DNA of 64,000 nt. It comes from Christensenella sp. UBA7862 (GTDB lineage Bacteria; Bacillota; Clostridia; Christensenellales; UBA1242). Under the pieces are notes generated by a model. It was given only the letters and a program-made list of their open reading frames with translations. It did not search any database and was not told where the DNA came from. Position 1 is the stretch's first letter. Each line of letters opens with the position of its first letter. A program made the position numbers and the translations under genes. Location of the stretch: assembly GCA_002500135.1 (NCBI GenBank), contig DLSM01000001.1:16629-80628 (forward strand), given 5' to 3'. Shown here one piece after another: positions 1-64,000 of the stretch.

Positions 1-67
1 TCTTGGACGCAAGGCAAAGTTATATTGCAGCAGTGTAAATAAATTTTGGAATTTACAAATTTTGTTT

Positions 68-97
68 TTGACGAAATGAGGGAGTTTGTGCTAAAAT
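68..97 (+). promoter_or_regulatory. sigma-A-type promoter candidate for the MBL-fold hydrolase gene
   Basis: TTGACG (68-73), 18-nt spacer, extended -10 TGcTAAAAT (89-97). A GGAGAA Shine-Dalgarno at 110-115 precedes ATG 119. Confidence 0.5.
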
Positions 98-118
98 ATA
101 GCCGTAATTGGAGAAATT

Positions 119-910
119 ATGAGAACGGCTAGCCTTTCAAGCGGAAGCAAAGGGAATAGCGTGTTTGTGGAGTCGGCAGAAACTAGAATTTTGATTGACG
201 ATGGACTGTCGCTCACAAACATTGAGTCAAGGCTAAAAACTATTGATGTTGACCCAGCAACTATTGACGCTATTTTGCTAACGCACGAACACACAGACCA
301 CATTGGTGGCATAAAATTTTTTTTGAAAAAACACAGAAACACAAAAGTCTATATTCCTTCCTTTGTGAAGGACTTTTGTCTGTCGGGGGTGTCAAATCTT
401 CCTTATGGGCAAATTGAGTGGTTTTCATCCAGTGACTTTTTTATAAAAGACATCACAGTGTCTTGTTTTGTGCTTCCACACGACAGCCATTTTTGCGTGG
501 GCTACAGTTTGTATTTTGGCGGCAGAAAAGTAAGTTATGCCACCGACTTGGGCTTCGTGTCAGACAGCACGCTAAAAAGCCTTGCAGGCAGTGACATTTT
601 GTTTTTGGAAAGCAATCACGATGAAAATTTACTTCTGCAAAACCCAAAGTATCCCGCCAAAACAAAAAAGAGAATTTTGGGTGATCACGGGCATTTGTCC
701 AATGCTTCTTGTGCAAAAACAATCGCTCAACTTGTGCCAACGGGCGTAAAACAAGTAGTGCTTTCGCATTTAAGTGAGGAAAACAATACCCCAATTTTGG
801 CATACACAACAATCAAGAATTATCTTAAATCAAAAGGCATAGAGGAGGGGAAAAACGTCTGTGTTGATGTGGCTTATCAAAACAAAGTCGGCACAGTGTT
901 TACACTTTAA
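119..910 (+). CDS. MBL-fold metallo-hydrolase (YycJ/WalJ-like)
   Basis: 263-aa ORF carrying the metallo-beta-lactamase signature LLTHEHTDHIGG (HxHxDH) and later DHGHLSN. Size and layout are typical of the small YycJ-like MBL hydrolases of Firmicutes. Confidence 0.8.
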   Translation: MRTASLSSGSKGNSVFVESAETRILIDDGLSLTNIESRLKTIDVDPATIDAILLTHEHTDHIGGIKFFLKKHRNTKVYIPSFVKDFCLSGVSNLPYGQIEWFSSSDFFIKDITVSCFVLPHDSHFCVGYSLYFGGRKVSYATDLGFVSDSTLKSLAGSDILFLESNHDENLLLQNPKYPAKTKKRILGDHGHLSNASCAKTIAQLVPTGVKQVVLSHLSEENNTPILAYTTIKNYLKSKGIEEGKNVCVDVAYQNKVGTVFTL

Positions 911-963
911 TTTTTTTGCCCATAAAGTTTGCAATAAATGACGGTGTGTGCTAATATTATAAT

Positions 964-2073
964 ATGAAACAAATTGAAAAGAGAAATTGGAATTTTAACA
1001 ACGCTTCCGTGGCATATGTTTTTGCCATTGTGGGCTATTTTTGTGCGTCAATTCTTTTGACCGTAATCGTGCTTGCCGCAACTGCGGGGGCCATCGCAAT
1101 CCAACCCGACTCGGCAAACGATATCTTGTCGCTTCCATGGGTGACTTATCTTAACATTATCCTATCAGAATTATCATTCTTGCTTGTGTTTTTAATATGT
1201 AACAAAAAATATAAAAAAGATTTTTTTGTCGCAAGCAGAATAAAATGCAAGCCAAATGCTTTGATAATAGTTGGAACAATTTTGGGCGCAGCAATTCTTT
1301 TCTTTGGCAGCATGAACTCATCAGAAATGTTTACGCATTTATTTTCCACTTTTGCAAAAGAAGCCTCAGAACTCGCAGTGCCACTTGATAATTTCGGGCA
1401 GTTTTTGATTGCCGTTTTTCTACTTGCCATTTTGCCTGCAGTGTGCGAGGAACTTTTGTTCCGTGGCTTAATTTTCAATGGTCTTAAAAGTAAACTTAAA
1501 GCTCCATGGGCAATACTTCTCAGTGCAACACTCTTTGCTTTAATGCATATGTCAATTTATCAAACATTGCACCAATTTGTGCTGGGTGTTGTGCTTGCAA
1601 CCCTTGTGTATTTCACGGGTTCTGTGATATATAGCATGATATTCCACTTCACAAACAATTTCCTTGTTGTATTCCTCGCCTATGTATTTCCAAACACATC
1701 TTTTACTTTTGCACATTGGGGAACAAAAGAGGTTTTAATTTCGCTCGCTTTATTCATTTTGGCATTGTGGATTGTTGCACTCCTTTTCTATCTTCTAAGA
1801 GAAAGAAATAAAAAACAAGCCCAGAACACAGATGATAAAGAACAACTTTCTTGGCAAGAGATAATCGCTATAAATCAGCAATCATGCGAATTGTATGAAT
1901 TATCTGATGAAGAAACAATAATGTCTGAAACAGAAGAAAATAAGACCTTGAAAGATGAAAAACTGATGAAAAATAATTCACAAACTTCGCATGACGACAA
2001 CACTTTAGGAATTATCTTGTTATCTGTAAGTGTGGCGGTTGCCATGCTTATGTGGATTTTAAATTCATTTTAG
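964..2073 (+). CDS. CPBP family intramembrane glutamic endopeptidase (CAAX protease/Abi family) with a long C-terminal tail
   Basis: Polytopic hydrophobic protein with the CPBP motifs CEELLFRG, LMHM and FHFTNNF. It has a ~100-aa acidic/polar tail ending in one further hydrophobic segment. No clear Shine-Dalgarno precedes ATG 964. Confidence 0.75.
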   Translation: MKQIEKRNWNFNNASVAYVFAIVGYFCASILLTVIVLAATAGAIAIQPDSANDILSLPWVTYLNIILSELSFLLVFLICNKKYKKDFFVASRIKCKPNALIIVGTILGAAILFFGSMNSSEMFTHLFSTFAKEASELAVPLDNFGQFLIAVFLLAILPAVCEELLFRGLIFNGLKSKLKAPWAILLSATLFALMHMSIYQTLHQFVLGVVLATLVYFTGSVIYSMIFHFTNNFLVVFLAYVFPNTSFTFAHWGTKEVLISLALFILALWIVALLFYLLRERNKKQAQNTDDKEQLSWQEIIAINQQSCELYELSDEETIMSETEENKTLKDEKLMKNNSQTSHDDNTLGIILLSVSVAVAMLMWILNSF

Positions 2074-2104
2074 GATATAATATCTTACACTTATCGGAGG
2101 AAAA

Positions 2105-3238
2105 ATGAAGAAGAAACGCTCGCTACTTATGTCAACGGCATTAACATATTTTGTCTTGCTGACGATGTTCATTTTGATTAGATTATCTTTTTTGTATGTA
2201 AAAATTGAGTCAGAAGTTGCGCTCAAGTTTTTCGATATTGGAATGAATGTTTTAGTGCAAGTTGGTGTTATGTTTTTGCTTCCAGTTTTGATGTTTTCAA
2301 ATCTTCGCAAACAATCACCAAAGCAAACTCTAAGTGAATTCGGCTACAATCCAATCAGTGTAAAATCCATATTTGTTTGCATAATTTTGGGCTTTTTATG
2401 TTACTTTTTGAACTTATTTATCGCTTCTTTTTTCAGTTCAATTATCCATTTCTGCGGATATGAGGATATCCCAAGTTATTCATATTCAACTGGTAGCAAT
2501 TATTCTGTGGGTGCTTTCTTGCTTCAAGTTTTGCTTGTGGCTGTTCTGCCTGCAATTTGTGAAGAAACAACTCATCGTGGACTTTTGCTCAAGGGGCTTT
2601 CGTCCATGGGAATGGTTAAAGCAGTTGTCTTGTCGTCAATTTTCTTTGGGCTTATGCATATGAACATTTCTCAATTTTTCTATGCAACAGTCCTTGGGTT
2701 TATCATTGCACTTTCAGTTGTTATAAGTCGCAGCATTGTCCCAGGAATGATTATCCACTTTATGAACAACTTTTTAAGCACATATTTCACATTCGCCCGA
2801 GCAAACAACTGGGTGGGCAGCAAATTCAACGAGTTTGTCTATGGCTTCCTCTTCGGCGGGTCAAGCATGATTGGACATCTTGTGTCGGTTGTGTTGTCGC
2901 TCACTGTGATTTTGGGACTTATAATTTATCTGTTTGTTGTTTTGCTTAAAGAAACGAGAATTAAAAAGGTGCAAAAAATGTTAAGCGAAATTCAAGCAAT
3001 GAACACTGAAATTTCATCATTCCCACAATCTTTTGGCGGGAACAGCAATCTTTTGAACCTTCACTTTTTGAACAGACTTATGAACGAATACAACATCAAG
3101 GGTCTTGAAAGCATGATTTTCACAGACCTAGAACAAAAGCCAGTTAAATCTAGCACCTTTGAAAAAGTTTGCCTCGCTTCATGTTTTGTGCTTGGAATTT
3201 TAGTCACCATATCAACATTTGCGTGGGGGATTTTGTAA
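2105..3238 (+). CDS. CPBP family intramembrane glutamic endopeptidase, tandem paralogue
   Basis: GGAGG at 2095-2099 precedes ATG 2105. CPBP motifs CEETTHRGLL, LMHMN and IHFMNNF are present. There is a C-terminal extension with a terminal hydrophobic segment, as in the upstream paralogue. Confidence 0.75.
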   Translation: MKKKRSLLMSTALTYFVLLTMFILIRLSFLYVKIESEVALKFFDIGMNVLVQVGVMFLLPVLMFSNLRKQSPKQTLSEFGYNPISVKSIFVCIILGFLCYFLNLFIASFFSSIIHFCGYEDIPSYSYSTGSNYSVGAFLLQVLLVAVLPAICEETTHRGLLLKGLSSMGMVKAVVLSSIFFGLMHMNISQFFYATVLGFIIALSVVISRSIVPGMIIHFMNNFLSTYFTFARANNWVGSKFNEFVYGFLFGGSSMIGHLVSVVLSLTVILGLIIYLFVVLLKETRIKKVQKMLSEIQAMNTEISSFPQSFGGNSNLLNLHFLNRLMNEYNIKGLESMIFTDLEQKPVKSSTFEKVCLASCFVLGILVTISTFAWGIL

Positions 3239-3708
3239 TGTTCAAGCTAAACATTGTTTGCACGGGGACGCTTAAAGAAAAATATTTCATCGCCGCTCAA
3301 GAGGAATATCTAAAACGCTTGCAAAAATTTTGCGAAGTGAAAATTGTGGAATTTGTAGAAGAAAAATTGCCACAAAATCCGTCTGCGGGTGAAATTGAAA
3401 AGGCACTTGATAGAGAGTATGAAAAATATCTGCCAGCACTTAAGGGAAAAATTATCGTTTGTGCCGTTGAAGGGAAAGAGTATTCAAGCGAAGATTTTTC
3501 TCGCCTTCTTAAAAAACATCTTGACGAAGCAGGAGTTGTAACATTTTTAATTGGCAGTTCGCATGGGCTTTCAAACAAGGCAAAAGCAGGAGCGACTCTC
3601 GTTTCTTTTTCAAAAATGACTCTTCCTCATCACTTGGCTCGCATTGTGCTTGAAGAACAAGTGTATAGAGCGTTTTCAATTTTAAATGGAAGTTCCTATC
3701 ACAAATAA
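3238..3708 (+). CDS. rlmH: 23S rRNA (pseudouridine1915-N3)-methyltransferase RlmH (SPOUT family)
   Basis: The likely start is ATG 3238, overlapping the upstream stop (TAATG). The 156-aa product has MFKLNIVCTGTLKEKY at its N-terminus and IGSSHGLS...LPHHLARIVLEEQVYRAFSILNGSSYHK at its C-terminus, both typical of RlmH. Confidence 0.9.
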   Translation: MFKLNIVCTGTLKEKYFIAAQEEYLKRLQKFCEVKIVEFVEEKLPQNPSAGEIEKALDREYEKYLPALKGKIIVCAVEGKEYSSEDFSRLLKKHLDEAGVVTFLIGSSHGLSNKAKAGATLVSFSKMTLPHHLARIVLEEQVYRAFSILNGSSYHK

Positions 3709-3747
3709 TTTTGTGTCAAATATTTTTGTTTTTTCATAAAAAATTCT

Positions 3748-4587
3748 ATGGAAAAATTGTGGAAAAAAATACAATTAGAAATTGCCGAACTTAAAAAGCA
3801 CGGCAATTATTTTTGCTATGGGAAAAGTAAATGGGGAGAAAAACTTTGGGCGTTTAAATTTGGGAGCGGCGAAAAGAAAATTTTAGTTCAAGGGGCAACT
3901 CACGCAAGGGAATTTGTCACAACATTTTATCTTCTAAAACTATGCCGATATTTGTCCGCCATGCCACTTTTGGGGACTGTGATTGTTTGTCCACTTTCAA
4001 ACCCAGATGGCGTAAAACTTTGCCTTTGTGGAGAGAAATGTTTGCGAGGGAAATATAGCAAAACTTGCAAAGAAATATTAAAAAACTGTGACCAAAAACT
4101 TATAAAATGCAATGGGCGAGGCGTGGATATAAATGTTAATTTTGACGCACATTGGGGCGGCGGGAAAAGAAATTTTTTTGGCTTTCCGACATTTGAAAAT
4201 TATCTTGGCAAAGCCCCGATAAGTGAAAGAGAAACAAAGGCGCTTGCCAATTTAGTGGAAGTTTTTTTGCCAGATGTTACAATAAGTTATCACTCAAAAG
4301 GTGAGGTCGTATATTTTGGTTTTGAAAAGAAAAAGCAAATTAAAATGGACAAAAAATTGCTTGAAATTATAACATCTGAGTCGGGATATAAGCCCTATAA
4401 AACCAAAAACAGTTGTGGCGGATTTAAAGATTTTTGCATTGAAAAACTTGATATCCCGTCATTCACTATTGAAGTTGGAAAAGACGATTTGCCACACCCT
4501 TTGGGACTTGATGTTCTGGAAGAAATTTTTATGCAAAACAAGGACATTGTCCCAAAAATGTTAAAATATTTGAATAATGGGAAATAA
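3748..4587 (+). CDS. M14 family zinc carboxypeptidase (gamma-D-glutamyl-meso-diaminopimelate peptidase-like)
   Basis: Carries the HxxE zinc motif in GATHAREFVTT, then SNPDG, then a later SYHSKGE (third zinc ligand region). The ~280-aa length fits the M14C peptidoglycan-peptidase subgroup. Confidence 0.7.
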   Translation: MEKLWKKIQLEIAELKKHGNYFCYGKSKWGEKLWAFKFGSGEKKILVQGATHAREFVTTFYLLKLCRYLSAMPLLGTVIVCPLSNPDGVKLCLCGEKCLRGKYSKTCKEILKNCDQKLIKCNGRGVDINVNFDAHWGGGKRNFFGFPTFENYLGKAPISERETKALANLVEVFLPDVTISYHSKGEVVYFGFEKKKQIKMDKKLLEIITSESGYKPYKTKNSCGGFKDFCIEKLDIPSFTIEVGKDDLPHPLGLDVLEEIFMQNKDIVPKMLKYLNNGK

Positions 4588-4648
4588 TTTTTTGCAACTA
4601 TTGTCACCAAAACTTGATTATATCTTTTTTGTGTGATAAAATATTTGC

Positions 4649-5416
4649 ATGGACATAAAGTTTATGAAAATGGCTCTTAAAGAGGCACAAAGGGCATGTG
4701 CTGACGGCGAAGTGCCAGTGGGGGCTGTGATTGTCAAAGATAACGAGGTGATTGCCCGTGCAAGAAATATGCGAGAAACCAAGCAAAACGCTCTTTATCA
4801 TGCGGAAATTTTGGCGATTGACAAAGCGTGCAAAAAACTAAAATCATTTCGTCTTGACGGTTGTGAAATTTATGTTACACTTGAGCCTTGTCCAATGTGT
4901 GCGGGGGCAATTTGTGGGGCAAGACTAAAGGAAGTAGTATTCGGGGCAAAAGACAAAAATTATGGCTGTGCGGGCAGCAAACATAACTTCTTTTCCGACC
5001 CAGATTTTGAACATTTGTCCACTGTCACAGGCGGCGTTATGGCGGATGAGTGCGAAGGCCTTTTGCAGAAGTTCTTTGCGCAAGCAAGAAAGCGAAATAA
5101 GCTGATAAAACTTATAGGAAATTTTGCCGAACTTTTGCCACAAAACTTGTCCGCAATTAAAGATAAAATTGTGGATAAAATTAGGGGAAAAACATCAAAT
5201 ATCGTTCAAAGGAAATGTAAAATTGACGGAGAAATTTATCCTTGCATTGTGACGAGTTCAAAGGGCAATATAGTTTTGGCAATTATCCGAGCAAAAACAG
5301 AAAGCGTGCTTGTTTTGGGTGACGAGATGAGTGAAGATGAATTGTTGCAATTTGCAAGAAGTTCATTTTGTTTGGGTTGCAAACTTATTACAAAAACGGG
5401 GAAATATATTTTGTAA
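4649..5416 (+). CDS. tadA: tRNA adenosine(34) deaminase TadA with a ~100-aa C-terminal extension
   Basis: CMP/dCMP deaminase zinc motifs HAEILAI and LEPCPMCAGA lie in the first ~150 aa. Residues from about 150 to 255 have no similarity I recognise. Confidence 0.8.
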   Translation: MDIKFMKMALKEAQRACADGEVPVGAVIVKDNEVIARARNMRETKQNALYHAEILAIDKACKKLKSFRLDGCEIYVTLEPCPMCAGAICGARLKEVVFGAKDKNYGCAGSKHNFFSDPDFEHLSTVTGGVMADECEGLLQKFFAQARKRNKLIKLIGNFAELLPQNLSAIKDKIVDKIRGKTSNIVQRKCKIDGEIYPCIVTSSKGNIVLAIIRAKTESVLVLGDEMSEDELLQFARSSFCLGCKLITKTGKYIL

Positions 5417-5430
5417 GAATGGGGGAAAAA

Positions 5431-6222
5431 ATGGAAGAATTTGTGCTTGAGAGTGATGTTTTGACGGAGTTTGAATTTGAAGCACCAAAGGAACATAATG
5501 TTAGAGTTGTTATTCTTAAAACGGAAAAGTTTTTGGAAATTGAAAAGCAAGATTTAATGGGGCTTACAAGCCTTGAATGGGTGAGAGATATTGCATGTAG
5601 AGATTTTGAAAAGAGCAGAGTTCATGTGGCAAAAATTATGAAAAATCAAAATATATTGGATGTTGCATTGCCTTTTGCAAAGGAAAAGGACGACTATATT
5701 GTTGTCCTATATGCAGACACTCCACTTTTGCAATGCACACAAGTGAATGACGCTGTGGAATATGCAACAACAAAGTCGCTTGATTATTGCAAATTGCCAC
5801 GTGGTGGAGTGTTTAAAATTAAGTCGGCAAAACAGAATAAATTTGAAATTACAAGCGAAGCGAACTTCTTCCCAAAAGAAAGTTTTTATGCTGTTTTCGA
5901 TAACAAAACATTGTCTGTGGCAAGGGAAATTTTGCGAGATAGAATTGTATCTGACCTGCAAAGAAAAGGTGTGAATATTTTATTTCCACACTCAACATAC
6001 ATTGACTTTGTTGCCCAAATAGAAAAGGGTGTCACAATCTTTGGCGGCAATGTGATAAAAGGTCACAGCCTTGTAAAAACGGGAACAATTTTGCGTGAAA
6101 ATAATATAATTTCAAATTCATTGATTGGTGAAAATTGTGACATTTTGTCTTGTTATTTGAAAAATGCAAAGTTAAAGAAATCTACAAAATTGGGGCCATT
6201 CATTTCAATGATTTCTGACTAA
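5431..6222 (+). CDS. GlmU-like protein, degenerate (nucleotidyltransferase fold plus the first turns of a left-handed beta-helix, truncated)
   Basis: ATG 5431 follows GGGGG at 5421-5425. The sequence is collinear with GlmU: IVVLYADTPLL resembles the LYGDVPLI motif. Hexapeptide repeats (VTIFGGNVIKGHSLVKTGTILRENNIISNSLIGENCDI) end at LGPFISM, which resembles IGPFARL. The uridyltransferase signature LxxGxGTRM is replaced by ILKTEKFLE, and the ORF stops about 190 aa short of a full GlmU. Confidence 0.5.
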   Translation: MEEFVLESDVLTEFEFEAPKEHNVRVVILKTEKFLEIEKQDLMGLTSLEWVRDIACRDFEKSRVHVAKIMKNQNILDVALPFAKEKDDYIVVLYADTPLLQCTQVNDAVEYATTKSLDYCKLPRGGVFKIKSAKQNKFEITSEANFFPKESFYAVFDNKTLSVAREILRDRIVSDLQRKGVNILFPHSTYIDFVAQIEKGVTIFGGNVIKGHSLVKTGTILRENNIISNSLIGENCDILSCYLKNAKLKKSTKLGPFISMISD

Positions 6223-6303
6223 AAAATTGTTGCATTTTTATAAAAGTTAAAAATAATATCCTGTGTAAAATTTAATAAAATGTATCAAAATTTTAATAAA
6301 AAA

Positions 6304-6335
6304 ATGCTAAAAAATGGGCAAAAAATGGGCAAAAA
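6304..6335. repeat. short phased A-tract direct repeat (ATGCTAAAAA / ATGGGCAAAAA x2)
   Basis: Read directly from the sequence. Three consecutive 10-11-bp units each end in an A5 tract, located in the AT-rich spacer upstream of pth. Confidence 0.7.
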
Positions 6336-6444
6336 TTGGTGTTTTTTAATTAAAAATATACGAAAAACTAAAGCAAAAGAAAAGAATTGCTAAAAAATAG
6401 AAAAACGATAAAAATTTTGAAAAAGAATAAAAGAAGGAATAAAA

Positions 6445-6978
6445 ATGAAAATTGTTGTTGGGCTTGGAAACCCTGGGAAAGAATATGAGGGGACATATCA
6501 TAACATTGGCTTTATGGCGGTGGACAGACTGGCGGGAAGGCTTGGCATAAGTGTAAACAAGGGTAAGTTCAATTCGCTTTATGGCTCGGGGAAATTGGGG
6601 AATGACATTATCCTTATTGTTAAGCCGCTTACATACATGAATTTGTCTGGGCAAGCGGTGAAAAGTTTTGCAAAATTCTACAAAGTTTCGCCCGAAGATA
6701 TTTTTGTTTTTTGTGACGACATTGACCTTGAAAAAGGCGTGGCGAGATTTAAAGAACATGGAAGCGGCGGTACACATAATGGACTTAAAAACATAGTTTG
6801 GGAACTAGGCAGTGAAGGCTTTAGGCGAATAAAAATTGGTGCTGGAAACGACAAGAGCATGGACTTGAAAGACTATGTTTTAAGCAAAATCGACGAAGAA
6901 AGTTTGAGCAAAATAAACATTGCTATTGATGAAGGAATTGAAAAATTTTTGAGTTTTGCAACTTCTTCAAAAAATTAG
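6445..6978 (+). CDS. pth: peptidyl-tRNA hydrolase
   Basis: N-terminus is MKIVVGLGNPGKEYEGTYHNIGF, followed by LTYMNLSG and GTHNGLKNI, which are canonical Pth motifs. GAAGGA lies upstream of the ATG. Confidence 0.95.
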   Translation: MKIVVGLGNPGKEYEGTYHNIGFMAVDRLAGRLGISVNKGKFNSLYGSGKLGNDIILIVKPLTYMNLSGQAVKSFAKFYKVSPEDIFVFCDDIDLEKGVARFKEHGSGGTHNGLKNIVWELGSEGFRRIKIGAGNDKSMDLKDYVLSKIDEESLSKINIAIDEGIEKFLSFATSSKN

Positions 6979-7050
6979 TAAATGAATTGAATTAAAGAAA
7001 GTATTTACAAAAGAAAAATGAAATGCTGCATGTGATGTTTGGGGAATAAA

Positions 7051-10000
7051 ATGGAAAGATTAAAGGCAAAGATTGCGGGAATAAAGGAGTATAAGACTGC
7101 CACAATAAGCGGTTTGAATGACGGCGAAAAAACACTTTTGCCTTACCTTTTTGGCGGGAAAAATTTGATTGTTGTGTCAAATCGTGACGCAATGGATAAT
7201 TATATTTTAAATTTAAAAGCGTTGGGACAAAAGGTTGTGAGTTTTGCTGGAAAACTTCCCCAAATAATTTCTTTTGCCGAAAGAAACTCTCAAAATTTCA
7301 AAGATTTTTGCAGCAATTTAAGGACTCTCGCAACAGGAGAGTTTGATAATATCGTTGTGACATCAGACTTTTTGTTTCAAAAATTGCCCCAAAAACAATA
7401 TGTTTTGGAGCATATTTTAAAACTTAAAAAAGGCCAAGAAATTGAGATCGCCGACCTTACAAAAACACTTTGTAAAATGGGATATGTTCGAGTTGAAATG
7501 GTGTCATCGGAAGGTGAATTTGCTCTTCGTGGCGACATTGTGGACATATTCCCATTAGGGAGTGACATAGCGTGTAGGCTAAGTTTTTTTGACAATGAAA
7601 TTGAAGAGATAAATCAATTTGACCCAGTGACTTTTAGGTTGCTTAAGCCTCAAAGCAAGGTGGAAATTGGCTTTTGCTCGCTGGTGGATAAAGACTATTT
7701 TGAAGACATATCTTCACAAGTTACAAAGGATATGGCAAGGCTAAAATTGTCTGATAGCAGCATGCTTAGACTTAGTGAAGTGACAAACGCACAACTTGAG
7801 GCGTTTGATACAGGGCTTAATGTTTCAAGTGCATTTTTCCTTCCTTTTGCAAAATATTTTGGAGCAAGCGTTTTTGACTATCTTCCACAAGACGCAACAA
7901 TATTTTTTGACGAGCCAAAACTCATTATGGATAGAATTTCTGTTGTGGGGGACGAAAACACAAACTCTTTTTTGGACCTATCCTTAAAGGGTGAATTTTT
8001 GCCAAAGCAAATGGAGTTTTATTTTGACAAAAAAGATGTCTTAGCAAAAGCGAGTGATTTTAGGCGAGTGGCCTTTTCCAGGCTTGTGTCGCAAAATAAA
8101 ATTTTTGAAAGCGAGAGAATTGAGAACTTTGTTTGTCCGGCTGTTTCAAGATATGTGGGTAAGTTTATTGACCTTAGGGCAAATGTCCTAAATCTTGTGA
8201 AAAATCATTGGAGTGTTGTAGTCGCCACAAAAGATTCCGCTACAAGGAACAGACTGCGGGGACTTTTTGAGGAAGTTTCACTGCCTTGCTTTGAAATAAA
8301 AAAACTTGATGAGGCTATGGGTGAGGGGGTATTTTTCCTAAACGAAAACATTTGGCTTTCGTCAAATTTTGAGATGGAAAGACTACTTATTTTAGGCTCA
8401 AAAGATTTGGTCGGACACCAAGTTGTAAAACAAAATAAGATTGTTGAAAATGCACCAAAGTTTTTGCCAAAAGTGGGCGAATATGTCGTTCATGAAGTGC
8501 ATGGTGTGGGGAAATGCGTTGGCATAAAGAGAATGAAAATTTCAAGTGCCGAGCGAGATTATATTATAATTGAATATAAAGACGGCGACTTGCTTTATTT
8601 GCCAAGCGAAAATGCAGATATGCTTAGCGGCTTTGTGGGGGAAGCAGAGCCAAAGTGCAACAAAATTGGCGGGACAGAATTTTTTAAGATAAAACAAAAA
8701 GTTAAGTCGTCAATTAAGAAAGCAACATTTGATTTGCTTAAAGTTTATTCCGAGAGAATGAACTCAAAGGGATATGTTTATCCAAAAGACAGTTATCTTC
8801 AAAAAGAGTTTGAAGACGCTTTTCAATATGACTACACTCCCGACCAACTTCTTGCAATTTCGGACATAAAGCACGACATGGAAACGGGGCAAATTATGGA
8901 CAGGCTTATCTGTGGCGATGTGGGCTTTGGCAAAACGGAAGTGGCTCTTGTTGCGGCGTTTAAGGCTATTCAAGAAGGAAAGCAAGTGGCTTTTGTTTGT
9001 CCTACTACTATTTTGAGTGAGCAACATTTCGCTACAGCAACTTCCAGAATGAAAGACTTTATGGTGCGGGTGGCGGTTTTAAACAGATTTAAGACCAAAA
9101 AAGAACAAGAACAAATTTTGCGTGACCTAGCAGACGGCAAAATAGACCTTATTTGTGGCACGCATAGGCTTCTTAGCAAAGATGTTAAGTTTAAAGATTT
9201 GGGACTTCTTGTCATTGATGAAGAGCAAAGATTTGGGGTTGAGGACAAGGATAAACTAAAAAACATTAAGAAAAATGTTGATGTTTTGACGCTTTCTGCA
9301 ACACCTATCCCTAGGACGCTTTATATGTCACTTAGTGGCATAAGAGATGTAAGTTACTTAAACTCTCCACCAAAGCGAAGAAAAATGATTCAAACGGCGG
9401 TGATTGACTATTCGGACAACTTGCTTGTTTCCGCCTGCGAAAAAGAACTGGCTCGTGGTGGGCAAGTGCTTATTGTGTATAACCGAGTTGAAACGATTGC
9501 TAACTTCTATCGTCATGTGCAAAATCTTCTTCCAGAAGCAAAAATTGGCTTTGCACATGGACAAATGTCAAGCAAAGAACTTGAACAAGCAATTTATGAC
9601 CTATATTCGCACAACACTCAAATATTAATTAGCACGGTGCTTATTGAAAATGGCATTGACCTTCCAATGGCAAACACTCTTTTTGTTGTGGATAGTGACA
9701 AATTGGGACTAAGTCAACTTTATCAACTTCGTGGTAGAATTGGACGAAGCGACATTGAAGCATATGCTTATTTCAGTTTTGCTAGCAACAAAATTTTGTC
9801 GCAAGACGCATACAAAAGACTTGATGCTTTGGTGGAATTTAGTGACTTTGGCAGTGGCAGCAAAATTGCTATTCGTGACCTTGAAATTAGAGGCGCGGGA
9901 GATATTTTGGGCAGAACCCAACACGGACATATGCAACAAGTGGGATATGATATGTTTGTAAAACTTCTGCGTGAAGTAGTGGGCGAACTTAAAGGCGAAC

Positions 10001-10458
10001 AAGTTGAGCAACTTAGAGAAGTTAAAATTGACATTTCACTTCAAGCCTTTGTGCCAGAAAGTTTTATTCCGTCAAACGAGTCTAGAATTTCACTTTATTC
10101 AAAAATCAGTAGGCTTTCAAGCGAGAAAGAATATAACGACCTTTTGGAAGAAATTTCAAATGCGTATGGTGTTGTTCCAAACTCCGTCAAACAACTTTGC
10201 ACTGTGGGACTTATCAAAAACCTTGCTCAAAAAATTGGCATAAAGAGAATTACGCTTAATAACTTCGCTTCACAAGTTGTGTTTTATGATGACATTCAAG
10301 ATAACCTTTCAAAATATTTATCTACCCCTCATGCTGACTTTGTTCAAGGCGACACGAAGACAATTATTACGCTTAAAAGAGGTGGAAGTGTTGAGGAAAG
10401 TCAAAAAATTCTTATCAAATTTTTGCAAAATTGTGGCAAAGTGACTGAACAAGCATAA
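7051..10458 (+). CDS. mfd: transcription-repair coupling factor Mfd
   Basis: The listed ORF opens with TTG at 7039. ATG 7051 behind GGGG is the more likely start. Helicase motifs are GDVGFGKTEVA (Walker A), DEEQRFG, LSATPIPRT and QLRGRIGRS. There is also a CarD-like segment (HEVHGVGK) and a C-terminal TRCF domain. The pth-mfd adjacency matches Bacillus. Confidence 0.95.
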   Translation: MERLKAKIAGIKEYKTATISGLNDGEKTLLPYLFGGKNLIVVSNRDAMDNYILNLKALGQKVVSFAGKLPQIISFAERNSQNFKDFCSNLRTLATGEFDNIVVTSDFLFQKLPQKQYVLEHILKLKKGQEIEIADLTKTLCKMGYVRVEMVSSEGEFALRGDIVDIFPLGSDIACRLSFFDNEIEEINQFDPVTFRLLKPQSKVEIGFCSLVDKDYFEDISSQVTKDMARLKLSDSSMLRLSEVTNAQLEAFDTGLNVSSAFFLPFAKYFGASVFDYLPQDATIFFDEPKLIMDRISVVGDENTNSFLDLSLKGEFLPKQMEFYFDKKDVLAKASDFRRVAFSRLVSQNKIFESERIENFVCPAVSRYVGKFIDLRANVLNLVKNHWSVVVATKDSATRNRLRGLFEEVSLPCFEIKKLDEAMGEGVFFLNENIWLSSNFEMERLLILGSKDLVGHQVVKQNKIVENAPKFLPKVGEYVVHEVHGVGKCVGIKRMKISSAERDYIIIEYKDGDLLYLPSENADMLSGFVGEAEPKCNKIGGTEFFKIKQKVKSSIKKATFDLLKVYSERMNSKGYVYPKDSYLQKEFEDAFQYDYTPDQLLAISDIKHDMETGQIMDRLICGDVGFGKTEVALVAAFKAIQEGKQVAFVCPTTILSEQHFATATSRMKDFMVRVAVLNRFKTKKEQEQILRDLADGKIDLICGTHRLLSKDVKFKDLGLLVIDEEQRFGVEDKDKLKNIKKNVDVLTLSATPIPRTLYMSLSGIRDVSYLNSPPKRRKMIQTAVIDYSDNLLVSACEKELARGGQVLIVYNRVETIANFYRHVQNLLPEAKIGFAHGQMSSKELEQAIYDLYSHNTQILISTVLIENGIDLPMANTLFVVDSDKLGLSQLYQLRGRIGRSDIEAYAYFSFASNKILSQDAYKRLDALVEFSDFGSGSKIAIRDLEIRGAGDILGRTQHGHMQQVGYDMFVKLLREVVGELKGEQVEQLREVKIDISLQAFVPESFIPSNESRISLYSKISRLSSEKEYNDLLEEISNAYGVVPNSVKQLCTVGLIKNLAQKIGIKRITLNNFASQVVFYDDIQDNLSKYLSTPHADFVQGDTKTIITLKRGGSVEESQKILIKFLQNCGKVTEQA

Positions 10459-10527
10459 TTTGTGTAATAGATTTTGCTATTCTTGGCAAAAATTGCGAGT
10501 GAGAGATAAAAAGTTTTGAATAAAAGA

Positions 10528-10556
10528 TTGCTTTTAGTTTTAGAATGATATATAAT
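10528..10556 (+). promoter_or_regulatory. sigma-A-type promoter candidate for the PrsA-like gene
   Basis: TTGCTT (10528-10533), 17-nt spacer, TATAAT (10551-10556). Confidence 0.4.
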
Positions 10557-10597
10557 AGTTCTTGTCTTATAGGCAATTTATATTGGAGAATTTTATT

Positions 10598-12415
10598 GTG
10601 AAAAAGAAACTTGCTACTTTATTTGTATTTATATTTGCATCAATTTGTGTCCTTCTCACTGGCTGCAACCTTTTTGACACAAACAATTATGCTGCATTGT
10701 CGTCCACTGTGGCAACTTGCGGCAGTGTGTCAATTACAAGAGAAGAACTTATAACCGCTTACAATTCATGGGGATATTATTACACATCTTCGCAATATGG
10801 CGGGCTTTCAAGGGAAGGGGCTTTGAAGCAAACGGCTTCTGACCTTGTTGACCAAAAGTTCTTGCTAAAAAATATTGACGACCTTGTTGCTAAATCTAAA
10901 CTTGACCCAACAGACAAAGACTATGACGCAACCTACGCAGACTTGGAACTTGACGCAGAAGATTATCAACATATCGTTGGCGAAGTTTGGGAATATATCG
11001 ATAGCACTCTTGCTATTTACAGAACGGAAGCAAGAAAGGAACTTGGGCTTACTGTTTCTGAGTTTGATGAAGAAGACAAAGGCTCTGTGACTTATTCTCC
11101 ACAATCACAATATGAAACAAAATTTGAAAAAACTGATGACGGCAAAGTTGTTAAAGTTAAAGAAGAAAAAACTATTGAACATCCAGACATTGCGGACAAT
11201 TTGACTTCTGAAACTCTTGCTCGTGAATATGCTAAAACCTACAATTATCAAACCCGTATTCGTGCTAACAAAAACGACTACAAAAAACTTGTTTGGACAA
11301 AATATATTTCTGCTCTTAAATCTTCTCAAAAGAACTATGGCTACAGCGATATGACAACAAAAGCAGTTTTTGAAAGAGAAGTTGACAGACTTGTTACAAG
11401 CAACATCACATCAAGAAAACTTACAAAATTCCAAGAATTTGTTAAAAACAGAAGCGGTTTTGTTGCAACAGACGTTGAGGGCGAAACTCGTTATGTTATG
11501 ACTGACGAAATGTTGCTTAAAGTTGTTGACAAATACAAAGAAGTTTACAACAAAAACTACACTGCATATGATTTGGCAAAAGATAGTTATGAAAATTCAA
11601 CCGCAACAGACAAAAAGAATTCCTATCTTTCATCACTTGCCAACACTTCAAACAGAGGAAATTATGTGTATTATGGCGACAGTGACGCTGAAAAGATGAT
11701 TACAGTTACACATATTCTTATCAAACTCACAACCGAAGAAAGCGATAAAATTAAGGAGATTGAGGAAGACACTTCATATCTTACAGAATCACAAAGAAAA
11801 ACTGCAATAAACAACATTATTTATGAAGCAAAAGCATATGAACGTGATGCAGAAGGCTATGATGTTTTGGACGACAATGGCGAAAAAGTCTATATTACAT
11901 TTAAAGAGCTTCTATCAAGAGTTGAACAAGCAGTAAATTCCAAAATGACAATCGAAGAAAAAGTTGAAGCATTTAACGAGTATCTTTACAAATATAATGT
12001 TGACAGCGGCATCATAAATGCTAAATTTGACTATGTAGTTGGAGCAACAAACACTTCAAGCATGGTGGAAGACTTCACTAAAGTTTCAAGAGAACTTTAT
12101 GAAGAAGGTGTAGGCTCTGTTGGCATGGCATATAACAACGACTCAAACTACACTGGCGCACATATTATTTTATGCACTGGCACGCTTGAAAACATCTTTA
12201 ACACAAAAGAAGAACTTGACTCACTGACAACAAGCAATGTGTTTGACAAACTTGAAGCAAAAACTTCAATTTCCTATAACGAAACAACATTTGAATATTT
12301 CTACGACCTTGTTGCTAGCGACAATTATACAACATATCAAGCAGACCTACTTACAACTCTTAAGGGCGGGAATAGCCTTGAATATGTCACAGCAAACTTC
12401 AGTGATTTGTTCTAA
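10598..12415 (+). CDS. large lipoprotein with a divergent parvulin-type PPIase-like region (PrsA/foldase-like)
   Basis: GTG 10598 lies 9 nt after GGAG (10585-10588). N-terminus VKKKLATLFVFIFASICVLLTGC gives a signal peptide plus lipobox LTGC. ITVTHILIKL ... SMVEDFTKVSRELYEEGVGSVGMAYNNDSNYTGAHIILC resembles a parvulin domain split by a long insertion. Its position after mfd is typical for PrsA-like genes in Clostridia. Confidence 0.5.
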   Translation: MKKKLATLFVFIFASICVLLTGCNLFDTNNYAALSSTVATCGSVSITREELITAYNSWGYYYTSSQYGGLSREGALKQTASDLVDQKFLLKNIDDLVAKSKLDPTDKDYDATYADLELDAEDYQHIVGEVWEYIDSTLAIYRTEARKELGLTVSEFDEEDKGSVTYSPQSQYETKFEKTDDGKVVKVKEEKTIEHPDIADNLTSETLAREYAKTYNYQTRIRANKNDYKKLVWTKYISALKSSQKNYGYSDMTTKAVFEREVDRLVTSNITSRKLTKFQEFVKNRSGFVATDVEGETRYVMTDEMLLKVVDKYKEVYNKNYTAYDLAKDSYENSTATDKKNSYLSSLANTSNRGNYVYYGDSDAEKMITVTHILIKLTTEESDKIKEIEEDTSYLTESQRKTAINNIIYEAKAYERDAEGYDVLDDNGEKVYITFKELLSRVEQAVNSKMTIEEKVEAFNEYLYKYNVDSGIINAKFDYVVGATNTSSMVEDFTKVSRELYEEGVGSVGMAYNNDSNYTGAHIILCTGTLENIFNTKEELDSLTTSNVFDKLEAKTSISYNETTFEYFYDLVASDNYTTYQADLLTTLKGGNSLEYVTANFSDLF

Positions 12416-12432
12416 TGAAATCTAAAAAACCT

Positions 12433-12464
12433 ATGACTTGCTACGGATTTTCCCGGCAAGTCAT
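12433..12464 (+). terminator. hairpin downstream of the PrsA-like gene (weak terminator candidate)
   Basis: ATGACTTGC..CGG / CCG GCAAGTCAT forms the stem, followed by only TTTG, so there is no strong U-tract. Confidence 0.4.
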
Positions 12465-12627
12465 TTGCAACTTTATAAGATGATAAATTTTAATTAAAAC
12501 TTAAGAAAAAATAACAAAAATTGTTATAAAAATTTGCGATGTAGCATTAAATTTATAAAAGAATAAGAATATTGAGAAAAAAAGAAATAAGGATCGCAAA
12601 AGCGAAATATATATTAAAGAGGATAAG

Positions 12628-14013
12628 ATGTCCACGAAAACAAAGACAAAGTCTAGGAAAGAGATTTCTCCTACACTAAAAACAGCCTATTTTAGGCGTG
12701 GAAAACTGGCACGAGTTGTTGCAAATTATGGGGCAAATGTTTCTGTGAACGATGTTTACACAATAAGTCCCCCAAAAAATCCTATGAGTTCTCGTGAGGA
12801 AGCTGCCATTGAATATGGGAATTTGCCAAAAAAAGACGACTCGCCTAAGGCAAAAAAGAAGAAAAAATTATTAAATTTCTTGTATTTTGCACTTAACATT
12901 GCCGTAATTGCCATTGTTCTTGGAATTCAACTTTCAAAAGAACAAAATCCACTAGAATCACTTTCAGAAATTCAAAATGCAAATTGGTGGTTTATTTTTG
13001 CGGCATTTGGCTGTGTGGCAGTGGGAATGTTGCTTGAACAAATAAGAACAAGTTGTCTTATAACAAACACCACAAAAGTTTACAGGCCCGCACTTGGATA
13101 TAAGGTTTCTGGGCTTGGCAGATTTTATGACGTTATAACTCCTCTTAGCACAGGCGGTCAGCCTTTCCAAATCCTTTATATGTCCAAATATGGCATAAAA
13201 GTTGGTGAGGGTGTGTCCATTGCAATGGGCAAATACATTTTTTCTCAAATAATATTCTTCCTCTGGGTGACATTTTTCCTTATGCGAAACCTCATCACTG
13301 GAGGGACGCAAAATATTTCCTCCGTGGCGGGCGGGGTTGCAACAACCTTTACATGGATTGGATACGCCGTGCTTGCGGTGGTCATTGTAACAGTTTTACT
13401 CATCTCTCTTAACAAAAGATTTGGGGCAAGCGTTGTTGTTGGAATACTTAAATTACTTAGCAAAATTCATATTGGCAAATTCAGAATTATAAAAGATTAT
13501 AAAAAATCATTTAGAAGCGTTATGCGAACTGTCAACATCTGGCAGACCACAACAAAACAATATAGCAGGTCGCCATGGGTTTTGTTCGTGTCGCTTTTCG
13601 GTTCACTTGCGTTCTATGCAATAAGTTATAGCATGCCATTCTTCCTTTACAGTGCATTTGCTGGCTGGCATCCAGAAATGTGGGTGGAAATTGTAACCAT
13701 TGCTGTTATGATTGATATGTCATCGGCATTCAATCCAATCCCAATGGGAACAGGAACAGCCGACCTTTCATTTACAACTTTCTTTTCATCACTTTTCATC
13801 GCCGCAGGACTTGGCACTGGTGTTCAAGTTTGGGCGCTCTTGATTTGGCGTTTCTTCACATATTACATCTTCATTCTTCAAGGCACATTTATTCTTGTGT
13901 ATGACATTGCAATCGGTGACAAAAGACTTGAGAAGAACAAAGAGTATTGGACTATCCCAGTGCGTGAGAGAAGAAAAATCAAGGCGGAAATTAAAGCAAA
14001 AGCTCAAAAATAA
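12628..14013 (+). CDS. flippase-like / lysylphosphatidylglycerol-synthase-TM-domain family membrane protein (UPF0104-like)
   Basis: AAAGAGGA precedes ATG 12628. A ~90-aa basic cytoplasmic N-terminus is followed by a polytopic membrane domain. That domain carries GRFYDVITPLSTGGQPFQILYMSKYGI, typical of this family. Confidence 0.6.
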   Translation: MSTKTKTKSRKEISPTLKTAYFRRGKLARVVANYGANVSVNDVYTISPPKNPMSSREEAAIEYGNLPKKDDSPKAKKKKKLLNFLYFALNIAVIAIVLGIQLSKEQNPLESLSEIQNANWWFIFAAFGCVAVGMLLEQIRTSCLITNTTKVYRPALGYKVSGLGRFYDVITPLSTGGQPFQILYMSKYGIKVGEGVSIAMGKYIFSQIIFFLWVTFFLMRNLITGGTQNISSVAGGVATTFTWIGYAVLAVVIVTVLLISLNKRFGASVVVGILKLLSKIHIGKFRIIKDYKKSFRSVMRTVNIWQTTTKQYSRSPWVLFVSLFGSLAFYAISYSMPFFLYSAFAGWHPEMWVEIVTIAVMIDMSSAFNPIPMGTGTADLSFTTFFSSLFIAAGLGTGVQVWALLIWRFFTYYIFILQGTFILVYDIAIGDKRLEKNKEYWTIPVRERRKIKAEIKAKAQK

Positions 14014-14081
14014 ACTTATCTTCGACCTATCGTGCGACACAAAAATCGGCTAAAACACTGATAAATACTAAACATTTAAAA

Positions 14082-14108
14082 AGCCTGACCATTCGGTCGG
14101 GCTTTTTT
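14082..14108. terminator. rho-independent terminator, potentially bidirectional
   Basis: AGCCTGACC - ATTC - GGTCGGGCT stem-loop with one G-U pair. It is flanked by AAAAA on the left and TTTTTT on the right. Confidence 0.75.
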
Positions 14109-14160
14109 AATATATTGACTAAGAATTGTAAAATATGTTAAGTTTTTATCAGATCCAACT

Positions 14161-14310
14161 TTATAAAACCAATTGGTCGAAAATGTATTTACTTGTAATA
14201 ATTACAAAGACTGTATAATATGCAACTCTGTTTGTTACAAAAGCAATATATGTTTTATCTATTTCTGAATATGTTGATAATGAAATAATATAAAGACTTG
14301 CATTATGCAT
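14161..14310 (-). CDS. candidate small hydrophobic protein (49 aa), the only minus-strand coding candidate
   Basis: My own translation gives MHNASLYIISLSTYSEIDKTYIAFVTNRVAYYTVFVIITSKYIFDQLVL*. GGGGG lies 5 nt upstream of the ATG (minus-strand 14320-14316). The ORF is below the 60-aa cut-off of the supplied track and faces the bidirectional terminator at 14082-14108. Confidence 0.25.
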   Translation of the reverse strand: MHNASLYIISLSTYSEIDKTYIAFVTNRVAYYTVFVIITSKYIFDQLVL

Positions 14311-14407
14311 ATGAACCCCCTTTTTTGTTATTGCTTATTTTTAAAGACGAAGTAATAAATATTGATTAAATATTTTCAAAGTGTCAATAAACATGGCGAG
14401 GGAAGAT

Positions 14408-14908
14408 ATGAAGAAGTTTTCTACAATTATTTTGCTTAGAGTTGCTACATATTTAATTCTTTTGGCTTTATTCGGCTTTGTGATGTTTGGCTTTTGTGCG
14501 AGAGATAAATTTTATGATTATTTTTCCCAGTTTGACGGGGTAGAATTTTGTTATATTTATGATTGTTCAAATGAAGATGTGAATGTTGAGAGAAAATCAC
14601 TACATACCACTCATATTGTGCAAAATGGACATTATCTTTTTGTTTTTTCTAATAATAATTTTTACAAAGATGTTAAGTTTAAGCAAGGCAAAATAAAAGG
14701 TGATATGGATATATATTTTGATATAATAAATAAACTTAATTTAAGAAATATCCATACAGAAAAAATGGGTAATATAATCGCTACTTTTGGCTTTGCAAGC
14801 GAGTTTGGCGAATTTAGGTGGGTTAATGGGCAAAAGATGAATTTGCATATTGTTTATTCAAATGGAGAAATAACTTTTGGCTCACCACTTATATATGGTT
14901 CTTACTAA
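14408..14908 (+). CDS. membrane-anchored hypothetical protein, YwmB/DUF1779-like
   Basis: ATG 14408 follows GAGGGA. There is one N-terminal TM segment (IILLRVATYLILLALFGFVMFGF). The C-terminus KMNLHIVYSNGEITFGSPLIYGSY resembles the conserved C-terminal end of B. subtilis YwmB (...GTPIVTTEY). That comparison is from memory and has not been searched. Confidence 0.4.
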   Translation: MKKFSTIILLRVATYLILLALFGFVMFGFCARDKFYDYFSQFDGVEFCYIYDCSNEDVNVERKSLHTTHIVQNGHYLFVFSNNNFYKDVKFKQGKIKGDMDIYFDIINKLNLRNIHTEKMGNIIATFGFASEFGEFRWVNGQKMNLHIVYSNGEITFGSPLIYGSY

Positions 14909-15018
14909 TTATATAATTTCTAAAAGCACGAAATATAGCGGTTTTTGGCGAATAAAAAAATTTAAAATAGTTGTTTAAAATTTCCCAAACTGTCAACAAT
15001 TTTGGCAAGGAGGGAAAT

Positions 15019-15606
15019 ATGAGAAAAATTGACTTTAGGGGGTTTTGGCAAAGATACAAAAGAGCGATAGTTTCGTCATCAATGTGCCTGCTTGCAATTG
15101 TGCTTGTGGCGGTGGTTTCTGCGACCAGTTTAAATAGTTCAAAGAACATTAAAAATGGCAATGTTCAGACTAGTTCTCCTACATCAATCACTTTTGTTCA
15201 ACCTGTGAAAGGTGGTGAGGTGATAAAAGACTATTCCAACAAAACTCTCAAATACAACGCAACTTTGAAACAATGGGAAGCACATAAGGCTGTTGACATT
15301 AAGGGCGCTGAAGGGGCTGAGGTTGTGGCTGTTGCAAATGGTGAAGTAGTGTCTGTGGAATCGAACTATTTAACTGGCACAGTTGTAACCATTAAGCATA
15401 ACGACAAACTGCAAACAGTTTATGGCTCGCTTGATGAAAAAGTTGATGTGAAAGTTGGTGACCAAGTGAAAAGTGGTCAAAAGATTGGAACAATCTCCAC
15501 CAGTGCTAAAAACGAAGCAAAGGACGGCGCTCACTTGCATTTTGAAGTTTTGCTTGACGGCGTGAAAGTTGACCCAAATCTTTATCTAGAAAATTCTAAC
15601 AAATAA
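15019..15606 (+). CDS. M23/LytM family metallopeptidase with an N-terminal membrane anchor; SpoIIQ candidate
   Basis: AAGGAGG (15007-15013) precedes ATG 15019. One TM segment is present (SSSMCLLAIVLVAVVSA). LytM motifs are HKAVDI (HxxxD) and GAHLHFEV (HxH). The gene lies upstream of spoIIID. Confidence 0.8.
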   Translation: MRKIDFRGFWQRYKRAIVSSSMCLLAIVLVAVVSATSLNSSKNIKNGNVQTSSPTSITFVQPVKGGEVIKDYSNKTLKYNATLKQWEAHKAVDIKGAEGAEVVAVANGEVVSVESNYLTGTVVTIKHNDKLQTVYGSLDEKVDVKVGDQVKSGQKIGTISTSAKNEAKDGAHLHFEVLLDGVKVDPNLYLENSNK

Positions 15607-15627
15607 TAAAAAATTTTCAAAAAACAC

Positions 15628-15656
15628 TTTACTATTATTTTTCAATGAGTTATAAT
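15628..15656 (+). promoter_or_regulatory. sigma-A-type promoter candidate for acpP
   Basis: TTTACT (15628-15633), 17-nt spacer, consensus TATAAT (15651-15656). Confidence 0.45.
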
Positions 15657-15688
15657 GTTTAAGTAGAATAATACTTTTGGAGGATATT

Positions 15689-15919
15689 ATGACCCTAGAC
15701 AAAGTTAAGCAAATGCTTGCAAATCAACTTAACGTGCAAGTAGAAAAAATCAACGAAGACTCAAAACTCATTGAAGATTTGGGGGCTGATTCACTTGACA
15801 TGATCGAAATGCTTATGTCACTTGAAGAAGAATTTGGAATTAGTGTTCCAGATGATAAGGTTGAAGACCTTAAAACCGTTGGTAACATTGTCGCATTTAT
15901 TGACAGTGTAAAAAAGTAA
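15689..15919 (+). CDS. acpP: acyl carrier protein
   Basis: GGAGG (15679-15683) precedes ATG 15689. The 76-aa acidic protein has the phosphopantetheine attachment motif LGADSLDMIEMLMSLEEEFG. Confidence 0.9.
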   Translation: MTLDKVKQMLANQLNVQVEKINEDSKLIEDLGADSLDMIEMLMSLEEEFGISVPDDKVEDLKTVGNIVAFIDSVKK

Positions 15920-15937
15920 ACCAAAATCCTACAAATT

Positions 15938-15962
15938 AGCATCCTTATGGGTGCTTTTTTGT
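15938..15962 (+). terminator. rho-independent terminator after acpP
   Basis: AGCATCC - TTAT - GGGTGCT hairpin followed by TTTTTTGTTTTT. Confidence 0.65.
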
Positions 15963-16036
15963 TTTTAACATTTTGCGACAAAAAATGACATATTTTTCCA
16001 CTTTTGCTCATAAAAATTACAAAGGAGTATGGTGGA

Positions 16037-16288
16037 ATGAAATTGTCAATTACATCAAGGGTGTTTGCGGAAGCAGATTTTATTTTAAAAAACAACGGGA
16101 CTGTGAGAAGTGTTGCAAAATATTTTGGAGTGTCAAAAAGCACAGTTCATAACGATTTATCCAAAAAACTTAGAACTTTTAACCCTTCGATATATAATAA
16201 AGTGAATAAATTACTTAAATTTAACCTCTCAGAACGTCATATTAGGGGTGGAGAAGCTACAAGAAGAAAATATAAGTGCCAAAAGTAG
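16037..16288 (+). CDS. spoIIID: sporulation transcriptional regulator SpoIIID
   Basis: AAAGGAG (16021-16027) lies 9 nt before ATG 16037. The 83-aa product has the helix-turn-helix region VRSVAKYFGVSKSTVHNDL and the C-terminal basic motif SERHIRGGEATRRKYK, both closely matching SpoIIID. Confidence 0.9.
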   Translation: MKLSITSRVFAEADFILKNNGTVRSVAKYFGVSKSTVHNDLSKKLRTFNPSIYNKVNKLLKFNLSERHIRGGEATRRKYKCQK

Positions 16289-16474
16289 CAATTTTATGCT
16301 ATATTTGGCATTTATTTTGATGTAAAAATAAGTGAATTTTATGTGTTTTGTTTTAGGGTAATTTTATGAGAAAATTTACAGTTTTCGCACGTTATGCAAG
16401 GTTTAGAAATTAAGTTAAGTTTTCTTGTATTAAAATGTTGCTAATTTTGAATATATAATCGCTAATTGTCGCTA

Positions 16475-16507
16475 GTTATCCACATTTTGTGAAATAATGT
16501 GGATAAC
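16475..16507. promoter_or_regulatory. perfect inverted pair of consensus DnaA boxes, or alternatively the spoIIID terminator hairpin
   Basis: GTTATCCACA (16475-16484), 13 nt, TGTGGATAAC (16498-16507). Both arms contain the exact 9-mer TTATCCACA. CTTTTTGTTTG follows the second arm. Confidence 0.55.
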
Positions 16508-16625
16508 TTTTTGTTTGTAATTTTTGCAAAATAAGGCGAAAAAATTGATAAAAATTTGTCAAGCAAAATTGGGTAAAAAAATAGGGAAAATTTAATATTT
16601 ATTTTTCATTTTCTGTCTCATTTCT

Positions 16626-16655
16626 TTGACAAGAAATGCCATAATAAGATATAAT
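16626..16655 (+). promoter_or_regulatory. near-consensus sigma-A promoter of giant gene 1
   Basis: TTGACA (16626-16631), 18-nt spacer, TATAAT (16650-16655). It sits about 70 nt upstream of ATG 16724. Confidence 0.6.
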
Positions 16656-16723
16656 TATACACGAATAGAACTTTGATTTATATTTCGGGCAAAATTCAAC
16701 ATAATAAAGGATAGGTGCTGGTT

Positions 16724-16789
16724 ATGAAAAAGTTTTTCGTTTTTATGTCTATTATGCTTTTATCTCTTTCAGGGGTTCTTGTCGCTTGT
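16724..16789 (+). other. lipoprotein signal peptide and lipobox of giant protein 1
   Basis: MKKFFVFMSIMLLSLSGVLVAC: basic N-terminus, hydrophobic core, lipobox L-V-A-C. The Cys codon TGT is at 16787-16789. Confidence 0.75.
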
Positions 16790-19700
16790 GGCGGCGGGAG
16801 ATATGACGACCTAAATGTTTCGGTCGTTTCTATCGTCACGTCCGAAAACAAGAATGTGCAATTTAGCAGCAAGGACGGCTGTTACATTCTTGAACCTGGT
16901 GACAAGGTTACAATCAACGCAAAGGCGACTTGCTCAAGCGAGATTGCGGAGGACTTGTTGTTTGACAACTATTCGCCTTCGTCACTTGTGCCAGACGAAA
17001 ACGTAAATAGAAATGCAAAGACATCCTACACTTTCGATGTGAAAGCGCCAAGCGGTGAAGGGGTGTTTAAGATTGTTGTTAGGTCAAGAGAATCTGACAA
17101 TGGCGCAAAAACACTTCTATTCAAAGCTCCTGATGTTCCTACTCAAATCGCTTTCAAAGAAGGTGGTGTTGGTGTTGCTTATGGCTCAAGTGTAAACATC
17201 GCTGATGCAATTAAATTCTCAAGCAAGTTCAGTGAAAAATTTCCACAATATGAAGTGGGCGACAAAAACCTGAGATATGAAGTTGTGTCCGCTTTGAAAA
17301 ATGGCTCTGACGAATGGGAACTTTCTTACGATGGAGCAACTGGTGTTTTCTTTGCAAAAATTGATGGACAAGATGTTGAGGTGTTTAGCATTGTAAACGG
17401 AAAACTTGAAATCCTTGACCCAAGAGTTTATGGCGAATTTGAAATTGTTGCAAAAGCGAATAACTATGTTGACAATCTTCCAGCGTCTGCCTCTGCAGAT
17501 AGGAAACAGGCAAACGAAAAACTTAAAACTCAAGCAACTGTTAGCATCGTTGAACCAATCACTGTTCAAAATATTCAAATCAAAAGTGGAAAATCTGCTG
17601 GACAAATTAACTTCTCAAACATTCCACAAGAAACAAAACTTTCTGCATTGCTCCTAAACAACTTCTCGGGCGAATGGAAAGATGCGGATAACGATAGTCA
17701 CTTCTACAATCTCGAAAATGTTACCGTTTCTCTCAGAAATAAAGATGCAGGTAAAATTGATATTTCAGCACTTCTTGAAAGTGGCATGGGGTCACTTTCT
17801 GTTGATAATAGCAAAGAGGCAACCGAACTTACAAGCGGTGGAACTGTTAGCGGAAAAGAAAAATCTTTCACATTCTCGGCAAGCGGCACTGCGGGAACTG
17901 CATTTGTTGATTTTGTGTTTACATATCAATTTGGAAACAAACTTGAAATCAAATTCTCTGACCTCTATGAAGAATATTTGAAAAATCTTTCAGAAGACGT
18001 GATAAACTATCTCAAAAATCTCTATGGCGACAGTGTATTCAACAAATTTGTTCAATTTGATGTTCAATCTGTTCCAGACGGCGTGAGTGTTTATAGAGAA
18101 AATGACAGAACTGCCTTGAAAGAAAATGACATTGTTGCTGTTTTTGACAGATACAACGGGACTCGTGGCACAAAGTTTGAAATCAATATCCCATTCAAAA
18201 AGGGAACAAGTGACCAAGATAAAAAAGTTAAAGTTTATATCAAATCAGAAAATGTTGCTAGCGACTTCCTTGAAGTTAGTGACTATAACGGGACAATAAA
18301 TCTTAAAACCGAACAAGTTGACGGCGAAACAATTTACTATTTTGAAAGAGATTTGTCAGTTGATACACAAAACGTTTTCTATGTCAAGGCAAAACAAGGT
18401 TCAAATTTTGAAAACAAGACGTTTGAAGTGACAGTCGAAAGTTTGATTGAAACAAAGATTAAACTTTCAAACGGACAAGTTGTTTCTTCAAATTCTGAGA
18501 ATGGCGAACTTAAAAACAAAACATTTACTTTTAACATTGCACCAAGAAAAGGTGTAAGTGAAATAGCCGTTAAAACAATGGTTGCTAGCGACAATTTCCC
18601 AACACTTGGCGAAGAAGGTGTTTATAGCAAACTTGTGTTGCAAAAACAAAATGGTGACGCTGCCAAAGGGACTTTGATTGCATATGCTTTGGACGCAGAT
18701 CCAAGTTCTGATATTACATTGAGTTATGACTCAAATGTTGTTAAAGTTCAAGCAGTGTCCGATGTGGCAAGTGGGTTCTTTGCGGGACAATTTGCTGACG
18801 GGCAAAATCTTGCGGGTGTGTTAAGCGTTATTGGCCTTAAAAAAGGCGAAAGCAAAGTAACTCTTGAAGCGGATAATGGCTGCAAAGTTGTAATTTCCGT
18901 GCTTGTTGTTGAAAGTTTTGATGATGACAAAGTTGTGCTTACTGTTTCTGGTGACAGTGCAATAGCAAGCAACAATTTGGCGACAAATGGCTCAATAAGC
19001 GTTAGAGTTGGCGAACCTTTTGAAGTTTCTTACACCGTGGCTTCGGCTCAAGACGCTGTAAGAAGTGTGGCGTTCCTTTCTTCAAATGAACAAGTTGCAA
19101 CTATTTCTCAAAGAGGAATGGTGACAACTGCTGCTTCTGGCGAAAGTATTGTAACTCTTGAAATTAAATTCTACGCTTTTGGAATTAACAATGGATATGA
19201 CGTTTGGACAGAAAGAACTTGCACAAGACAAGTTAAGGTTCAAGCATTTGTTCCAGCCGTTTCCAAAACTTTAAGCAAAACTGAAATTCATGTTTATGAC
19301 TACAACTCTCTTGGCGGAGATTTGCCAAGTTTTGATATTCAAGGCAAAAAAGATTTGTCCAAAGTTTCATTTACAATCAATCTTGAAGGAAAAGACGGGC
19401 AAGTGCCAACAATCGTTGGAACAAATTATGCAGAAATAAAGATTGCTTCGGAAGATAGCAGATATATTGTCGGCTCACTTGACGGAAATGTGTTCTCGGG
19501 TGTGGCATATCTTCCAAGTGGTGTAACTTCAAAACACGTTAGAATTGAAGTTGTTATTGAAGAATATGGCGTAAAAGTTTCTAGATTCTGTGATGTTTAT
19601 ATTGAAAAAGCAGTTATGGTGGATGATATTGGTGTTGCTGTAACTGAAAATGGAACTGACCTTGAACTTGAAACTGTGGAAAATAAATCTGCAACTTTGC

Positions 19701-22700
19701 TTGCAACAACAAAAGCAGGCAAAACTTTGACCTTTGAAACTTCAATCTTGCCACAAGATGCAAGGGACAAAGATCTTGTTGTGGAATTGTTCCGTGCAAC
19801 AAGCGGCTACGACAAAGGTGCAAAATTTGTAAGTCTGGAAGAAGAAAACTTGCCAAAGATTTCTTACAAAGGCGAAGAAGCATATGAAACCATTGTCCGT
19901 GCGGGCGATAACTTCAATATCTTTATTGACAATGCAAGTTCGGGAGTGTTTATTGTTTCTATTTCCAGTGCAGATAGTGTGATAAGCGAAACGAAAGAAG
20001 ATACATATTATGTTAGGACATATAATAAAACACTTAATATAGTAGTTAAGATTGAAGACGGAAAACTTGTCCCTTATGTTATCAAAAATTCTGACGACCT
20101 AAGAGAACTTAACAACTCAGACAGAAACTTTGTTTTGGGTGCGGATATTTCTCTTGCAAATGAAAATTGGCAACCAATTCAAAACTTCTCGGGAACTCTT
20201 AATGGCTATTCAAACGGAAAATATTTCAAAATTACTGGTCTTACATTGAACGATGTGGCGGGCGAAAATGTTGGCTTGTTTGCAACCCTTGAAAACAGAG
20301 TTGAGGGCGGCGAAACTGCAAGTGACCCAATAAGAAATTATTATGGCTCAATTATGAACCTTAAACTTGTTGTGTCACAAATTGTTGTTACAACTTCAAG
20401 CACAGCGGCAAATGTTGGTGCTTTGGTGGGACTTAACAAAGGTCTTATCGTCAACTGTGCAGTGGAAGTTAATAACTTTAAAGTTACAACTACAAACGCA
20501 ATGAATATTGGCGGAATGGTCGGCGAAAATAACGGCGTTATCTTGTCTTCTGAAGAATCTTTTGGAAAGGGTAACAATAGTTTGGAAGACGAAACAAGCC
20601 AACTTGGATTGTTGCTTGACCATTACATGAGAGGCGAAACAAAGGACATTCGTTCTCTTGCAGATTTTGAAAATCTTGACTATGTTTCTGAAACTGTTGT
20701 AAAAGGCAATTTGGAAATCAATGCAACGGGTGCAGTGAATGTTGGCGGAATTGCAGGCAAGAGTGCTGGCATGATAAACGGCATTTATGGCGTGTTTGCA
20801 AGAAAAGACGAACTCGCAACAAGCACAAGCAATGCCTTTGCAACTTCTTATGAAACTGAAGGTGTTGACTCTGATGTAAACATCAACACAACTGGCGGAA
20901 GTATCTCTGGCGAAAACGCAAATGTTGGCGGAATTGTGGGCTTTGTCAGTGGCGGAAGTGTTGTAAATGTTTCTGCAAATGGTCAAATTGGCTATGTTCA
21001 AGATAATGCAGTTCGTGGCGTAAATAAAAATGTTGGTGGTGTTGCTGGCATAATTTATGGCGAAAACAATGTAAAAGTCAATAATGTTTTGACAACTGTC
21101 AGAGTAAGCGGCAACGACTTTGTTGGTGGCGCAGTGGGCAAGGCTCAAAATGCAACTCTTGATCTTGTGCGTGTGGAAAACAATAGCGGAAACCTCGGTG
21201 CTTTGGTTGTTGCAAATTCTGGCACAGTCGGTGGTGTTGTGGGTTATGGCAAGAATGTTACAATTTCTCACAGTTACTCACAAGGTTATGCAGATAGTTA
21301 TAACAGCACATACATTGCAAACGGCGACTTGAAAGTTCTTTCAAATGCAACTGTCGGTGGAATTGTTGGCAATGCAGAAGACGTGAGCATTGAAAATAGT
21401 TTCTCAACATTCAACTTTGTTGGCACAAACAATGCTGCAGCAATCAATCAAAGCGAAGGCGTAAATATTCAAAATGTTTACTATATTGGTGTAGGTGCAA
21501 GTTCTCTTTGCGGAACGGGCAAAGTGGCAAACGGCTTTAGTTTCTTTGTTGCACTTGAATACAAGGAAGGCGCAGCGGGTGTCCAACTTGCAGTCAAGGC
21601 AAGCAATTTGTCGGGGCTTAATGGCGGAGATGACAACTACTTTGTGGAAAATGAAACAATGAGAGTTGTTTATCCTTATGCAGAAAGCGAAGGAAATCTT
21701 GACTTTGAGTCAAAAGTTTTGGCATACACAAATAAAGGCGAAAAATATAGACTTTCTAGAAATATTCCTACAAGTATTTCTACAAAAGCAAACAACAATT
21801 CTGGTGTGGCAAACTTCCATGAAACAAAATGGAAACTTACATTTAACACAACAGAAAGCAATTTTGCAAAAACAAAATTCTTCGCACTTCAAGATGAAAG
21901 CTTCCAAAACGGACGTATGGCAATAGTTGCCAACCTTTCAAGCGAAGAAGAAAGAAATACACTTTCCGTTCAAGATTTGTTTGACATAATTGCTCTTCCA
22001 AGTGGCGTTAAATCTGCTCATCTTCTTTTGGAAATGTCAAGAAACAATATTGCAGAAGTAACTTCAGACGGAAATATTGTTCTTAAAAATGCAGGTTATA
22101 CAACTCTTAAAATCGTTGTCAAAGAAAACAAGTCTGTTTCTTGCGAAATTGACCTTTATGTTGTAAGAAACTTTGATAAACTTGTCTTGAACTCGGGCAT
22201 TACTCTTGCAGAAGATTACATTGGCAAAACAACAACTGTTGGAACAAATGTTGACGTGAATGTTATTGCAACTTTGTGCGAATATACAAAAGTAACGCAA
22301 GACAGAGTTATTTATGGCATTTTGGGCAATTCACAATATGTTTTGACCTCAGTTTCCAGTGAGGGATATTCTCTTAGACTTGACGTTTATGACGCAGAAG
22401 GAAATAGAGCGGCAGAATACTTTAACTCTGCTTCTCAAGAAGAAAAAGATAACGCTGTGTTTGTCAGAAGTGCAAACTCACTTAAATTCCTTAAAGTTGG
22501 CGTGTGGACAATTAAGCCAGTTGTGGAATATGCAAGAGATGGCGTTGAATTTGAATACATTTGTGACGACTGGACTTTCTATTTGAATACAATTTCAGGT
22601 GCAACAAACATCACAACAAGAAGCGAATCAAAAGAAATTACACTTTATGGTGAAGTTAGAAATGACAATCTTTCTGTTGTTGTGACGGCAGATAGTGACG

Positions 22701-25700
22701 AAGCACCAGAACTTGAATATGACGTATTGAAACTTAAAAGCAATGGCGAATATGAAAAAATTGACAAAACTGATGCAGAATTCCCATTTGTTTTGCCAGA
22801 AAAAGATACAGAAACTCACAGCCCATTTGTAACTCAAAAACAAGGCTCGGGATATATTTATCAATTCTCACTTATACTTAAAGAAGATGTGAGAAATACA
22901 TCTGAAATTAGCCTATACAAACTTAGAATTTGGGATAAACAAGGCGCCCTTGCGTCAAGACCTGCAGAAATTGTTGTGCATGTTGTGCCACAAGTTGTGG
23001 ATAACATTTCAACTACTCATTACGCTTATGTGGATGAAATTGCAACAATTTCAAGTGGCAATGTTGTTGAGGGATATGTGTATTCCTATACAGACGTTCC
23101 GACCAACACTTTGATTGCAGGAGAGGACGGACTGCTAGCCATTGACATCAGCCCATATTATGCAAATATCAAAAAAGTTGTTGTCAAATCTTCTTGCACA
23201 GACGGTACTAGCAGACTTGGTTTTATGCAACTTGTAAAAGTTACTTCAACTGACGGCAGAGATGCACTTGTTTATGCTCCAATGCAACAAGGAATTGAAG
23301 ACGGCGCTTTGCAACTTGGACTTGCTTCCTATGCAAAGGGAGATTTCACCCTAAACGGAAACTATGCATCTTTGACCAATGCACAATATTTCTTTGGCCC
23401 AGACGAAAGTGATAGTGACGTTTCAAATGTTGCAAGGCTTTATGTAAAAACTCTTGCTCCAAGTGATGTGAGCAGAGATGCAAAGTTTAGAATTACTATT
23501 GAAATCACTTGCGAACAAGCAGATTCTGAAAATGAAAACCTTATTGAAACAACAAGCACAAGCGAGCATTTGTTTACAATTCAAAGTGCTTATGGCGTTG
23601 GAATGAATATTACTCATGAAGGGACTGAAAGAAAAATAATCGCTTACACAGGTGCTGGCGAGGAAGCAGATTGGCTTGACATTGAACCTATAACTCCAAA
23701 CGGCGCTGAAGCAACTCTTTCTCTTGAAGTTGAAGACGCTTCGGGCAATAAGATTGCAGATGAAGACGTGCCAAGTTATGCAACACTTGAAACAATAAAC
23801 GGGAAAACAAGTCTTGTCCTTGGCGAAAGTGCAAATGTTGGACAAAAGATAAATATCAAACTTACAACCAATATTAAACTTGACAATGTTATTGTTTCTT
23901 ACACCCACGTGGAAACAGTTAATGTTGTTGACGCTGTTATAAACAGCATTTCCATCGGCGGAGCAGAAAACGGCGTTATCGAAATGACAAGTGCTTCAAT
24001 AAGAGTTTTGAGCATTGATGTAGAAGGCTTCGGCAAACAAGAAACTCTTGAAAATATCGAAAAACTTATCGCTCAAAGCGTGTTTATGGTGGGTGAAGAT
24101 AGAGAAGGAAAAGCACTTTATTGGTTTGCAACAGTTGACGGCAGCAAAAATGAATATAACATTGACTCTTCATCTTTTGGTGACAGTCTTCCATTTGTTG
24201 TCAACAAAGTTATAATGGGTAACTCGTCATCAACAAGACAAAGCATTGATTCAAATGTTTTGGGTTATGACGGAAATAGCAGAATTGAATTTACATATGA
24301 ACCAAGAGTTATGTATCTTCAAGGCTCGGCTTCATCTGGCAAGGTTGATTTGAGAGTTGAATTCAGTTATGTTTACAAAAACGGACAAATTATTCCTGTT
24401 CCAACAAGTATCCTTCAATCTGACTTCGTTATTTCAGCAGAAGCAACTGTTGTTGTCAGCGAATCTCTTGGCGAAGAAAATTTGCGTCCTATTGAAACAG
24501 AAGCAGACCTTAGAGCCATGGTTGCTGGCGGCGAATACATTTTGATGAACGACCTAACTCTTACAGATTGGAACCCAATCGCTGCAAACTTTAGCAGTTT
24601 TGATGGAAATGGAAAGGTTATCACAATTAAGAGTTTTGCATACAGCACAAACGCAACAAATTCTTCAATAGATTTGGGGCTTTTCAGCGAAATTTCTCAA
24701 AATAGTTTGGTGAAGAATGTTATTGTTGCTTATCCTGACAATATGCAGGGCGACCTAAACGGCAACTTCGATGGCATTGACCTTTCAAGTTACAATGCGG
24801 TCAACTTTGGTGGCTTTGCTGCAATCAACAACGGCATAATCACCAACTGCGATGTTATTTCTATCTCCTCAAATGGACAAGTTGCAAGCAACATCTCAAG
24901 TTACAACAACGCAAGTTATGCTCTTGCAATAAAGATAAATAAAACTGCAAAAAATGCAAATATCGCAGGCTTTGTTGCCCAAAACAATGGAACAATCACC
25001 AACTCTCGTGTTGGAAGAAACAATGTAATGGTGTTCTCAAAATCTAGCAGCGGTGACGCAACAGAAAGTCCAGAAAAACTTTCAACAGTTGCCCCAGTGC
25101 TTGTTATGAGTGTTGAGGGTGCTGGAAATGTTGCTGGCTTTGTTGCAGACAACGGCGGAACAATATCTTCAAGTTATGCAAACAATTTGCAAATGGAAGT
25201 TTTCTCTGGCTCTTATGGAACAAAGAATATCAAAACTTCTGGCTTTGTAGTTTCAAATGACGGCTTTATTCATGGCTCATATGTTGCTGGCTGGGAAGGT
25301 GTGAAGAAAGACGGAGTGCAAGTTGTTCAAGAAGGACAAAACAACAGAAAACATGGTGGCGGCATTTACACAAACGGCATTGTATCAGGCTTTGTGTATT
25401 ACAATGACGGCTTTGTCGAAGACTGCTATTCCAACATTAACATAAGTGGCGAACACACATATGCTTATGTTTCAAATGGCCTTTCAAGCAGAATTGACGC
25501 AGAACAAGATATAAACATCCCAGTGGCAAGCGGCTTTGTATATGTAATGGGTGAAAAAGCAACAATCAGAACTTCTTACTCATTAAGTTATGTAAAATCT
25601 AAATCAACGAATGCACATGCAATGTTCCAAGGTTGCTTGAACGGAGTTGATGTTGATTCTTCAAGAAGACCAACTCAAACTTCACTTAAATATGGCACCA

Positions 25701-28700
25701 TTGAAAATTGCTACTTCTTAATGGAAAAAGACGATGACGTTGAAAGAAGTCACGAAAGAGCAATCATGCTTTCAACTGGCGATGCAAACGAGGAAGAGGG
25801 CGACAGTGCAACAATCAACGAATTTATCTCCGAAGGAAGTTTCAATGGCTTTGCATTTGACCCAGATACACTTAGGGCAAGCACTTATGAAAGCAGTGGC
25901 GGCGTTTGGACTATTGTTAAAGACGGCATTTATGGCTATCCAGAACTTTTGAGTGCAAACAATGTTACAATGTCTGCACGTGTTCGTGGACAAACAGAAA
26001 CAGAAGAAGGAATTGTTACAAAATATTATTTTAACTATATTCAAGGATATGACGCAGGTACAGTCAAAAACCCATATCTTGTTTATAGCGAAGATTCATA
26101 CAACAATGTTTTCAAAAGCAAACAACAAGAGTCTTTTGACAACAACATAACATCAAAATTTACTGGCAACATTAGACTTGTAAAAAGTTTTGTTATGGAA
26201 AAAAGGTCAACATATTCATCAAGTGTTGAATACACTTCAAATCAAGGTTCGGTGTCTGTGTTTGACGGGAACTATCTCACAATTTCCAACATTGACCTCG
26301 GCGAAAGTGCTGAAGATTCATTTGGACTTTTCAAAGATATTTATGGTGCTGGCGTAAAGAACTTGACCCTGGGCGTAAACTCCATTGTGTCCGGCAACTG
26401 CACCGCTGTTGGCGCACTTGCTGGTGTAATTATTGATAGTGTGATAAGCAACATTACGCTTGTTGCGATGGGAAGTGAAGACAACTGGAACATCACAGGC
26501 AACAATTATGTTGGTGCGCTTGCTGGTGCCGTTATTTCTAGCACATATTCAACAACTTCTGCAACTGGAACAAGATTTAGCAGAATTTCAAACATTAGGT
26601 CAAATCTTTCTGTTACAAGCAGCAGAACCTCCTCTCAAGGCTCTCAAACAAGAGTTATCACCTCAACCGACCTTTGGGAAGCAATCGCTCCAAGAAACAT
26701 CTCCACTGGCGGGAATTATGCTTCTGCAAGCAACCTTAGACTTTCCAATCTTCCAAAGAATGTCTATTATGCAGGCGGCATTGCTGGTGTTGTTTCTCTC
26801 AGCCAAAGAAGCAGTGACAGAAACAGTATCCTTATGGACAAAGTAAATGTAGATAATGTTCATGTTGGCTCATTCGTTCAAAACAGCAAACTCTCTGGTG
26901 CAAGCGTTGACAATAATGGCAATTACAACGGGAATGTAAATATCCTTTCAAATTATGTTGGTGGATTGTTCGGCTTTGTTGGCGAAGAAACTTATGTTGA
27001 AAATTCAAGTTTCATCGTTGGCAATAACTCCACATTAACATCTTCCCAAGTTGTCGGCGGCTTGACTGGATTCAATCTCGGCAAAATTAGCAAGAGTTAT
27101 GTTGGCTTTGATAAAGAAACAACAGAAAAACTTAATAATCACCTCATTGCAGTTACAACGGGCGGAACGAACACAGATACATTCAATGGCACTTTGTTTG
27201 GTGGAACTCCAGAATTTGTTGGCGGGCTTGTGGGTATAAACTCCTCAACAACGGTCTATAGGTCAGGCTCAATTCTTGACTCATACAACAGAATTGACGT
27301 CAGAAATATCTATGCAACCTCTCTTGGCGGAATTGTCGGGGCAAGTTCTTCGGGAACTATCTCAAATGTTTATACAACTGCAAGTTTAAGAGCAAATGAT
27401 GACGCTTCAAAAACTCATATCGGGGCAATAATTGGCGAAGTTGTAGATAGCGAAACTGGATATATTAAGATTGTTGACAAAGTTGGACAAGACGAAGCAA
27501 AACTTCACCTTGCAAACATTGTTGCTCTTAACATATATAACTCAGATGACTTCTCTCGCCTTGTGGAATTTGACAGCAATGGCGGAAAGATTGGCGCTCT
27601 TTATGGCTTCTATAGCAATCAAAAAACAGAAGACAGCGAAGGAATTGTTGACATCACAAGCGGCGACAACGGAATTTATGTTAATCGTTTCGGCTTGAAA
27701 AACATTGGCTGCGATTATGTCAGAGAAATTGCTATTCAATTTGGCGATGAACTTGGAAATAGCAATTTCGACTTGGCTAAATACAAGGAAAAAGAATCAG
27801 AAGCAACAATCTTTGAATATTGGGGTGTTGGCGAAGGCGGAAAGAAAGATACATATCTTGATAAGAGTTTGTCTGAAAAAATTCTTCCAGACCAATTCCT
27901 AAAACTTTTCTCCACAACTCTCAACGCAAATAAAGCAGCGAGAGATAGATATTTCTCAACAGATAAGTGGAGCAGAGAAATTTGGAAATATGACGCTCCA
28001 AACAATAGTGATGACGAATATGACGTGTTGCCAGTTCTTGAATATGGCTTCAACGCAGCAACAGAAAAAATTTACACTGCAGAAGAATTCTACAACAAAC
28101 TCGGTGCAAAAAATACTGCTGGCAAAACATATATGATTATGCGTGACATTGACTTTGGCAGCGAAACATCATTCAGACCTATCACCGAAACATTTGAAGG
28201 CAGTTTGTACGGCGCAAACATTACCTACACAGAAACTGTTGGAAGTGAAGTTAAAGTTTATAGAAGAAAACCAATTCTATTTAACATCAACTTAAAATCA
28301 AGTAATGCAAGTGAAAAATACGCAATGTTCATTTCAACAAGAAATGCAACATTTTCCAATTTCAATGTTGTTGTGGCAGATTATAATGTTTCATATGACT
28401 ACAGCGGCACAAAAGATGGAACACAATCATTTGGTGCTGTACTTGTTGCAAGTGCAGAAAATTCTACGCAAATTAACAATGTTTTTGTCTATGGTGATTT
28501 GACAGGCAATTATGGCAGAATTTCATCAACAACTGGTTCTAACGATTACACAGGCACAGATGCCGACCAAATAGTTGTTTCACAAGGTGCATATTACAGA
28601 GGCAACGCTCTTGAAAACTATAGCAACCCATATCTCGTTGTGGGCAGCGGCTCTGGAACAACATACGTGTACAACAGCACAACATTGCAGTTTGTCGATA

Positions 28701-31700
28701 ATGAAAACAACTTCCTCAAGATTGGCAAATCTAATACCATTAGCACAAATGCTACAACATTTGGCACACTTGTTGGCACTTCTGCAAACACTGTTGTAAA
28801 TATCAGCCACTCAAGTGCAAACCTTGGCTTGAACGTAAATTATAATGGTTGCAAAGGCTCAACCGCTCGCACTGTTGGCGGCATTGCTGGCTCAATAAAA
28901 GGCGAACTGAGAAATGTTGTATCTAAAGTTGATATAACTGTTTATGATGAACAAGACATTGCAATAAGTTCACTTAGTGTTGGCGGCGTGGCTGGCTCTA
29001 TGCTTGGCAGAATGGAAAATGTTTATGTAAATAACAGAACTATCAATGTTGGTACTTCCGAGCACCCATTTAAGACATCTTCAGATGTAAAGACAAATGC
29101 AATTTATGTTGGCGGACTTGTAGGCTCGGCAGATTCATATCTTGCAAATCAAGGCGAGGAAAGTTCTCGTGTTGGCAGTGCAAGTCAAATTTATGCAAAC
29201 GACATGGCAATAAATGTCTATGCAAAGGGTAATTCCTATGTGGCTGGTGCTATTGCAATAAGCACATTCAATATTTCAAAAGCTGAAGTAAAACAATCAG
29301 CTGACGAAAACGGCAACGCCAAAAGAAGTATTGCTCTTAACTGCTTGTCAGAAATGGGAACAGACGACTTGTACGTGCTTGGTGGCGTTGTGGCAACAAG
29401 TTCTGCACAAGATATAAGAAATGTTTATAGCAATGTTTCACTTCAACTTACAGGTGCAAACTTCAACACTGCTATAATCGGCGGCATTGCTGGCTATCTA
29501 ACTGGCAAGAGTTCCTACACATTTGACAGTGTTGTTGTGGACGCAGACAGCCTTAAAGTTCTTAACGGCGGAAAGAATGTTCCAAAAGGCGCACAAATTT
29601 TCGTTGGCGGAATTGTCGGCAAAACAGAAAAAGATACAGACACAATTTCCATTAACAAAGCAATCTCCACAGCAGACATCATTTGCGACCAATTTGCTTC
29701 TATGAGTATTGGCGGATTTGTTGCAAAAGTCGCAAAACTTAAAGTTTCAACTTCTGTTGTGCTTGGAGATATAACTCTAAACAGAGTTTTGGGTTCAACA
29801 AGTAATAACGATGAAATCACAAACAATGCAGCAGATGTTGTGTCATTGTTCCTTCCAGAAAGCCCAACATACATCGGCGGACTTGTTGCCGATTGCAAAG
29901 TGCTTGACAACGCTTCAGACACAAGAAACGTCCTTGTCGCTTCAACCATAAGAGATTATGCAATGGGACAAAAATTGAACCTTTACATCGGTGCAGTTTG
30001 TGGCAGACAACGTGACGATGACATGGCAAAAGTTTCCACAAATCTCATTGTAACTTGCGAAAATATTGCTCTTGTTTCAAATGAACTTTCAAATGTCAAG
30101 AATGTTTCTCAAACTGAACTTAGTGACGATAATGGTGATGGAGTATTTGGTGAGATTTATAACGATGGACTTAAAGGAACTCAAGTTGATACAAACAGCA
30201 AAATTTATAGCAAGTTCTACTCAAAATATGCAGATAGAGCAGTAGGCGAAGCAAAAGTCACAACAAAAGAGGGTAGCAAACTTAGACCTCTTCCTTTCGA
30301 CAATGCTACAGTTCTTGAAAACAACAAATATTATATCTTGACAAAAGATGTAGAACTTGAAAAGTCAGTTCCAGTTAAAGAATATGAAATTACTGGCGGG
30401 AAAACTATGTTGGCTGTTGGCTGGGTGTTGAATGCTCAAGGCTTCGAGATTATTGCCAAAAACGGCGATAAGAGAATTCCAGTGTTCGACACAATCACCA
30501 GAAATTCTGCAGTGTCAGCGCTAATGCTCAACATTTCTGGAGATATTGAAAATACAAGGGAAGATTTATTTGCTCCACTTGCAAATATCAACGAAGGCTT
30601 TGTCTATGCAAGTTCTGTAGTTGGCAAAATCAACACAAGTCTTGATGTTTCTTCATTTGTTTACACAAACAATGGCGTTATTAACAAGTGCTTCAGCATG
30701 GCTGATATCAACATATCTTCTGGCGCTGGCGGACTTGTTTCTGCAAACGGAACAAGGACTGGCGATAACTACAAAATTGGAAATATCTACGACAGTTATT
30801 ACACTGGCTCAATTGAATTGACCGACACAAACAACGTCACTCCAGTTGGCACACTTGCAAAATTAAGTTCATATGGCGTAATTTCAAACTCCTACACAAT
30901 GGCGGATATTGCAGTTGCAGAGGGAACAACAAAATATAGTGCAACCTATCCAGTTGCTTCTGTTACACCACTTGACGGCAACTCAAATTGGAAAGCAACA
31001 GCAAACTTCTACAGAGTTTACTATGATTACATTCCATATGTTGCTGGCAACGAAGGACAGAACATGTCCTCAATAAGTGACAGAACTGTAAACAGCAACT
31101 TCATTTCAAGCACAGGCTTCTATTTGTGGACAGTGTCATTCACTGGCGAAACAAACTCCACAACTCAAACTGCAAACACAAGCAACGCAACCATTGCAGA
31201 AATGTTCCAAACTCACTGGATTGTTCCAGAAAGGGATAAATCGACTGGTGCTTTGAAAGGCGAACTTGTTGACTTCTTCAGTTATGCAGACGGCTCATCC
31301 AGTGCAGAAAACACAATTGGCATTGATTCAACTTGGTTTAACTATGGATATATCACCAAGAACTATATCAATGTGTTCAGCGGAACAACAAGAGATAAAA
31401 ACATTTCAAGCGAATCACCATTCCCAAAACTTGTCAGAAAATACTTCAATAGTATCTACACTGGCAACGGTTTGGCAGATAGACTTGGCAATTCCTACGC
31501 TCCAGATGTTGTAAATTCTTTGGGCGGTGGTGTAGGACCTGTGAGTGGTGGCAAAGTGCAAGGCTTTGAAAATATGCCATATTCAGTTAAACATGCTGGC
31601 TTGTTCGACATCTTTGTATCTTCAAACAACATTGGTACATCTCCAAAATATAGATATTACAGATTTACAAAAACTCAAGTGAACTTTGCAAAATACTCAA

Positions 31701-34700
31701 AAGTCACTTACTGGTCTGAAAGTTGGGATAACCAAAGCATGGAATTCTATGGCAACTTGGACGGTGCTATTGACATGGACGGAAATAACACAACTCAAGT
31801 CGTCAATATGTACTCAACAAACGGTCTTGTCCGTGCAATCGTTGCTCATGATAACCAAGCAACAATTAAAGTGAAGAAAACTGGCAGCGACTCAGAGGAA
31901 GACTATAATGTTGCAACTGTTGTTCAAAACATTACATTTGCAAATAGTTACTCAAAAACTGGTCTTGTCGCAGGCGTCCTTGATGATGAGAATGCAATAA
32001 TTAGTAACATTGGTGTTGTAAGTGAAAACCATGTCTTCAACGGCAACTTGGCAAACTTGTTTAAAGCAAATGTTGCTAAAATTAACGGCAACAACTTCAC
32101 AGAAGTTAAGGAAACAGAAGAAAGCACAGGAAAGGTTATTCGTCAATATTACAAACTGGATGACGCTACTGTTGCGAAACTTAAAAATGACCTCGGCAGA
32201 GATTTCGGCTCGCTTACAATAGACAAGAATACTTTTGAAAAGAAAAAGAGCGATGCAAAGAATAAAAACAACAATGATATGTCAATTTGGGTTGTCAACA
32301 CACAATTCTTCGCAGCATTCTTCATTTCGGAAGTCAAAACAGAAACCGTTGGGGCAAATTTCACATTGGAAGAAAGTGGCGAAAGCAAAGTTGGAACATG
32401 GACAATAGTTCAAGGCATTGACTTAAACGACCTTCCAAAAGACGACCTCTTGGCGTATGAAGGGGTTTCAAGAAGTGGCGGCGAAGCGCTTCCAAGCATT
32501 ATTACAAACAGAATAACAAACGTGACAGTCAAAGCCAAGTTTATAAACGGCGAATCAAATTATTATCTCGACCCAAAAAACAACTTGTACTCCGATATCC
32601 CAGCATTTGCAGGCGGATACATTGGCTTGATGCAAAAGGGAACAATATCAGGCATATTCTCGAATAAAGACAGCAACTTGTCCGTTGGGGCATATGATGA
32701 AACATCAGACTCTACAAGTTATTCTGGCGGTATCGTTGGCATAATGACTGGCGGTAGCATTAAGTTTAAGGAAGAAAACGGCGGCAGAGGCGTTTTAAGA
32801 AACGTCACAGTTGGTGGCGGAATGAGCATAAATCAAGTCGTTCAACCAAGGTCATACTCTGGCGGCGTTGTGGGACTTTTGGAATGTGAACTTTCAAATA
32901 TAGAAATTCAAGAAGGTAGCAACGTGAAAGTTTATGGCATATATGGTGCGGGTGGCATTGCTGGTGCTGTGTATGGTGGAAAAATTACAAATTGCGTCGT
33001 AGCAGGTGAAAATGTTGTCGGAATCGCTTCAAGAAACTTTGTTTCAACAAATGATAAAACCTACGAACAATTCCTTCCAGCATTCAAAGACACAAGAATG
33101 ACCCAATATGGCGAAATGACAAGTTTGAAAAAAGACTCTGCTGGAAAACCAGACATGAACCTTATCTCAATGAGTGACGTTCTTGCAAGCACTGTCAACT
33201 TAGGCGGCATTGTAGGCTTTGCAAAAGCAACCGCTGGTGCTACCATAATTGAAAACTGTGTGTTTGGTAGAGTTAGTAGTGATGGAAAATCAGCAGTTCA
33301 AGGCTCAGCAAAACTTTCCTATGAAATCAAATATCTTGCAGGCTACTATTCAATTATGGTCGGCGGCATTGTCGGAAATGTTGTCGAAGCAAACGGCGCA
33401 CATGTCAATATCTCAGACTGCACCTACGCAGGCAACATCGACATGAAGAGTTCGCAAACAATTCTCGCAGGCGGCATAGTCGGCTCCATGAACGGCGGCA
33501 CAATCACCAGTTGCAAGGCGTTGCAAGAGGCAAGAGTAGAAACAGATATCATTTGGGATTTGCTAAACCCATGGATTGTCCCAGAAGATGTTGCTCTTGA
33601 CGCTAGCAAAGAGAAGTACGTAACAAGAAAAGATACATGGGAAAAACTTAAAGAGTATTACAAAAAAGCGAAAAATGAATTTGCTTCTGATGAAAACCTT
33701 ACATTCAAAAAAGCGATTGACATAATCTACAGTTATGTGCAAGATACAACTGGCACCATAAACGATGCATTGGATGATAACAAAGCCTTGAACATTAAGA
33801 GAAGTCTTACATTCGTTATTGATGGATATTCAGTTTCTGGCGGTATTGTTGGAAGAATTGTTAAAGGTGACATTGGAAATGCCAACGCAGACAATGTTAC
33901 TAACGCAGCATTTATCTCTGCAGCAACAAGAGCGGGTGGTATCGTTGGTGAGGCAACAAGCAGTGGTTCGGTCATTGTCATAATCAATGCCAAAAACACT
34001 GGTGCGGTGAAAGCAAACGGAAAACTTAAAATTTACACCAGCATGTCTATAGGGGCAGGTATTTCATTGAATGTTAAAAGCGATATCGAAGGCAAAATTA
34101 GAGGTGAAAGCGAAAATATTATAACTGGCGACAAAGGGTACTTTGGCGAAGCTACTGGGACTGACGCAGATGGGAATAAGAACCAAACTAAAAGCGGACA
34201 AGCGTTGATGGGACTAAGAAAAATTATTTTAGGTATCCTTACAAAGAAGATGGAGGATAAGTCTGCAGAATCTTTCTCAATTGGTGGCTCATTCAGCGAA
34301 GAAGCTGGTGCAAGCGCTCTATTGGAATTGGCATTGACTGCTTCGACAGTCCTTGAAGACGGTGCAGCGGGCGGTATTGTTGGTGCTATTGAATGTACTG
34401 GCATAAGTCAAAGTAATGCTGATGTTATAATTGAAAAATGTAACAGCGAAGTTAAACTTAATCAAACATCTGGTGAAGAATTTAAGGTTAATTCAATCGG
34501 TGGAATGTTCACAGAGTTCTCTGGTGGCATTGCTGGACTTGCAGTTGCAACAACAAGTTCAAATAATATTGTTATCAGAAATTGTTCAAGCAACTCTCTT
34601 GTTCGTGGCTACATGATAAGGTCCTTTGCAGGCGGCATTGTTGGTTACATGCAAAAAGCAAGAGTGGAAGATTGCGTAAACTACTCTGACGGCGTGGGAG

Positions 34701-37700
34701 CATTATTCTCGTCAATAGGAAATGGCGACCTTTGGAACGATTTTAAAGGAACAATTGGAAACATCTTTAACCCTGCATTCTATTTAAGTTTCCCTAATGT
34801 TGCGGGTGGAATTGTTGGTTATCTTAATGACGGACGTGTTATCAACTGCTCCTCAGGAAAAACTTTCATATCAGGTGCAACTAACTATAGTTTCGTTATG
34901 GGACTTAGAGTTACAGGCGGCATTGTTGGCGTTATGGACGGCGGAAGCATTGAGGCAAACTGGAAGAAAGATGAAAACGGCAAACTTTCTGGCGGATTTA
35001 CTTTCAACAGTGGCACAGTGTGGGCTTTAACTGGTATTGCAGGCGGCATTGTTGGTGTTCTTAATAATGGCAAAATTCAAAGCCTTGGCAGCAACGTTGA
35101 CTCAAATTCAATTATGAAACTTCTTGTTAAAATTGTTACAGAAATGAGCGAAAATAATGGTGAAATGCCAGACCTATCTACATATGCACTTAACGGCAAC
35201 GGGTTTGTCATCACTTCTCTAACCAGTATTGTTATTGGTTCAATAAGTGGTGGCTGTATCGGTTATCTTAGTGGGGTAAGTCCTGCTGGAACTGACACTG
35301 CAAAACTTAGTGGAATGATTAACCTAGGTTATGTTTTCCCAAACCTTGCAGCATTCCTCTATGCTCCAAAAGTTTCTGGTGCTCTTACAACTTTAAGTGG
35401 CACTACAATTTCACAATCTGTTGAAGATATTGGAGATGATATTCAGTCCCTTATTGACGGAAAATTTACAGGACCAATTAACAAAGCACTTGACAAGAGT
35501 CCAAAGAAATATGCACACAGATTTACAGTTGATGTTATGATTGATGATGACCCAACATCTCTTATTGATATCCAACTTGGCGGTCAATTTGGACTTGGTT
35601 TCTCATTCAATTCAGCCCTCTTTAAACCAATCTTAAGCCTTCTTGGCGATGTTGGCTTTGACGGAGGAATTCCAGTTTCAACATATATCAATGGTGTTGT
35701 TGTAAATCAGTACAACTATACAATTAAGTCAAAATCAACCAATTATTCAAGTTCAGACTCCATTGACTCAAGACTTAATTACTTAGATACAATTGTTGCG
35801 TTTACAGACGAAGACTTGGCGGCAATTAAAGAAGAAAATGAAACAGGTACAGACGTAGGCAAACTTGGCGGCGGCGCAAGCGGCGGCATTGTGGGAATGG
35901 TTAGAACAAGTCAACCAATTACATTCTCTTTGTGCTTGTCATTTGGCATAAAACTTGCTGGCGTAAACCCAGGTGAACCATGGACAACAATTCTTAGTGC
36001 ATTCCAATCGGGTGTCATTGCGTCATCTGGTTCTGCTGGTGGTATTATTGGTGCAGTTATTAACCAGCAGTTTGGTTCAGAAAAGTTCAAATCAAATGGA
36101 AAAGATGTAAATGGCAAAGATGTGAGTTATGAACATGATCTGAAGAAAGCCGTTTCAAGCGAAGGCAATATCATAGTTACTCTTTCAAGCAACTTTGCAA
36201 CAGTTATGGGCGATGAGAATGCAGGCGGTATCATAGGTTATGCAAGCAAATGTGCAAAGATTGTATCATTTAATGAAAAAGAACCACTTTATGGTATTGT
36301 TGCAAACTACGGGTCAATTTCTGGCTCCTATGCGGCGGGCGGACTTATTGGTCTTGCTGACGGTGCAAGTGTAAACGACAATCACGTAGAGGCGGCATTG
36401 TCCTCGCATGAAATTTCTATCAGGACAACATGGGACGGTCAAACTAAATGGGAAAGCCCATCAATCACAACTCCAGACCTAAGTAACTGGGCAATATTCC
36501 GTGCAACCAACTCCGGTCAAGTTGCTCATGCCAAGTACTCCGGCGGCGGCATTGGCAAGATGTCAAAAGGCAGCCAGATGTATATGACAACCGTGGCGGG
36601 CAGTGCATTTGCATATCTCACAAACCCAGTCGGCTTCTTGCTCGGTGGACAGATTACAATTTCTTCTCCTCAATTTGCCGGTGGTCTTGCTGGAACGGTT
36701 AAGGAAGGAGCAATGATTTCTGGCTCTTGTGCAGTCGGAACGGACTCAAAGGAAACTTCAAGTTTCTTCAGCCCAGCAATAACAATATTCGCTGGAAAAT
36801 GTGATGAGCCTAATGGCACAAATGCGACTCAATCTATTACTTCAAACAACCCAATAGTTGGTGACGGTGAAACCTCTGGTGGCGAAAGTGGTGGCTCAAC
36901 TGGCGGTGAAAGTGGAAGTTCAGAACCAACAATTTCAGAACCAGCCTCAGGTGAAGAAGTGGTAACAACAAACGGTTATGCTGGTGGTGCAGTTGGTGTC
37001 TATGGGGGCGGCAACATTGGTGGCATAACTGGCGTAAGAACCAACACAAATGTTAAGAGTGTTGTTATTGCAAATTGCGTCAACGTGGGCGGCTTTACAA
37101 GAAGTTACAATCTTCTTGGCAAAACAGTTGAATATGAAGTCCTAAAATCTGCCTATGTCGGCGGTGCAATCGGTTATCTTACAAGTCCTATTAAAGACGT
37201 AGAAGCAAATCTTGAAGTAGGCGACAAAACAGTGACGAAGATTTACTCTAGAGTAAATGTTGACGTCAGAAGCCAATCAATTCAAAACGGTATGATTGCA
37301 ACAGGCGGATATATCGGTTGTGTGGAATTTGATAGTTCGATAACAGACACAGATAAGAGAACCTTGTCACTCAACTTCATCTTTGGCAGCGGCACAAATG
37401 GTAAAAACGTAAAAGTTACTGCAGGCAAAGGTGGAGCAGCGGGCGGTGTTATTGGTGAACTTAACAATGCGATTCTGAAAAATGTTGTTTCTCAAGCACA
37501 AGTCATTCCAAAAGAAGATTCTGTTGTGGGTGGCATTGTCGGCAGAATGGTAGGCAATTCACAAATTTCAGATTGCTACGTGCTACAAATTGCAGAAACA
37601 TCTTCATCAGTCTGGACTTATTACGGTTATGAGGGGAGTGGCGTGGATCTTGGTGAGTATAAACTCCAAGATGCTAAAAAACTTCGTGGCGATTCAGCGT

Positions 37701-40700
37701 TGTTTGAGAAGGTTAATGCTAATATTAACGAATGGGTGAATGGATCACATAAAGTTAATGTTGGTGGAGAAAACACCGCAGTAGAAAATAAGGTCGTTCA
37801 CACAAGCAAGGCGTTTGTTAAAAAACTTGCTACAGCATTAAGCAGTTATTCTTCAAACGGAAATTTCGGTGTCGGCACGGCTTCTGATTCAAATGGCACA
37901 TATTATGTCCTAACAAAATCTTACGATGTAGTCACTTCAAAAGACCCAGTTTACGATGTTGAATTTGGCGTAATGGAGAAAGGACAAGTCGAAGAAAAAG
38001 ATGAGAACGGCAATGCAACTGGCAAATACGAAGAAGGAGATGTCTTCGTTCCAAGATCAGTTAAGTTCAGTGTTGAATCAACCTTTGAAGTTGTTGATAC
38101 TCAACTTGTTGGTGACGCAAATGGTTCTATTATCAGCGGTGCAATCGCTGGTGGTGCTGTTGGAAGTCTTGAGGATACCAGTGTAATTGCAACAAACGTG
38201 TATGTTGACACAACAGTGTCACAAGCAGAAGCGGTTGGTGGACTTGTAGGTGTAGCCAAAGGCGGCACGATTGGTCAAGCAACCAAAGATTCAGACACAG
38301 ATCCATTTATTGTTGGTGGAACAATAGCAAATTCCACTTATGGTGGCGGACTTGCTGGCAAAATTGACGGTGGCGTTACAATTAACAAAGCACTTATTAG
38401 ACAAATTAAGCCAATAAAAGGCGAAGTTCAAGGTACTGGTGGATTGATAGTTCGTGGCAAAGGCGGCAAGGACATTATGGGCGCTGGTGCTTATGCAGGC
38501 ATCATGCTAAGCGGCTCACTCAGTGCAGCAACTCAAAATGCAGTTACTATTGTTGAGTCTTATGACGGCGAATTCAATGTAGGCGGCACTTATCAAACTG
38601 AAATATACGGCAAGAAAATCGTTGGCGGTGCAGTTGCATGGCTTGCTGGCGGAAGTATTGAAGGTTGCTCATTTGCAAACGGCGGAACTTCCTATAATGA
38701 GGCAACGACAATTTCAGTTGGGGGAAACTCAGTTGTAACCGGAGGAAATTATAAGATTTACAACAATGGCTATGACGAAAATGTAAATTCTCTTGACGAC
38801 ATGATAAAACATGCTCACGAAGTTGCGGCAGGTGGCTTGGTCGGAAAGATGACCGGCGGAAGCCTTGTAGGCGGCACAGCTCCAGACATCTCGGGTATAA
38901 ACGTCGGCGGACTGGTAGGCTATCTTGGAAAAGATAGAGATAGTAACGGCACAGACAAAGGTTACACTCGTGCGCCAAATTCTGGCGAAACTGGTGGACA
39001 ATTCGGCATTGTGTATGACGATAACAAAGAACCAGAAATCGGAGATGCAAAAGGCGAAGCCACCCCAACAGGCGGCAATGTCAGACTTACGGGCAAAGGC
39101 TTTGCAGGTGCATATGTTGGTGTGATGAACGGTGGTGTTATTAACAGTGTTAAGTCTGCTGACGGCTCAAAGGTTACGGCAGAAAAGACTGGAAACTCCT
39201 TTGAAAATACAGAAACATATCTTGGTGGGGCAATAGGTGCAATCGTTGGCGTAACATCTGATGTTAAGAGCGGCAACTTCCAAGCAAACGTTGTAGAAGG
39301 TGGAGAATTTGCTGGCGGTCTTGCTGGGTATTTTTCAGCAAATGCATCGTGGGAACTAACTGGGACATTTGGTTTAGAGAAAATATCAGGTGCATGTTAT
39401 GTGGGCGGTCGTTTTGGACGTGTAGATGAGGGAATATTCGATACAGTCAACTTAACTTTGTCAACAGCAAAAATGCCTTCCCAAGTTGAGGGCGAAACAC
39501 TTCAAGGAGAATATGTCGGTGGAATTATAGGTTACATTGGTGGAGACGATAAAAAGACAGTTGAATTTGGATCAGAAAGCGGAATGACTATTTCTTCACA
39601 TCTTAAAATGAAGGCAACAGTTGCGGCTGGCATTATTGTGGGTGCCATTGGACAAAACGCACAAGTTAAACTTAATAGTTGTGAGTTCTCACTCAGTGTT
39701 GACATGGAAAGTTCTGGTGATGTAAGTGCCGAATATTTCGGTGGATTTGCGGGCATGGTTGAAGGTGGTGCTAAACTTGGTTCTGCAAGCGACACAGAAA
39801 AAGCAAAAGTTAAAACCAAAATCTTGACCTATGCAAAAAGAACCGCAGATGGCAAAACAGAACAAAGCAAACCAGAAATTCATGACTCATTTGGTGGTGT
39901 TGTGGGCTTAGTTGAAAGTGGTGCATACATGTTTAATATAATTGCAATGAACTTTGATGAAGCATATAACGAAGAGAAAATTAACTATAACTTTGGTGGC
40001 ATCGCTGGCATAAACAAAGGAACCATTGGACAATGCGAAAGCCAAATTTCAACTGAGGGCAAGGGTATTGAGCTTACAAAGACAGGACTTTCTGTTGGCG
40101 GAATTGTGGCAGTAAATGAAGGCGGTGCTGTTATAGATGTCAAGAATATTGCTCAGTTTGGAGTCTTAAATGAATCAAATCCTGTCTTCTTTGGTGGTTT
40201 GGTTGGAACAATGAAGGGTGGTGCGATTGTAAACTCCGAAAATAATGGCGAACTTACTGGACTTGGCAAAGAAATCTATGTTGGCGGTCTTGTGGGTTAT
40301 GCTGCAACTGCTGATGCTAGCAAAAATGAAATTGTTGGTTCAAAAAACACTGCAGCAATCAACGCTCAATATGACATGAACGCCAAAACAAGCGATTCAT
40401 CTTCAAGCGAAACAGGTGGAACCTCAAGCGGCACAGCAACAAGCAATGGCAACAATCCTTCAAAAGAAAAACCAACCTGGGAAACTAATAACATTTCTTC
40501 AACTATCTCAGGTAACAATGTGAGTGCTATTCAATCTGCACTTGATGAAATTTACAAAGGTGCAATAGGTGGCTTGATCGGAAAGGCAACATCAGCCTAT
40601 ATTGACGAAAACAGCAGCAGCACAACCGATATAAACGGCTATGCTTACTACAAGCAAAATGCTGAAAAAGATAAAGACAAATCTTTTGATGATGACAAGG

Positions 40701-41455
40701 ATGAAGTCTATAAAGATATCATCTACGAACGCCGTGGTCAATATGTCGGCTATGCAAAACGAGATAGTGTCATTATTGCAAAAGGAAGTGGCGAGAGCGA
40801 CATCTATAAGCCAGAAGTTAAGCAAATTGAAGGGGAAAAACCAGTAAATATTACATGGGCTGATAGAATAGATAATTTTAAAGAAAGTTATCTAACGGCT
40901 TATTACCAATTGTCGTGGGAATCAGCTACTTCGGCTGATGGAAAAGGCGGATATACAGCTAGGATTGCAAAAACTGTTTATAAGTATTCGTCAAAGATAG
41001 GAACTTCTGTTGGACTTGATATAAGCAGCGGTTCAGCTCCAGCTGATGAGAAGGGTACGATTAAAAAAGAGGATGAAGCATGGTATGACAACTCAGGGGC
41101 TTATGCGGAAGCTAGCGAGTATGCTCTTACATTCAGAACGGACAAAGGTCCAGATTGGATTTGCTATAATATTCCAGGCAAAGTCGTTTCAGGTTATTAC
41201 AACATGCAGTGTGATGCTGGAAGTGAATTGCCTTATGTTGGCGGTTCAACAATAGACGGTTCAGTTAAGGAGAACGTTAGAAACGCAAACGAAAAAGGCG
41301 ATGGAGATAATAAGTATATAACACAAACAACTCAGTCAGCCAACACCCTTCAAAGTCTTTATTCCTACAAGCGTAAGAGCGATACGGGGACGTCATGGGA
41401 TAGCGAAAAAATAGACCAAGAGATTAAGAAGTTTAATTTTGAAAAGGATTCTTAA
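16724..41455 (+). CDS. giant surface lipoprotein 1 (8,243 aa): Ig-like stalk plus multiple GLUG-like beta-helix cassettes
   Basis: A single stop-free frame of 24.7 kb in AT-rich DNA. AGGTG lies 6 nt before ATG 16724. Big_2-like segments include VATISQRGMVTTAASGESIVTLEI and IAEVTSDGNIVLKNAGYTTLKIVV. There are dozens of G-G-[ILV]-[AV]-G..N.G.I repeats, for example VGGIAGKSAGMINGI, VGGIVGFVSGGSVVNVSA and VGGVVGYGKNVTISHSYS. No LPXTG, HExxH or other catalytic motif was recognised. Confidence 0.85.
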   Translation: MKKFFVFMSIMLLSLSGVLVACGGGRYDDLNVSVVSIVTSENKNVQFSSKDGCYILEPGDKVTINAKATCSSEIAEDLLFDNYSPSSLVPDENVNRNAKTSYTFDVKAPSGEGVFKIVVRSRESDNGAKTLLFKAPDVPTQIAFKEGGVGVAYGSSVNIADAIKFSSKFSEKFPQYEVGDKNLRYEVVSALKNGSDEWELSYDGATGVFFAKIDGQDVEVFSIVNGKLEILDPRVYGEFEIVAKANNYVDNLPASASADRKQANEKLKTQATVSIVEPITVQNIQIKSGKSAGQINFSNIPQETKLSALLLNNFSGEWKDADNDSHFYNLENVTVSLRNKDAGKIDISALLESGMGSLSVDNSKEATELTSGGTVSGKEKSFTFSASGTAGTAFVDFVFTYQFGNKLEIKFSDLYEEYLKNLSEDVINYLKNLYGDSVFNKFVQFDVQSVPDGVSVYRENDRTALKENDIVAVFDRYNGTRGTKFEINIPFKKGTSDQDKKVKVYIKSENVASDFLEVSDYNGTINLKTEQVDGETIYYFERDLSVDTQNVFYVKAKQGSNFENKTFEVTVESLIETKIKLSNGQVVSSNSENGELKNKTFTFNIAPRKGVSEIAVKTMVASDNFPTLGEEGVYSKLVLQKQNGDAAKGTLIAYALDADPSSDITLSYDSNVVKVQAVSDVASGFFAGQFADGQNLAGVLSVIGLKKGESKVTLEADNGCKVVISVLVVESFDDDKVVLTVSGDSAIASNNLATNGSISVRVGEPFEVSYTVASAQDAVRSVAFLSSNEQVATISQRGMVTTAASGESIVTLEIKFYAFGINNGYDVWTERTCTRQVKVQAFVPAVSKTLSKTEIHVYDYNSLGGDLPSFDIQGKKDLSKVSFTINLEGKDGQVPTIVGTNYAEIKIASEDSRYIVGSLDGNVFSGVAYLPSGVTSKHVRIEVVIEEYGVKVSRFCDVYIEKAVMVDDIGVAVTENGTDLELETVENKSATLLATTKAGKTLTFETSILPQDARDKDLVVELFRATSGYDKGAKFVSLEEENLPKISYKGEEAYETIVRAGDNFNIFIDNASSGVFIVSISSADSVISETKEDTYYVRTYNKTLNIVVKIEDGKLVPYVIKNSDDLRELNNSDRNFVLGADISLANENWQPIQNFSGTLNGYSNGKYFKITGLTLNDVAGENVGLFATLENRVEGGETASDPIRNYYGSIMNLKLVVSQIVVTTSSTAANVGALVGLNKGLIVNCAVEVNNFKVTTTNAMNIGGMVGENNGVILSSEESFGKGNNSLEDETSQLGLLLDHYMRGETKDIRSLADFENLDYVSETVVKGNLEINATGAVNVGGIAGKSAGMINGIYGVFARKDELATSTSNAFATSYETEGVDSDVNINTTGGSISGENANVGGIVGFVSGGSVVNVSANGQIGYVQDNAVRGVNKNVGGVAGIIYGENNVKVNNVLTTVRVSGNDFVGGAVGKAQNATLDLVRVENNSGNLGALVVANSGTVGGVVGYGKNVTISHSYSQGYADSYNSTYIANGDLKVLSNATVGGIVGNAEDVSIENSFSTFNFVGTNNAAAINQSEGVNIQNVYYIGVGASSLCGTGKVANGFSFFVALEYKEGAAGVQLAVKASNLSGLNGGDDNYFVENETMRVVYPYAESEGNLDFESKVLAYTNKGEKYRLSRNIPTSISTKANNNSGVANFHETKWKLTFNTTESNFAKTKFFALQDESFQNGRMAIVANLSSEEERNTLSVQDLFDIIALPSGVKSAHLLLEMSRNNIAEVTSDGNIVLKNAGYTTLKIVVKENKSVSCEIDLYVVRNFDKLVLNSGITLAEDYIGKTTTVGTNVDVNVIATLCEYTKVTQDRVIYGILGNSQYVLTSVSSEGYSLRLDVYDAEGNRAAEYFNSASQEEKDNAVFVRSANSLKFLKVGVWTIKPVVEYARDGVEFEYICDDWTFYLNTISGATNITTRSESKEITLYGEVRNDNLSVVVTADSDEAPELEYDVLKLKSNGEYEKIDKTDAEFPFVLPEKDTETHSPFVTQKQGSGYIYQFSLILKEDVRNTSEISLYKLRIWDKQGALASRPAEIVVHVVPQVVDNISTTHYAYVDEIATISSGNVVEGYVYSYTDVPTNTLIAGEDGLLAIDISPYYANIKKVVVKSSCTDGTSRLGFMQLVKVTSTDGRDALVYAPMQQGIEDGALQLGLASYAKGDFTLNGNYASLTNAQYFFGPDESDSDVSNVARLYVKTLAPSDVSRDAKFRITIEITCEQADSENENLIETTSTSEHLFTIQSAYGVGMNITHEGTERKIIAYTGAGEEADWLDIEPITPNGAEATLSLEVEDASGNKIADEDVPSYATLETINGKTSLVLGESANVGQKINIKLTTNIKLDNVIVSYTHVETVNVVDAVINSISIGGAENGVIEMTSASIRVLSIDVEGFGKQETLENIEKLIAQSVFMVGEDREGKALYWFATVDGSKNEYNIDSSSFGDSLPFVVNKVIMGNSSSTRQSIDSNVLGYDGNSRIEFTYEPRVMYLQGSASSGKVDLRVEFSYVYKNGQIIPVPTSILQSDFVISAEATVVVSESLGEENLRPIETEADLRAMVAGGEYILMNDLTLTDWNPIAANFSSFDGNGKVITIKSFAYSTNATNSSIDLGLFSEISQNSLVKNVIVAYPDNMQGDLNGNFDGIDLSSYNAVNFGGFAAINNGIITNCDVISISSNGQVASNISSYNNASYALAIKINKTAKNANIAGFVAQNNGTITNSRVGRNNVMVFSKSSSGDATESPEKLSTVAPVLVMSVEGAGNVAGFVADNGGTISSSYANNLQMEVFSGSYGTKNIKTSGFVVSNDGFIHGSYVAGWEGVKKDGVQVVQEGQNNRKHGGGIYTNGIVSGFVYYNDGFVEDCYSNINISGEHTYAYVSNGLSSRIDAEQDINIPVASGFVYVMGEKATIRTSYSLSYVKSKSTNAHAMFQGCLNGVDVDSSRRPTQTSLKYGTIENCYFLMEKDDDVERSHERAIMLSTGDANEEEGDSATINEFISEGSFNGFAFDPDTLRASTYESSGGVWTIVKDGIYGYPELLSANNVTMSARVRGQTETEEGIVTKYYFNYIQGYDAGTVKNPYLVYSEDSYNNVFKSKQQESFDNNITSKFTGNIRLVKSFVMEKRSTYSSSVEYTSNQGSVSVFDGNYLTISNIDLGESAEDSFGLFKDIYGAGVKNLTLGVNSIVSGNCTAVGALAGVIIDSVISNITLVAMGSEDNWNITGNNYVGALAGAVISSTYSTTSATGTRFSRISNIRSNLSVTSSRTSSQGSQTRVITSTDLWEAIAPRNISTGGNYASASNLRLSNLPKNVYYAGGIAGVVSLSQRSSDRNSILMDKVNVDNVHVGSFVQNSKLSGASVDNNGNYNGNVNILSNYVGGLFGFVGEETYVENSSFIVGNNSTLTSSQVVGGLTGFNLGKISKSYVGFDKETTEKLNNHLIAVTTGGTNTDTFNGTLFGGTPEFVGGLVGINSSTTVYRSGSILDSYNRIDVRNIYATSLGGIVGASSSGTISNVYTTASLRANDDASKTHIGAIIGEVVDSETGYIKIVDKVGQDEAKLHLANIVALNIYNSDDFSRLVEFDSNGGKIGALYGFYSNQKTEDSEGIVDITSGDNGIYVNRFGLKNIGCDYVREIAIQFGDELGNSNFDLAKYKEKESEATIFEYWGVGEGGKKDTYLDKSLSEKILPDQFLKLFSTTLNANKAARDRYFSTDKWSREIWKYDAPNNSDDEYDVLPVLEYGFNAATEKIYTAEEFYNKLGAKNTAGKTYMIMRDIDFGSETSFRPITETFEGSLYGANITYTETVGSEVKVYRRKPILFNINLKSSNASEKYAMFISTRNATFSNFNVVVADYNVSYDYSGTKDGTQSFGAVLVASAENSTQINNVFVYGDLTGNYGRISSTTGSNDYTGTDADQIVVSQGAYYRGNALENYSNPYLVVGSGSGTTYVYNSTTLQFVDNENNFLKIGKSNTISTNATTFGTLVGTSANTVVNISHSSANLGLNVNYNGCKGSTARTVGGIAGSIKGELRNVVSKVDITVYDEQDIAISSLSVGGVAGSMLGRMENVYVNNRTINVGTSEHPFKTSSDVKTNAIYVGGLVGSADSYLANQGEESSRVGSASQIYANDMAINVYAKGNSYVAGAIAISTFNISKAEVKQSADENGNAKRSIALNCLSEMGTDDLYVLGGVVATSSAQDIRNVYSNVSLQLTGANFNTAIIGGIAGYLTGKSSYTFDSVVVDADSLKVLNGGKNVPKGAQIFVGGIVGKTEKDTDTISINKAISTADIICDQFASMSIGGFVAKVAKLKVSTSVVLGDITLNRVLGSTSNNDEITNNAADVVSLFLPESPTYIGGLVADCKVLDNASDTRNVLVASTIRDYAMGQKLNLYIGAVCGRQRDDDMAKVSTNLIVTCENIALVSNELSNVKNVSQTELSDDNGDGVFGEIYNDGLKGTQVDTNSKIYSKFYSKYADRAVGEAKVTTKEGSKLRPLPFDNATVLENNKYYILTKDVELEKSVPVKEYEITGGKTMLAVGWVLNAQGFEIIAKNGDKRIPVFDTITRNSAVSALMLNISGDIENTREDLFAPLANINEGFVYASSVVGKINTSLDVSSFVYTNNGVINKCFSMADINISSGAGGLVSANGTRTGDNYKIGNIYDSYYTGSIELTDTNNVTPVGTLAKLSSYGVISNSYTMADIAVAEGTTKYSATYPVASVTPLDGNSNWKATANFYRVYYDYIPYVAGNEGQNMSSISDRTVNSNFISSTGFYLWTVSFTGETNSTTQTANTSNATIAEMFQTHWIVPERDKSTGALKGELVDFFSYADGSSSAENTIGIDSTWFNYGYITKNYINVFSGTTRDKNISSESPFPKLVRKYFNSIYTGNGLADRLGNSYAPDVVNSLGGGVGPVSGGKVQGFENMPYSVKHAGLFDIFVSSNNIGTSPKYRYYRFTKTQVNFAKYSKVTYWSESWDNQSMEFYGNLDGAIDMDGNNTTQVVNMYSTNGLVRAIVAHDNQATIKVKKTGSDSEEDYNVATVVQNITFANSYSKTGLVAGVLDDENAIISNIGVVSENHVFNGNLANLFKANVAKINGNNFTEVKETEESTGKVIRQYYKLDDATVAKLKNDLGRDFGSLTIDKNTFEKKKSDAKNKNNNDMSIWVVNTQFFAAFFISEVKTETVGANFTLEESGESKVGTWTIVQGIDLNDLPKDDLLAYEGVSRSGGEALPSIITNRITNVTVKAKFINGESNYYLDPKNNLYSDIPAFAGGYIGLMQKGTISGIFSNKDSNLSVGAYDETSDSTSYSGGIVGIMTGGSIKFKEENGGRGVLRNVTVGGGMSINQVVQPRSYSGGVVGLLECELSNIEIQEGSNVKVYGIYGAGGIAGAVYGGKITNCVVAGENVVGIASRNFVSTNDKTYEQFLPAFKDTRMTQYGEMTSLKKDSAGKPDMNLISMSDVLASTVNLGGIVGFAKATAGATIIENCVFGRVSSDGKSAVQGSAKLSYEIKYLAGYYSIMVGGIVGNVVEANGAHVNISDCTYAGNIDMKSSQTILAGGIVGSMNGGTITSCKALQEARVETDIIWDLLNPWIVPEDVALDASKEKYVTRKDTWEKLKEYYKKAKNEFASDENLTFKKAIDIIYSYVQDTTGTINDALDDNKALNIKRSLTFVIDGYSVSGGIVGRIVKGDIGNANADNVTNAAFISAATRAGGIVGEATSSGSVIVIINAKNTGAVKANGKLKIYTSMSIGAGISLNVKSDIEGKIRGESENIITGDKGYFGEATGTDADGNKNQTKSGQALMGLRKIILGILTKKMEDKSAESFSIGGSFSEEAGASALLELALTASTVLEDGAAGGIVGAIECTGISQSNADVIIEKCNSEVKLNQTSGEEFKVNSIGGMFTEFSGGIAGLAVATTSSNNIVIRNCSSNSLVRGYMIRSFAGGIVGYMQKARVEDCVNYSDGVGALFSSIGNGDLWNDFKGTIGNIFNPAFYLSFPNVAGGIVGYLNDGRVINCSSGKTFISGATNYSFVMGLRVTGGIVGVMDGGSIEANWKKDENGKLSGGFTFNSGTVWALTGIAGGIVGVLNNGKIQSLGSNVDSNSIMKLLVKIVTEMSENNGEMPDLSTYALNGNGFVITSLTSIVIGSISGGCIGYLSGVSPAGTDTAKLSGMINLGYVFPNLAAFLYAPKVSGALTTLSGTTISQSVEDIGDDIQSLIDGKFTGPINKALDKSPKKYAHRFTVDVMIDDDPTSLIDIQLGGQFGLGFSFNSALFKPILSLLGDVGFDGGIPVSTYINGVVVNQYNYTIKSKSTNYSSSDSIDSRLNYLDTIVAFTDEDLAAIKEENETGTDVGKLGGGASGGIVGMVRTSQPITFSLCLSFGIKLAGVNPGEPWTTILSAFQSGVIASSGSAGGIIGAVINQQFGSEKFKSNGKDVNGKDVSYEHDLKKAVSSEGNIIVTLSSNFATVMGDENAGGIIGYASKCAKIVSFNEKEPLYGIVANYGSISGSYAAGGLIGLADGASVNDNHVEAALSSHEISIRTTWDGQTKWESPSITTPDLSNWAIFRATNSGQVAHAKYSGGGIGKMSKGSQMYMTTVAGSAFAYLTNPVGFLLGGQITISSPQFAGGLAGTVKEGAMISGSCAVGTDSKETSSFFSPAITIFAGKCDEPNGTNATQSITSNNPIVGDGETSGGESGGSTGGESGSSEPTISEPASGEEVVTTNGYAGGAVGVYGGGNIGGITGVRTNTNVKSVVIANCVNVGGFTRSYNLLGKTVEYEVLKSAYVGGAIGYLTSPIKDVEANLEVGDKTVTKIYSRVNVDVRSQSIQNGMIATGGYIGCVEFDSSITDTDKRTLSLNFIFGSGTNGKNVKVTAGKGGAAGGVIGELNNAILKNVVSQAQVIPKEDSVVGGIVGRMVGNSQISDCYVLQIAETSSSVWTYYGYEGSGVDLGEYKLQDAKKLRGDSALFEKVNANINEWVNGSHKVNVGGENTAVENKVVHTSKAFVKKLATALSSYSSNGNFGVGTASDSNGTYYVLTKSYDVVTSKDPVYDVEFGVMEKGQVEEKDENGNATGKYEEGDVFVPRSVKFSVESTFEVVDTQLVGDANGSIISGAIAGGAVGSLEDTSVIATNVYVDTTVSQAEAVGGLVGVAKGGTIGQATKDSDTDPFIVGGTIANSTYGGGLAGKIDGGVTINKALIRQIKPIKGEVQGTGGLIVRGKGGKDIMGAGAYAGIMLSGSLSAATQNAVTIVESYDGEFNVGGTYQTEIYGKKIVGGAVAWLAGGSIEGCSFANGGTSYNEATTISVGGNSVVTGGNYKIYNNGYDENVNSLDDMIKHAHEVAAGGLVGKMTGGSLVGGTAPDISGINVGGLVGYLGKDRDSNGTDKGYTRAPNSGETGGQFGIVYDDNKEPEIGDAKGEATPTGGNVRLTGKGFAGAYVGVMNGGVINSVKSADGSKVTAEKTGNSFENTETYLGGAIGAIVGVTSDVKSGNFQANVVEGGEFAGGLAGYFSANASWELTGTFGLEKISGACYVGGRFGRVDEGIFDTVNLTLSTAKMPSQVEGETLQGEYVGGIIGYIGGDDKKTVEFGSESGMTISSHLKMKATVAAGIIVGAIGQNAQVKLNSCEFSLSVDMESSGDVSAEYFGGFAGMVEGGAKLGSASDTEKAKVKTKILTYAKRTADGKTEQSKPEIHDSFGGVVGLVESGAYMFNIIAMNFDEAYNEEKINYNFGGIAGINKGTIGQCESQISTEGKGIELTKTGLSVGGIVAVNEGGAVIDVKNIAQFGVLNESNPVFFGGLVGTMKGGAIVNSENNGELTGLGKEIYVGGLVGYAATADASKNEIVGSKNTAAINAQYDMNAKTSDSSSSETGGTSSGTATSNGNNPSKEKPTWETNNISSTISGNNVSAIQSALDEIYKGAIGGLIGKATSAYIDENSSSTTDINGYAYYKQNAEKDKDKSFDDDKDEVYKDIIYERRGQYVGYAKRDSVIIAKGSGESDIYKPEVKQIEGEKPVNITWADRIDNFKESYLTAYYQLSWESATSADGKGGYTARIAKTVYKYSSKIGTSVGLDISSGSAPADEKGTIKKEDEAWYDNSGAYAEASEYALTFRTDKGPDWICYNIPGKVVSGYYNMQCDAGSELPYVGGSTIDGSVKENVRNANEKGDGDNKYITQTTQSANTLQSLYSYKRKSDTGTSWDSEKIDQEIKKFNFEKDS

Positions 41456-41470
41456 TTTCTTCGCTAAAAA

Positions 41471-41515
41471 AATGACCTTGAGCGGGTAACTCGCCCGCTT
41501 GAGGAGTCATTTTGA
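41471..41515 (+). terminator. long rho-independent terminator hairpin after giant gene 1
   Basis: AATGA-CCTTGAGCGGG ... CCCGCTTGAGG-(AG)-TCATT gives an 11-bp core stem with two G-U pairs, plus 5 more bp across a 2-nt bulge. It is followed by TTTTG. Confidence 0.65.
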
Positions 41516-41516
41516 A

Positions 41517-41593
41517 ATGCACAAAAAATGCACAAAAAATGCACAAAAAATGCACAAAAAATGCACAAAAAATGCACAAAAAATGCACAAAAA
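41517..41593. repeat. seven perfect tandem copies of the 11-bp unit ATGCACAAAAA (phased A6 tracts)
   Basis: Counted directly: copies start at 41517, 41528, 41539, 41550, 41561, 41572 and 41583. The array lies between the terminator of giant gene 1 and the start region of giant gene 2. Confidence 0.95.
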
Positions 41594-41638
41594 ACAAAGA
41601 AAAATTAAACAAAATTAAGGATACTTGAGAAAAGGATA

Positions 41639-41668
41639 TTGAAATACAAAAGATAAATTTTACATAAA
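41639..41668 (+). promoter_or_regulatory. weak sigma-A-type promoter candidate for giant gene 2
   Basis: TTGAAA (41639-41644), 18-nt spacer, CATAAA (41663-41668). This is the best match I could find between the repeat array and the AGAGGAAG ribosome-binding region. Confidence 0.3.
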
Positions 41669-41699
41669 TTTTAATTCCAGATTGAAAGAGGAAGAAGAA

Positions 41700-41768
41700 A
41701 TGAAAAAGATTTTTAGCAAGATAATGATTTTTTTGCTGATAGTGTCTTCGCTTGTAATTTTCGGTTGC
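41700..41768 (+). other. lipoprotein signal peptide and lipobox of giant protein 2
   Basis: MKKIFSKIMIFLLIVSSLVIFGC with lipobox I-F-G-C. The Cys codon TGC is at 41766-41768. Confidence 0.75.
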
Positions 41769-44700
41769 AAGGAAAGATATGGGGATTTGAGAATGTCCCT
41801 AAATTTTTGCTTCACTTCTTTTTCCTCCAGAACTTTGGAAGACGGCACAAAGCGTTGGACAAATGCGAGTGACAATTCTGTGGTTGATGAAAACTTGGAC
41901 GGGTCTTACACATTATATATTTATGGCAATACGCAAGGCTCGGCTTACATTGACGCAACATTCACAGGCACTCCAGATGACTTCAACAGCGACATCGGTG
42001 TCAGTCTTTCAAATCCAATTTTGACAGTTGGCAAAAAACAATATATTGACGGTGGCATAAGATTTTCCGTCACACCAAATCAAGAGGGTTCAACTGTTTT
42101 GACAGTTTTAAGTGCTGAAGGGAACAAGCAACGAAGTGTAAATATTTCAGTTGCACAAGTGCCTACTGCACTCAGATTTAAGGAAAGCAAAATTGCACTT
42201 TCCTACAAAGGTGGCACAACAACAAACTTAGCAGACGGTCTTGAAAACAACTTGAGTTTTGGTATGAGAAATGTCGCTTTTGAACTTGGCGAGTTGTCTG
42301 GCGAAGGCGAAACATTGCTTGACAGATTTACTCCATTTTCTTCCATTCAACTTGCAGCCAAAAACATATCCTTAAATGCAGGCGTTTTGACACTGCTTGA
42401 AGATTATGACTTGCAAGAGAATGGTGAAATTTATGTAAGGGCAACTTATTCAAATCCACTTGGCGACGACTTGGTGCAACTTCAACAGATTGAATTTTTG
42501 CCACAAATATCTAACTTTGAAATCTATACTTTTGACGAAGCTTCATCAAACGGGCTTGGCTCGAAAGTTGGGGATAGCAATAACATTCTATCCACTATAA
42601 ATTTTGTAACAAACATTGCCATAACTCACAAAGATTTTGTTTTGCGAGTTGACACAAATGGCAAAAAACTTAACATTTCTAGCGTTGAGGACTCACTTTG
42701 CCCATTCACTGTGAGTGTTCAACCAAATTATGAAAACTATGGCTTGACCTTTGGACAAAACAGTTTGCCTATAAGATATTTCAATGCAGACGGCGAAATT
42801 ACAACAGAAGGAAATATCTCTCACTCGACTTATGCACTCTGCTACATAAGGCTTGTTCCTTCAAAAGTTAAGTCAACCGAAGGCTCAGCAAACTATCCAC
42901 AAGGAACATATGACATGCTTTTCCGTTGTGAATATGTGGACTATGCAAACGAAGAATTTGCAACCTCTGCAACTCTCAGAACAAAATGTTATACAGTCGT
43001 AAATAACTACGCAGCAAATGGAAACATTTTGCAAAACAACAACATTGAAGGAAACTTTGTTGAAGACAACTGCTTTGCCGCTGAACTCATGACAAACTTT
43101 GACGCTTCACTTGGTGTTAAAATTTCTCTTACAGTTGGTGAACCACTAAATGTTTTAAGCAACAGAACGGCATTTCAAATTAAATTCTATAAACGTCAAG
43201 CGGGAAGTTCCACTATTTCAAAACTTTCTGAAGACGAAGTGCTAAATATGTTCCAAATCTCAATGGACGCAGAGGGAAACTTGCTTCAATCGGGCTTTGA
43301 GGGACATAGATTCCTTGCTGGGACAAACTTCTATTTTAAGATAAAAGAAGCGGGCGAAGCGTTTATTGGTGATGATGTGTTTATGCAAGTTGTGTCTTGC
43401 GAAGAACAATCTAGTGCAGAATGTGTCATAAAACTTTCGCTTTTTCAAGGCATAAGCGAAATAACGGGCTATGACCTTGTTTTAAGAAGCAGAGAAATTG
43501 ACGAAACAACGGGCGACTATATTATTTATGACAGACAAAATGTAACCTTTGAAAACGCAAAGGCTTCATTGGACCTTGACTTGTCAAAAGATTATATTGC
43601 AATCTTAACACTCAATGTTTTTCCACTTGATGCAACATTAAGCAATGTTTATGTTTCTTCACTTAGAGATAATGTCGTTTTGGCAAAAGTTGAGGGCGGC
43701 AAAATTATTCTTGACCCACAAAGCGTTGGCAAAAATGTTGCGATTTCTCTTGGCTCGTCAAATTTAAGACAAACTTACTCGCTTGAAGTAAATGTGTATT
43801 ATCCTGTTGTCAGCATGGACGCAGAAATTGTGGATATTTCTTCAAACAGCAGCATTGGCGACTACACCATTGGCACAAGAAATATTTACGCAAAAGTCAA
43901 AGCAAAAGAACAAGTCAATTTCCTTTTGACCACAAGACCATATGACGCAACAAGATATGACATGACCTACACTGTTTTTGATATAACAAGTGGCAAAGAC
44001 ATGCAAGTCAAAACTCCTTATACAGTTTATCATGACGGCAGAACAACTGGCTCAAGCAAAATCTCTGACGATTACTTTGAACTTAATTGCAAAGCAAACG
44101 CTTTTATGTTTACAAGCGACCTTTCAAACGGGAAAACTTATGTCGTTCAATTTAAACTAGAAAACCTTGACGGGACAACCTTAGAGTGGACTTTTACATT
44201 GTCCTCCTATGTTCCAGTTGAAGAGATTGATATAAATCTTTCACGAGTTGAAGTTTTTGACCCACAAAGCGTGGCTTATGAACAAAAACTTGAGTCGGGC
44301 ATAACCTTTGACCCAACAAACCCACCAGAAAATGTTTTTGGCTTTGACGTCAAAGTTAACAAAACTTCGGGCAGAACGCCAACAAAAACTTTTGAAGAAA
44401 AATCATATATAACAATAAGAATTGACGGAAACATTGATAGCATTTATGAAGTGACAAATGGCACAATGGCCAAAACCTCTGGAGATAATAGCGTTTTAAA
44501 ACTTCTTTTTGAAGGCGTTTTCGGTGGAAAATATTGGTTTGAACTTCAAGATAACACAAAAAATATCTCGACAATTCAAATTGAAGTTAAGATTGTTGAA
44601 TTTAGACAAAGCCATTTTGCAAGAAAAAATATCTCCATTTTGAAACACGAGCAAGTGTCAGACATTTATACAGACGGACAAACAACTTTGCGTCTTAGAG

Positions 44701-47700
44701 ATATGGATATTGATGGCGATATAAATATTCCTCTTGAAATTGCAAATGAAAAAGCATACAACAAAACTTTAGTCACTCAAAATGTTTCAGTTGTAACTGT
44801 TGGCGGAAAGACAATGTATGTGGTGGCGGCAAGAGGTGTTGCAAGTGCTTCCATTCAAAGCAAAACTAATATGCACGCAACATTAACAATTTCTCCAACA
44901 GGACTTGCGGGAAGAATTTTGATTGTTGTTTTGCCACAAGACAAAATTTATTCAAAAGCACAATATGAAATTTTATCTGGCGAAATGAGGGAGATTGAAC
45001 TTTCAAAAGAGGACTTCACTTCTGGTGTGTTCTATGTTCAAAATGCAGGCGTATATGAAGTTGCAAACGAATACACAGACGGCAGAAAATATTATGCAAA
45101 AGTTGTCGATTATTCAAGTTTGCTAAATATTTGGAAAAACACTTTGGTCGTTCAGCTTGATGTCGAAAACGGCGAAGACGTGCCATACAGCGTGTCAAGT
45201 GTTCAAGACCTTTTGAACATTTCACAAAACCCAACAAAGAGATATGTTTTAACAAACAACATTCGTTTTGACAGTTCAAGAACATTCTCCTCAATCGGTG
45301 GATATTTTGAAGTAAATATAACTGAAGAACAATTTGCAAATGGCGTTTATTACATCAAAAACAACCTTGACCAATATGTTTTGCAAACAGCATACAGAGC
45401 GGGTCAAATATATTATGCATATGGCTTTGGTGGTGAACTTTCGGGCAGATATGAAGTTCAAGACAAGACTTCTGCCACAACACACTATGAATATTATTCA
45501 ATAGAAAATGTTTATCTCCCTTCTCAAATTTCTTCAAAAACATTTGGACTTTTTGAAACACTATATGGCAAGGTGAGTGACGTTGACATTAAATTTGTCT
45601 TTGCTCAACCAAACATTGCAAATGAAATTACATTTGGCGGCATTGCGGGCATTAACTTTGGCGAAATTTTGGAGTGCACAACAAGTTTCTCTGGAGCAAT
45701 TTTAAGAACAAACAAGCAAACAGTTTTTGGAGGAATTGCTGGCGTTAACTTTGGAAGAATTGAACTTTCAGAAAAGCAATCTTCTTCAAGAAGTTTAACT
45801 GGCGATGTTACAATCATTTCTACGGGCAAAGAACTTTTGTCCGTGGGCGGAATTGCGGGACTTAACTTTGGCGAAATTGTTGGAAGTTTTGCAAGGGGAA
45901 ACGCAGACAGCGTGTCCTTTGGCGACAGCGCTTACGACAGCAACATAAATATTACAGTTCAAATTTCTGGCAACGAAAATGCACTTAATAACATAAACAT
46001 TAATAATATTCCTTCTCGCATTGTAAAAATGTTTGAAAACTTGGTCGTGGGCGGGGAAAATGAAAATACTTCATTCTTCATCCCACAAAGTTATGCAAAT
46101 ATCTCAGCACTTTTTGCAATGGACAGAGATTATTCCTTGGAAAATGCGGGTGATGGAATTTTAAGCGGAGTTGGTGGAGCAGTTGGGACAAACTTTGGCA
46201 AAATTTCAAACCTTAGCGTGCAAGGAAATGTGAGTGCTGAAGACTGTGACTATGTTGGCGGAATTGCAGGACTTGCAGTTGCAAATGAAAAATATAACAG
46301 CAAAATAACTGACCTAAACGGCAATTATTCAATAAGTTACAGTTACACTTCTTCGCATGTCTTGGGCAATCATTATGTCGGTGGAGTTGTTGGGGCTGCA
46401 AGAGGGTTCTTAAAATCAAGCGAAGTTGTTGACGAGAATGTTTCTGATATTCCAGTTGGCTTATATGACGTTGGGGCAGAAAATTATGTAAGGGATGAAC
46501 ACTCAAGAAATTTTGTTGTAGGAAAAGGCGAAGTTGGTGGCTTTGCGGGAAAACTTGTTGGTGTTAATGCACAATATCTTTCCGTTACAAGTTATCATGA
46601 CGAATATGCTTCTCAAGGCACAACCTGGCTTGCAAATCAAGACAATTATGACGTTGTGGCAAACGAAACATCAACGGGCTTTAATCTTAACGAAATAAAT
46701 GACGGTCTTGCGGGCGGCTTTGCGGGAAGCAGTGACCATGCAAAATTCTTCGCTTGCGGAGCAAATGTCAATCTTTGGGCTCCAAGTTCCATTGCTTCAT
46801 TCATCTTCTCATATATGTCAAACGAGGGCGAATACAATGTTGCAAACGTATTCGGGAAAGGTGTTGTAAATGCGTCTGGGTCTTCAAGGACTTGGGGAAG
46901 TTTGGGCGCTGGTGTGAACTTTGGAAACAACACTTTGTCATTCTCAAAAGTTATTGACAAAGCAGGAAAGCCAACATATTTTGTCGGCAACACAAGTTAT
47001 TCAGAAACACAATTTGCGGAACAAATAAATGCAAAATTTGAGAGCAGTTTAGCACAACTTCCATGGAAAGCGGAAAAAGACGCAAGCGGCAAAGTTGTTG
47101 GACTTCCAATGCTTTACATCTCATATGATGTGAAAGTTGGCGAAACAACTGTCACAAGAACTGAACCATTATTTGTTTTGGGACCAGTAACTGTTAATGT
47201 TGTGACAAGAGATAATGTTTTGAGCAATGAAGGTTGGAAGTTTGTAAAACTTGACGACAAAACTCTAATGTTGTTCTTTGCAATGGATGAACAAAATTCA
47301 GTTTCTTCTTCCATTCTTACAACACTAAACACAACAAAATTGCTCGAACTATTGGATATAACAGTTTCTCCAAGCGGGGCAAAATCAAATAAACTTATCG
47401 TTCAAAGCAGTTCAGACCTGCTTGAAGTGTCGGGCGAAAATATTATTGTAAAATCAATCGGCAAAGAGGGAAGCGAAACTGTAACACTCACCATTTCATC
47501 AATGCTCAGTTCGCAAAACTCAACTTACAATGCGAAAGTTCAAATTATCCTTTGCTATGGACTAAGTGATGTTAATATTTATGCAAACACCAGTTTCACC
47601 GCTCCACTTAGCGAAAACTTGGGCATAGACCTTCTGCTTTCTGAAACGCAAACAGTTTATGCAAATCCAGAATTTGTTGTAGAAATTTCGGACGAAGAGG

Positions 47701-50700
47701 TAAATCTTCGTGCAATGGACAATGTGGGGCTTCGCTTTGAAGTCGCAAGCGATGACATAAATCCAATTATCGAAAACCTAAACGGAACAGCAACAAGCAT
47801 CGGAAATATTTTCACAATCGGCTCAAAACAATGGAGTTCAGTTGTTTCAAATGGCAAAATTGAAAAGTATTATGTCAATATTGATGCAACATTTGCGTCT
47901 TTCATTCCACTTCTTGCCATTCCAGACGGGGCAAAACTTAATATCAAATGTGTGCCATATATTTATCAAGTGGTTGACGGCGAAAGAAAAAATTTCTTGC
48001 TTGAAGAACACTCAACAAATTTCTATCTTTCAATAACTCACGGGGCAACCTCTATTGCTCTATCAAACAACACTCAGCCAAACTTTGTTATGAATCAACT
48101 TCAAACATTGTCCTTCACAATAGGCATGGCAACTGACAGCGTTGACGACAAAATTATTCTTGACAATCTTTTGGGACTGTCAGATGACCTTGGCATAAAT
48201 GTTGGGGAATATCAATATGAATTTGTTGACGAAGTGGGCAAAGTGGAGGTTGTTGGCCCAACGGAAACTCGTGGTAAAACAGGGCTTAGAAAAATCTCTC
48301 AATCATTCACAGTTTGGTTCAAAGATAAACTTGCAGGCATAAAACAAGACAAAAATTATGTATTTAACTTCCATTCAAGCATAAATGCTTCAGTTCTAGT
48401 GTCGGTCAATGTTAAGATTATTGGCGAAAACGAAGTTAAAAGTGTTTACACAAATGTCTATGCAGACTATGACGACTTCCCACAAAAGAGCAGTGGCGGA
48501 TACATCTATTCTGGACTTGCCGATTCGCCAGCAGTGCTTGGGGTTGAAGTCTATCCTTATGTAACAAACTATTCAAATGTCAGGCTTTCATACACTTCTT
48601 CAACTGGCGACTTGCTATTTATGTCACCAATAACTCTTGACCTTAAAAATGAACATGGCAAACAATTTGTTGACAATGCAAGTGTGGCAGTTATAGGAGC
48701 GGACGGAAAGAGTTTGACTGTTCATAAGTCTGTTGGGCAAGATACATTTCTCAGCAACGATAGCGGAGTGTATTCTTATGCAAGAAGTTATTTCTTCAAA
48801 CTATTCACTGATTCAACAGTTACAGAAGGCACTCAATTTGTAATTAAAATTGAAATAATAAATGAGCAAGGCACTGTTATTCTTACAAAAGAAGAAACAG
48901 TTTACACACTCAAGAAACCAGGCATAACATTCAGTTTTGACAAGAATTTGCTCAAAGACGATAATGACACCTTGTATTATCTTCCAATAAACACAAAGAA
49001 CGAACTTTCAGTTGAAACAATAAACTATTCTGACAACATAAAATGGTCACTTTCGGCAGTTGATGAAAGAGGAAATGCTTATGCCAATTTCTCAGACATA
49101 AAGGAATCCTTGGAGCCAACAAAAGAAAATGGCAAATATTATGTTCAAGTTCTAAAATATGGCGAAATATTTAATACTGACCTTGTTGGAAAAACAGTAA
49201 CTTTGCGTGGCGAAATTACAAATAACAAGCAAACTTATAGTTATGAAGTTAAGTTTGTTGTTACATTGTTCACTGTTAAAAATATTTCTGTCCAAAATGC
49301 AGAAAATAACAGCCTAAAAGTTAAAGTTGCGACAACAACTCCACTAAAACTTGATGTTTCCGCTTACTATGACGATAGCGTAAATGCAGAGAATAGTTGG
49401 TATGACGATTGGTATCAAAACATTGGCTCAAAAGCGGGTGAAAGAGAAAAAGACAGCCTTTACAAAAATCTTACAAACGCAGGATATGAAGTAAAACAAT
49501 ATTTTGTTGATTATCTTAACGACTTTGCAGACTCGGTTGCAAAAGTTGCAACGGACAAACAAGGGACTATTTCAGGTGTGTTCAAAAGCGAAGATGGTTC
49601 GCAACTTGTAAGCGGCAACAAATATCTTGAAGAAACATTTGGTGTAGAAAAGTTTAAAGATTATTTTGCACTTTATGGCTTGAGAGCAAACAGAACATTC
49701 AACATCATCTTTGATTCTCAAATTTCCTATTCAGCAAAAAATACTCTTGAAAGTAAATCTGCTGGCGTTCCAAATGTTTGCGACTATTTGACAGAAAGTT
49801 ATGACAAAATAAAACAATTTACTCAAACTCTTGATGTGATGTTCGTGTATGCAACTGAACTTAGAAACGCAATTCCAGTTTCAACGGCAGACGAGTTCAT
49901 AAGCATGCAAGAGGGCAAGGACTATAGACTTGTAAACGACATTGTCCTTGAAAATTACACCCCACTTTCAACAAAGATTGGCTCGTTTGACGGCAATAAC
50001 AAAGTTATATTTATCAAAAGTTTCTCCTACAACTCCTCTTCAACTGGCAGCATAAATCTTGGGCTTTTTGAAAAGATTGAAAGCGATGTAGAGGTGTCAG
50101 GAGAAAAGAAACAAATTGTTATTCAAAACACAACAGTCTATTACACTCCAAATGTCACAGAAGAAATTTTTGAGAGCAAAGGCGAAACGATAAAAATCTT
50201 GGAGCCAAGTTTGGAAAGTTTGAGAATATCTCTTCCAAATGCAAGCAGTGTAACCTTTGGCGGAATTGCAAGTTCAAATGCAGGCGTCATTACAAATGCA
50301 AACGTTTTGGGCGGAGTGAAGATTGAAATCAATTCGTCTGATGTTGTAAGCGGTGGCACAGCAACAAGCCTTGTTGGCGGACTTGTTGGGACAAATGAAA
50401 AAACAGGTTATATAACAAACAGCTCAGTTGGTGCAAAGTTGTTCCGCAGCAAGACAAAACAAAATGATGAAAAAACTTATGACGGCTTTGACATCTATTG
50501 TTATGGCAAGGTTGGCGGCTTTGTAGGAACAAATGGTGGCAAAATTGTTGCAAGCTATTTTGAATCTGGCTCCATTGAACACAACTCAAAAGAAGAGGGT
50601 GTTGGCGGCTTTGTTCAAACAAATAACGGCGAAATTTTGGAGTGCTACGTTCAAGGCAGACGTTCTGAAAATGATAAGGACATAAGAAACACTGGCTCGG

Positions 50701-53700
50701 GCATTGTTTCTCGTGCGGGCATTGTGGGCGGATTTGTGTATAGCAACAACGGCACAATTTCCGATTGCTATTCAAACATTTGGCTCAGTTCTTCGGGTGC
50801 TATTGCAGGCTTTGTTTATGTGGACTCAGCAAGCAGCATAATTTCAAGAAGTTACTCCATAAGTTACAAAAAAGCAGGGGATAACAACACAACAGCCTAT
50901 CCTTTCGCTGGACCAAAAACTCTTCTTTCAACAGAAGTGTGCATAAATGGTGTTTTGAACGATTGCTTCTTCCTAAATGACAGAACAAAAAATGATAAAT
51001 GGGAGAACACAAACTTCTATATAGAAGGTCAATCAGACCCAGCAAAAACTCCAGCGAACAAAAAAGCGGTGGAACTTTCAACTGCAAACTTCGCAACTCA
51101 CACGTATTTTACAAATTATGACCTATCTTTGGTTTACAATTCAGACGGACAATATGCAAATGATGACAAATATAGTTATGTTGACGGCTACACATGGGCA
51201 ATTATTGAAGGCAAGCCAGTTTTGGCTTCAACGCTGGTTAGGACAATTTCTCAAAGAGATTATTTGGGCAAAAAGAAAAATTACACAGGCTACACTCAAA
51301 TTTTTGCACTTCAATCCACTTCGGATTGGAAGTCAGCAAAAAGAGATAATGACCCAAGCATAACAGATTACACAAGTTCTTCATCGGGCAAACTTCTTTT
51401 CTCAAAACAAGACAACGGAGATACTGTGGACTTTATCTATCCAGCAGTTGAAACGGCAAACGGAAATTACGAAAGCCTTGTTATAACTTATCAAGTTGTA
51501 AAGGACGGCGGAAAGACGACTTATGTAAACCCAGTTGCAGAATATGGCGAAGACAAGCGTGTGCTTGACATTCAAGAGGGAAGCATAAATGACGAAAACC
51601 CAAAAGACACAAACTTCAGAGCAAATGACACAATAACTGTAACATTTGACTATGAAAATAACTTCATTTCAAGCATAACTTACTACACCCTTGACGAAAA
51701 CAACATCACATACTATTACAAGGGTGACGTGTCGGGCATTTCTTTCGCAAGTGGCAATCAAACAAACCCAGTTACAATTTATGACAGAGATTCTTTGGTG
51801 TATGCTTTAACAAACACAGTTTCAAGCGATGACAACCTTGACAAATATTTCAGAATTATTTGCGACATAGACCTTGACGGCGAATTCTTGTCAACAAGTA
51901 AGACAAATTTCACTGGTGTCTTGCAAGGCAATCACATGACAATAGACAACCTTTCAATGTCATATAACAGGTGGCAAGCAGACCAAGTGGACAAAGAAGC
52001 ATTTGGAATGTTTGCAAAAATAACCTCAGACGAGAAGAAAGATACAATTATTTCAAACCTTAAACTTGGAATTGTTCAAATAGTGTCAAATGTTCACCCA
52101 TATGTCGGCGCTCTTGCGGGAATTGTTACAGGAACGTCAGTCAAAACGGACAAAAAAGTTCTTTTCAACAATATTTCAATCGCCGCTGCAGACGGCGGCT
52201 ATGCTCCAGTTCAAGGACGAAATGTCGTTGGCGGACTTGCAGGCTACATTGGCAGAAATGTTATAATAAAAGACATAACAACCGATGTTTCAGTTATTTC
52301 AACATTTGACGCTTCGGGCGATGCGTCAGAAGCAGTGCGTTTGTATTTGAAAGAGAACTCGAATTTGAGCAGTTGCTCTTATGTTGGTGGCGTTGTGGGT
52401 GTGTTTGACGCAACAAGCGTTGTGGACAAGGCAACAAAGAAAAACTACAATGCAAGCAATGTTACAGTTCTATCTGGCAATGCATTCCTAGGTGGTGTAG
52501 TTGGCACAGCGTTTGGACTTTTGGGAACGGACACAATCGCAAACTATGTCAACGTTCAAGTTGAGTCAAACGACACAAGTTTTGTCAAAGCACAATTCTA
52601 TGGTGGCGGAATTGTTGGCGAAAATAGAGGAATCCTCCTCAGTTCGTCTGCAAGAAACGTTGATGAAAATGACTCGACAGTTTCAGTCGGCAAATCGACT
52701 CTTGCTCAATATGACTATTTCTTCAATGCAGCGGGAACTCAAACAGTTGCAATAGGCGGCTTGGTGGGTCTTAACAACGGCGGGCTTATTTCAAATTGTA
52801 TAGGTGCTATCGATGTTAGAAGTTCCAGAACAACAATCGTTGGAGGGGCTGTCGGCAGACAACTTGCTGGCGGAATTGAAAATGTTATTGTTTCTGGCTC
52901 TGTTATGGGTGACAAAATTATAGGCGGTCTTGTGGGAACAATTAACGATAAAGAAATGATTGCTTCTCCAGAGTCATCATTCTCCGAAAAGGCAATGATG
53001 AAAGATGATGACGTACACTTGGCTCTCACTGGCTATAATCTTGCAGAGGGCAGTCAAGTTATTTGTAGAATTTCAAACTGCGTGGCAGAAAACAACTGGC
53101 TATATGAAGATTATGACAAATATGTAAGAAAAATAGAAGCCATAACAAAAGTTGCAGTTGGCGGATTTGTTGGACTTATCTCAACCATAGACAACACAGA
53201 CGAGAATGGAAAAACTTACACTTGGAAAGATAAAATTGTGTTTGACGGGCAAAGCACTTATGTCGGTGCAATTTCAAACGGCACTTCTAAAAGATATCTT
53301 AAGGCTGCTTATGCTTGCAATACTTTTGATTATGCAAAAAATGTTTCCGAAAGCAATTACACAATTCTCTGCAACATACAAGGACAACAATCAGTGTTCC
53401 CAGCAGGACAACAAGAATTGTATGTCAGCACTCAATCTTCAGACATTTCTTACACTATAAAGAGAATTCCATTCACCACTTACAGCGACAAGTCAAGCGA
53501 AGGTGATGAATACAAGAACATTATCTATCAAATTGAAAAAACTGGAAACAAAGACTTCTCACAAGATGAAGGTTTCTATGATGAGATTAAGATTTTGGAA
53601 ATTACATCAAGCAGAGAAACTTATACTGGTTCATTTGAAAGTGGCATATGGTATCATTCGAATAACACTGACAAGCCAGTTGAATATACATGGTTCGCAG

Positions 53701-56700
53701 AACACTTTGGCGTTGTGTATGAAAAATATGAATACAAGTATGAAGACGGCACAGTTGTTACGGGCATACAAAAAGTTGTTGACTATAATCACATGGGCGA
53801 AGACGATGACCTAGTTAAAGCTTTTGGAAATTATAATATTGAGGCTAGCGGAGAAAACACATTTTATACTGTTGGATACAATGATTTATCAAAGCTTCCA
53901 ACAAGAACAATGGTGGTTGACGCAACAAAGAATGAAACAAAGGAAATAACTCCAGAAACCGCTACAACAACCTTCTGCTATATTGCTCGTCCAACAATTT
54001 CAAAATTTACATTTGATAGAACGTTTGATTACAAATCAAATAATGAAGTGATAAACGACATTGCTTTGTATGGCGGCATTGAAAATACTGGGGCTATCAA
54101 AAATGGTGCGAATAGTTTTGCAGAAGTTGGGTTATTGACCAATCAAAGCACATTCATTCTAAACGGACTTAAGTTGTTTGAATTTGAGGATGACAAACCA
54201 ACTTCATTATGGACAGAAGTTGAAAAGGACTCAAAAATCTACAGACTTTCAGAAGAAATGCTTGCAGTGTGGGGTGGAGTTGACCTTCCAGACGGTGGGA
54301 AGATTGTTGACATTACAATTCATGTGGCACAAGCAGAGGTGGATAAAACTTGGTATGTTTCAAAAGTTATTTTGACTTACAAATATGACGGCGTGGTGGT
54401 TGAAGACAATTCTTCAAAAGCAACATTTCTAAAGCAAAGTCAAAACCCAGACAACCCACTTGAAACAACATATTCTCTCATTTCTTCAGCAAAGAAATCA
54501 GCATTTAAGTCATTTGATAGTGGTTATTGGATTTTTGCAAACGATTTCTATTCGGGCGTTATCCCATTTGAAAGCAAATATCCACAAAACATTGAATATG
54601 CAGAAACTTATGTGTGGGAAGACTTCAGAACAACTGGAGAAACTGGACTTATAACAGAGATAAAAACTGCAGAGGATCTTGCACTATTTGCATACCTTGT
54701 GAATAGCGGAAACGATTATGCAAATCAAGAAGTTAAACTTATAGCAGACATTGATTTAAGCGGCAAGTATTGGATTCCAATTGGGAAAGACGCAGCTCAC
54801 CCATTTAAGGGAAAATTCATTGGACAAGGACGCACAATAAAATATATTTCCGTTGACGAGAATTCTCTTGCGAAATCAGAGGAAACAAAAGTTGAATATG
54901 CAGGACTGTTTGGCTATCTATCAGGTGCAGCAATTTCCTCGCTTACACTTTTGGGCGGCGAAACAAAAGGTAATTATGCAGGCGGACTTGCGGGGTATGC
55001 AGAAAATTCAAAATGCTCTGGCATAGCAAACAGAAATAATGTTATTGGTGACAGTTACGCAGGTGGACTTGTAGGGCAGGCTACAAAATCTACATTCGAG
55101 GGTTGTATAAATTATGCTGAAGTAAAATCAAGTAACAACTATGACGCACAAAATGTTTATGTAGGCGGGCTTGTAGGACAAATGACCAGCGGCGAAATCA
55201 AAAACCCAGAAGGCGTTGAAACTGCAAACAATGGCACTATTCAAGCACAAAGCACTCACAACAATCACTTTGGAGAAAACCCTCATAAAATAAACCTTTA
55301 TGCTGGTGGCATAGTGGGTTGTGCAGAAAATGTTAAAATTTCATGCGACCTTAAAAACTATGGCAATGTAAATGTTACAACAAACGCAGCAAATATTTGG
55401 GCTGGCGGCTTGTTTGGGAAATTGAACACAACAAGTTGTGCTGGAATGTTCAACAAAGGCAAAGTTTCCGTTGTAAACTCCAACAGAAATACAACAGACA
55501 CAAGGTCAAAGATGTATGTTGGTGGAAACGTTGGTGAAGCAATAACAAGCATGTCACAAATGTCAAATGAAGAAGATGTGACGGTGGTGTGTGACTTGGT
55601 TACAAGACTTGATAGTTATGTTGGCGGAATTGCTGGCTTGCTCTCGGGAAATTTAATCGAAAGTTACAACGCTAAAAATATCACATTCACTTCAAAAGGT
55701 GGCGATGCGGCATATGTCGCTGGACTTGTGGGTGTTATGTCTTGTGCGGAAGGCTCGGACGTGATAGCTGTTTCAGATTGCTACAACTCGGGCAAGGTTA
55801 CAACAACCTGCGGCGGCGTAGGCTATGTTGCGGGAATTGCTGGACTTTGCGAGGGAGCAACAAATCATGTTGTAATCAAAAACACGCTTTCCATAGGACA
55901 AATTTCCACTCAAAGTGGGGAAGGCGCATGCCTGACTGGAGCAATTACAAACTACACAGCAAACACAAGCCTAATTTACAGACCAGAAAATATTGTTGAC
56001 GAAGCACAAGCAGTTTCGACATTTGCAAACTTCTTCCTTCGTGGCACTGCAGTTATGGACGGGCAAACTCAAGACGGGCTTGGCGGCGAACTTCCAGCCA
56101 ATTATGAAGAAGAAAAATTTGCAAAAGGCAGAATTTCCACAACGCTGAAAGAAGAAAGCACTTACAATCCAGAGGGCGAAGCAATTTGGAACTTTGGAAA
56201 CGGTGTTGGCAAGGCAACTTGGGAATGGAAATATGCAACTTGGTATCCAACACTTGCCAATAACTCTCCAAACACCATTTGGACAGACAGTGTTGAAGAT
56301 ATGGTTCAAGTTGGCGGAGATTATGTTATTGACACTCCAGAACAACTTGCAAAACTTGCACTTCTTTCAAATTCTGGCACACTTGACACAAAAGGCAAGA
56401 CGTTTAGACTTAGAAACGCAATCGACCTTTCAAACAAATTGTGGATTCCAATCGGGACAGAAGAATTCCCATTCGAAGGAACATTTGAAGGTGGCGGCTA
56501 CTCAGTGTATAACATGACCGTTGACGGCTCAGCAGTTGTTTTAAGTGGCATTAAAGATTTGAAACTTGGCGGATTGTTTGGCGTGGTTAGAAATTCCAAA
56601 ATTGCAAACCTTGGCGTAATTTCTCCTATCGTTAAAAATGTGAACAACGCAGCGGGTGTTGTTGCAAAAGCCAATAACACACTTATCCAAAATGTTTACA

Positions 56701-59075
56701 CAGAAATTGGCGAAGCAAAAAGTTGCGGCATTGTGGGCGACCTTGTTGCAGGCGGCATAGTTTGCAACCTTGAAAACAGTCTTGACACACAATCAGCGAA
56801 ACTTGGACTTCACACAAGTTACAACAATGTTCCAGTTGAAGCAAATGCAAAATTGACTGAAAGAACACAATGTGTTGGCGGGCTGGTGGCAAATCTTAAA
56901 AATTCTTCAGTTGTAAATTGCTACAACGGGACAAACGGACTTGTAAGCATTGGCAGTCCATCAAAGCCAAGCGAAACAGTTATGGTTGTTGGCAGTCAAG
57001 AAAACGGAGAACTTGTAAATGTGTTTAACATTTGTACAAATGGCGGAAAAGAATTGACCGCAACCCCAGCATTGTTTGAAATTGTTGACGGCGAAATGAA
57101 GAAAGTTGACGGCGAAGGTGTGACCCCAGTGTTTGACAATCTCACCTCTTCCACTTCAGACGGCAAAAAATCTACAATTTGGGCAAAAGAATATTCACTC
57201 AACCCACAAGGCTCAAAAGGTGAACTTTATCCTTCACTTCGTGGCGTGGGACTAGAATGGAAAAACACAGAATGTGACTCACTTCTCAGTTTCTCCACTC
57301 AAATTGACGGATACAAGTCAAGAGTAAGAGCGGCAGCAGACGCAAATGATATTATGTTCGCTGAAGAAGTTCTAGGCGCTCAAGAACTATCAAGCAAAGA
57401 CTCTAGCATAAATCAAATTTATCTTATCTCTACCCCTCAAGAACTTGCATGGCTATCGCTTGCAGTTAACAGTGGAATGAGGTCGGCTCATTGTGAGTTT
57501 ATCCTCACAGCAAACATTGACCTCTCTGGACGCTTCTTCACTCCAATAGGTCAAAGCGAGCAAACGGCTTTCTGCGGTGTGTTCAACCTTAACGGACATA
57601 CAATAAGTGGTCTTACAATCGACAACTTAAGTTACACTTATGCTGGACTGTTCGGCTGGACAAGCAACGCATATATCATAAACGGATATGTAAAAGACGC
57701 ATTTGTCAAAGTGGAAAGTTCGACATCAACAGCAAATATGTTTGTTGGAACAGTTGTCGGCTATGCGAACAACACGACAATCAAAAATATTTCAGTTTCA
57801 ACAGCAGTCCTTGCAAAGAATGTTGGCAAAGTGTATGTTGGCGGTGTTGCGGGTTATGTTTCTGGAACTATCCAATACAAAATGGAAAACATCATAAGCA
57901 GACCTTCTACAAAAACACTTTCTGCAGGCGAAAACTACATTGACCTCAGCGACTATAGCACAAGAATTTATGAGGAAGACTCAACTTCTGGTGCTTCAAA
58001 ACTCAAAGATGTTTCAATTAACATTGGCGGAATAAGTTTGTCAGAAAGAGTGTTCGCTGGCGGAATTGTTGGCTTTATGTCAAACTACAACAGCGAAGCA
58101 ACCTTGGCGGGAATGTCCTACTGCACAAACGAAAGCAATGTTGTCGCAATGTCTGTTGGCAGTCAGCCAGCAAATGTTTATGGCGGTGGTGTTGCAGGAT
58201 ATTTGGCAAATCAAATGGCTATTGAAGCGTGTCAAAACTCTGGAGCAATAAAGACAAGTTCCACATTGTTTGACGCAGTGGGCGGAATTGTTGGATATAT
58301 GTTCTATGGCACAATGAGAAATTGCCACTCCACAGGATATGTTGAAAGTTGCTTGAATTCATCTATAAAAGGTGAAACTTCAAGCGGAAGCGTGTTCTCA
58401 TACATTGGCGGAATTGTCGGCATATCAATCGGCGGAACAATAACCCACACAATCTCTCAATCTTCAACTTATCAAGATGTTCTAACGGGCAAAAACATTG
58501 CAGTCGGCGGCATCATTGGATATTCAAGAGATAAAGACAACTTTAGTGGTGATGTAAGTGTTATGTTTGACAGTGCAGGCAACTTTGGTTCGGCAACAAC
58601 GGGCATAGGACTATCTGACCCAGCTATTGATAAAAATGCAACTATTTACTCATCAGATTTCACCAAATTCTCAATTAACTCAGCAGACCAAACATTGTTC
58701 CAACCAACTTACTGGTCAGGCAATTCTTCAGCCATTCACCTCAAATCACAAAAAGCATACATTGCGCTTACAAGTGTGTTTGCAGCAAATATTTCTCTTG
58801 TAGAAAAAGATGATGGGTCAAGATCCCCACTTGTCTATCAAGAACAAGGCAACACTTTCCGTGGACTTTTGGCAGATACTGACGGGAACTATTCACTTGA
58901 AGTTGCAAAAGATAGCGAAATGGAGGCAATAACACTTACAATCTTAAAACTTGACGGCACAAGGGAAGTTGTAACACAAGAAACAGACTTTGGCACAAGT
59001 GAAAGTGTAACAGTTGAAATTGCAAACTATGTAAAAGATGCAGTGTGCATATTTGTGACAGTGGTCAAAAAATAA
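41700..59075 (+). CDS. giant surface lipoprotein 2 (5,791 aa), paralogue of giant protein 1
   Basis: A stop-free 17.4-kb frame, with ATG 41700 after AGAGGAAG. The architecture matches gene 1: lipobox, about 1,160 aa of Ig-like segments, then GLUG-like cassettes (TFGGIAGINFGEILECTTSF, VFGGIAGVNFGRIEL, YVGGLVGQMTSGEIKN). There are three well-conserved C-terminal cassettes. Confidence 0.85.
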   Translation: MKKIFSKIMIFLLIVSSLVIFGCKERYGDLRMSLNFCFTSFSSRTLEDGTKRWTNASDNSVVDENLDGSYTLYIYGNTQGSAYIDATFTGTPDDFNSDIGVSLSNPILTVGKKQYIDGGIRFSVTPNQEGSTVLTVLSAEGNKQRSVNISVAQVPTALRFKESKIALSYKGGTTTNLADGLENNLSFGMRNVAFELGELSGEGETLLDRFTPFSSIQLAAKNISLNAGVLTLLEDYDLQENGEIYVRATYSNPLGDDLVQLQQIEFLPQISNFEIYTFDEASSNGLGSKVGDSNNILSTINFVTNIAITHKDFVLRVDTNGKKLNISSVEDSLCPFTVSVQPNYENYGLTFGQNSLPIRYFNADGEITTEGNISHSTYALCYIRLVPSKVKSTEGSANYPQGTYDMLFRCEYVDYANEEFATSATLRTKCYTVVNNYAANGNILQNNNIEGNFVEDNCFAAELMTNFDASLGVKISLTVGEPLNVLSNRTAFQIKFYKRQAGSSTISKLSEDEVLNMFQISMDAEGNLLQSGFEGHRFLAGTNFYFKIKEAGEAFIGDDVFMQVVSCEEQSSAECVIKLSLFQGISEITGYDLVLRSREIDETTGDYIIYDRQNVTFENAKASLDLDLSKDYIAILTLNVFPLDATLSNVYVSSLRDNVVLAKVEGGKIILDPQSVGKNVAISLGSSNLRQTYSLEVNVYYPVVSMDAEIVDISSNSSIGDYTIGTRNIYAKVKAKEQVNFLLTTRPYDATRYDMTYTVFDITSGKDMQVKTPYTVYHDGRTTGSSKISDDYFELNCKANAFMFTSDLSNGKTYVVQFKLENLDGTTLEWTFTLSSYVPVEEIDINLSRVEVFDPQSVAYEQKLESGITFDPTNPPENVFGFDVKVNKTSGRTPTKTFEEKSYITIRIDGNIDSIYEVTNGTMAKTSGDNSVLKLLFEGVFGGKYWFELQDNTKNISTIQIEVKIVEFRQSHFARKNISILKHEQVSDIYTDGQTTLRLRDMDIDGDINIPLEIANEKAYNKTLVTQNVSVVTVGGKTMYVVAARGVASASIQSKTNMHATLTISPTGLAGRILIVVLPQDKIYSKAQYEILSGEMREIELSKEDFTSGVFYVQNAGVYEVANEYTDGRKYYAKVVDYSSLLNIWKNTLVVQLDVENGEDVPYSVSSVQDLLNISQNPTKRYVLTNNIRFDSSRTFSSIGGYFEVNITEEQFANGVYYIKNNLDQYVLQTAYRAGQIYYAYGFGGELSGRYEVQDKTSATTHYEYYSIENVYLPSQISSKTFGLFETLYGKVSDVDIKFVFAQPNIANEITFGGIAGINFGEILECTTSFSGAILRTNKQTVFGGIAGVNFGRIELSEKQSSSRSLTGDVTIISTGKELLSVGGIAGLNFGEIVGSFARGNADSVSFGDSAYDSNINITVQISGNENALNNININNIPSRIVKMFENLVVGGENENTSFFIPQSYANISALFAMDRDYSLENAGDGILSGVGGAVGTNFGKISNLSVQGNVSAEDCDYVGGIAGLAVANEKYNSKITDLNGNYSISYSYTSSHVLGNHYVGGVVGAARGFLKSSEVVDENVSDIPVGLYDVGAENYVRDEHSRNFVVGKGEVGGFAGKLVGVNAQYLSVTSYHDEYASQGTTWLANQDNYDVVANETSTGFNLNEINDGLAGGFAGSSDHAKFFACGANVNLWAPSSIASFIFSYMSNEGEYNVANVFGKGVVNASGSSRTWGSLGAGVNFGNNTLSFSKVIDKAGKPTYFVGNTSYSETQFAEQINAKFESSLAQLPWKAEKDASGKVVGLPMLYISYDVKVGETTVTRTEPLFVLGPVTVNVVTRDNVLSNEGWKFVKLDDKTLMLFFAMDEQNSVSSSILTTLNTTKLLELLDITVSPSGAKSNKLIVQSSSDLLEVSGENIIVKSIGKEGSETVTLTISSMLSSQNSTYNAKVQIILCYGLSDVNIYANTSFTAPLSENLGIDLLLSETQTVYANPEFVVEISDEEVNLRAMDNVGLRFEVASDDINPIIENLNGTATSIGNIFTIGSKQWSSVVSNGKIEKYYVNIDATFASFIPLLAIPDGAKLNIKCVPYIYQVVDGERKNFLLEEHSTNFYLSITHGATSIALSNNTQPNFVMNQLQTLSFTIGMATDSVDDKIILDNLLGLSDDLGINVGEYQYEFVDEVGKVEVVGPTETRGKTGLRKISQSFTVWFKDKLAGIKQDKNYVFNFHSSINASVLVSVNVKIIGENEVKSVYTNVYADYDDFPQKSSGGYIYSGLADSPAVLGVEVYPYVTNYSNVRLSYTSSTGDLLFMSPITLDLKNEHGKQFVDNASVAVIGADGKSLTVHKSVGQDTFLSNDSGVYSYARSYFFKLFTDSTVTEGTQFVIKIEIINEQGTVILTKEETVYTLKKPGITFSFDKNLLKDDNDTLYYLPINTKNELSVETINYSDNIKWSLSAVDERGNAYANFSDIKESLEPTKENGKYYVQVLKYGEIFNTDLVGKTVTLRGEITNNKQTYSYEVKFVVTLFTVKNISVQNAENNSLKVKVATTTPLKLDVSAYYDDSVNAENSWYDDWYQNIGSKAGEREKDSLYKNLTNAGYEVKQYFVDYLNDFADSVAKVATDKQGTISGVFKSEDGSQLVSGNKYLEETFGVEKFKDYFALYGLRANRTFNIIFDSQISYSAKNTLESKSAGVPNVCDYLTESYDKIKQFTQTLDVMFVYATELRNAIPVSTADEFISMQEGKDYRLVNDIVLENYTPLSTKIGSFDGNNKVIFIKSFSYNSSSTGSINLGLFEKIESDVEVSGEKKQIVIQNTTVYYTPNVTEEIFESKGETIKILEPSLESLRISLPNASSVTFGGIASSNAGVITNANVLGGVKIEINSSDVVSGGTATSLVGGLVGTNEKTGYITNSSVGAKLFRSKTKQNDEKTYDGFDIYCYGKVGGFVGTNGGKIVASYFESGSIEHNSKEEGVGGFVQTNNGEILECYVQGRRSENDKDIRNTGSGIVSRAGIVGGFVYSNNGTISDCYSNIWLSSSGAIAGFVYVDSASSIISRSYSISYKKAGDNNTTAYPFAGPKTLLSTEVCINGVLNDCFFLNDRTKNDKWENTNFYIEGQSDPAKTPANKKAVELSTANFATHTYFTNYDLSLVYNSDGQYANDDKYSYVDGYTWAIIEGKPVLASTLVRTISQRDYLGKKKNYTGYTQIFALQSTSDWKSAKRDNDPSITDYTSSSSGKLLFSKQDNGDTVDFIYPAVETANGNYESLVITYQVVKDGGKTTYVNPVAEYGEDKRVLDIQEGSINDENPKDTNFRANDTITVTFDYENNFISSITYYTLDENNITYYYKGDVSGISFASGNQTNPVTIYDRDSLVYALTNTVSSDDNLDKYFRIICDIDLDGEFLSTSKTNFTGVLQGNHMTIDNLSMSYNRWQADQVDKEAFGMFAKITSDEKKDTIISNLKLGIVQIVSNVHPYVGALAGIVTGTSVKTDKKVLFNNISIAAADGGYAPVQGRNVVGGLAGYIGRNVIIKDITTDVSVISTFDASGDASEAVRLYLKENSNLSSCSYVGGVVGVFDATSVVDKATKKNYNASNVTVLSGNAFLGGVVGTAFGLLGTDTIANYVNVQVESNDTSFVKAQFYGGGIVGENRGILLSSSARNVDENDSTVSVGKSTLAQYDYFFNAAGTQTVAIGGLVGLNNGGLISNCIGAIDVRSSRTTIVGGAVGRQLAGGIENVIVSGSVMGDKIIGGLVGTINDKEMIASPESSFSEKAMMKDDDVHLALTGYNLAEGSQVICRISNCVAENNWLYEDYDKYVRKIEAITKVAVGGFVGLISTIDNTDENGKTYTWKDKIVFDGQSTYVGAISNGTSKRYLKAAYACNTFDYAKNVSESNYTILCNIQGQQSVFPAGQQELYVSTQSSDISYTIKRIPFTTYSDKSSEGDEYKNIIYQIEKTGNKDFSQDEGFYDEIKILEITSSRETYTGSFESGIWYHSNNTDKPVEYTWFAEHFGVVYEKYEYKYEDGTVVTGIQKVVDYNHMGEDDDLVKAFGNYNIEASGENTFYTVGYNDLSKLPTRTMVVDATKNETKEITPETATTTFCYIARPTISKFTFDRTFDYKSNNEVINDIALYGGIENTGAIKNGANSFAEVGLLTNQSTFILNGLKLFEFEDDKPTSLWTEVEKDSKIYRLSEEMLAVWGGVDLPDGGKIVDITIHVAQAEVDKTWYVSKVILTYKYDGVVVEDNSSKATFLKQSQNPDNPLETTYSLISSAKKSAFKSFDSGYWIFANDFYSGVIPFESKYPQNIEYAETYVWEDFRTTGETGLITEIKTAEDLALFAYLVNSGNDYANQEVKLIADIDLSGKYWIPIGKDAAHPFKGKFIGQGRTIKYISVDENSLAKSEETKVEYAGLFGYLSGAAISSLTLLGGETKGNYAGGLAGYAENSKCSGIANRNNVIGDSYAGGLVGQATKSTFEGCINYAEVKSSNNYDAQNVYVGGLVGQMTSGEIKNPEGVETANNGTIQAQSTHNNHFGENPHKINLYAGGIVGCAENVKISCDLKNYGNVNVTTNAANIWAGGLFGKLNTTSCAGMFNKGKVSVVNSNRNTTDTRSKMYVGGNVGEAITSMSQMSNEEDVTVVCDLVTRLDSYVGGIAGLLSGNLIESYNAKNITFTSKGGDAAYVAGLVGVMSCAEGSDVIAVSDCYNSGKVTTTCGGVGYVAGIAGLCEGATNHVVIKNTLSIGQISTQSGEGACLTGAITNYTANTSLIYRPENIVDEAQAVSTFANFFLRGTAVMDGQTQDGLGGELPANYEEEKFAKGRISTTLKEESTYNPEGEAIWNFGNGVGKATWEWKYATWYPTLANNSPNTIWTDSVEDMVQVGGDYVIDTPEQLAKLALLSNSGTLDTKGKTFRLRNAIDLSNKLWIPIGTEEFPFEGTFEGGGYSVYNMTVDGSAVVLSGIKDLKLGGLFGVVRNSKIANLGVISPIVKNVNNAAGVVAKANNTLIQNVYTEIGEAKSCGIVGDLVAGGIVCNLENSLDTQSAKLGLHTSYNNVPVEANAKLTERTQCVGGLVANLKNSSVVNCYNGTNGLVSIGSPSKPSETVMVVGSQENGELVNVFNICTNGGKELTATPALFEIVDGEMKKVDGEGVTPVFDNLTSSTSDGKKSTIWAKEYSLNPQGSKGELYPSLRGVGLEWKNTECDSLLSFSTQIDGYKSRVRAAADANDIMFAEEVLGAQELSSKDSSINQIYLISTPQELAWLSLAVNSGMRSAHCEFILTANIDLSGRFFTPIGQSEQTAFCGVFNLNGHTISGLTIDNLSYTYAGLFGWTSNAYIINGYVKDAFVKVESSTSTANMFVGTVVGYANNTTIKNISVSTAVLAKNVGKVYVGGVAGYVSGTIQYKMENIISRPSTKTLSAGENYIDLSDYSTRIYEEDSTSGASKLKDVSINIGGISLSERVFAGGIVGFMSNYNSEATLAGMSYCTNESNVVAMSVGSQPANVYGGGVAGYLANQMAIEACQNSGAIKTSSTLFDAVGGIVGYMFYGTMRNCHSTGYVESCLNSSIKGETSSGSVFSYIGGIVGISIGGTITHTISQSSTYQDVLTGKNIAVGGIIGYSRDKDNFSGDVSVMFDSAGNFGSATTGIGLSDPAIDKNATIYSSDFTKFSINSADQTLFQPTYWSGNSSAIHLKSQKAYIALTSVFAANISLVEKDDGSRSPLVYQEQGNTFRGLLADTDGNYSLEVAKDSEMEAITLTILKLDGTREVVTQETDFGTSESVTVEIANYVKDAVCIFVTVVKK

Positions 59076-59078
59076 AAA

Positions 59079-59107
59079 ATATCTCCCAAAATGGGGGATA
59101 TTTTTTT
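59079..59107 (+). terminator. rho-independent terminator after giant gene 2
   Basis: ATATCTCCC - AAAAT - GGGGGATAT hairpin with one G-U pair, running into a T7 tract (59101-59107). Confidence 0.8.
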
Positions 59108-59135
59108 GAAATAAGAAATAAGAAATAAGAAATAA
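59108..59135. repeat. four tandem copies of the heptamer GAAATAA
   Basis: Read directly, immediately 3' of the terminator. Two further degenerate copies lie at about 59157-59171. Confidence 0.85.
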
Positions 59136-59497
59136 GAGTGAAGGTCGTTTGAGATTAAAAATAAGAAATAGAACTTGATGTCAATATAATGAGAAAAAAG
59201 TTTATTAGTTTGAGTTTAAAGCCGCTAAAAAAACAAATAGATAAAGAGCAGTGCTTCTCTCAATCAAATATAACGACTTAATTAAATCTAAAAACAAATC
59301 ATTTAAAATAAAAAATAAATGAAGTTGTCCACAAAAAAAATGAATTTTTGTGCAAATTTAACATTGAAATATGTGGAAAAGTGTGATATTTTTGTTATGT
59401 AACATAGTTTTTGGGGAGAAAATAGTGATATTTTTTGCCAAAATTGGAGAAAATTGCAAAAAATACTTGACAAAATAAAATTTTTTTGAAAAAACTA

Positions 59498-59526
59498 TTG
59501 ACTTAATTTTCCCCTTGTGATAAACT
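59498..59526 (+). promoter_or_regulatory. sigma-A-type promoter candidate for rpoBC
   Basis: TTGACT (59498-59503), 17-nt spacer, extended -10 TGaTAAACT (59518-59526). This would give a leader of about 230 nt before ATG 59761. Confidence 0.4.
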
Positions 59527-59760
59527 CTGAGTTACGATAAACTGTTATATTGCTGCTTTTTGTAGGATTTAATCAAATAAAAGAAGGTATCTGCATGTCA
59601 AAATTATGTTTTTTAATTTAGTTTAGTGTTAGTTGAATTGAGTTATCAAGCATAATTTTTTTTTGTAAATTCTGATAAAAACATTTATAAACATTCATGC
59701 AATCTTATTTATATTATTCCCAAAAACAACGATAAACAAACATTTTATTAAGGAGCAAAA

Positions 59761-62700
59761 ATGGCACAAAAAAGTCTTGCAATGAAAAAAACAAAATATG
59801 GCAATGTAGAAAGGATAAATTTTTCAAAGATTGAAGAGCCAATCGAGATGCCTTATCTTCTTGCTATCCAAAAGGACTCTTATAAAGAATTTTTGGAAAC
59901 TGGCATAGCAGAAGTTTTGGAAGAATTTTCTCCAATTATGGATTACAGTGGAAAGGCTGAAATCTATTTTGTTGACTACACTTTGGACCCAACAAAAAAA
60001 CAATCTAAACAAGAGTGCAAAAGAAAGGGTATTACATACTCTGTCGCTCTTAAAGCACGTGTTCGTCTTGTCCACAGAGAAGACGGCGAAGTGACCGAAC
60101 AAGATGTTTTCTTGGGCGATGTTCCTCTTATGACAGAGGAAGGTTCTTTTATCATTAACGGCATTGAAAGGGTTATTGTCAGTCAAATCGTTCGTAGCCC
60201 AAGTGCCTATTTTGGCAAAGAGCAAGACAAGACTGGTAAATATCTATTCAACGGCACCATTATTCCAACTCATGGAACATGGCTTGAAATTGAACAAAAT
60301 GTTTCTGACGTTTTGAAAATGGTTGTTGACAGAAGCAGCAAAGTAACTTTGGGTGTATTCCTAAAGTGTTTTGGCTACACTTCAAAACAAATTTTGGACA
60401 TCTTTGGCAACAATCCACTTATCAAGTCAACTCTTGAAAAGGAAATGCAAGAAACTCAAGAAGAAGCACTTATTGAACTCAGCAAAAAAATGCGTCCAAC
60501 AGAAGTGCCAAGTGCCGAAGCAACTTATAACTATATAAACTCTTTGTTCTTCACACATCAATATTACAACCTTGCTCGTGTGGGAAGATACAAACTTAAC
60601 AAAAAACTTTCAATCGCAACTCGTATCACTGGCGAAACAGCATATGGCGATATCAAAATTGGCAACACAGTTATTGTTAAAGACGGGGAAATTATCCCAA
60701 GAGATGTCGCAAAGAAAATTCAAAATTCTGGCATAAATGAAGTTTGGGTCAGAGCAAAAACATTGCGTGGCGAATTCCAAATGGAAGGCGACAAGTTTGT
60801 CCCACATAAAATAGTGGGTAACAATCGTGTTGAACTTTCTGCAATTTTCCCATGTGACGAAAAAGAACTTGGCGTTCTTGAAATGGTCTATTATCCAACC
60901 CTTCAAAAACTCCTTCAAGAATACAAGACAAAAGATGAAAGACTTCAAGCAATAAGAGATCATGCAAAGGAACTTATGAACTTCCAACTTACAATGGACG
61001 ACATCTTTGCAACAATCAGTTATCATCTTGACTTGAACGCAGGCATTGGCGAAATTGACAACATCGACCACCTTGCAAACAGACGTATTGCAACAGTTGG
61101 CGAACTTATGAAAGGTGCTTTCAGAAGCGGCATCACAAAACTTGCTGGCGTCATTCGTGAAACTTTGCAAGCACAAGACTTGTCAACAGTCAGTCCAGCA
61201 TCAGTTATCAACGCAAGACCAGTCAACAAGGCTCTCAAAGATTTCTTAGCAAGTTCACAACTTTCACAACTTATGGACCAAGTTAACCCAGTAAGTGAAC
61301 TTACTCAAAAGAGAAAAATCTCCGCTGTTGGACCTGGCGGTGTTAAGAAAGAAAGAGCAACTGCAGAAGTTCGTGATATTCACTATTCTCACTATGGCAG
61401 AATTTGTGCTGTTGAAACTCCAGAAGGTCAAGGTGTTGGTCTTATCAACTCCGTTGCGACCTATGCAAAAGTAAACGAATATGGCTTCCTTATGTCACCA
61501 CTTAAAGTTGTTGACAAAGAAAAGGGAATTGTTACAAACGAAGTCGTCTATCTTATGGCAGACGAAGAAGAAAATTGCTGCATTGCACAAGCAATCGAAC
61601 CACTAACCCCAGAGGGCAGATTTGTAAACCCTCGTGTAATTGTTAGAAGAAAAGACGCAATTATCGAAGTGCCAGCAAACGAAGTTGACTATGTTGACGT
61701 TTCTCCAAGACAACTTATCTCTGCTGCAACAGCACTTATCCCATTCCTTGCAAATGACGATACAGCCCGTGCGCTTATGGGCTCTAACATGCAACGTCAA
61801 TCTGTGCCTCTTATCAGAACCGAAGCACCTATTGTTGCAACAGGCATCGAACATAAAATTGCCGTTGACTCTGGTGCAATGGTGCTTGCAAAGAAAGCAG
61901 GTTATGTATCATATGTTTCAGCAACCGAAATCAGAGTTAAAAATGATGATGGCGAAACAGATTGCTACAATCTTATCAAATTTACAAAAACGAACCAAGA
62001 TACTTGCATAAATCAAAAACCAGCAGTTATCAAAAATCAAAGAGTTGAAGCAGGCGATGTGCTTGCAGACGGCTTCTCCACAAAGGACGGCGAACTTGCT
62101 CTTGGAAAGAACATGACAATCGCCTACATGAACTGGGAAGGCTACAACTATGAAGACGCTATTTTGATTTCTGAAAGACTTGTAAGAGAAGACTTGTTCA
62201 CTTCAATCACTCTTAAAGTTGAGGAAAGCAAAGCAAGAAGCACAAAACTTGGTGATGAAGAAATAACAAGAGATATTCCAAACCTTGGCGAAGACGCTTT
62301 GAAAAACCTTGACGAAAACGGAATTGTCCGTATTGGTGCAGAAGTTAGAACAGGTGACATCTTGGTTGGAAAAGTCACTCCAAAAGGTGAAACTGAACTC
62401 ACCCCAGAAGAAAGACTTCTTCGTGCAATCTTTGGCGAAAAGGCAAGAGAAGTTAGAGATACATCTTTGCGTGTTCAACACGGACATGGCGGAATTGTTG
62501 TGGACGTTCAAGTGTTTACAAGAAAGAATAAAGATGAACTTGAAGCAGGTGTCAACACAATGGTCAAAGTTTATGTCGCTCAAAAGCGTAAACTTTCCGT
62601 TGGTGACAAAATGGCTGGACGTCACGGAAACAAAGGTGTCGTAAGTCGTGTCCTTCCACTTTCCGACCTTCCATTTATGGCAGACGGAACCCCAGTTGAT

Positions 62701-63495
62701 ATCGTTCTTAACCCACTTGGTATTCCTAGCCGTATGAACGTAGGACAGGTGCTTGAAGTTCTGCTTGGCAAAGTTGCAAAAGCATTGAATTGGAAAGTTG
62801 CTGTTCCAGCGTTTGACTGCATACACGCTGACGAAATTTTCCAACTTATGAAAGATAACGACCTTGAAGAAGACGGGAAAATGGTTCTTTATGACGGCAG
62901 AACAGGTGAACCATTTGAAAACAGAGTTACTGTCGGCGTGATGTATATGCTCAAACTTGACCACATGGTCGATAGCAAAATGCACGCTCGTTCCACTGGA
63001 CCATATGCTTTGGTCACTCAACAACCTTTGGGTGGTAAAGCAATGTTTGGTGGTCAGAGATTTGGTGAAATGGAGGTGTGGGCGCTTGAAGCATATGGTG
63101 TTTCTCACTTGCTACAAGAAATGCTTACAGTTAAGTCAGACGATGTCACTGGCAGAAATAGAACCTATGAATCAATTGTCAAAGGCTACCCAATCGCCGA
63201 ACCAGGCATCCCAGAGTCATTTAAGGTTATGATAAAAGAATTCCAAAGTTTGGGGCTTGATATAAGAATCCTAACTGAAGAACAACAAGAAGTGTCAATC
63301 AGCGAACTTACAAACGATGAACTTGAACCAGCACCATTTGTTATCAAGTCAAAAGAACCAAGTCAAGACATTGAACTTAACCTTGACGACACCCCAACAA
63401 CTTCAGACATTGTTTCTGAAGAAGAAGCAGTTAATGCTGAAAACGACTCGTTTGACAACTTTGATGAAAACTCACTGTTTGACGACTTTGAATAA
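59761..63495 (+). CDS. rpoB: DNA-directed RNA polymerase subunit beta
   Basis: AAGGAG precedes ATG 59761. The 1,244-aa product has canonical RpoB blocks ([77 protein letters not shown]) and an acidic C-terminal tail. Confidence 0.97.
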   Translation: [1244 protein letters not shown]

Positions 63496-63504
63496 AATTT
63501 TTGA

Positions 63505-64000
<496 letters not shown>

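Follow-up and report, generated by a model that had tools for sequence, protein, structure and literature searches.

Two giant genes between spoIIID and rpoB

The 64-kb stretch of DNA analysed here (the window) contains two adjacent genes, A and B, which together cover ~42 kb and raise the question of whether such long frames are genuine, how their products would be held by the cell and what they might do. The computed masses of the proteins are 876.8 kDa (A, pI 4.8) and 629.7 kDa (B, pI 4.7). In the ORF listing, the longest frames begin slightly upstream of the genes given in Table 1, with a GTG for A (16715..41455, 8,246 codons) and a TTG for B (41682..59075, 5,797 codons). We adopted the ATG starts at 16724 and 41700, which are preceded by ribosome-binding sites (AGGTG and GAGGA, respectively) and which gene callers also picked on other assemblies.

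The original prediction that A and B are real coding genes was confirmed by independent assemblies and by the pattern of substitution. The ENA contig ERZ27300235 k119_29591 is 100% identical to the window across 20 kb, and in a SPAdes assembly from another sample (ERZ808245) the identity is 99.99% and an 8,243-aa gene is likewise called, so that ORF lengths are equal in MEGAHIT and SPAdes assemblies of different samples. Long DNA repeats are absent from both ORFs, in which only motif-level similarities of 33-54 nt were found. Moreover, separate assemblies yielded a cluster of 15 proteins that match B from end to end at 87% identity, with lengths of 5,795-5,805 aa in 12 cases. B gives a dN/dS ratio of 0.15 with strain L001 and of 0.13 with L094, the C-terminal 3,150 aa of A give 0.29, and all strain indels in B and in this part of A are in frame. 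A and B are under purifying selection, with omega of about 0.13-0.29.

Upstream of A lie genes for an M23 peptidase (SpoIIQ-like), ACP and spoIIID. Genes for mobile elements, dedicated secretion or glycosylation were not found within the window, in agreement with the housekeeping neighbourhood originally described, and scans of the window for tRNAs and Rfam families found none. A and B probably have a promoter each, as proposed from the perfect sigma-70 consensus at A and the terminator-like hairpin after each gene; the sites are seen in the DNA, and their function is predicted from them. A unit related to the A-tract repeat upstream of B is present in four copies in strain L094.

Table 1. Features of the locus. 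Positions are those of the window; aa numbers of the module map count from 16715 (A) and 41682 (B).
Feature	Position	Strand	Basis or remark
spoIIID, upstream edge of conserved locus	16037..16288	+	Pfam E=1e-28
Sigma-70-type promoter, TTGACA-18 nt-TATAAT	16626..16655	+	12/12 consensus; ~70 nt upstream of A
Gene A	16724..41455	+	predicted lipoprotein, 8,243 aa
A signal peptide, lipobox L-V-A-C	16724..16789	+	predicted lipidation Cys 16787-16789
A N-terminal region, aa 26-1120	16790..20074	+	no beta-helix motif; colinear in orthologues
A capped beta-helix module 1, aa about 1121-1700	20075..21814	+	cap HMM i-E=5e-14; GGxxG density
A inter-helix region, aa about 1701-2586	21815..24472	+	all-beta, low-confidence model
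A family core, two beta-helices, aa 2587-3100 and 3115-3600	24473..27514	+	AF2, Foldseek, profiles
A middle region, aa 3601-5290	27515..32584	+	caps near aa 3784, 4534 and about 4951
A GLUG-like coil run, aa about 5291-7870	32585..40324	+	no caps
A C-terminal tail, aa 7871-8246	40325..41452	+	no anchor motif or family match
Terminator-like hairpin after A, 12-bp stem	41476..41504	+	
A-tract tandem repeat AAATGCACAAA, perfect 11-bp unit, 7.3 copies	41515..41594	+	upstream of B
Gene B	41700..59075	+	predicted lipoprotein, 5,791 aa
B signal peptide, lipobox I-F-G-C	41700..41768	+	Cys 41766-41768
B capped beta-helix module 1, aa about 1166-1700	45177..46781	+	motif density, paralogy, cap HMM
B family core, modules aa 2729-3250 and 3358-3760	49866..52961	+	cap HMM E=7e-36, 3e-40
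B hypervariable patch, aa about 4020-4120	53739..54041	+	strain alignments
B C-terminal extension, three capped beta-helix modules	54693..58601	+	caps near aa 4338, 4881, 5244
Terminator-like hairpin after B	59082..59097	+	
rpoB, downstream edge of conserved locus	59761..63495	+	

Lipoprotein signals and other anchor motifs

Both proteins begin with a signal that fits a PROSITE PS51257-type rule, with Cys22 of A in MKKFFVFMSIMLLSLSGVLVAC (LVAC) and Cys23 of B in MKKIFSKIMIFLLIVSSLVIFGC (IFGC). The rule asks for K/R within the first 7 residues, six residues without D, E, R or K, and then [LIVMFWSTAG](2)-[LIVMFYSTAGCQ]-[AGS]-C, with the Cys at position 15-35. It is passed by 151 of 178 full-length family representatives (~85%), and the signal peptide and lipobox of A are kept in A-type orthologues, so that the SPase-II signals first proposed by eye for A and B are borne out in the family. 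At the other end of the proteins, the original reading of no C-terminal wall anchor likewise held: neither A nor B has an LPXTG motif, an LPXTG-like motif is absent from the last 300 aa, there is no C-terminal hydrophobic segment of the sortase-type anchor, nor any second hydrophobic segment besides the signal peptide, and Pfam shows no anchor family. Neither lgt nor lspA lies within the window. Judged by these motifs, A and B are probably lipid-anchored at the surface via their N-termini.

Beta-helix modules and inter-helix regions

Whole-protein Pfam scans of A and B gave no match, and neither did NCBIfam tiles of A. Pfam scans of 1,000-aa tiles of both proteins at E<=1 yielded nothing beyond marginal Glug, with no catalytic family, no direct match to PF05342 (Peptidase_M26_N) and no autotransporter beta-barrel, RTX-repeat or T1SS-type match. 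Glug (PF07581) scored 22.7 bits near aa 4086 of A and 20.6 bits near aa 3690 of B, against a gathering threshold of 20.5, and further copies fell below threshold. Thus, the GLUG-like repeats of the original prediction are matched once per protein in Pfam, but both times marginally. A PDB search by sequence, with A and with aa 1-5,000 of B as queries, found no match, and neither did one with the core profile.

The AF2 model of the core of A (pLDDT 72, pTM 0.82) consists of two right-handed parallel beta-helices, and every top Foldseek match is of the same fold, which lends support to the beta-helix part of the predicted architecture. Confident modelling covers ~1,100 of 14,000 residues; the other helix modules are assigned from shared repeat motifs and are predictions in this sense. 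The coil motif is G-x-I-x-N/D-C/S-Y, in which Gly, Asn and the aromatics are invariant. The lowest Foldseek E-values (1e-4) belong to PL6 alginate lyases, with TM-scores of 0.1-0.2. Further matches are the IgA1-protease entries 7uvl, 7uvk and 6xja (probability 0.99-1.0), the adhesins PfbA, Ag43 and pertactin, and fucoidan lyase, AlgE4 and AlgE6 epimerases, GH55, GH110 and tailspike depolymerases.

With lyases, epimerases and depolymerases among the matches and the gut as habitat, A and B could be surface enzymes that degrade or modify polysaccharides, carrying catalytic beta-helices on a lipid-anchored scaffold for foraging on dietary or host glycans. We regard this as unlikely for the proteins as a whole, although, with lyases at the lowest Foldseek E-values, some helices may have an enzymatic role. 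The absence of enzyme signatures, as originally stated, was upheld: 14,000 aa contain no Pfam or NCBIfam catalytic family even at E<=1, neither protein has an HExxH zinc-binding motif, and the PDB gave no match by sequence or profile. In addition, the invariant Gly, Asn and aromatic residues of the coil motif typify structural stacking, not a single active site, the parallel beta-helix is common to many non-enzymatic adhesins, and the TM-scores are low. The link of the A core to PL6 and pectate-lyase-like proteins is one of fold (Foldseek E=1e-4, TM 0.13-0.19), with no match by sequence or profile.

Between the helices, a model of A 1510-2709 built by AF2 from a re-anchored alignment is all-beta and poor (pLDDT 46); its Foldseek neighbours are nectin, cadherins, ClfA, SdrD, UafA and pilins. 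By this model, the inter-helix regions look like arrays of Ig-like domains. The Ig-like segments claimed earlier are tentatively matched by these neighbours, but Big_2 reached 18.5 bits in A, under the 22.8 cut-off. This sub-threshold hit, the only Big_2-like one, falls in the N-terminal region of A (aa 26-1120), which is presumed to be a beta-sandwich stalk.

The module maps of the two proteins correspond over much of their length (Table 1). Beta-helix module 1 of A is paralogous to B 1084-1574, the inter-helix region of A to B 2092-2728, and the B core to A 2587-3580. Conservation within the family is highest in the A core, whose two caps are recognised by HMMs with E=4e-41 and 2e-42. The middle region of A contains more capped beta-helix modules with non-helix stretches between them, as well as the Glug match of A. 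The coil run at aa about 5291-7870 is presumed to be one long beta-solenoid, and Glug matches also support the assignment of the C-terminal extension of B. The original view of A and B as paralogues was retained for the first 3,600-3,750 aa, which are colinear at ~25% identity, but not for the rest, which is not colinear. As part of the overall explanation that we favour with moderate confidence, A and B would be anciently duplicated members of one family.

A family of giant proteins at a conserved locus

An exhaustive profile search returned 842 clusters (50% identity) at E<=1e-30. Among the best 150 of the 842 clusters, the median length is 6,051 aa and the maximum 7,993 aa; family members in general have 3-8 thousand aa. 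Independent members match the double beta-helix core profile A2, which was built partly from A and B themselves, with E from 1e-56 down to 0. Weaker matches are extracellular multidomain proteins with Glug, Peptidase_M26_N, dockerin or Por_Secre_tail. Orthologues are colinear with A at 30-34% identity. A word-indexed protein search with aa 1-1,200 of A found no homologue because this kind of search is insensitive, and the result does not signify orphan status.

In many gut Christensenellales-like MAGs, the interval from spoIIID to rpoB contains one member or several in tandem, and in most of 80 related MAGs a homologue lies immediately upstream of rpoB. Relatives have, for example, spoIIID followed by genes for 7,963 and 5,629 aa, or genes for 8,258 and 5,804 aa, or 5,852 and 3,457 aa, followed by rpoB, and one locus is an array of at least three family members. 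The position is kept in relatives with an RpoB identity of only ~62%. In relatives without a giant gene, neither spoIIID nor rplL lies within 10 kb upstream of rpoB. None of the 78 loci listed comes from a cultured isolate, and the habitat of the carriers is the gut. The implied uniqueness of the pair was thus overstated.

All full-length homologues found lack a functional name or Pfam annotation and are called "hypothetical protein" at most; therefore, a functionally characterised full-length homologue, which the original prediction had named as evidence against it, is not among them. Literature searches on giant lipoproteins, giant genes, GLUG together with Christensenellales and the Christensenellaceae cell envelope gave no account of such a spoIIID-rpoB lipoprotein family. 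On the strength of profile matches and gene order, A and B belong to a large, widespread, uncharacterised and unnamed family of predicted giant lipoproteins of uncultured gut Clostridia of the Christensenellales type.

The conserved linkage to spoIIID, together with the position of the genes directly downstream of the M23 peptidase, ACP and spoIIID genes, would also suit a sporulation-associated role, in which A and B form forespore or spore-surface appendages or a nap. This is very unlikely given that the promoter at A is a perfect vegetative sigma-70-type sequence, that the linkage to rpoB is equally conserved and that the lipoprotein signal suits export over the cytoplasmic membrane in growing cells; nor was any spore-coat family matched.

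Divergence between strains

Against L094, the C-terminal 3,150 aa of A show 59% amino acid identity and B 87%, compared to 99.2% for rpoB. The capless coil run of A evolves fast. Identity between strains drops from 93% overall to 52-54% in the hypervariable patch of B, which has in-frame indels and a local omega of 0.46. Orthologues of the A type align colinearly over about 5,100 aa, beyond which the match is patchy.

Rapidly diverging C-terminal regions, extreme length and richness in beta-helices are also what a polymorphic toxin of contact-dependent competition would display, whose filament delivers a variable C-terminal toxin domain. We give this reading very little weight: the divergence spans thousands of residues rather than a C-terminal cassette, the scans revealed no toxin domain, neither gene is followed by a small immunity-like gene (the order is A, B, rpoB), and a two-partner or type VII secretion context is lacking. 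Finally, the short-read metagenome origin of the sequences and a ~7,130-aa homologue that seems to lie on one contig as two pieces of 3,897 and 3,240 aa might suggest that the ORFs are artefacts of assembly or annotation, or pseudogenes in decay. This reading is effectively refuted by the agreement of the assemblies and the lack of long internal DNA repeats, by omega and the in-frame indels described above and by full-length colinear orthologues in more than 10 other clusters. The toxin, sporulation and artefact readings all rank low.

Comparison with known surface proteins

The known systems closest to A and B include the ZmpA-family M26 IgA1 metalloproteases of Streptococcus and Gemella, which share the right-handed parallel beta-helix with A and B and are likewise extracellular proteins of Gram-positive bacteria. 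Their beta-helix is the NTD2 gating domain (PMC9637739), and this domain alone is the beta-helix of the matched IgA1-protease entries. NTD2 is covered by Pfam Peptidase_M26_N and Glug, and intermediates matched by the A/B core profile carry PF05342 and PF07581, as the M26 proteases do. In contrast to these enzymes, A and B have no HExxH or protease domain and no direct PF05342 or profile-level PDB match, carry a lipobox instead of LPXTG, are 3-4 times longer and contain many helices rather than one. A and B are not M26 peptidases; the likeness is limited to the beta-helix fold.

The giant RTX adhesins SiiE, LapA and MpIBP are exported by T1SS with a C-terminal signal, carry RTX repeats and stay attached through an outer-membrane pore. 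They are long extended surface fibres with Ig-like strings and distal ligand-binding regions, a form that A and B may share, whereas no T1SS signal, RTX repeats or features of outer-membrane-pore retention are seen in A or B. Fap2, Pmps, pertactin and Ag43 form long surface parallel beta-helix rods of short Gly-rich coil repeats, as is predicted for A and B; Fusobacterium Fap2 forms a rod (PMC12397386), and the repeat logic of chlamydial Pmps is comparable (GGA[ILV] and FxxN; PMC11166332). These proteins are diderm type V autotransporters with a C-terminal beta-barrel in the outer membrane, whereas A and B come from a Clostridia-class host, lack a barrel, have a predicted N-terminal lipid anchor and alternate helices with putative beta-sandwich arrays.

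In size, A and B are comparable to giant Gram-positive surface proteins such as Ebh of S. aureus, Embp of S. epidermidis and the 7,651-aa adhesin of Mobiluncus mulieris (PMC10619420, PMC6548404), which are also of megadalton scale, the largest of their proteomes, modular and repetitive and presumed adhesive fibres. However, these consist of near-identical tandem Ig-like or helical repeats, and either LPXTG and sortase or a membrane anchor at the C-terminus keeps them in place. In A and B, the modules have diverged and are not identical, beta-helices are present and the lipobox is N-terminal. Very large genes of gut Clostridia have also been described by West-Roberts et al. (bioRxiv 10.1101/2023.11.21.568195) in mammalian gut metagenomes and read as surface or binding proteins. 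They encode 10,000-30,000 aa or more with RCC1, Listeria-Bacteroides repeat, YG, dockerin or LRR domains, and lipoproteins, GLUG motifs and Christensenellales are not mentioned there.

A proposed model of lipid-anchored surface fibres

We consider it fairly likely that A and B are lipid-anchored surface fibres with variable outer parts that serve in adhesion or as a coat. The precursors would be exported by Sec, Lgt would add diacylglycerol to the lipobox Cys, LspA would then cut off the signal peptide, and the mature N-terminus would tether the proteins to the outer face of the cytoplasmic membrane; these steps are deduced from the lipobox motif and its family-wide conservation. The ~1,100-aa N-terminal and other non-helix regions might be strings of beta-sandwiches that form a stalk through and beyond the wall. 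Six capped right-handed parallel beta-helix modules per protein would act as rigid rods leading away from the cell, to which A would add its 2,600-aa coil run without caps. If a helix coil is taken to add ~4.8 Angstrom and an Ig-like domain ~4 nm, each molecule might, as a rough estimate, span about 100-200 nm when fully extended.

The conserved, membrane-proximal two thirds would serve as scaffold and the fast-evolving distal parts as exposed faces that meet ligands, antibodies or phages. We infer a function as fibre, coat or adhesin, most likely as an adhesive or protective fibre layer that binds host or dietary glycans or other cells. As no ligand-binding domain was recognised in A or B, the label "adhesin" is suggested by analogy only.

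Implications

The guts of humans and animals commonly harbour Christensenellales-type Clostridia, of which most lineages are uncultured. The 42-kb locus, the perfect promoter of A and the conserved position point to a major and costly envelope component. A bolder and distinctly tentative reading is that a coat of megadalton, N-terminally lipid-anchored fibres is an unrecognised envelope structure, of which A and B might be the founding and nearly the largest examples. Equally tentatively, an order-level clade of uncultured gut Clostridia might encode this structure at a fixed core-genome locus, from spoIIID to rpoB, and the structure could conceivably be the clade's equivalent of an S-layer or glycocalyx, mediating cell-cell or host association. 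On this reading, A and B would to our knowledge surpass all known lipoproteins in size.

With 842 clusters and no Pfam, NCBIfam or solved-structure coverage or name, the family represents a large blind spot of microbiome annotation. If the lipid anchoring is true, it adds to the known ways of keeping megadalton proteins at the surface of monoderm bacteria. Contact with host, phage or partner microbes may be made by the fast-evolving distal regions, and the conserved core offers a marker and an experimental handle.

Two giant genes under selection upstream of rpoB

Genes A and B encode giant, acidic, predicted lipoproteins (computed 876.8 kDa, pI 4.8, and 629.7 kDa, pI 4.7). They are real genes under selection, as the original prediction held. 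We compared them with two relatives, L001 (which represents this species in GTDB and whose rpoB DNA is 98.8% identical to that of the window) and L094. dN/dS was 0.15 against L001 for B (C-terminal 3,153 codons) and, against L094, 0.13 for full-length B and 0.29 for A (last 3,150 codons), with every indel relative to L094 in frame. The genes recur in independent assemblies: a 362-kb MEGAHIT contig from ENA (ERZ27300235) is 100% identical to the window across 20 kb, and a SPAdes contig from another sample (ERZ808245) is 99.99% identical, its gene caller also giving an 8,243-aa product. B is likewise matched at 87%, along its full length, by a cluster formed at 90% identity whose 15 proteins come from separate assemblies; 12 of these proteins have 5,795–5,805 aa. 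Neither ORF contains long DNA repeats of a kind to mislead an assembler; the sole internal repeats are 33–54-nt similarities of 60–90% identity, which encode a recurring GG(I/L)(A/V)G...G-x-I motif. It is unlikely that A and B are artefacts.

Features of genes A and B and of their surroundings. Amino acid positions of modules are counted from the ORF starts 16715 (A) and 41682 (B).
Feature	Position	Strand	Details
Tandem gene pair	964-3238		Paralogous Rce1-like (CPBP) intramembrane proteases, 369 and 377 aa
A-rich tandem repeat	6309-6339		AAAAAATGGGC, 2.8 copies, upstream of pth
M23 peptidase, acyl carrier protein, spoIIID	14971-16288		Small block
Putative promoter	~70 nt upstream of A		Perfect TTGACA-18-TATAAT
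ORF A	16715..41455	+	ORF listing; ATG 16724 after AGGTG ribosome-binding site; 8,243 aa
Terminator-like hairpin	After A		12-bp stem
11-bp A-tract tandem repeat	41515-41594		Perfect, AAATGCACAAA, 7.3 copies, between hairpin after A and start of B
ORF B	41682..59075	+	ORF listing; ATG 41700 after GAGGA ribosome-binding site; 5,791 aa
Hypervariable patch of B	53739-54041		aa ~4020-4120
Terminator-like hairpin	After B		
A-rich tandem repeat	59108-59137		GAAATAA, 4.3 copies, just past hairpin after B
Paralogous block	A4-183 / B7-204		
Paralogous block	A1046-1555 / B1084-1574		
Paralogous block	A1935-3023 / B2092-3136		
Paralogous block	A3097-3580 / B3338-3758		
Capped modules of A	Near aa 1121, 2587, 3115, 3784, 4534, perhaps 4951		Cap HMMs
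GLUG-like coils without caps, A	~aa 5300 to 7870		After the capped modules
Capped modules of B	Near aa 1166, 2729, 3358, 4338, 4881, 5244		Cap HMMs

The promoter and hairpins are consensus matches and remain putative in function. B has its own ribosome-binding site downstream of the 11-bp repeat, and at the position of this repeat L094 carries four copies of a related unit, AAATGCAAAAA. The A-tracts of the 11-bp repeat are phased at about one helical turn, and this stretch upstream of the putative B promoter may therefore be curved or prone to slippage. Two other short, perfect or near-perfect A-rich repeats lie in intergenic regions of the window (Table).

Signal peptides and modular architecture

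The signal peptides of both proteins satisfy the PROSITE lipoprotein rule (Cys22 in A, Cys23 in B), in line with the predicted SPase-II-type signals. They are also the sole strongly hydrophobic segment of each protein, and LPXTG and HExxH motifs are absent from A and B, so that the expected lack of an LPXTG wall anchor was borne out. The lipobox is widely conserved in the family: 151 of 178 full-length representatives pass the rule, and for most of the others the start codon appears to have been called wrongly.

Whole-protein Pfam scans of A and B returned a single Big_2 match, below threshold (18.5 bits; cut-off 22.8). Tiled scans (E<=1) gave nothing but scattered Glug matches; the GLUG-like repeats originally proposed have marginal Pfam support, with two matches above the 20.5-bit cut-off (22.7 bits in A, 20.6 bits in B), the other Glug matches in the pair falling below it. 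An NCBIfam search of A and searches of the PDB with the sequences of A and of the first 5,000 aa of B and with the core profile gave no matches. We located the helix modules with HMMs of their conserved segment, or cap (consensus P-I-x-x-x-E-F...Y-I-L-x-N-D-I...F-x-G-x-F-D-G-N-G-x-x-I...G-L-F), searched against both proteins. A and B align as paralogues, colinearly and at ~25% identity, up to residues 3,600–3,750; the proposed paralogy does not extend beyond that.

The most conserved part of the family, the core (A 2587-3600), consists of two consecutive beta-helices. An AlphaFold2 model of A 2560-3650 based on 26 family sequences (mean pLDDT 72, pTM 0.82) shows short, regularly spaced strands, and its Foldseek matches in the PDB are exclusively right-handed parallel beta-helix proteins. 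These include M26 IgA1 proteases of Gemella and S. pneumoniae (probability 0.99-1.0), PL6 alginate lyases (E=1e-4), fucoidan lyase, the P22 tailspike, AlgE4 epimerase, and the adhesins PfbA, Ag43 and pertactin. The beta-helix of IgA1 proteases is their NTD2 gating domain (PMC9637739). Weaker matches of the core profile are extracellular proteins with Glug and Peptidase_M26_N domains, often plus dockerin or Por_Secre_tail domains, an annotation that agrees with the fold match to M26 proteases. The resemblance to lyase-like folds such as PL6 speaks for the main, though less likely, rival reading, in which the helices would be enzymatic; nothing in the sequences points to such a role. For the region between helices (A 1510-2709), the model is poor (pLDDT 46) but all-beta, and its Foldseek matches are tandem Ig-like arrays, e.g., nectin, cadherins, ClfA, SdrD, UafA and pilins, so that A may contain such an array here.

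A family of giant proteins at a conserved locus

A word-indexed search with the core profile, which was built partly from A and B, returned ~48 strong relatives (E<1e-56), mostly 3,200–3,480 aa; nearly all lack Pfam matches, and any name given is "hypothetical protein". Word-indexed searching returned almost only members of <=3,500 aa and, with the A N-terminus as query, missed all orthologues; its negatives are unreliable for this family. An exhaustive HMMER search showed that most close relatives have 5,000–8,000 aa. It yielded 6,735 matches with E<=1e-3, of which 842 reach E<=1e-30; every match represents one 50%-identity cluster. Giant size is typical of the family, because the median length among the best 150 of these matches is 6,051 aa and 117 of the 147 retrieved sequences reach at least 5,000 aa (longest 7,993 aa). 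A is among the longest members seen, and L094 has an 8,258-aa A-type gene at the same position. Hence the pair is no one-off oddity: hundreds of variants, all unnamed, exist in public data, and our literature search found no published description of the family.

Orthologues of A (colinear, 30–34% identity over ~5,100 aa) occur in at least 10 clusters of 7,400–8,000 aa, and B has full-length orthologues at 87% (P0097) and 33% (P0123) identity. Since each protein has its own orthologues, the A/B duplication is older than these species. In the P0170 cluster, a ~7,130-aa homologue appears on one 108-kb contig as two proteins of 3,897 and 3,240 aa (P0256, P0257), because the gene is genuinely disrupted or because the sequence contains an error.

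The RpoB protein of the window is 100% identical to that of the MAG "Clostridia bacterium CM_BacUBA273.120" and 95% to that of a MAG named "Christensenellales bacterium". Among relatives with at least ~62% identity, almost all are uncultured gut Clostridia or MAGs labelled Christensenella, and their hosts include humans, ruminants and rabbits as well as other animals. Upstream of A lie, in order, pth, mfd, and genes for a SurA_N-like membrane protein, an LPG_synthase_TM-domain protein, a YwmB-like protein, a putatively SpoIIQ-like M23 peptidase and an acyl carrier protein, followed by spoIIID; rpoB (59761-63495) follows B, with rpoC, rpsL and rpsG coming next in related loci. The block from the M23 gene to spoIIID is intact beside giant genes in other species too. 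A sporulation-linked role for A and B is unlikely. Mobile-element, secretion and glycosyltransferase genes are not in view around the pair, as predicted, nor are sortase genes; tRNA and Rfam scans of the window gave no matches. A search with an approximate B. subtilis sequence found no rplL homologue within 10 kb upstream of rpoB in L001-L080 and the window, and the usual rplJ-rplL-rpoB linkage seems absent in this clade.

A homologue lies immediately upstream of rpoB in most of 80 rpoB-anchored loci from different species. Locus forms include mfd ... M23, acyl carrier protein and spoIIID followed by 7,963 and 5,629 aa; 8,258 and 5,804 aa before rpoB and rpoC; 5,852 and 3,457 aa before rpoB; and spoIIID, a tilS-like gene and two small genes followed by 3,081, 2,886 and 3,012+ aa. 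In distant species the homologue upstream of rpoB is a single ~2,900–3,260-aa lipoprotein matching A 940-1500 and A 2560-3600. A GTDB-wide core-profile scan found 131 relatives; the 78 loci among the matches listed are all from uncultured gut MAGs, none from a named isolate. A family member and a Clostridia-like rpoB (66% identity) also occur on one contig (CALURS010000002.1; L034 and L122) that the public record assigns to "Candidatus Gastranaerophilales", a group related to cyanobacteria; the contig was probably misbinned or mislabelled.

Divergence and a model for the predicted giant lipoproteins

Conservation and colinearity extend over the two thirds predicted to lie closest to the membrane; the distal parts are variable. 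Between the window and L094, RpoB is 99.2% identical, B 87%, and the C-terminal 3,150 aa of A 59% with 235 gapped columns. Two strains of one species share 93% identity over B as a whole and 52–54% in a hypervariable patch of 100 aa (small in-frame indels, local omega 0.46). Such variability would be expected where diversifying pressure acts on surface-exposed regions. Against L001, dS is 0.23 for B and 0.06 for the adjacent rpoB, a roughly four-fold gap in one strain pair that points either to strong codon constraint on rpoB or to a different recombination history of the giant-gene locus.

A toxin-delivery role for the pair is unlikely. Giant modular surface proteins as such are nothing new; what sets this family apart is its predicted anchoring through an N-terminal lipobox rather than LPXTG, T1SS or autotransporter, its many diverged beta-helix modules between putative Ig-like arrays, its fixed core-genome position and its restriction to uncultured gut Clostridia. 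On the best-supported reading, A and B would be fibres exported by Sec and lipidated through Lgt and LspA, and their N-termini would be anchored in the cytoplasmic membrane of a monoderm cell. Rigid beta-helix rods, alternating with stalks of beta-sandwich domains, would project the variable distal regions from the cell and so form a layer of fibres with an adhesive or protective role.
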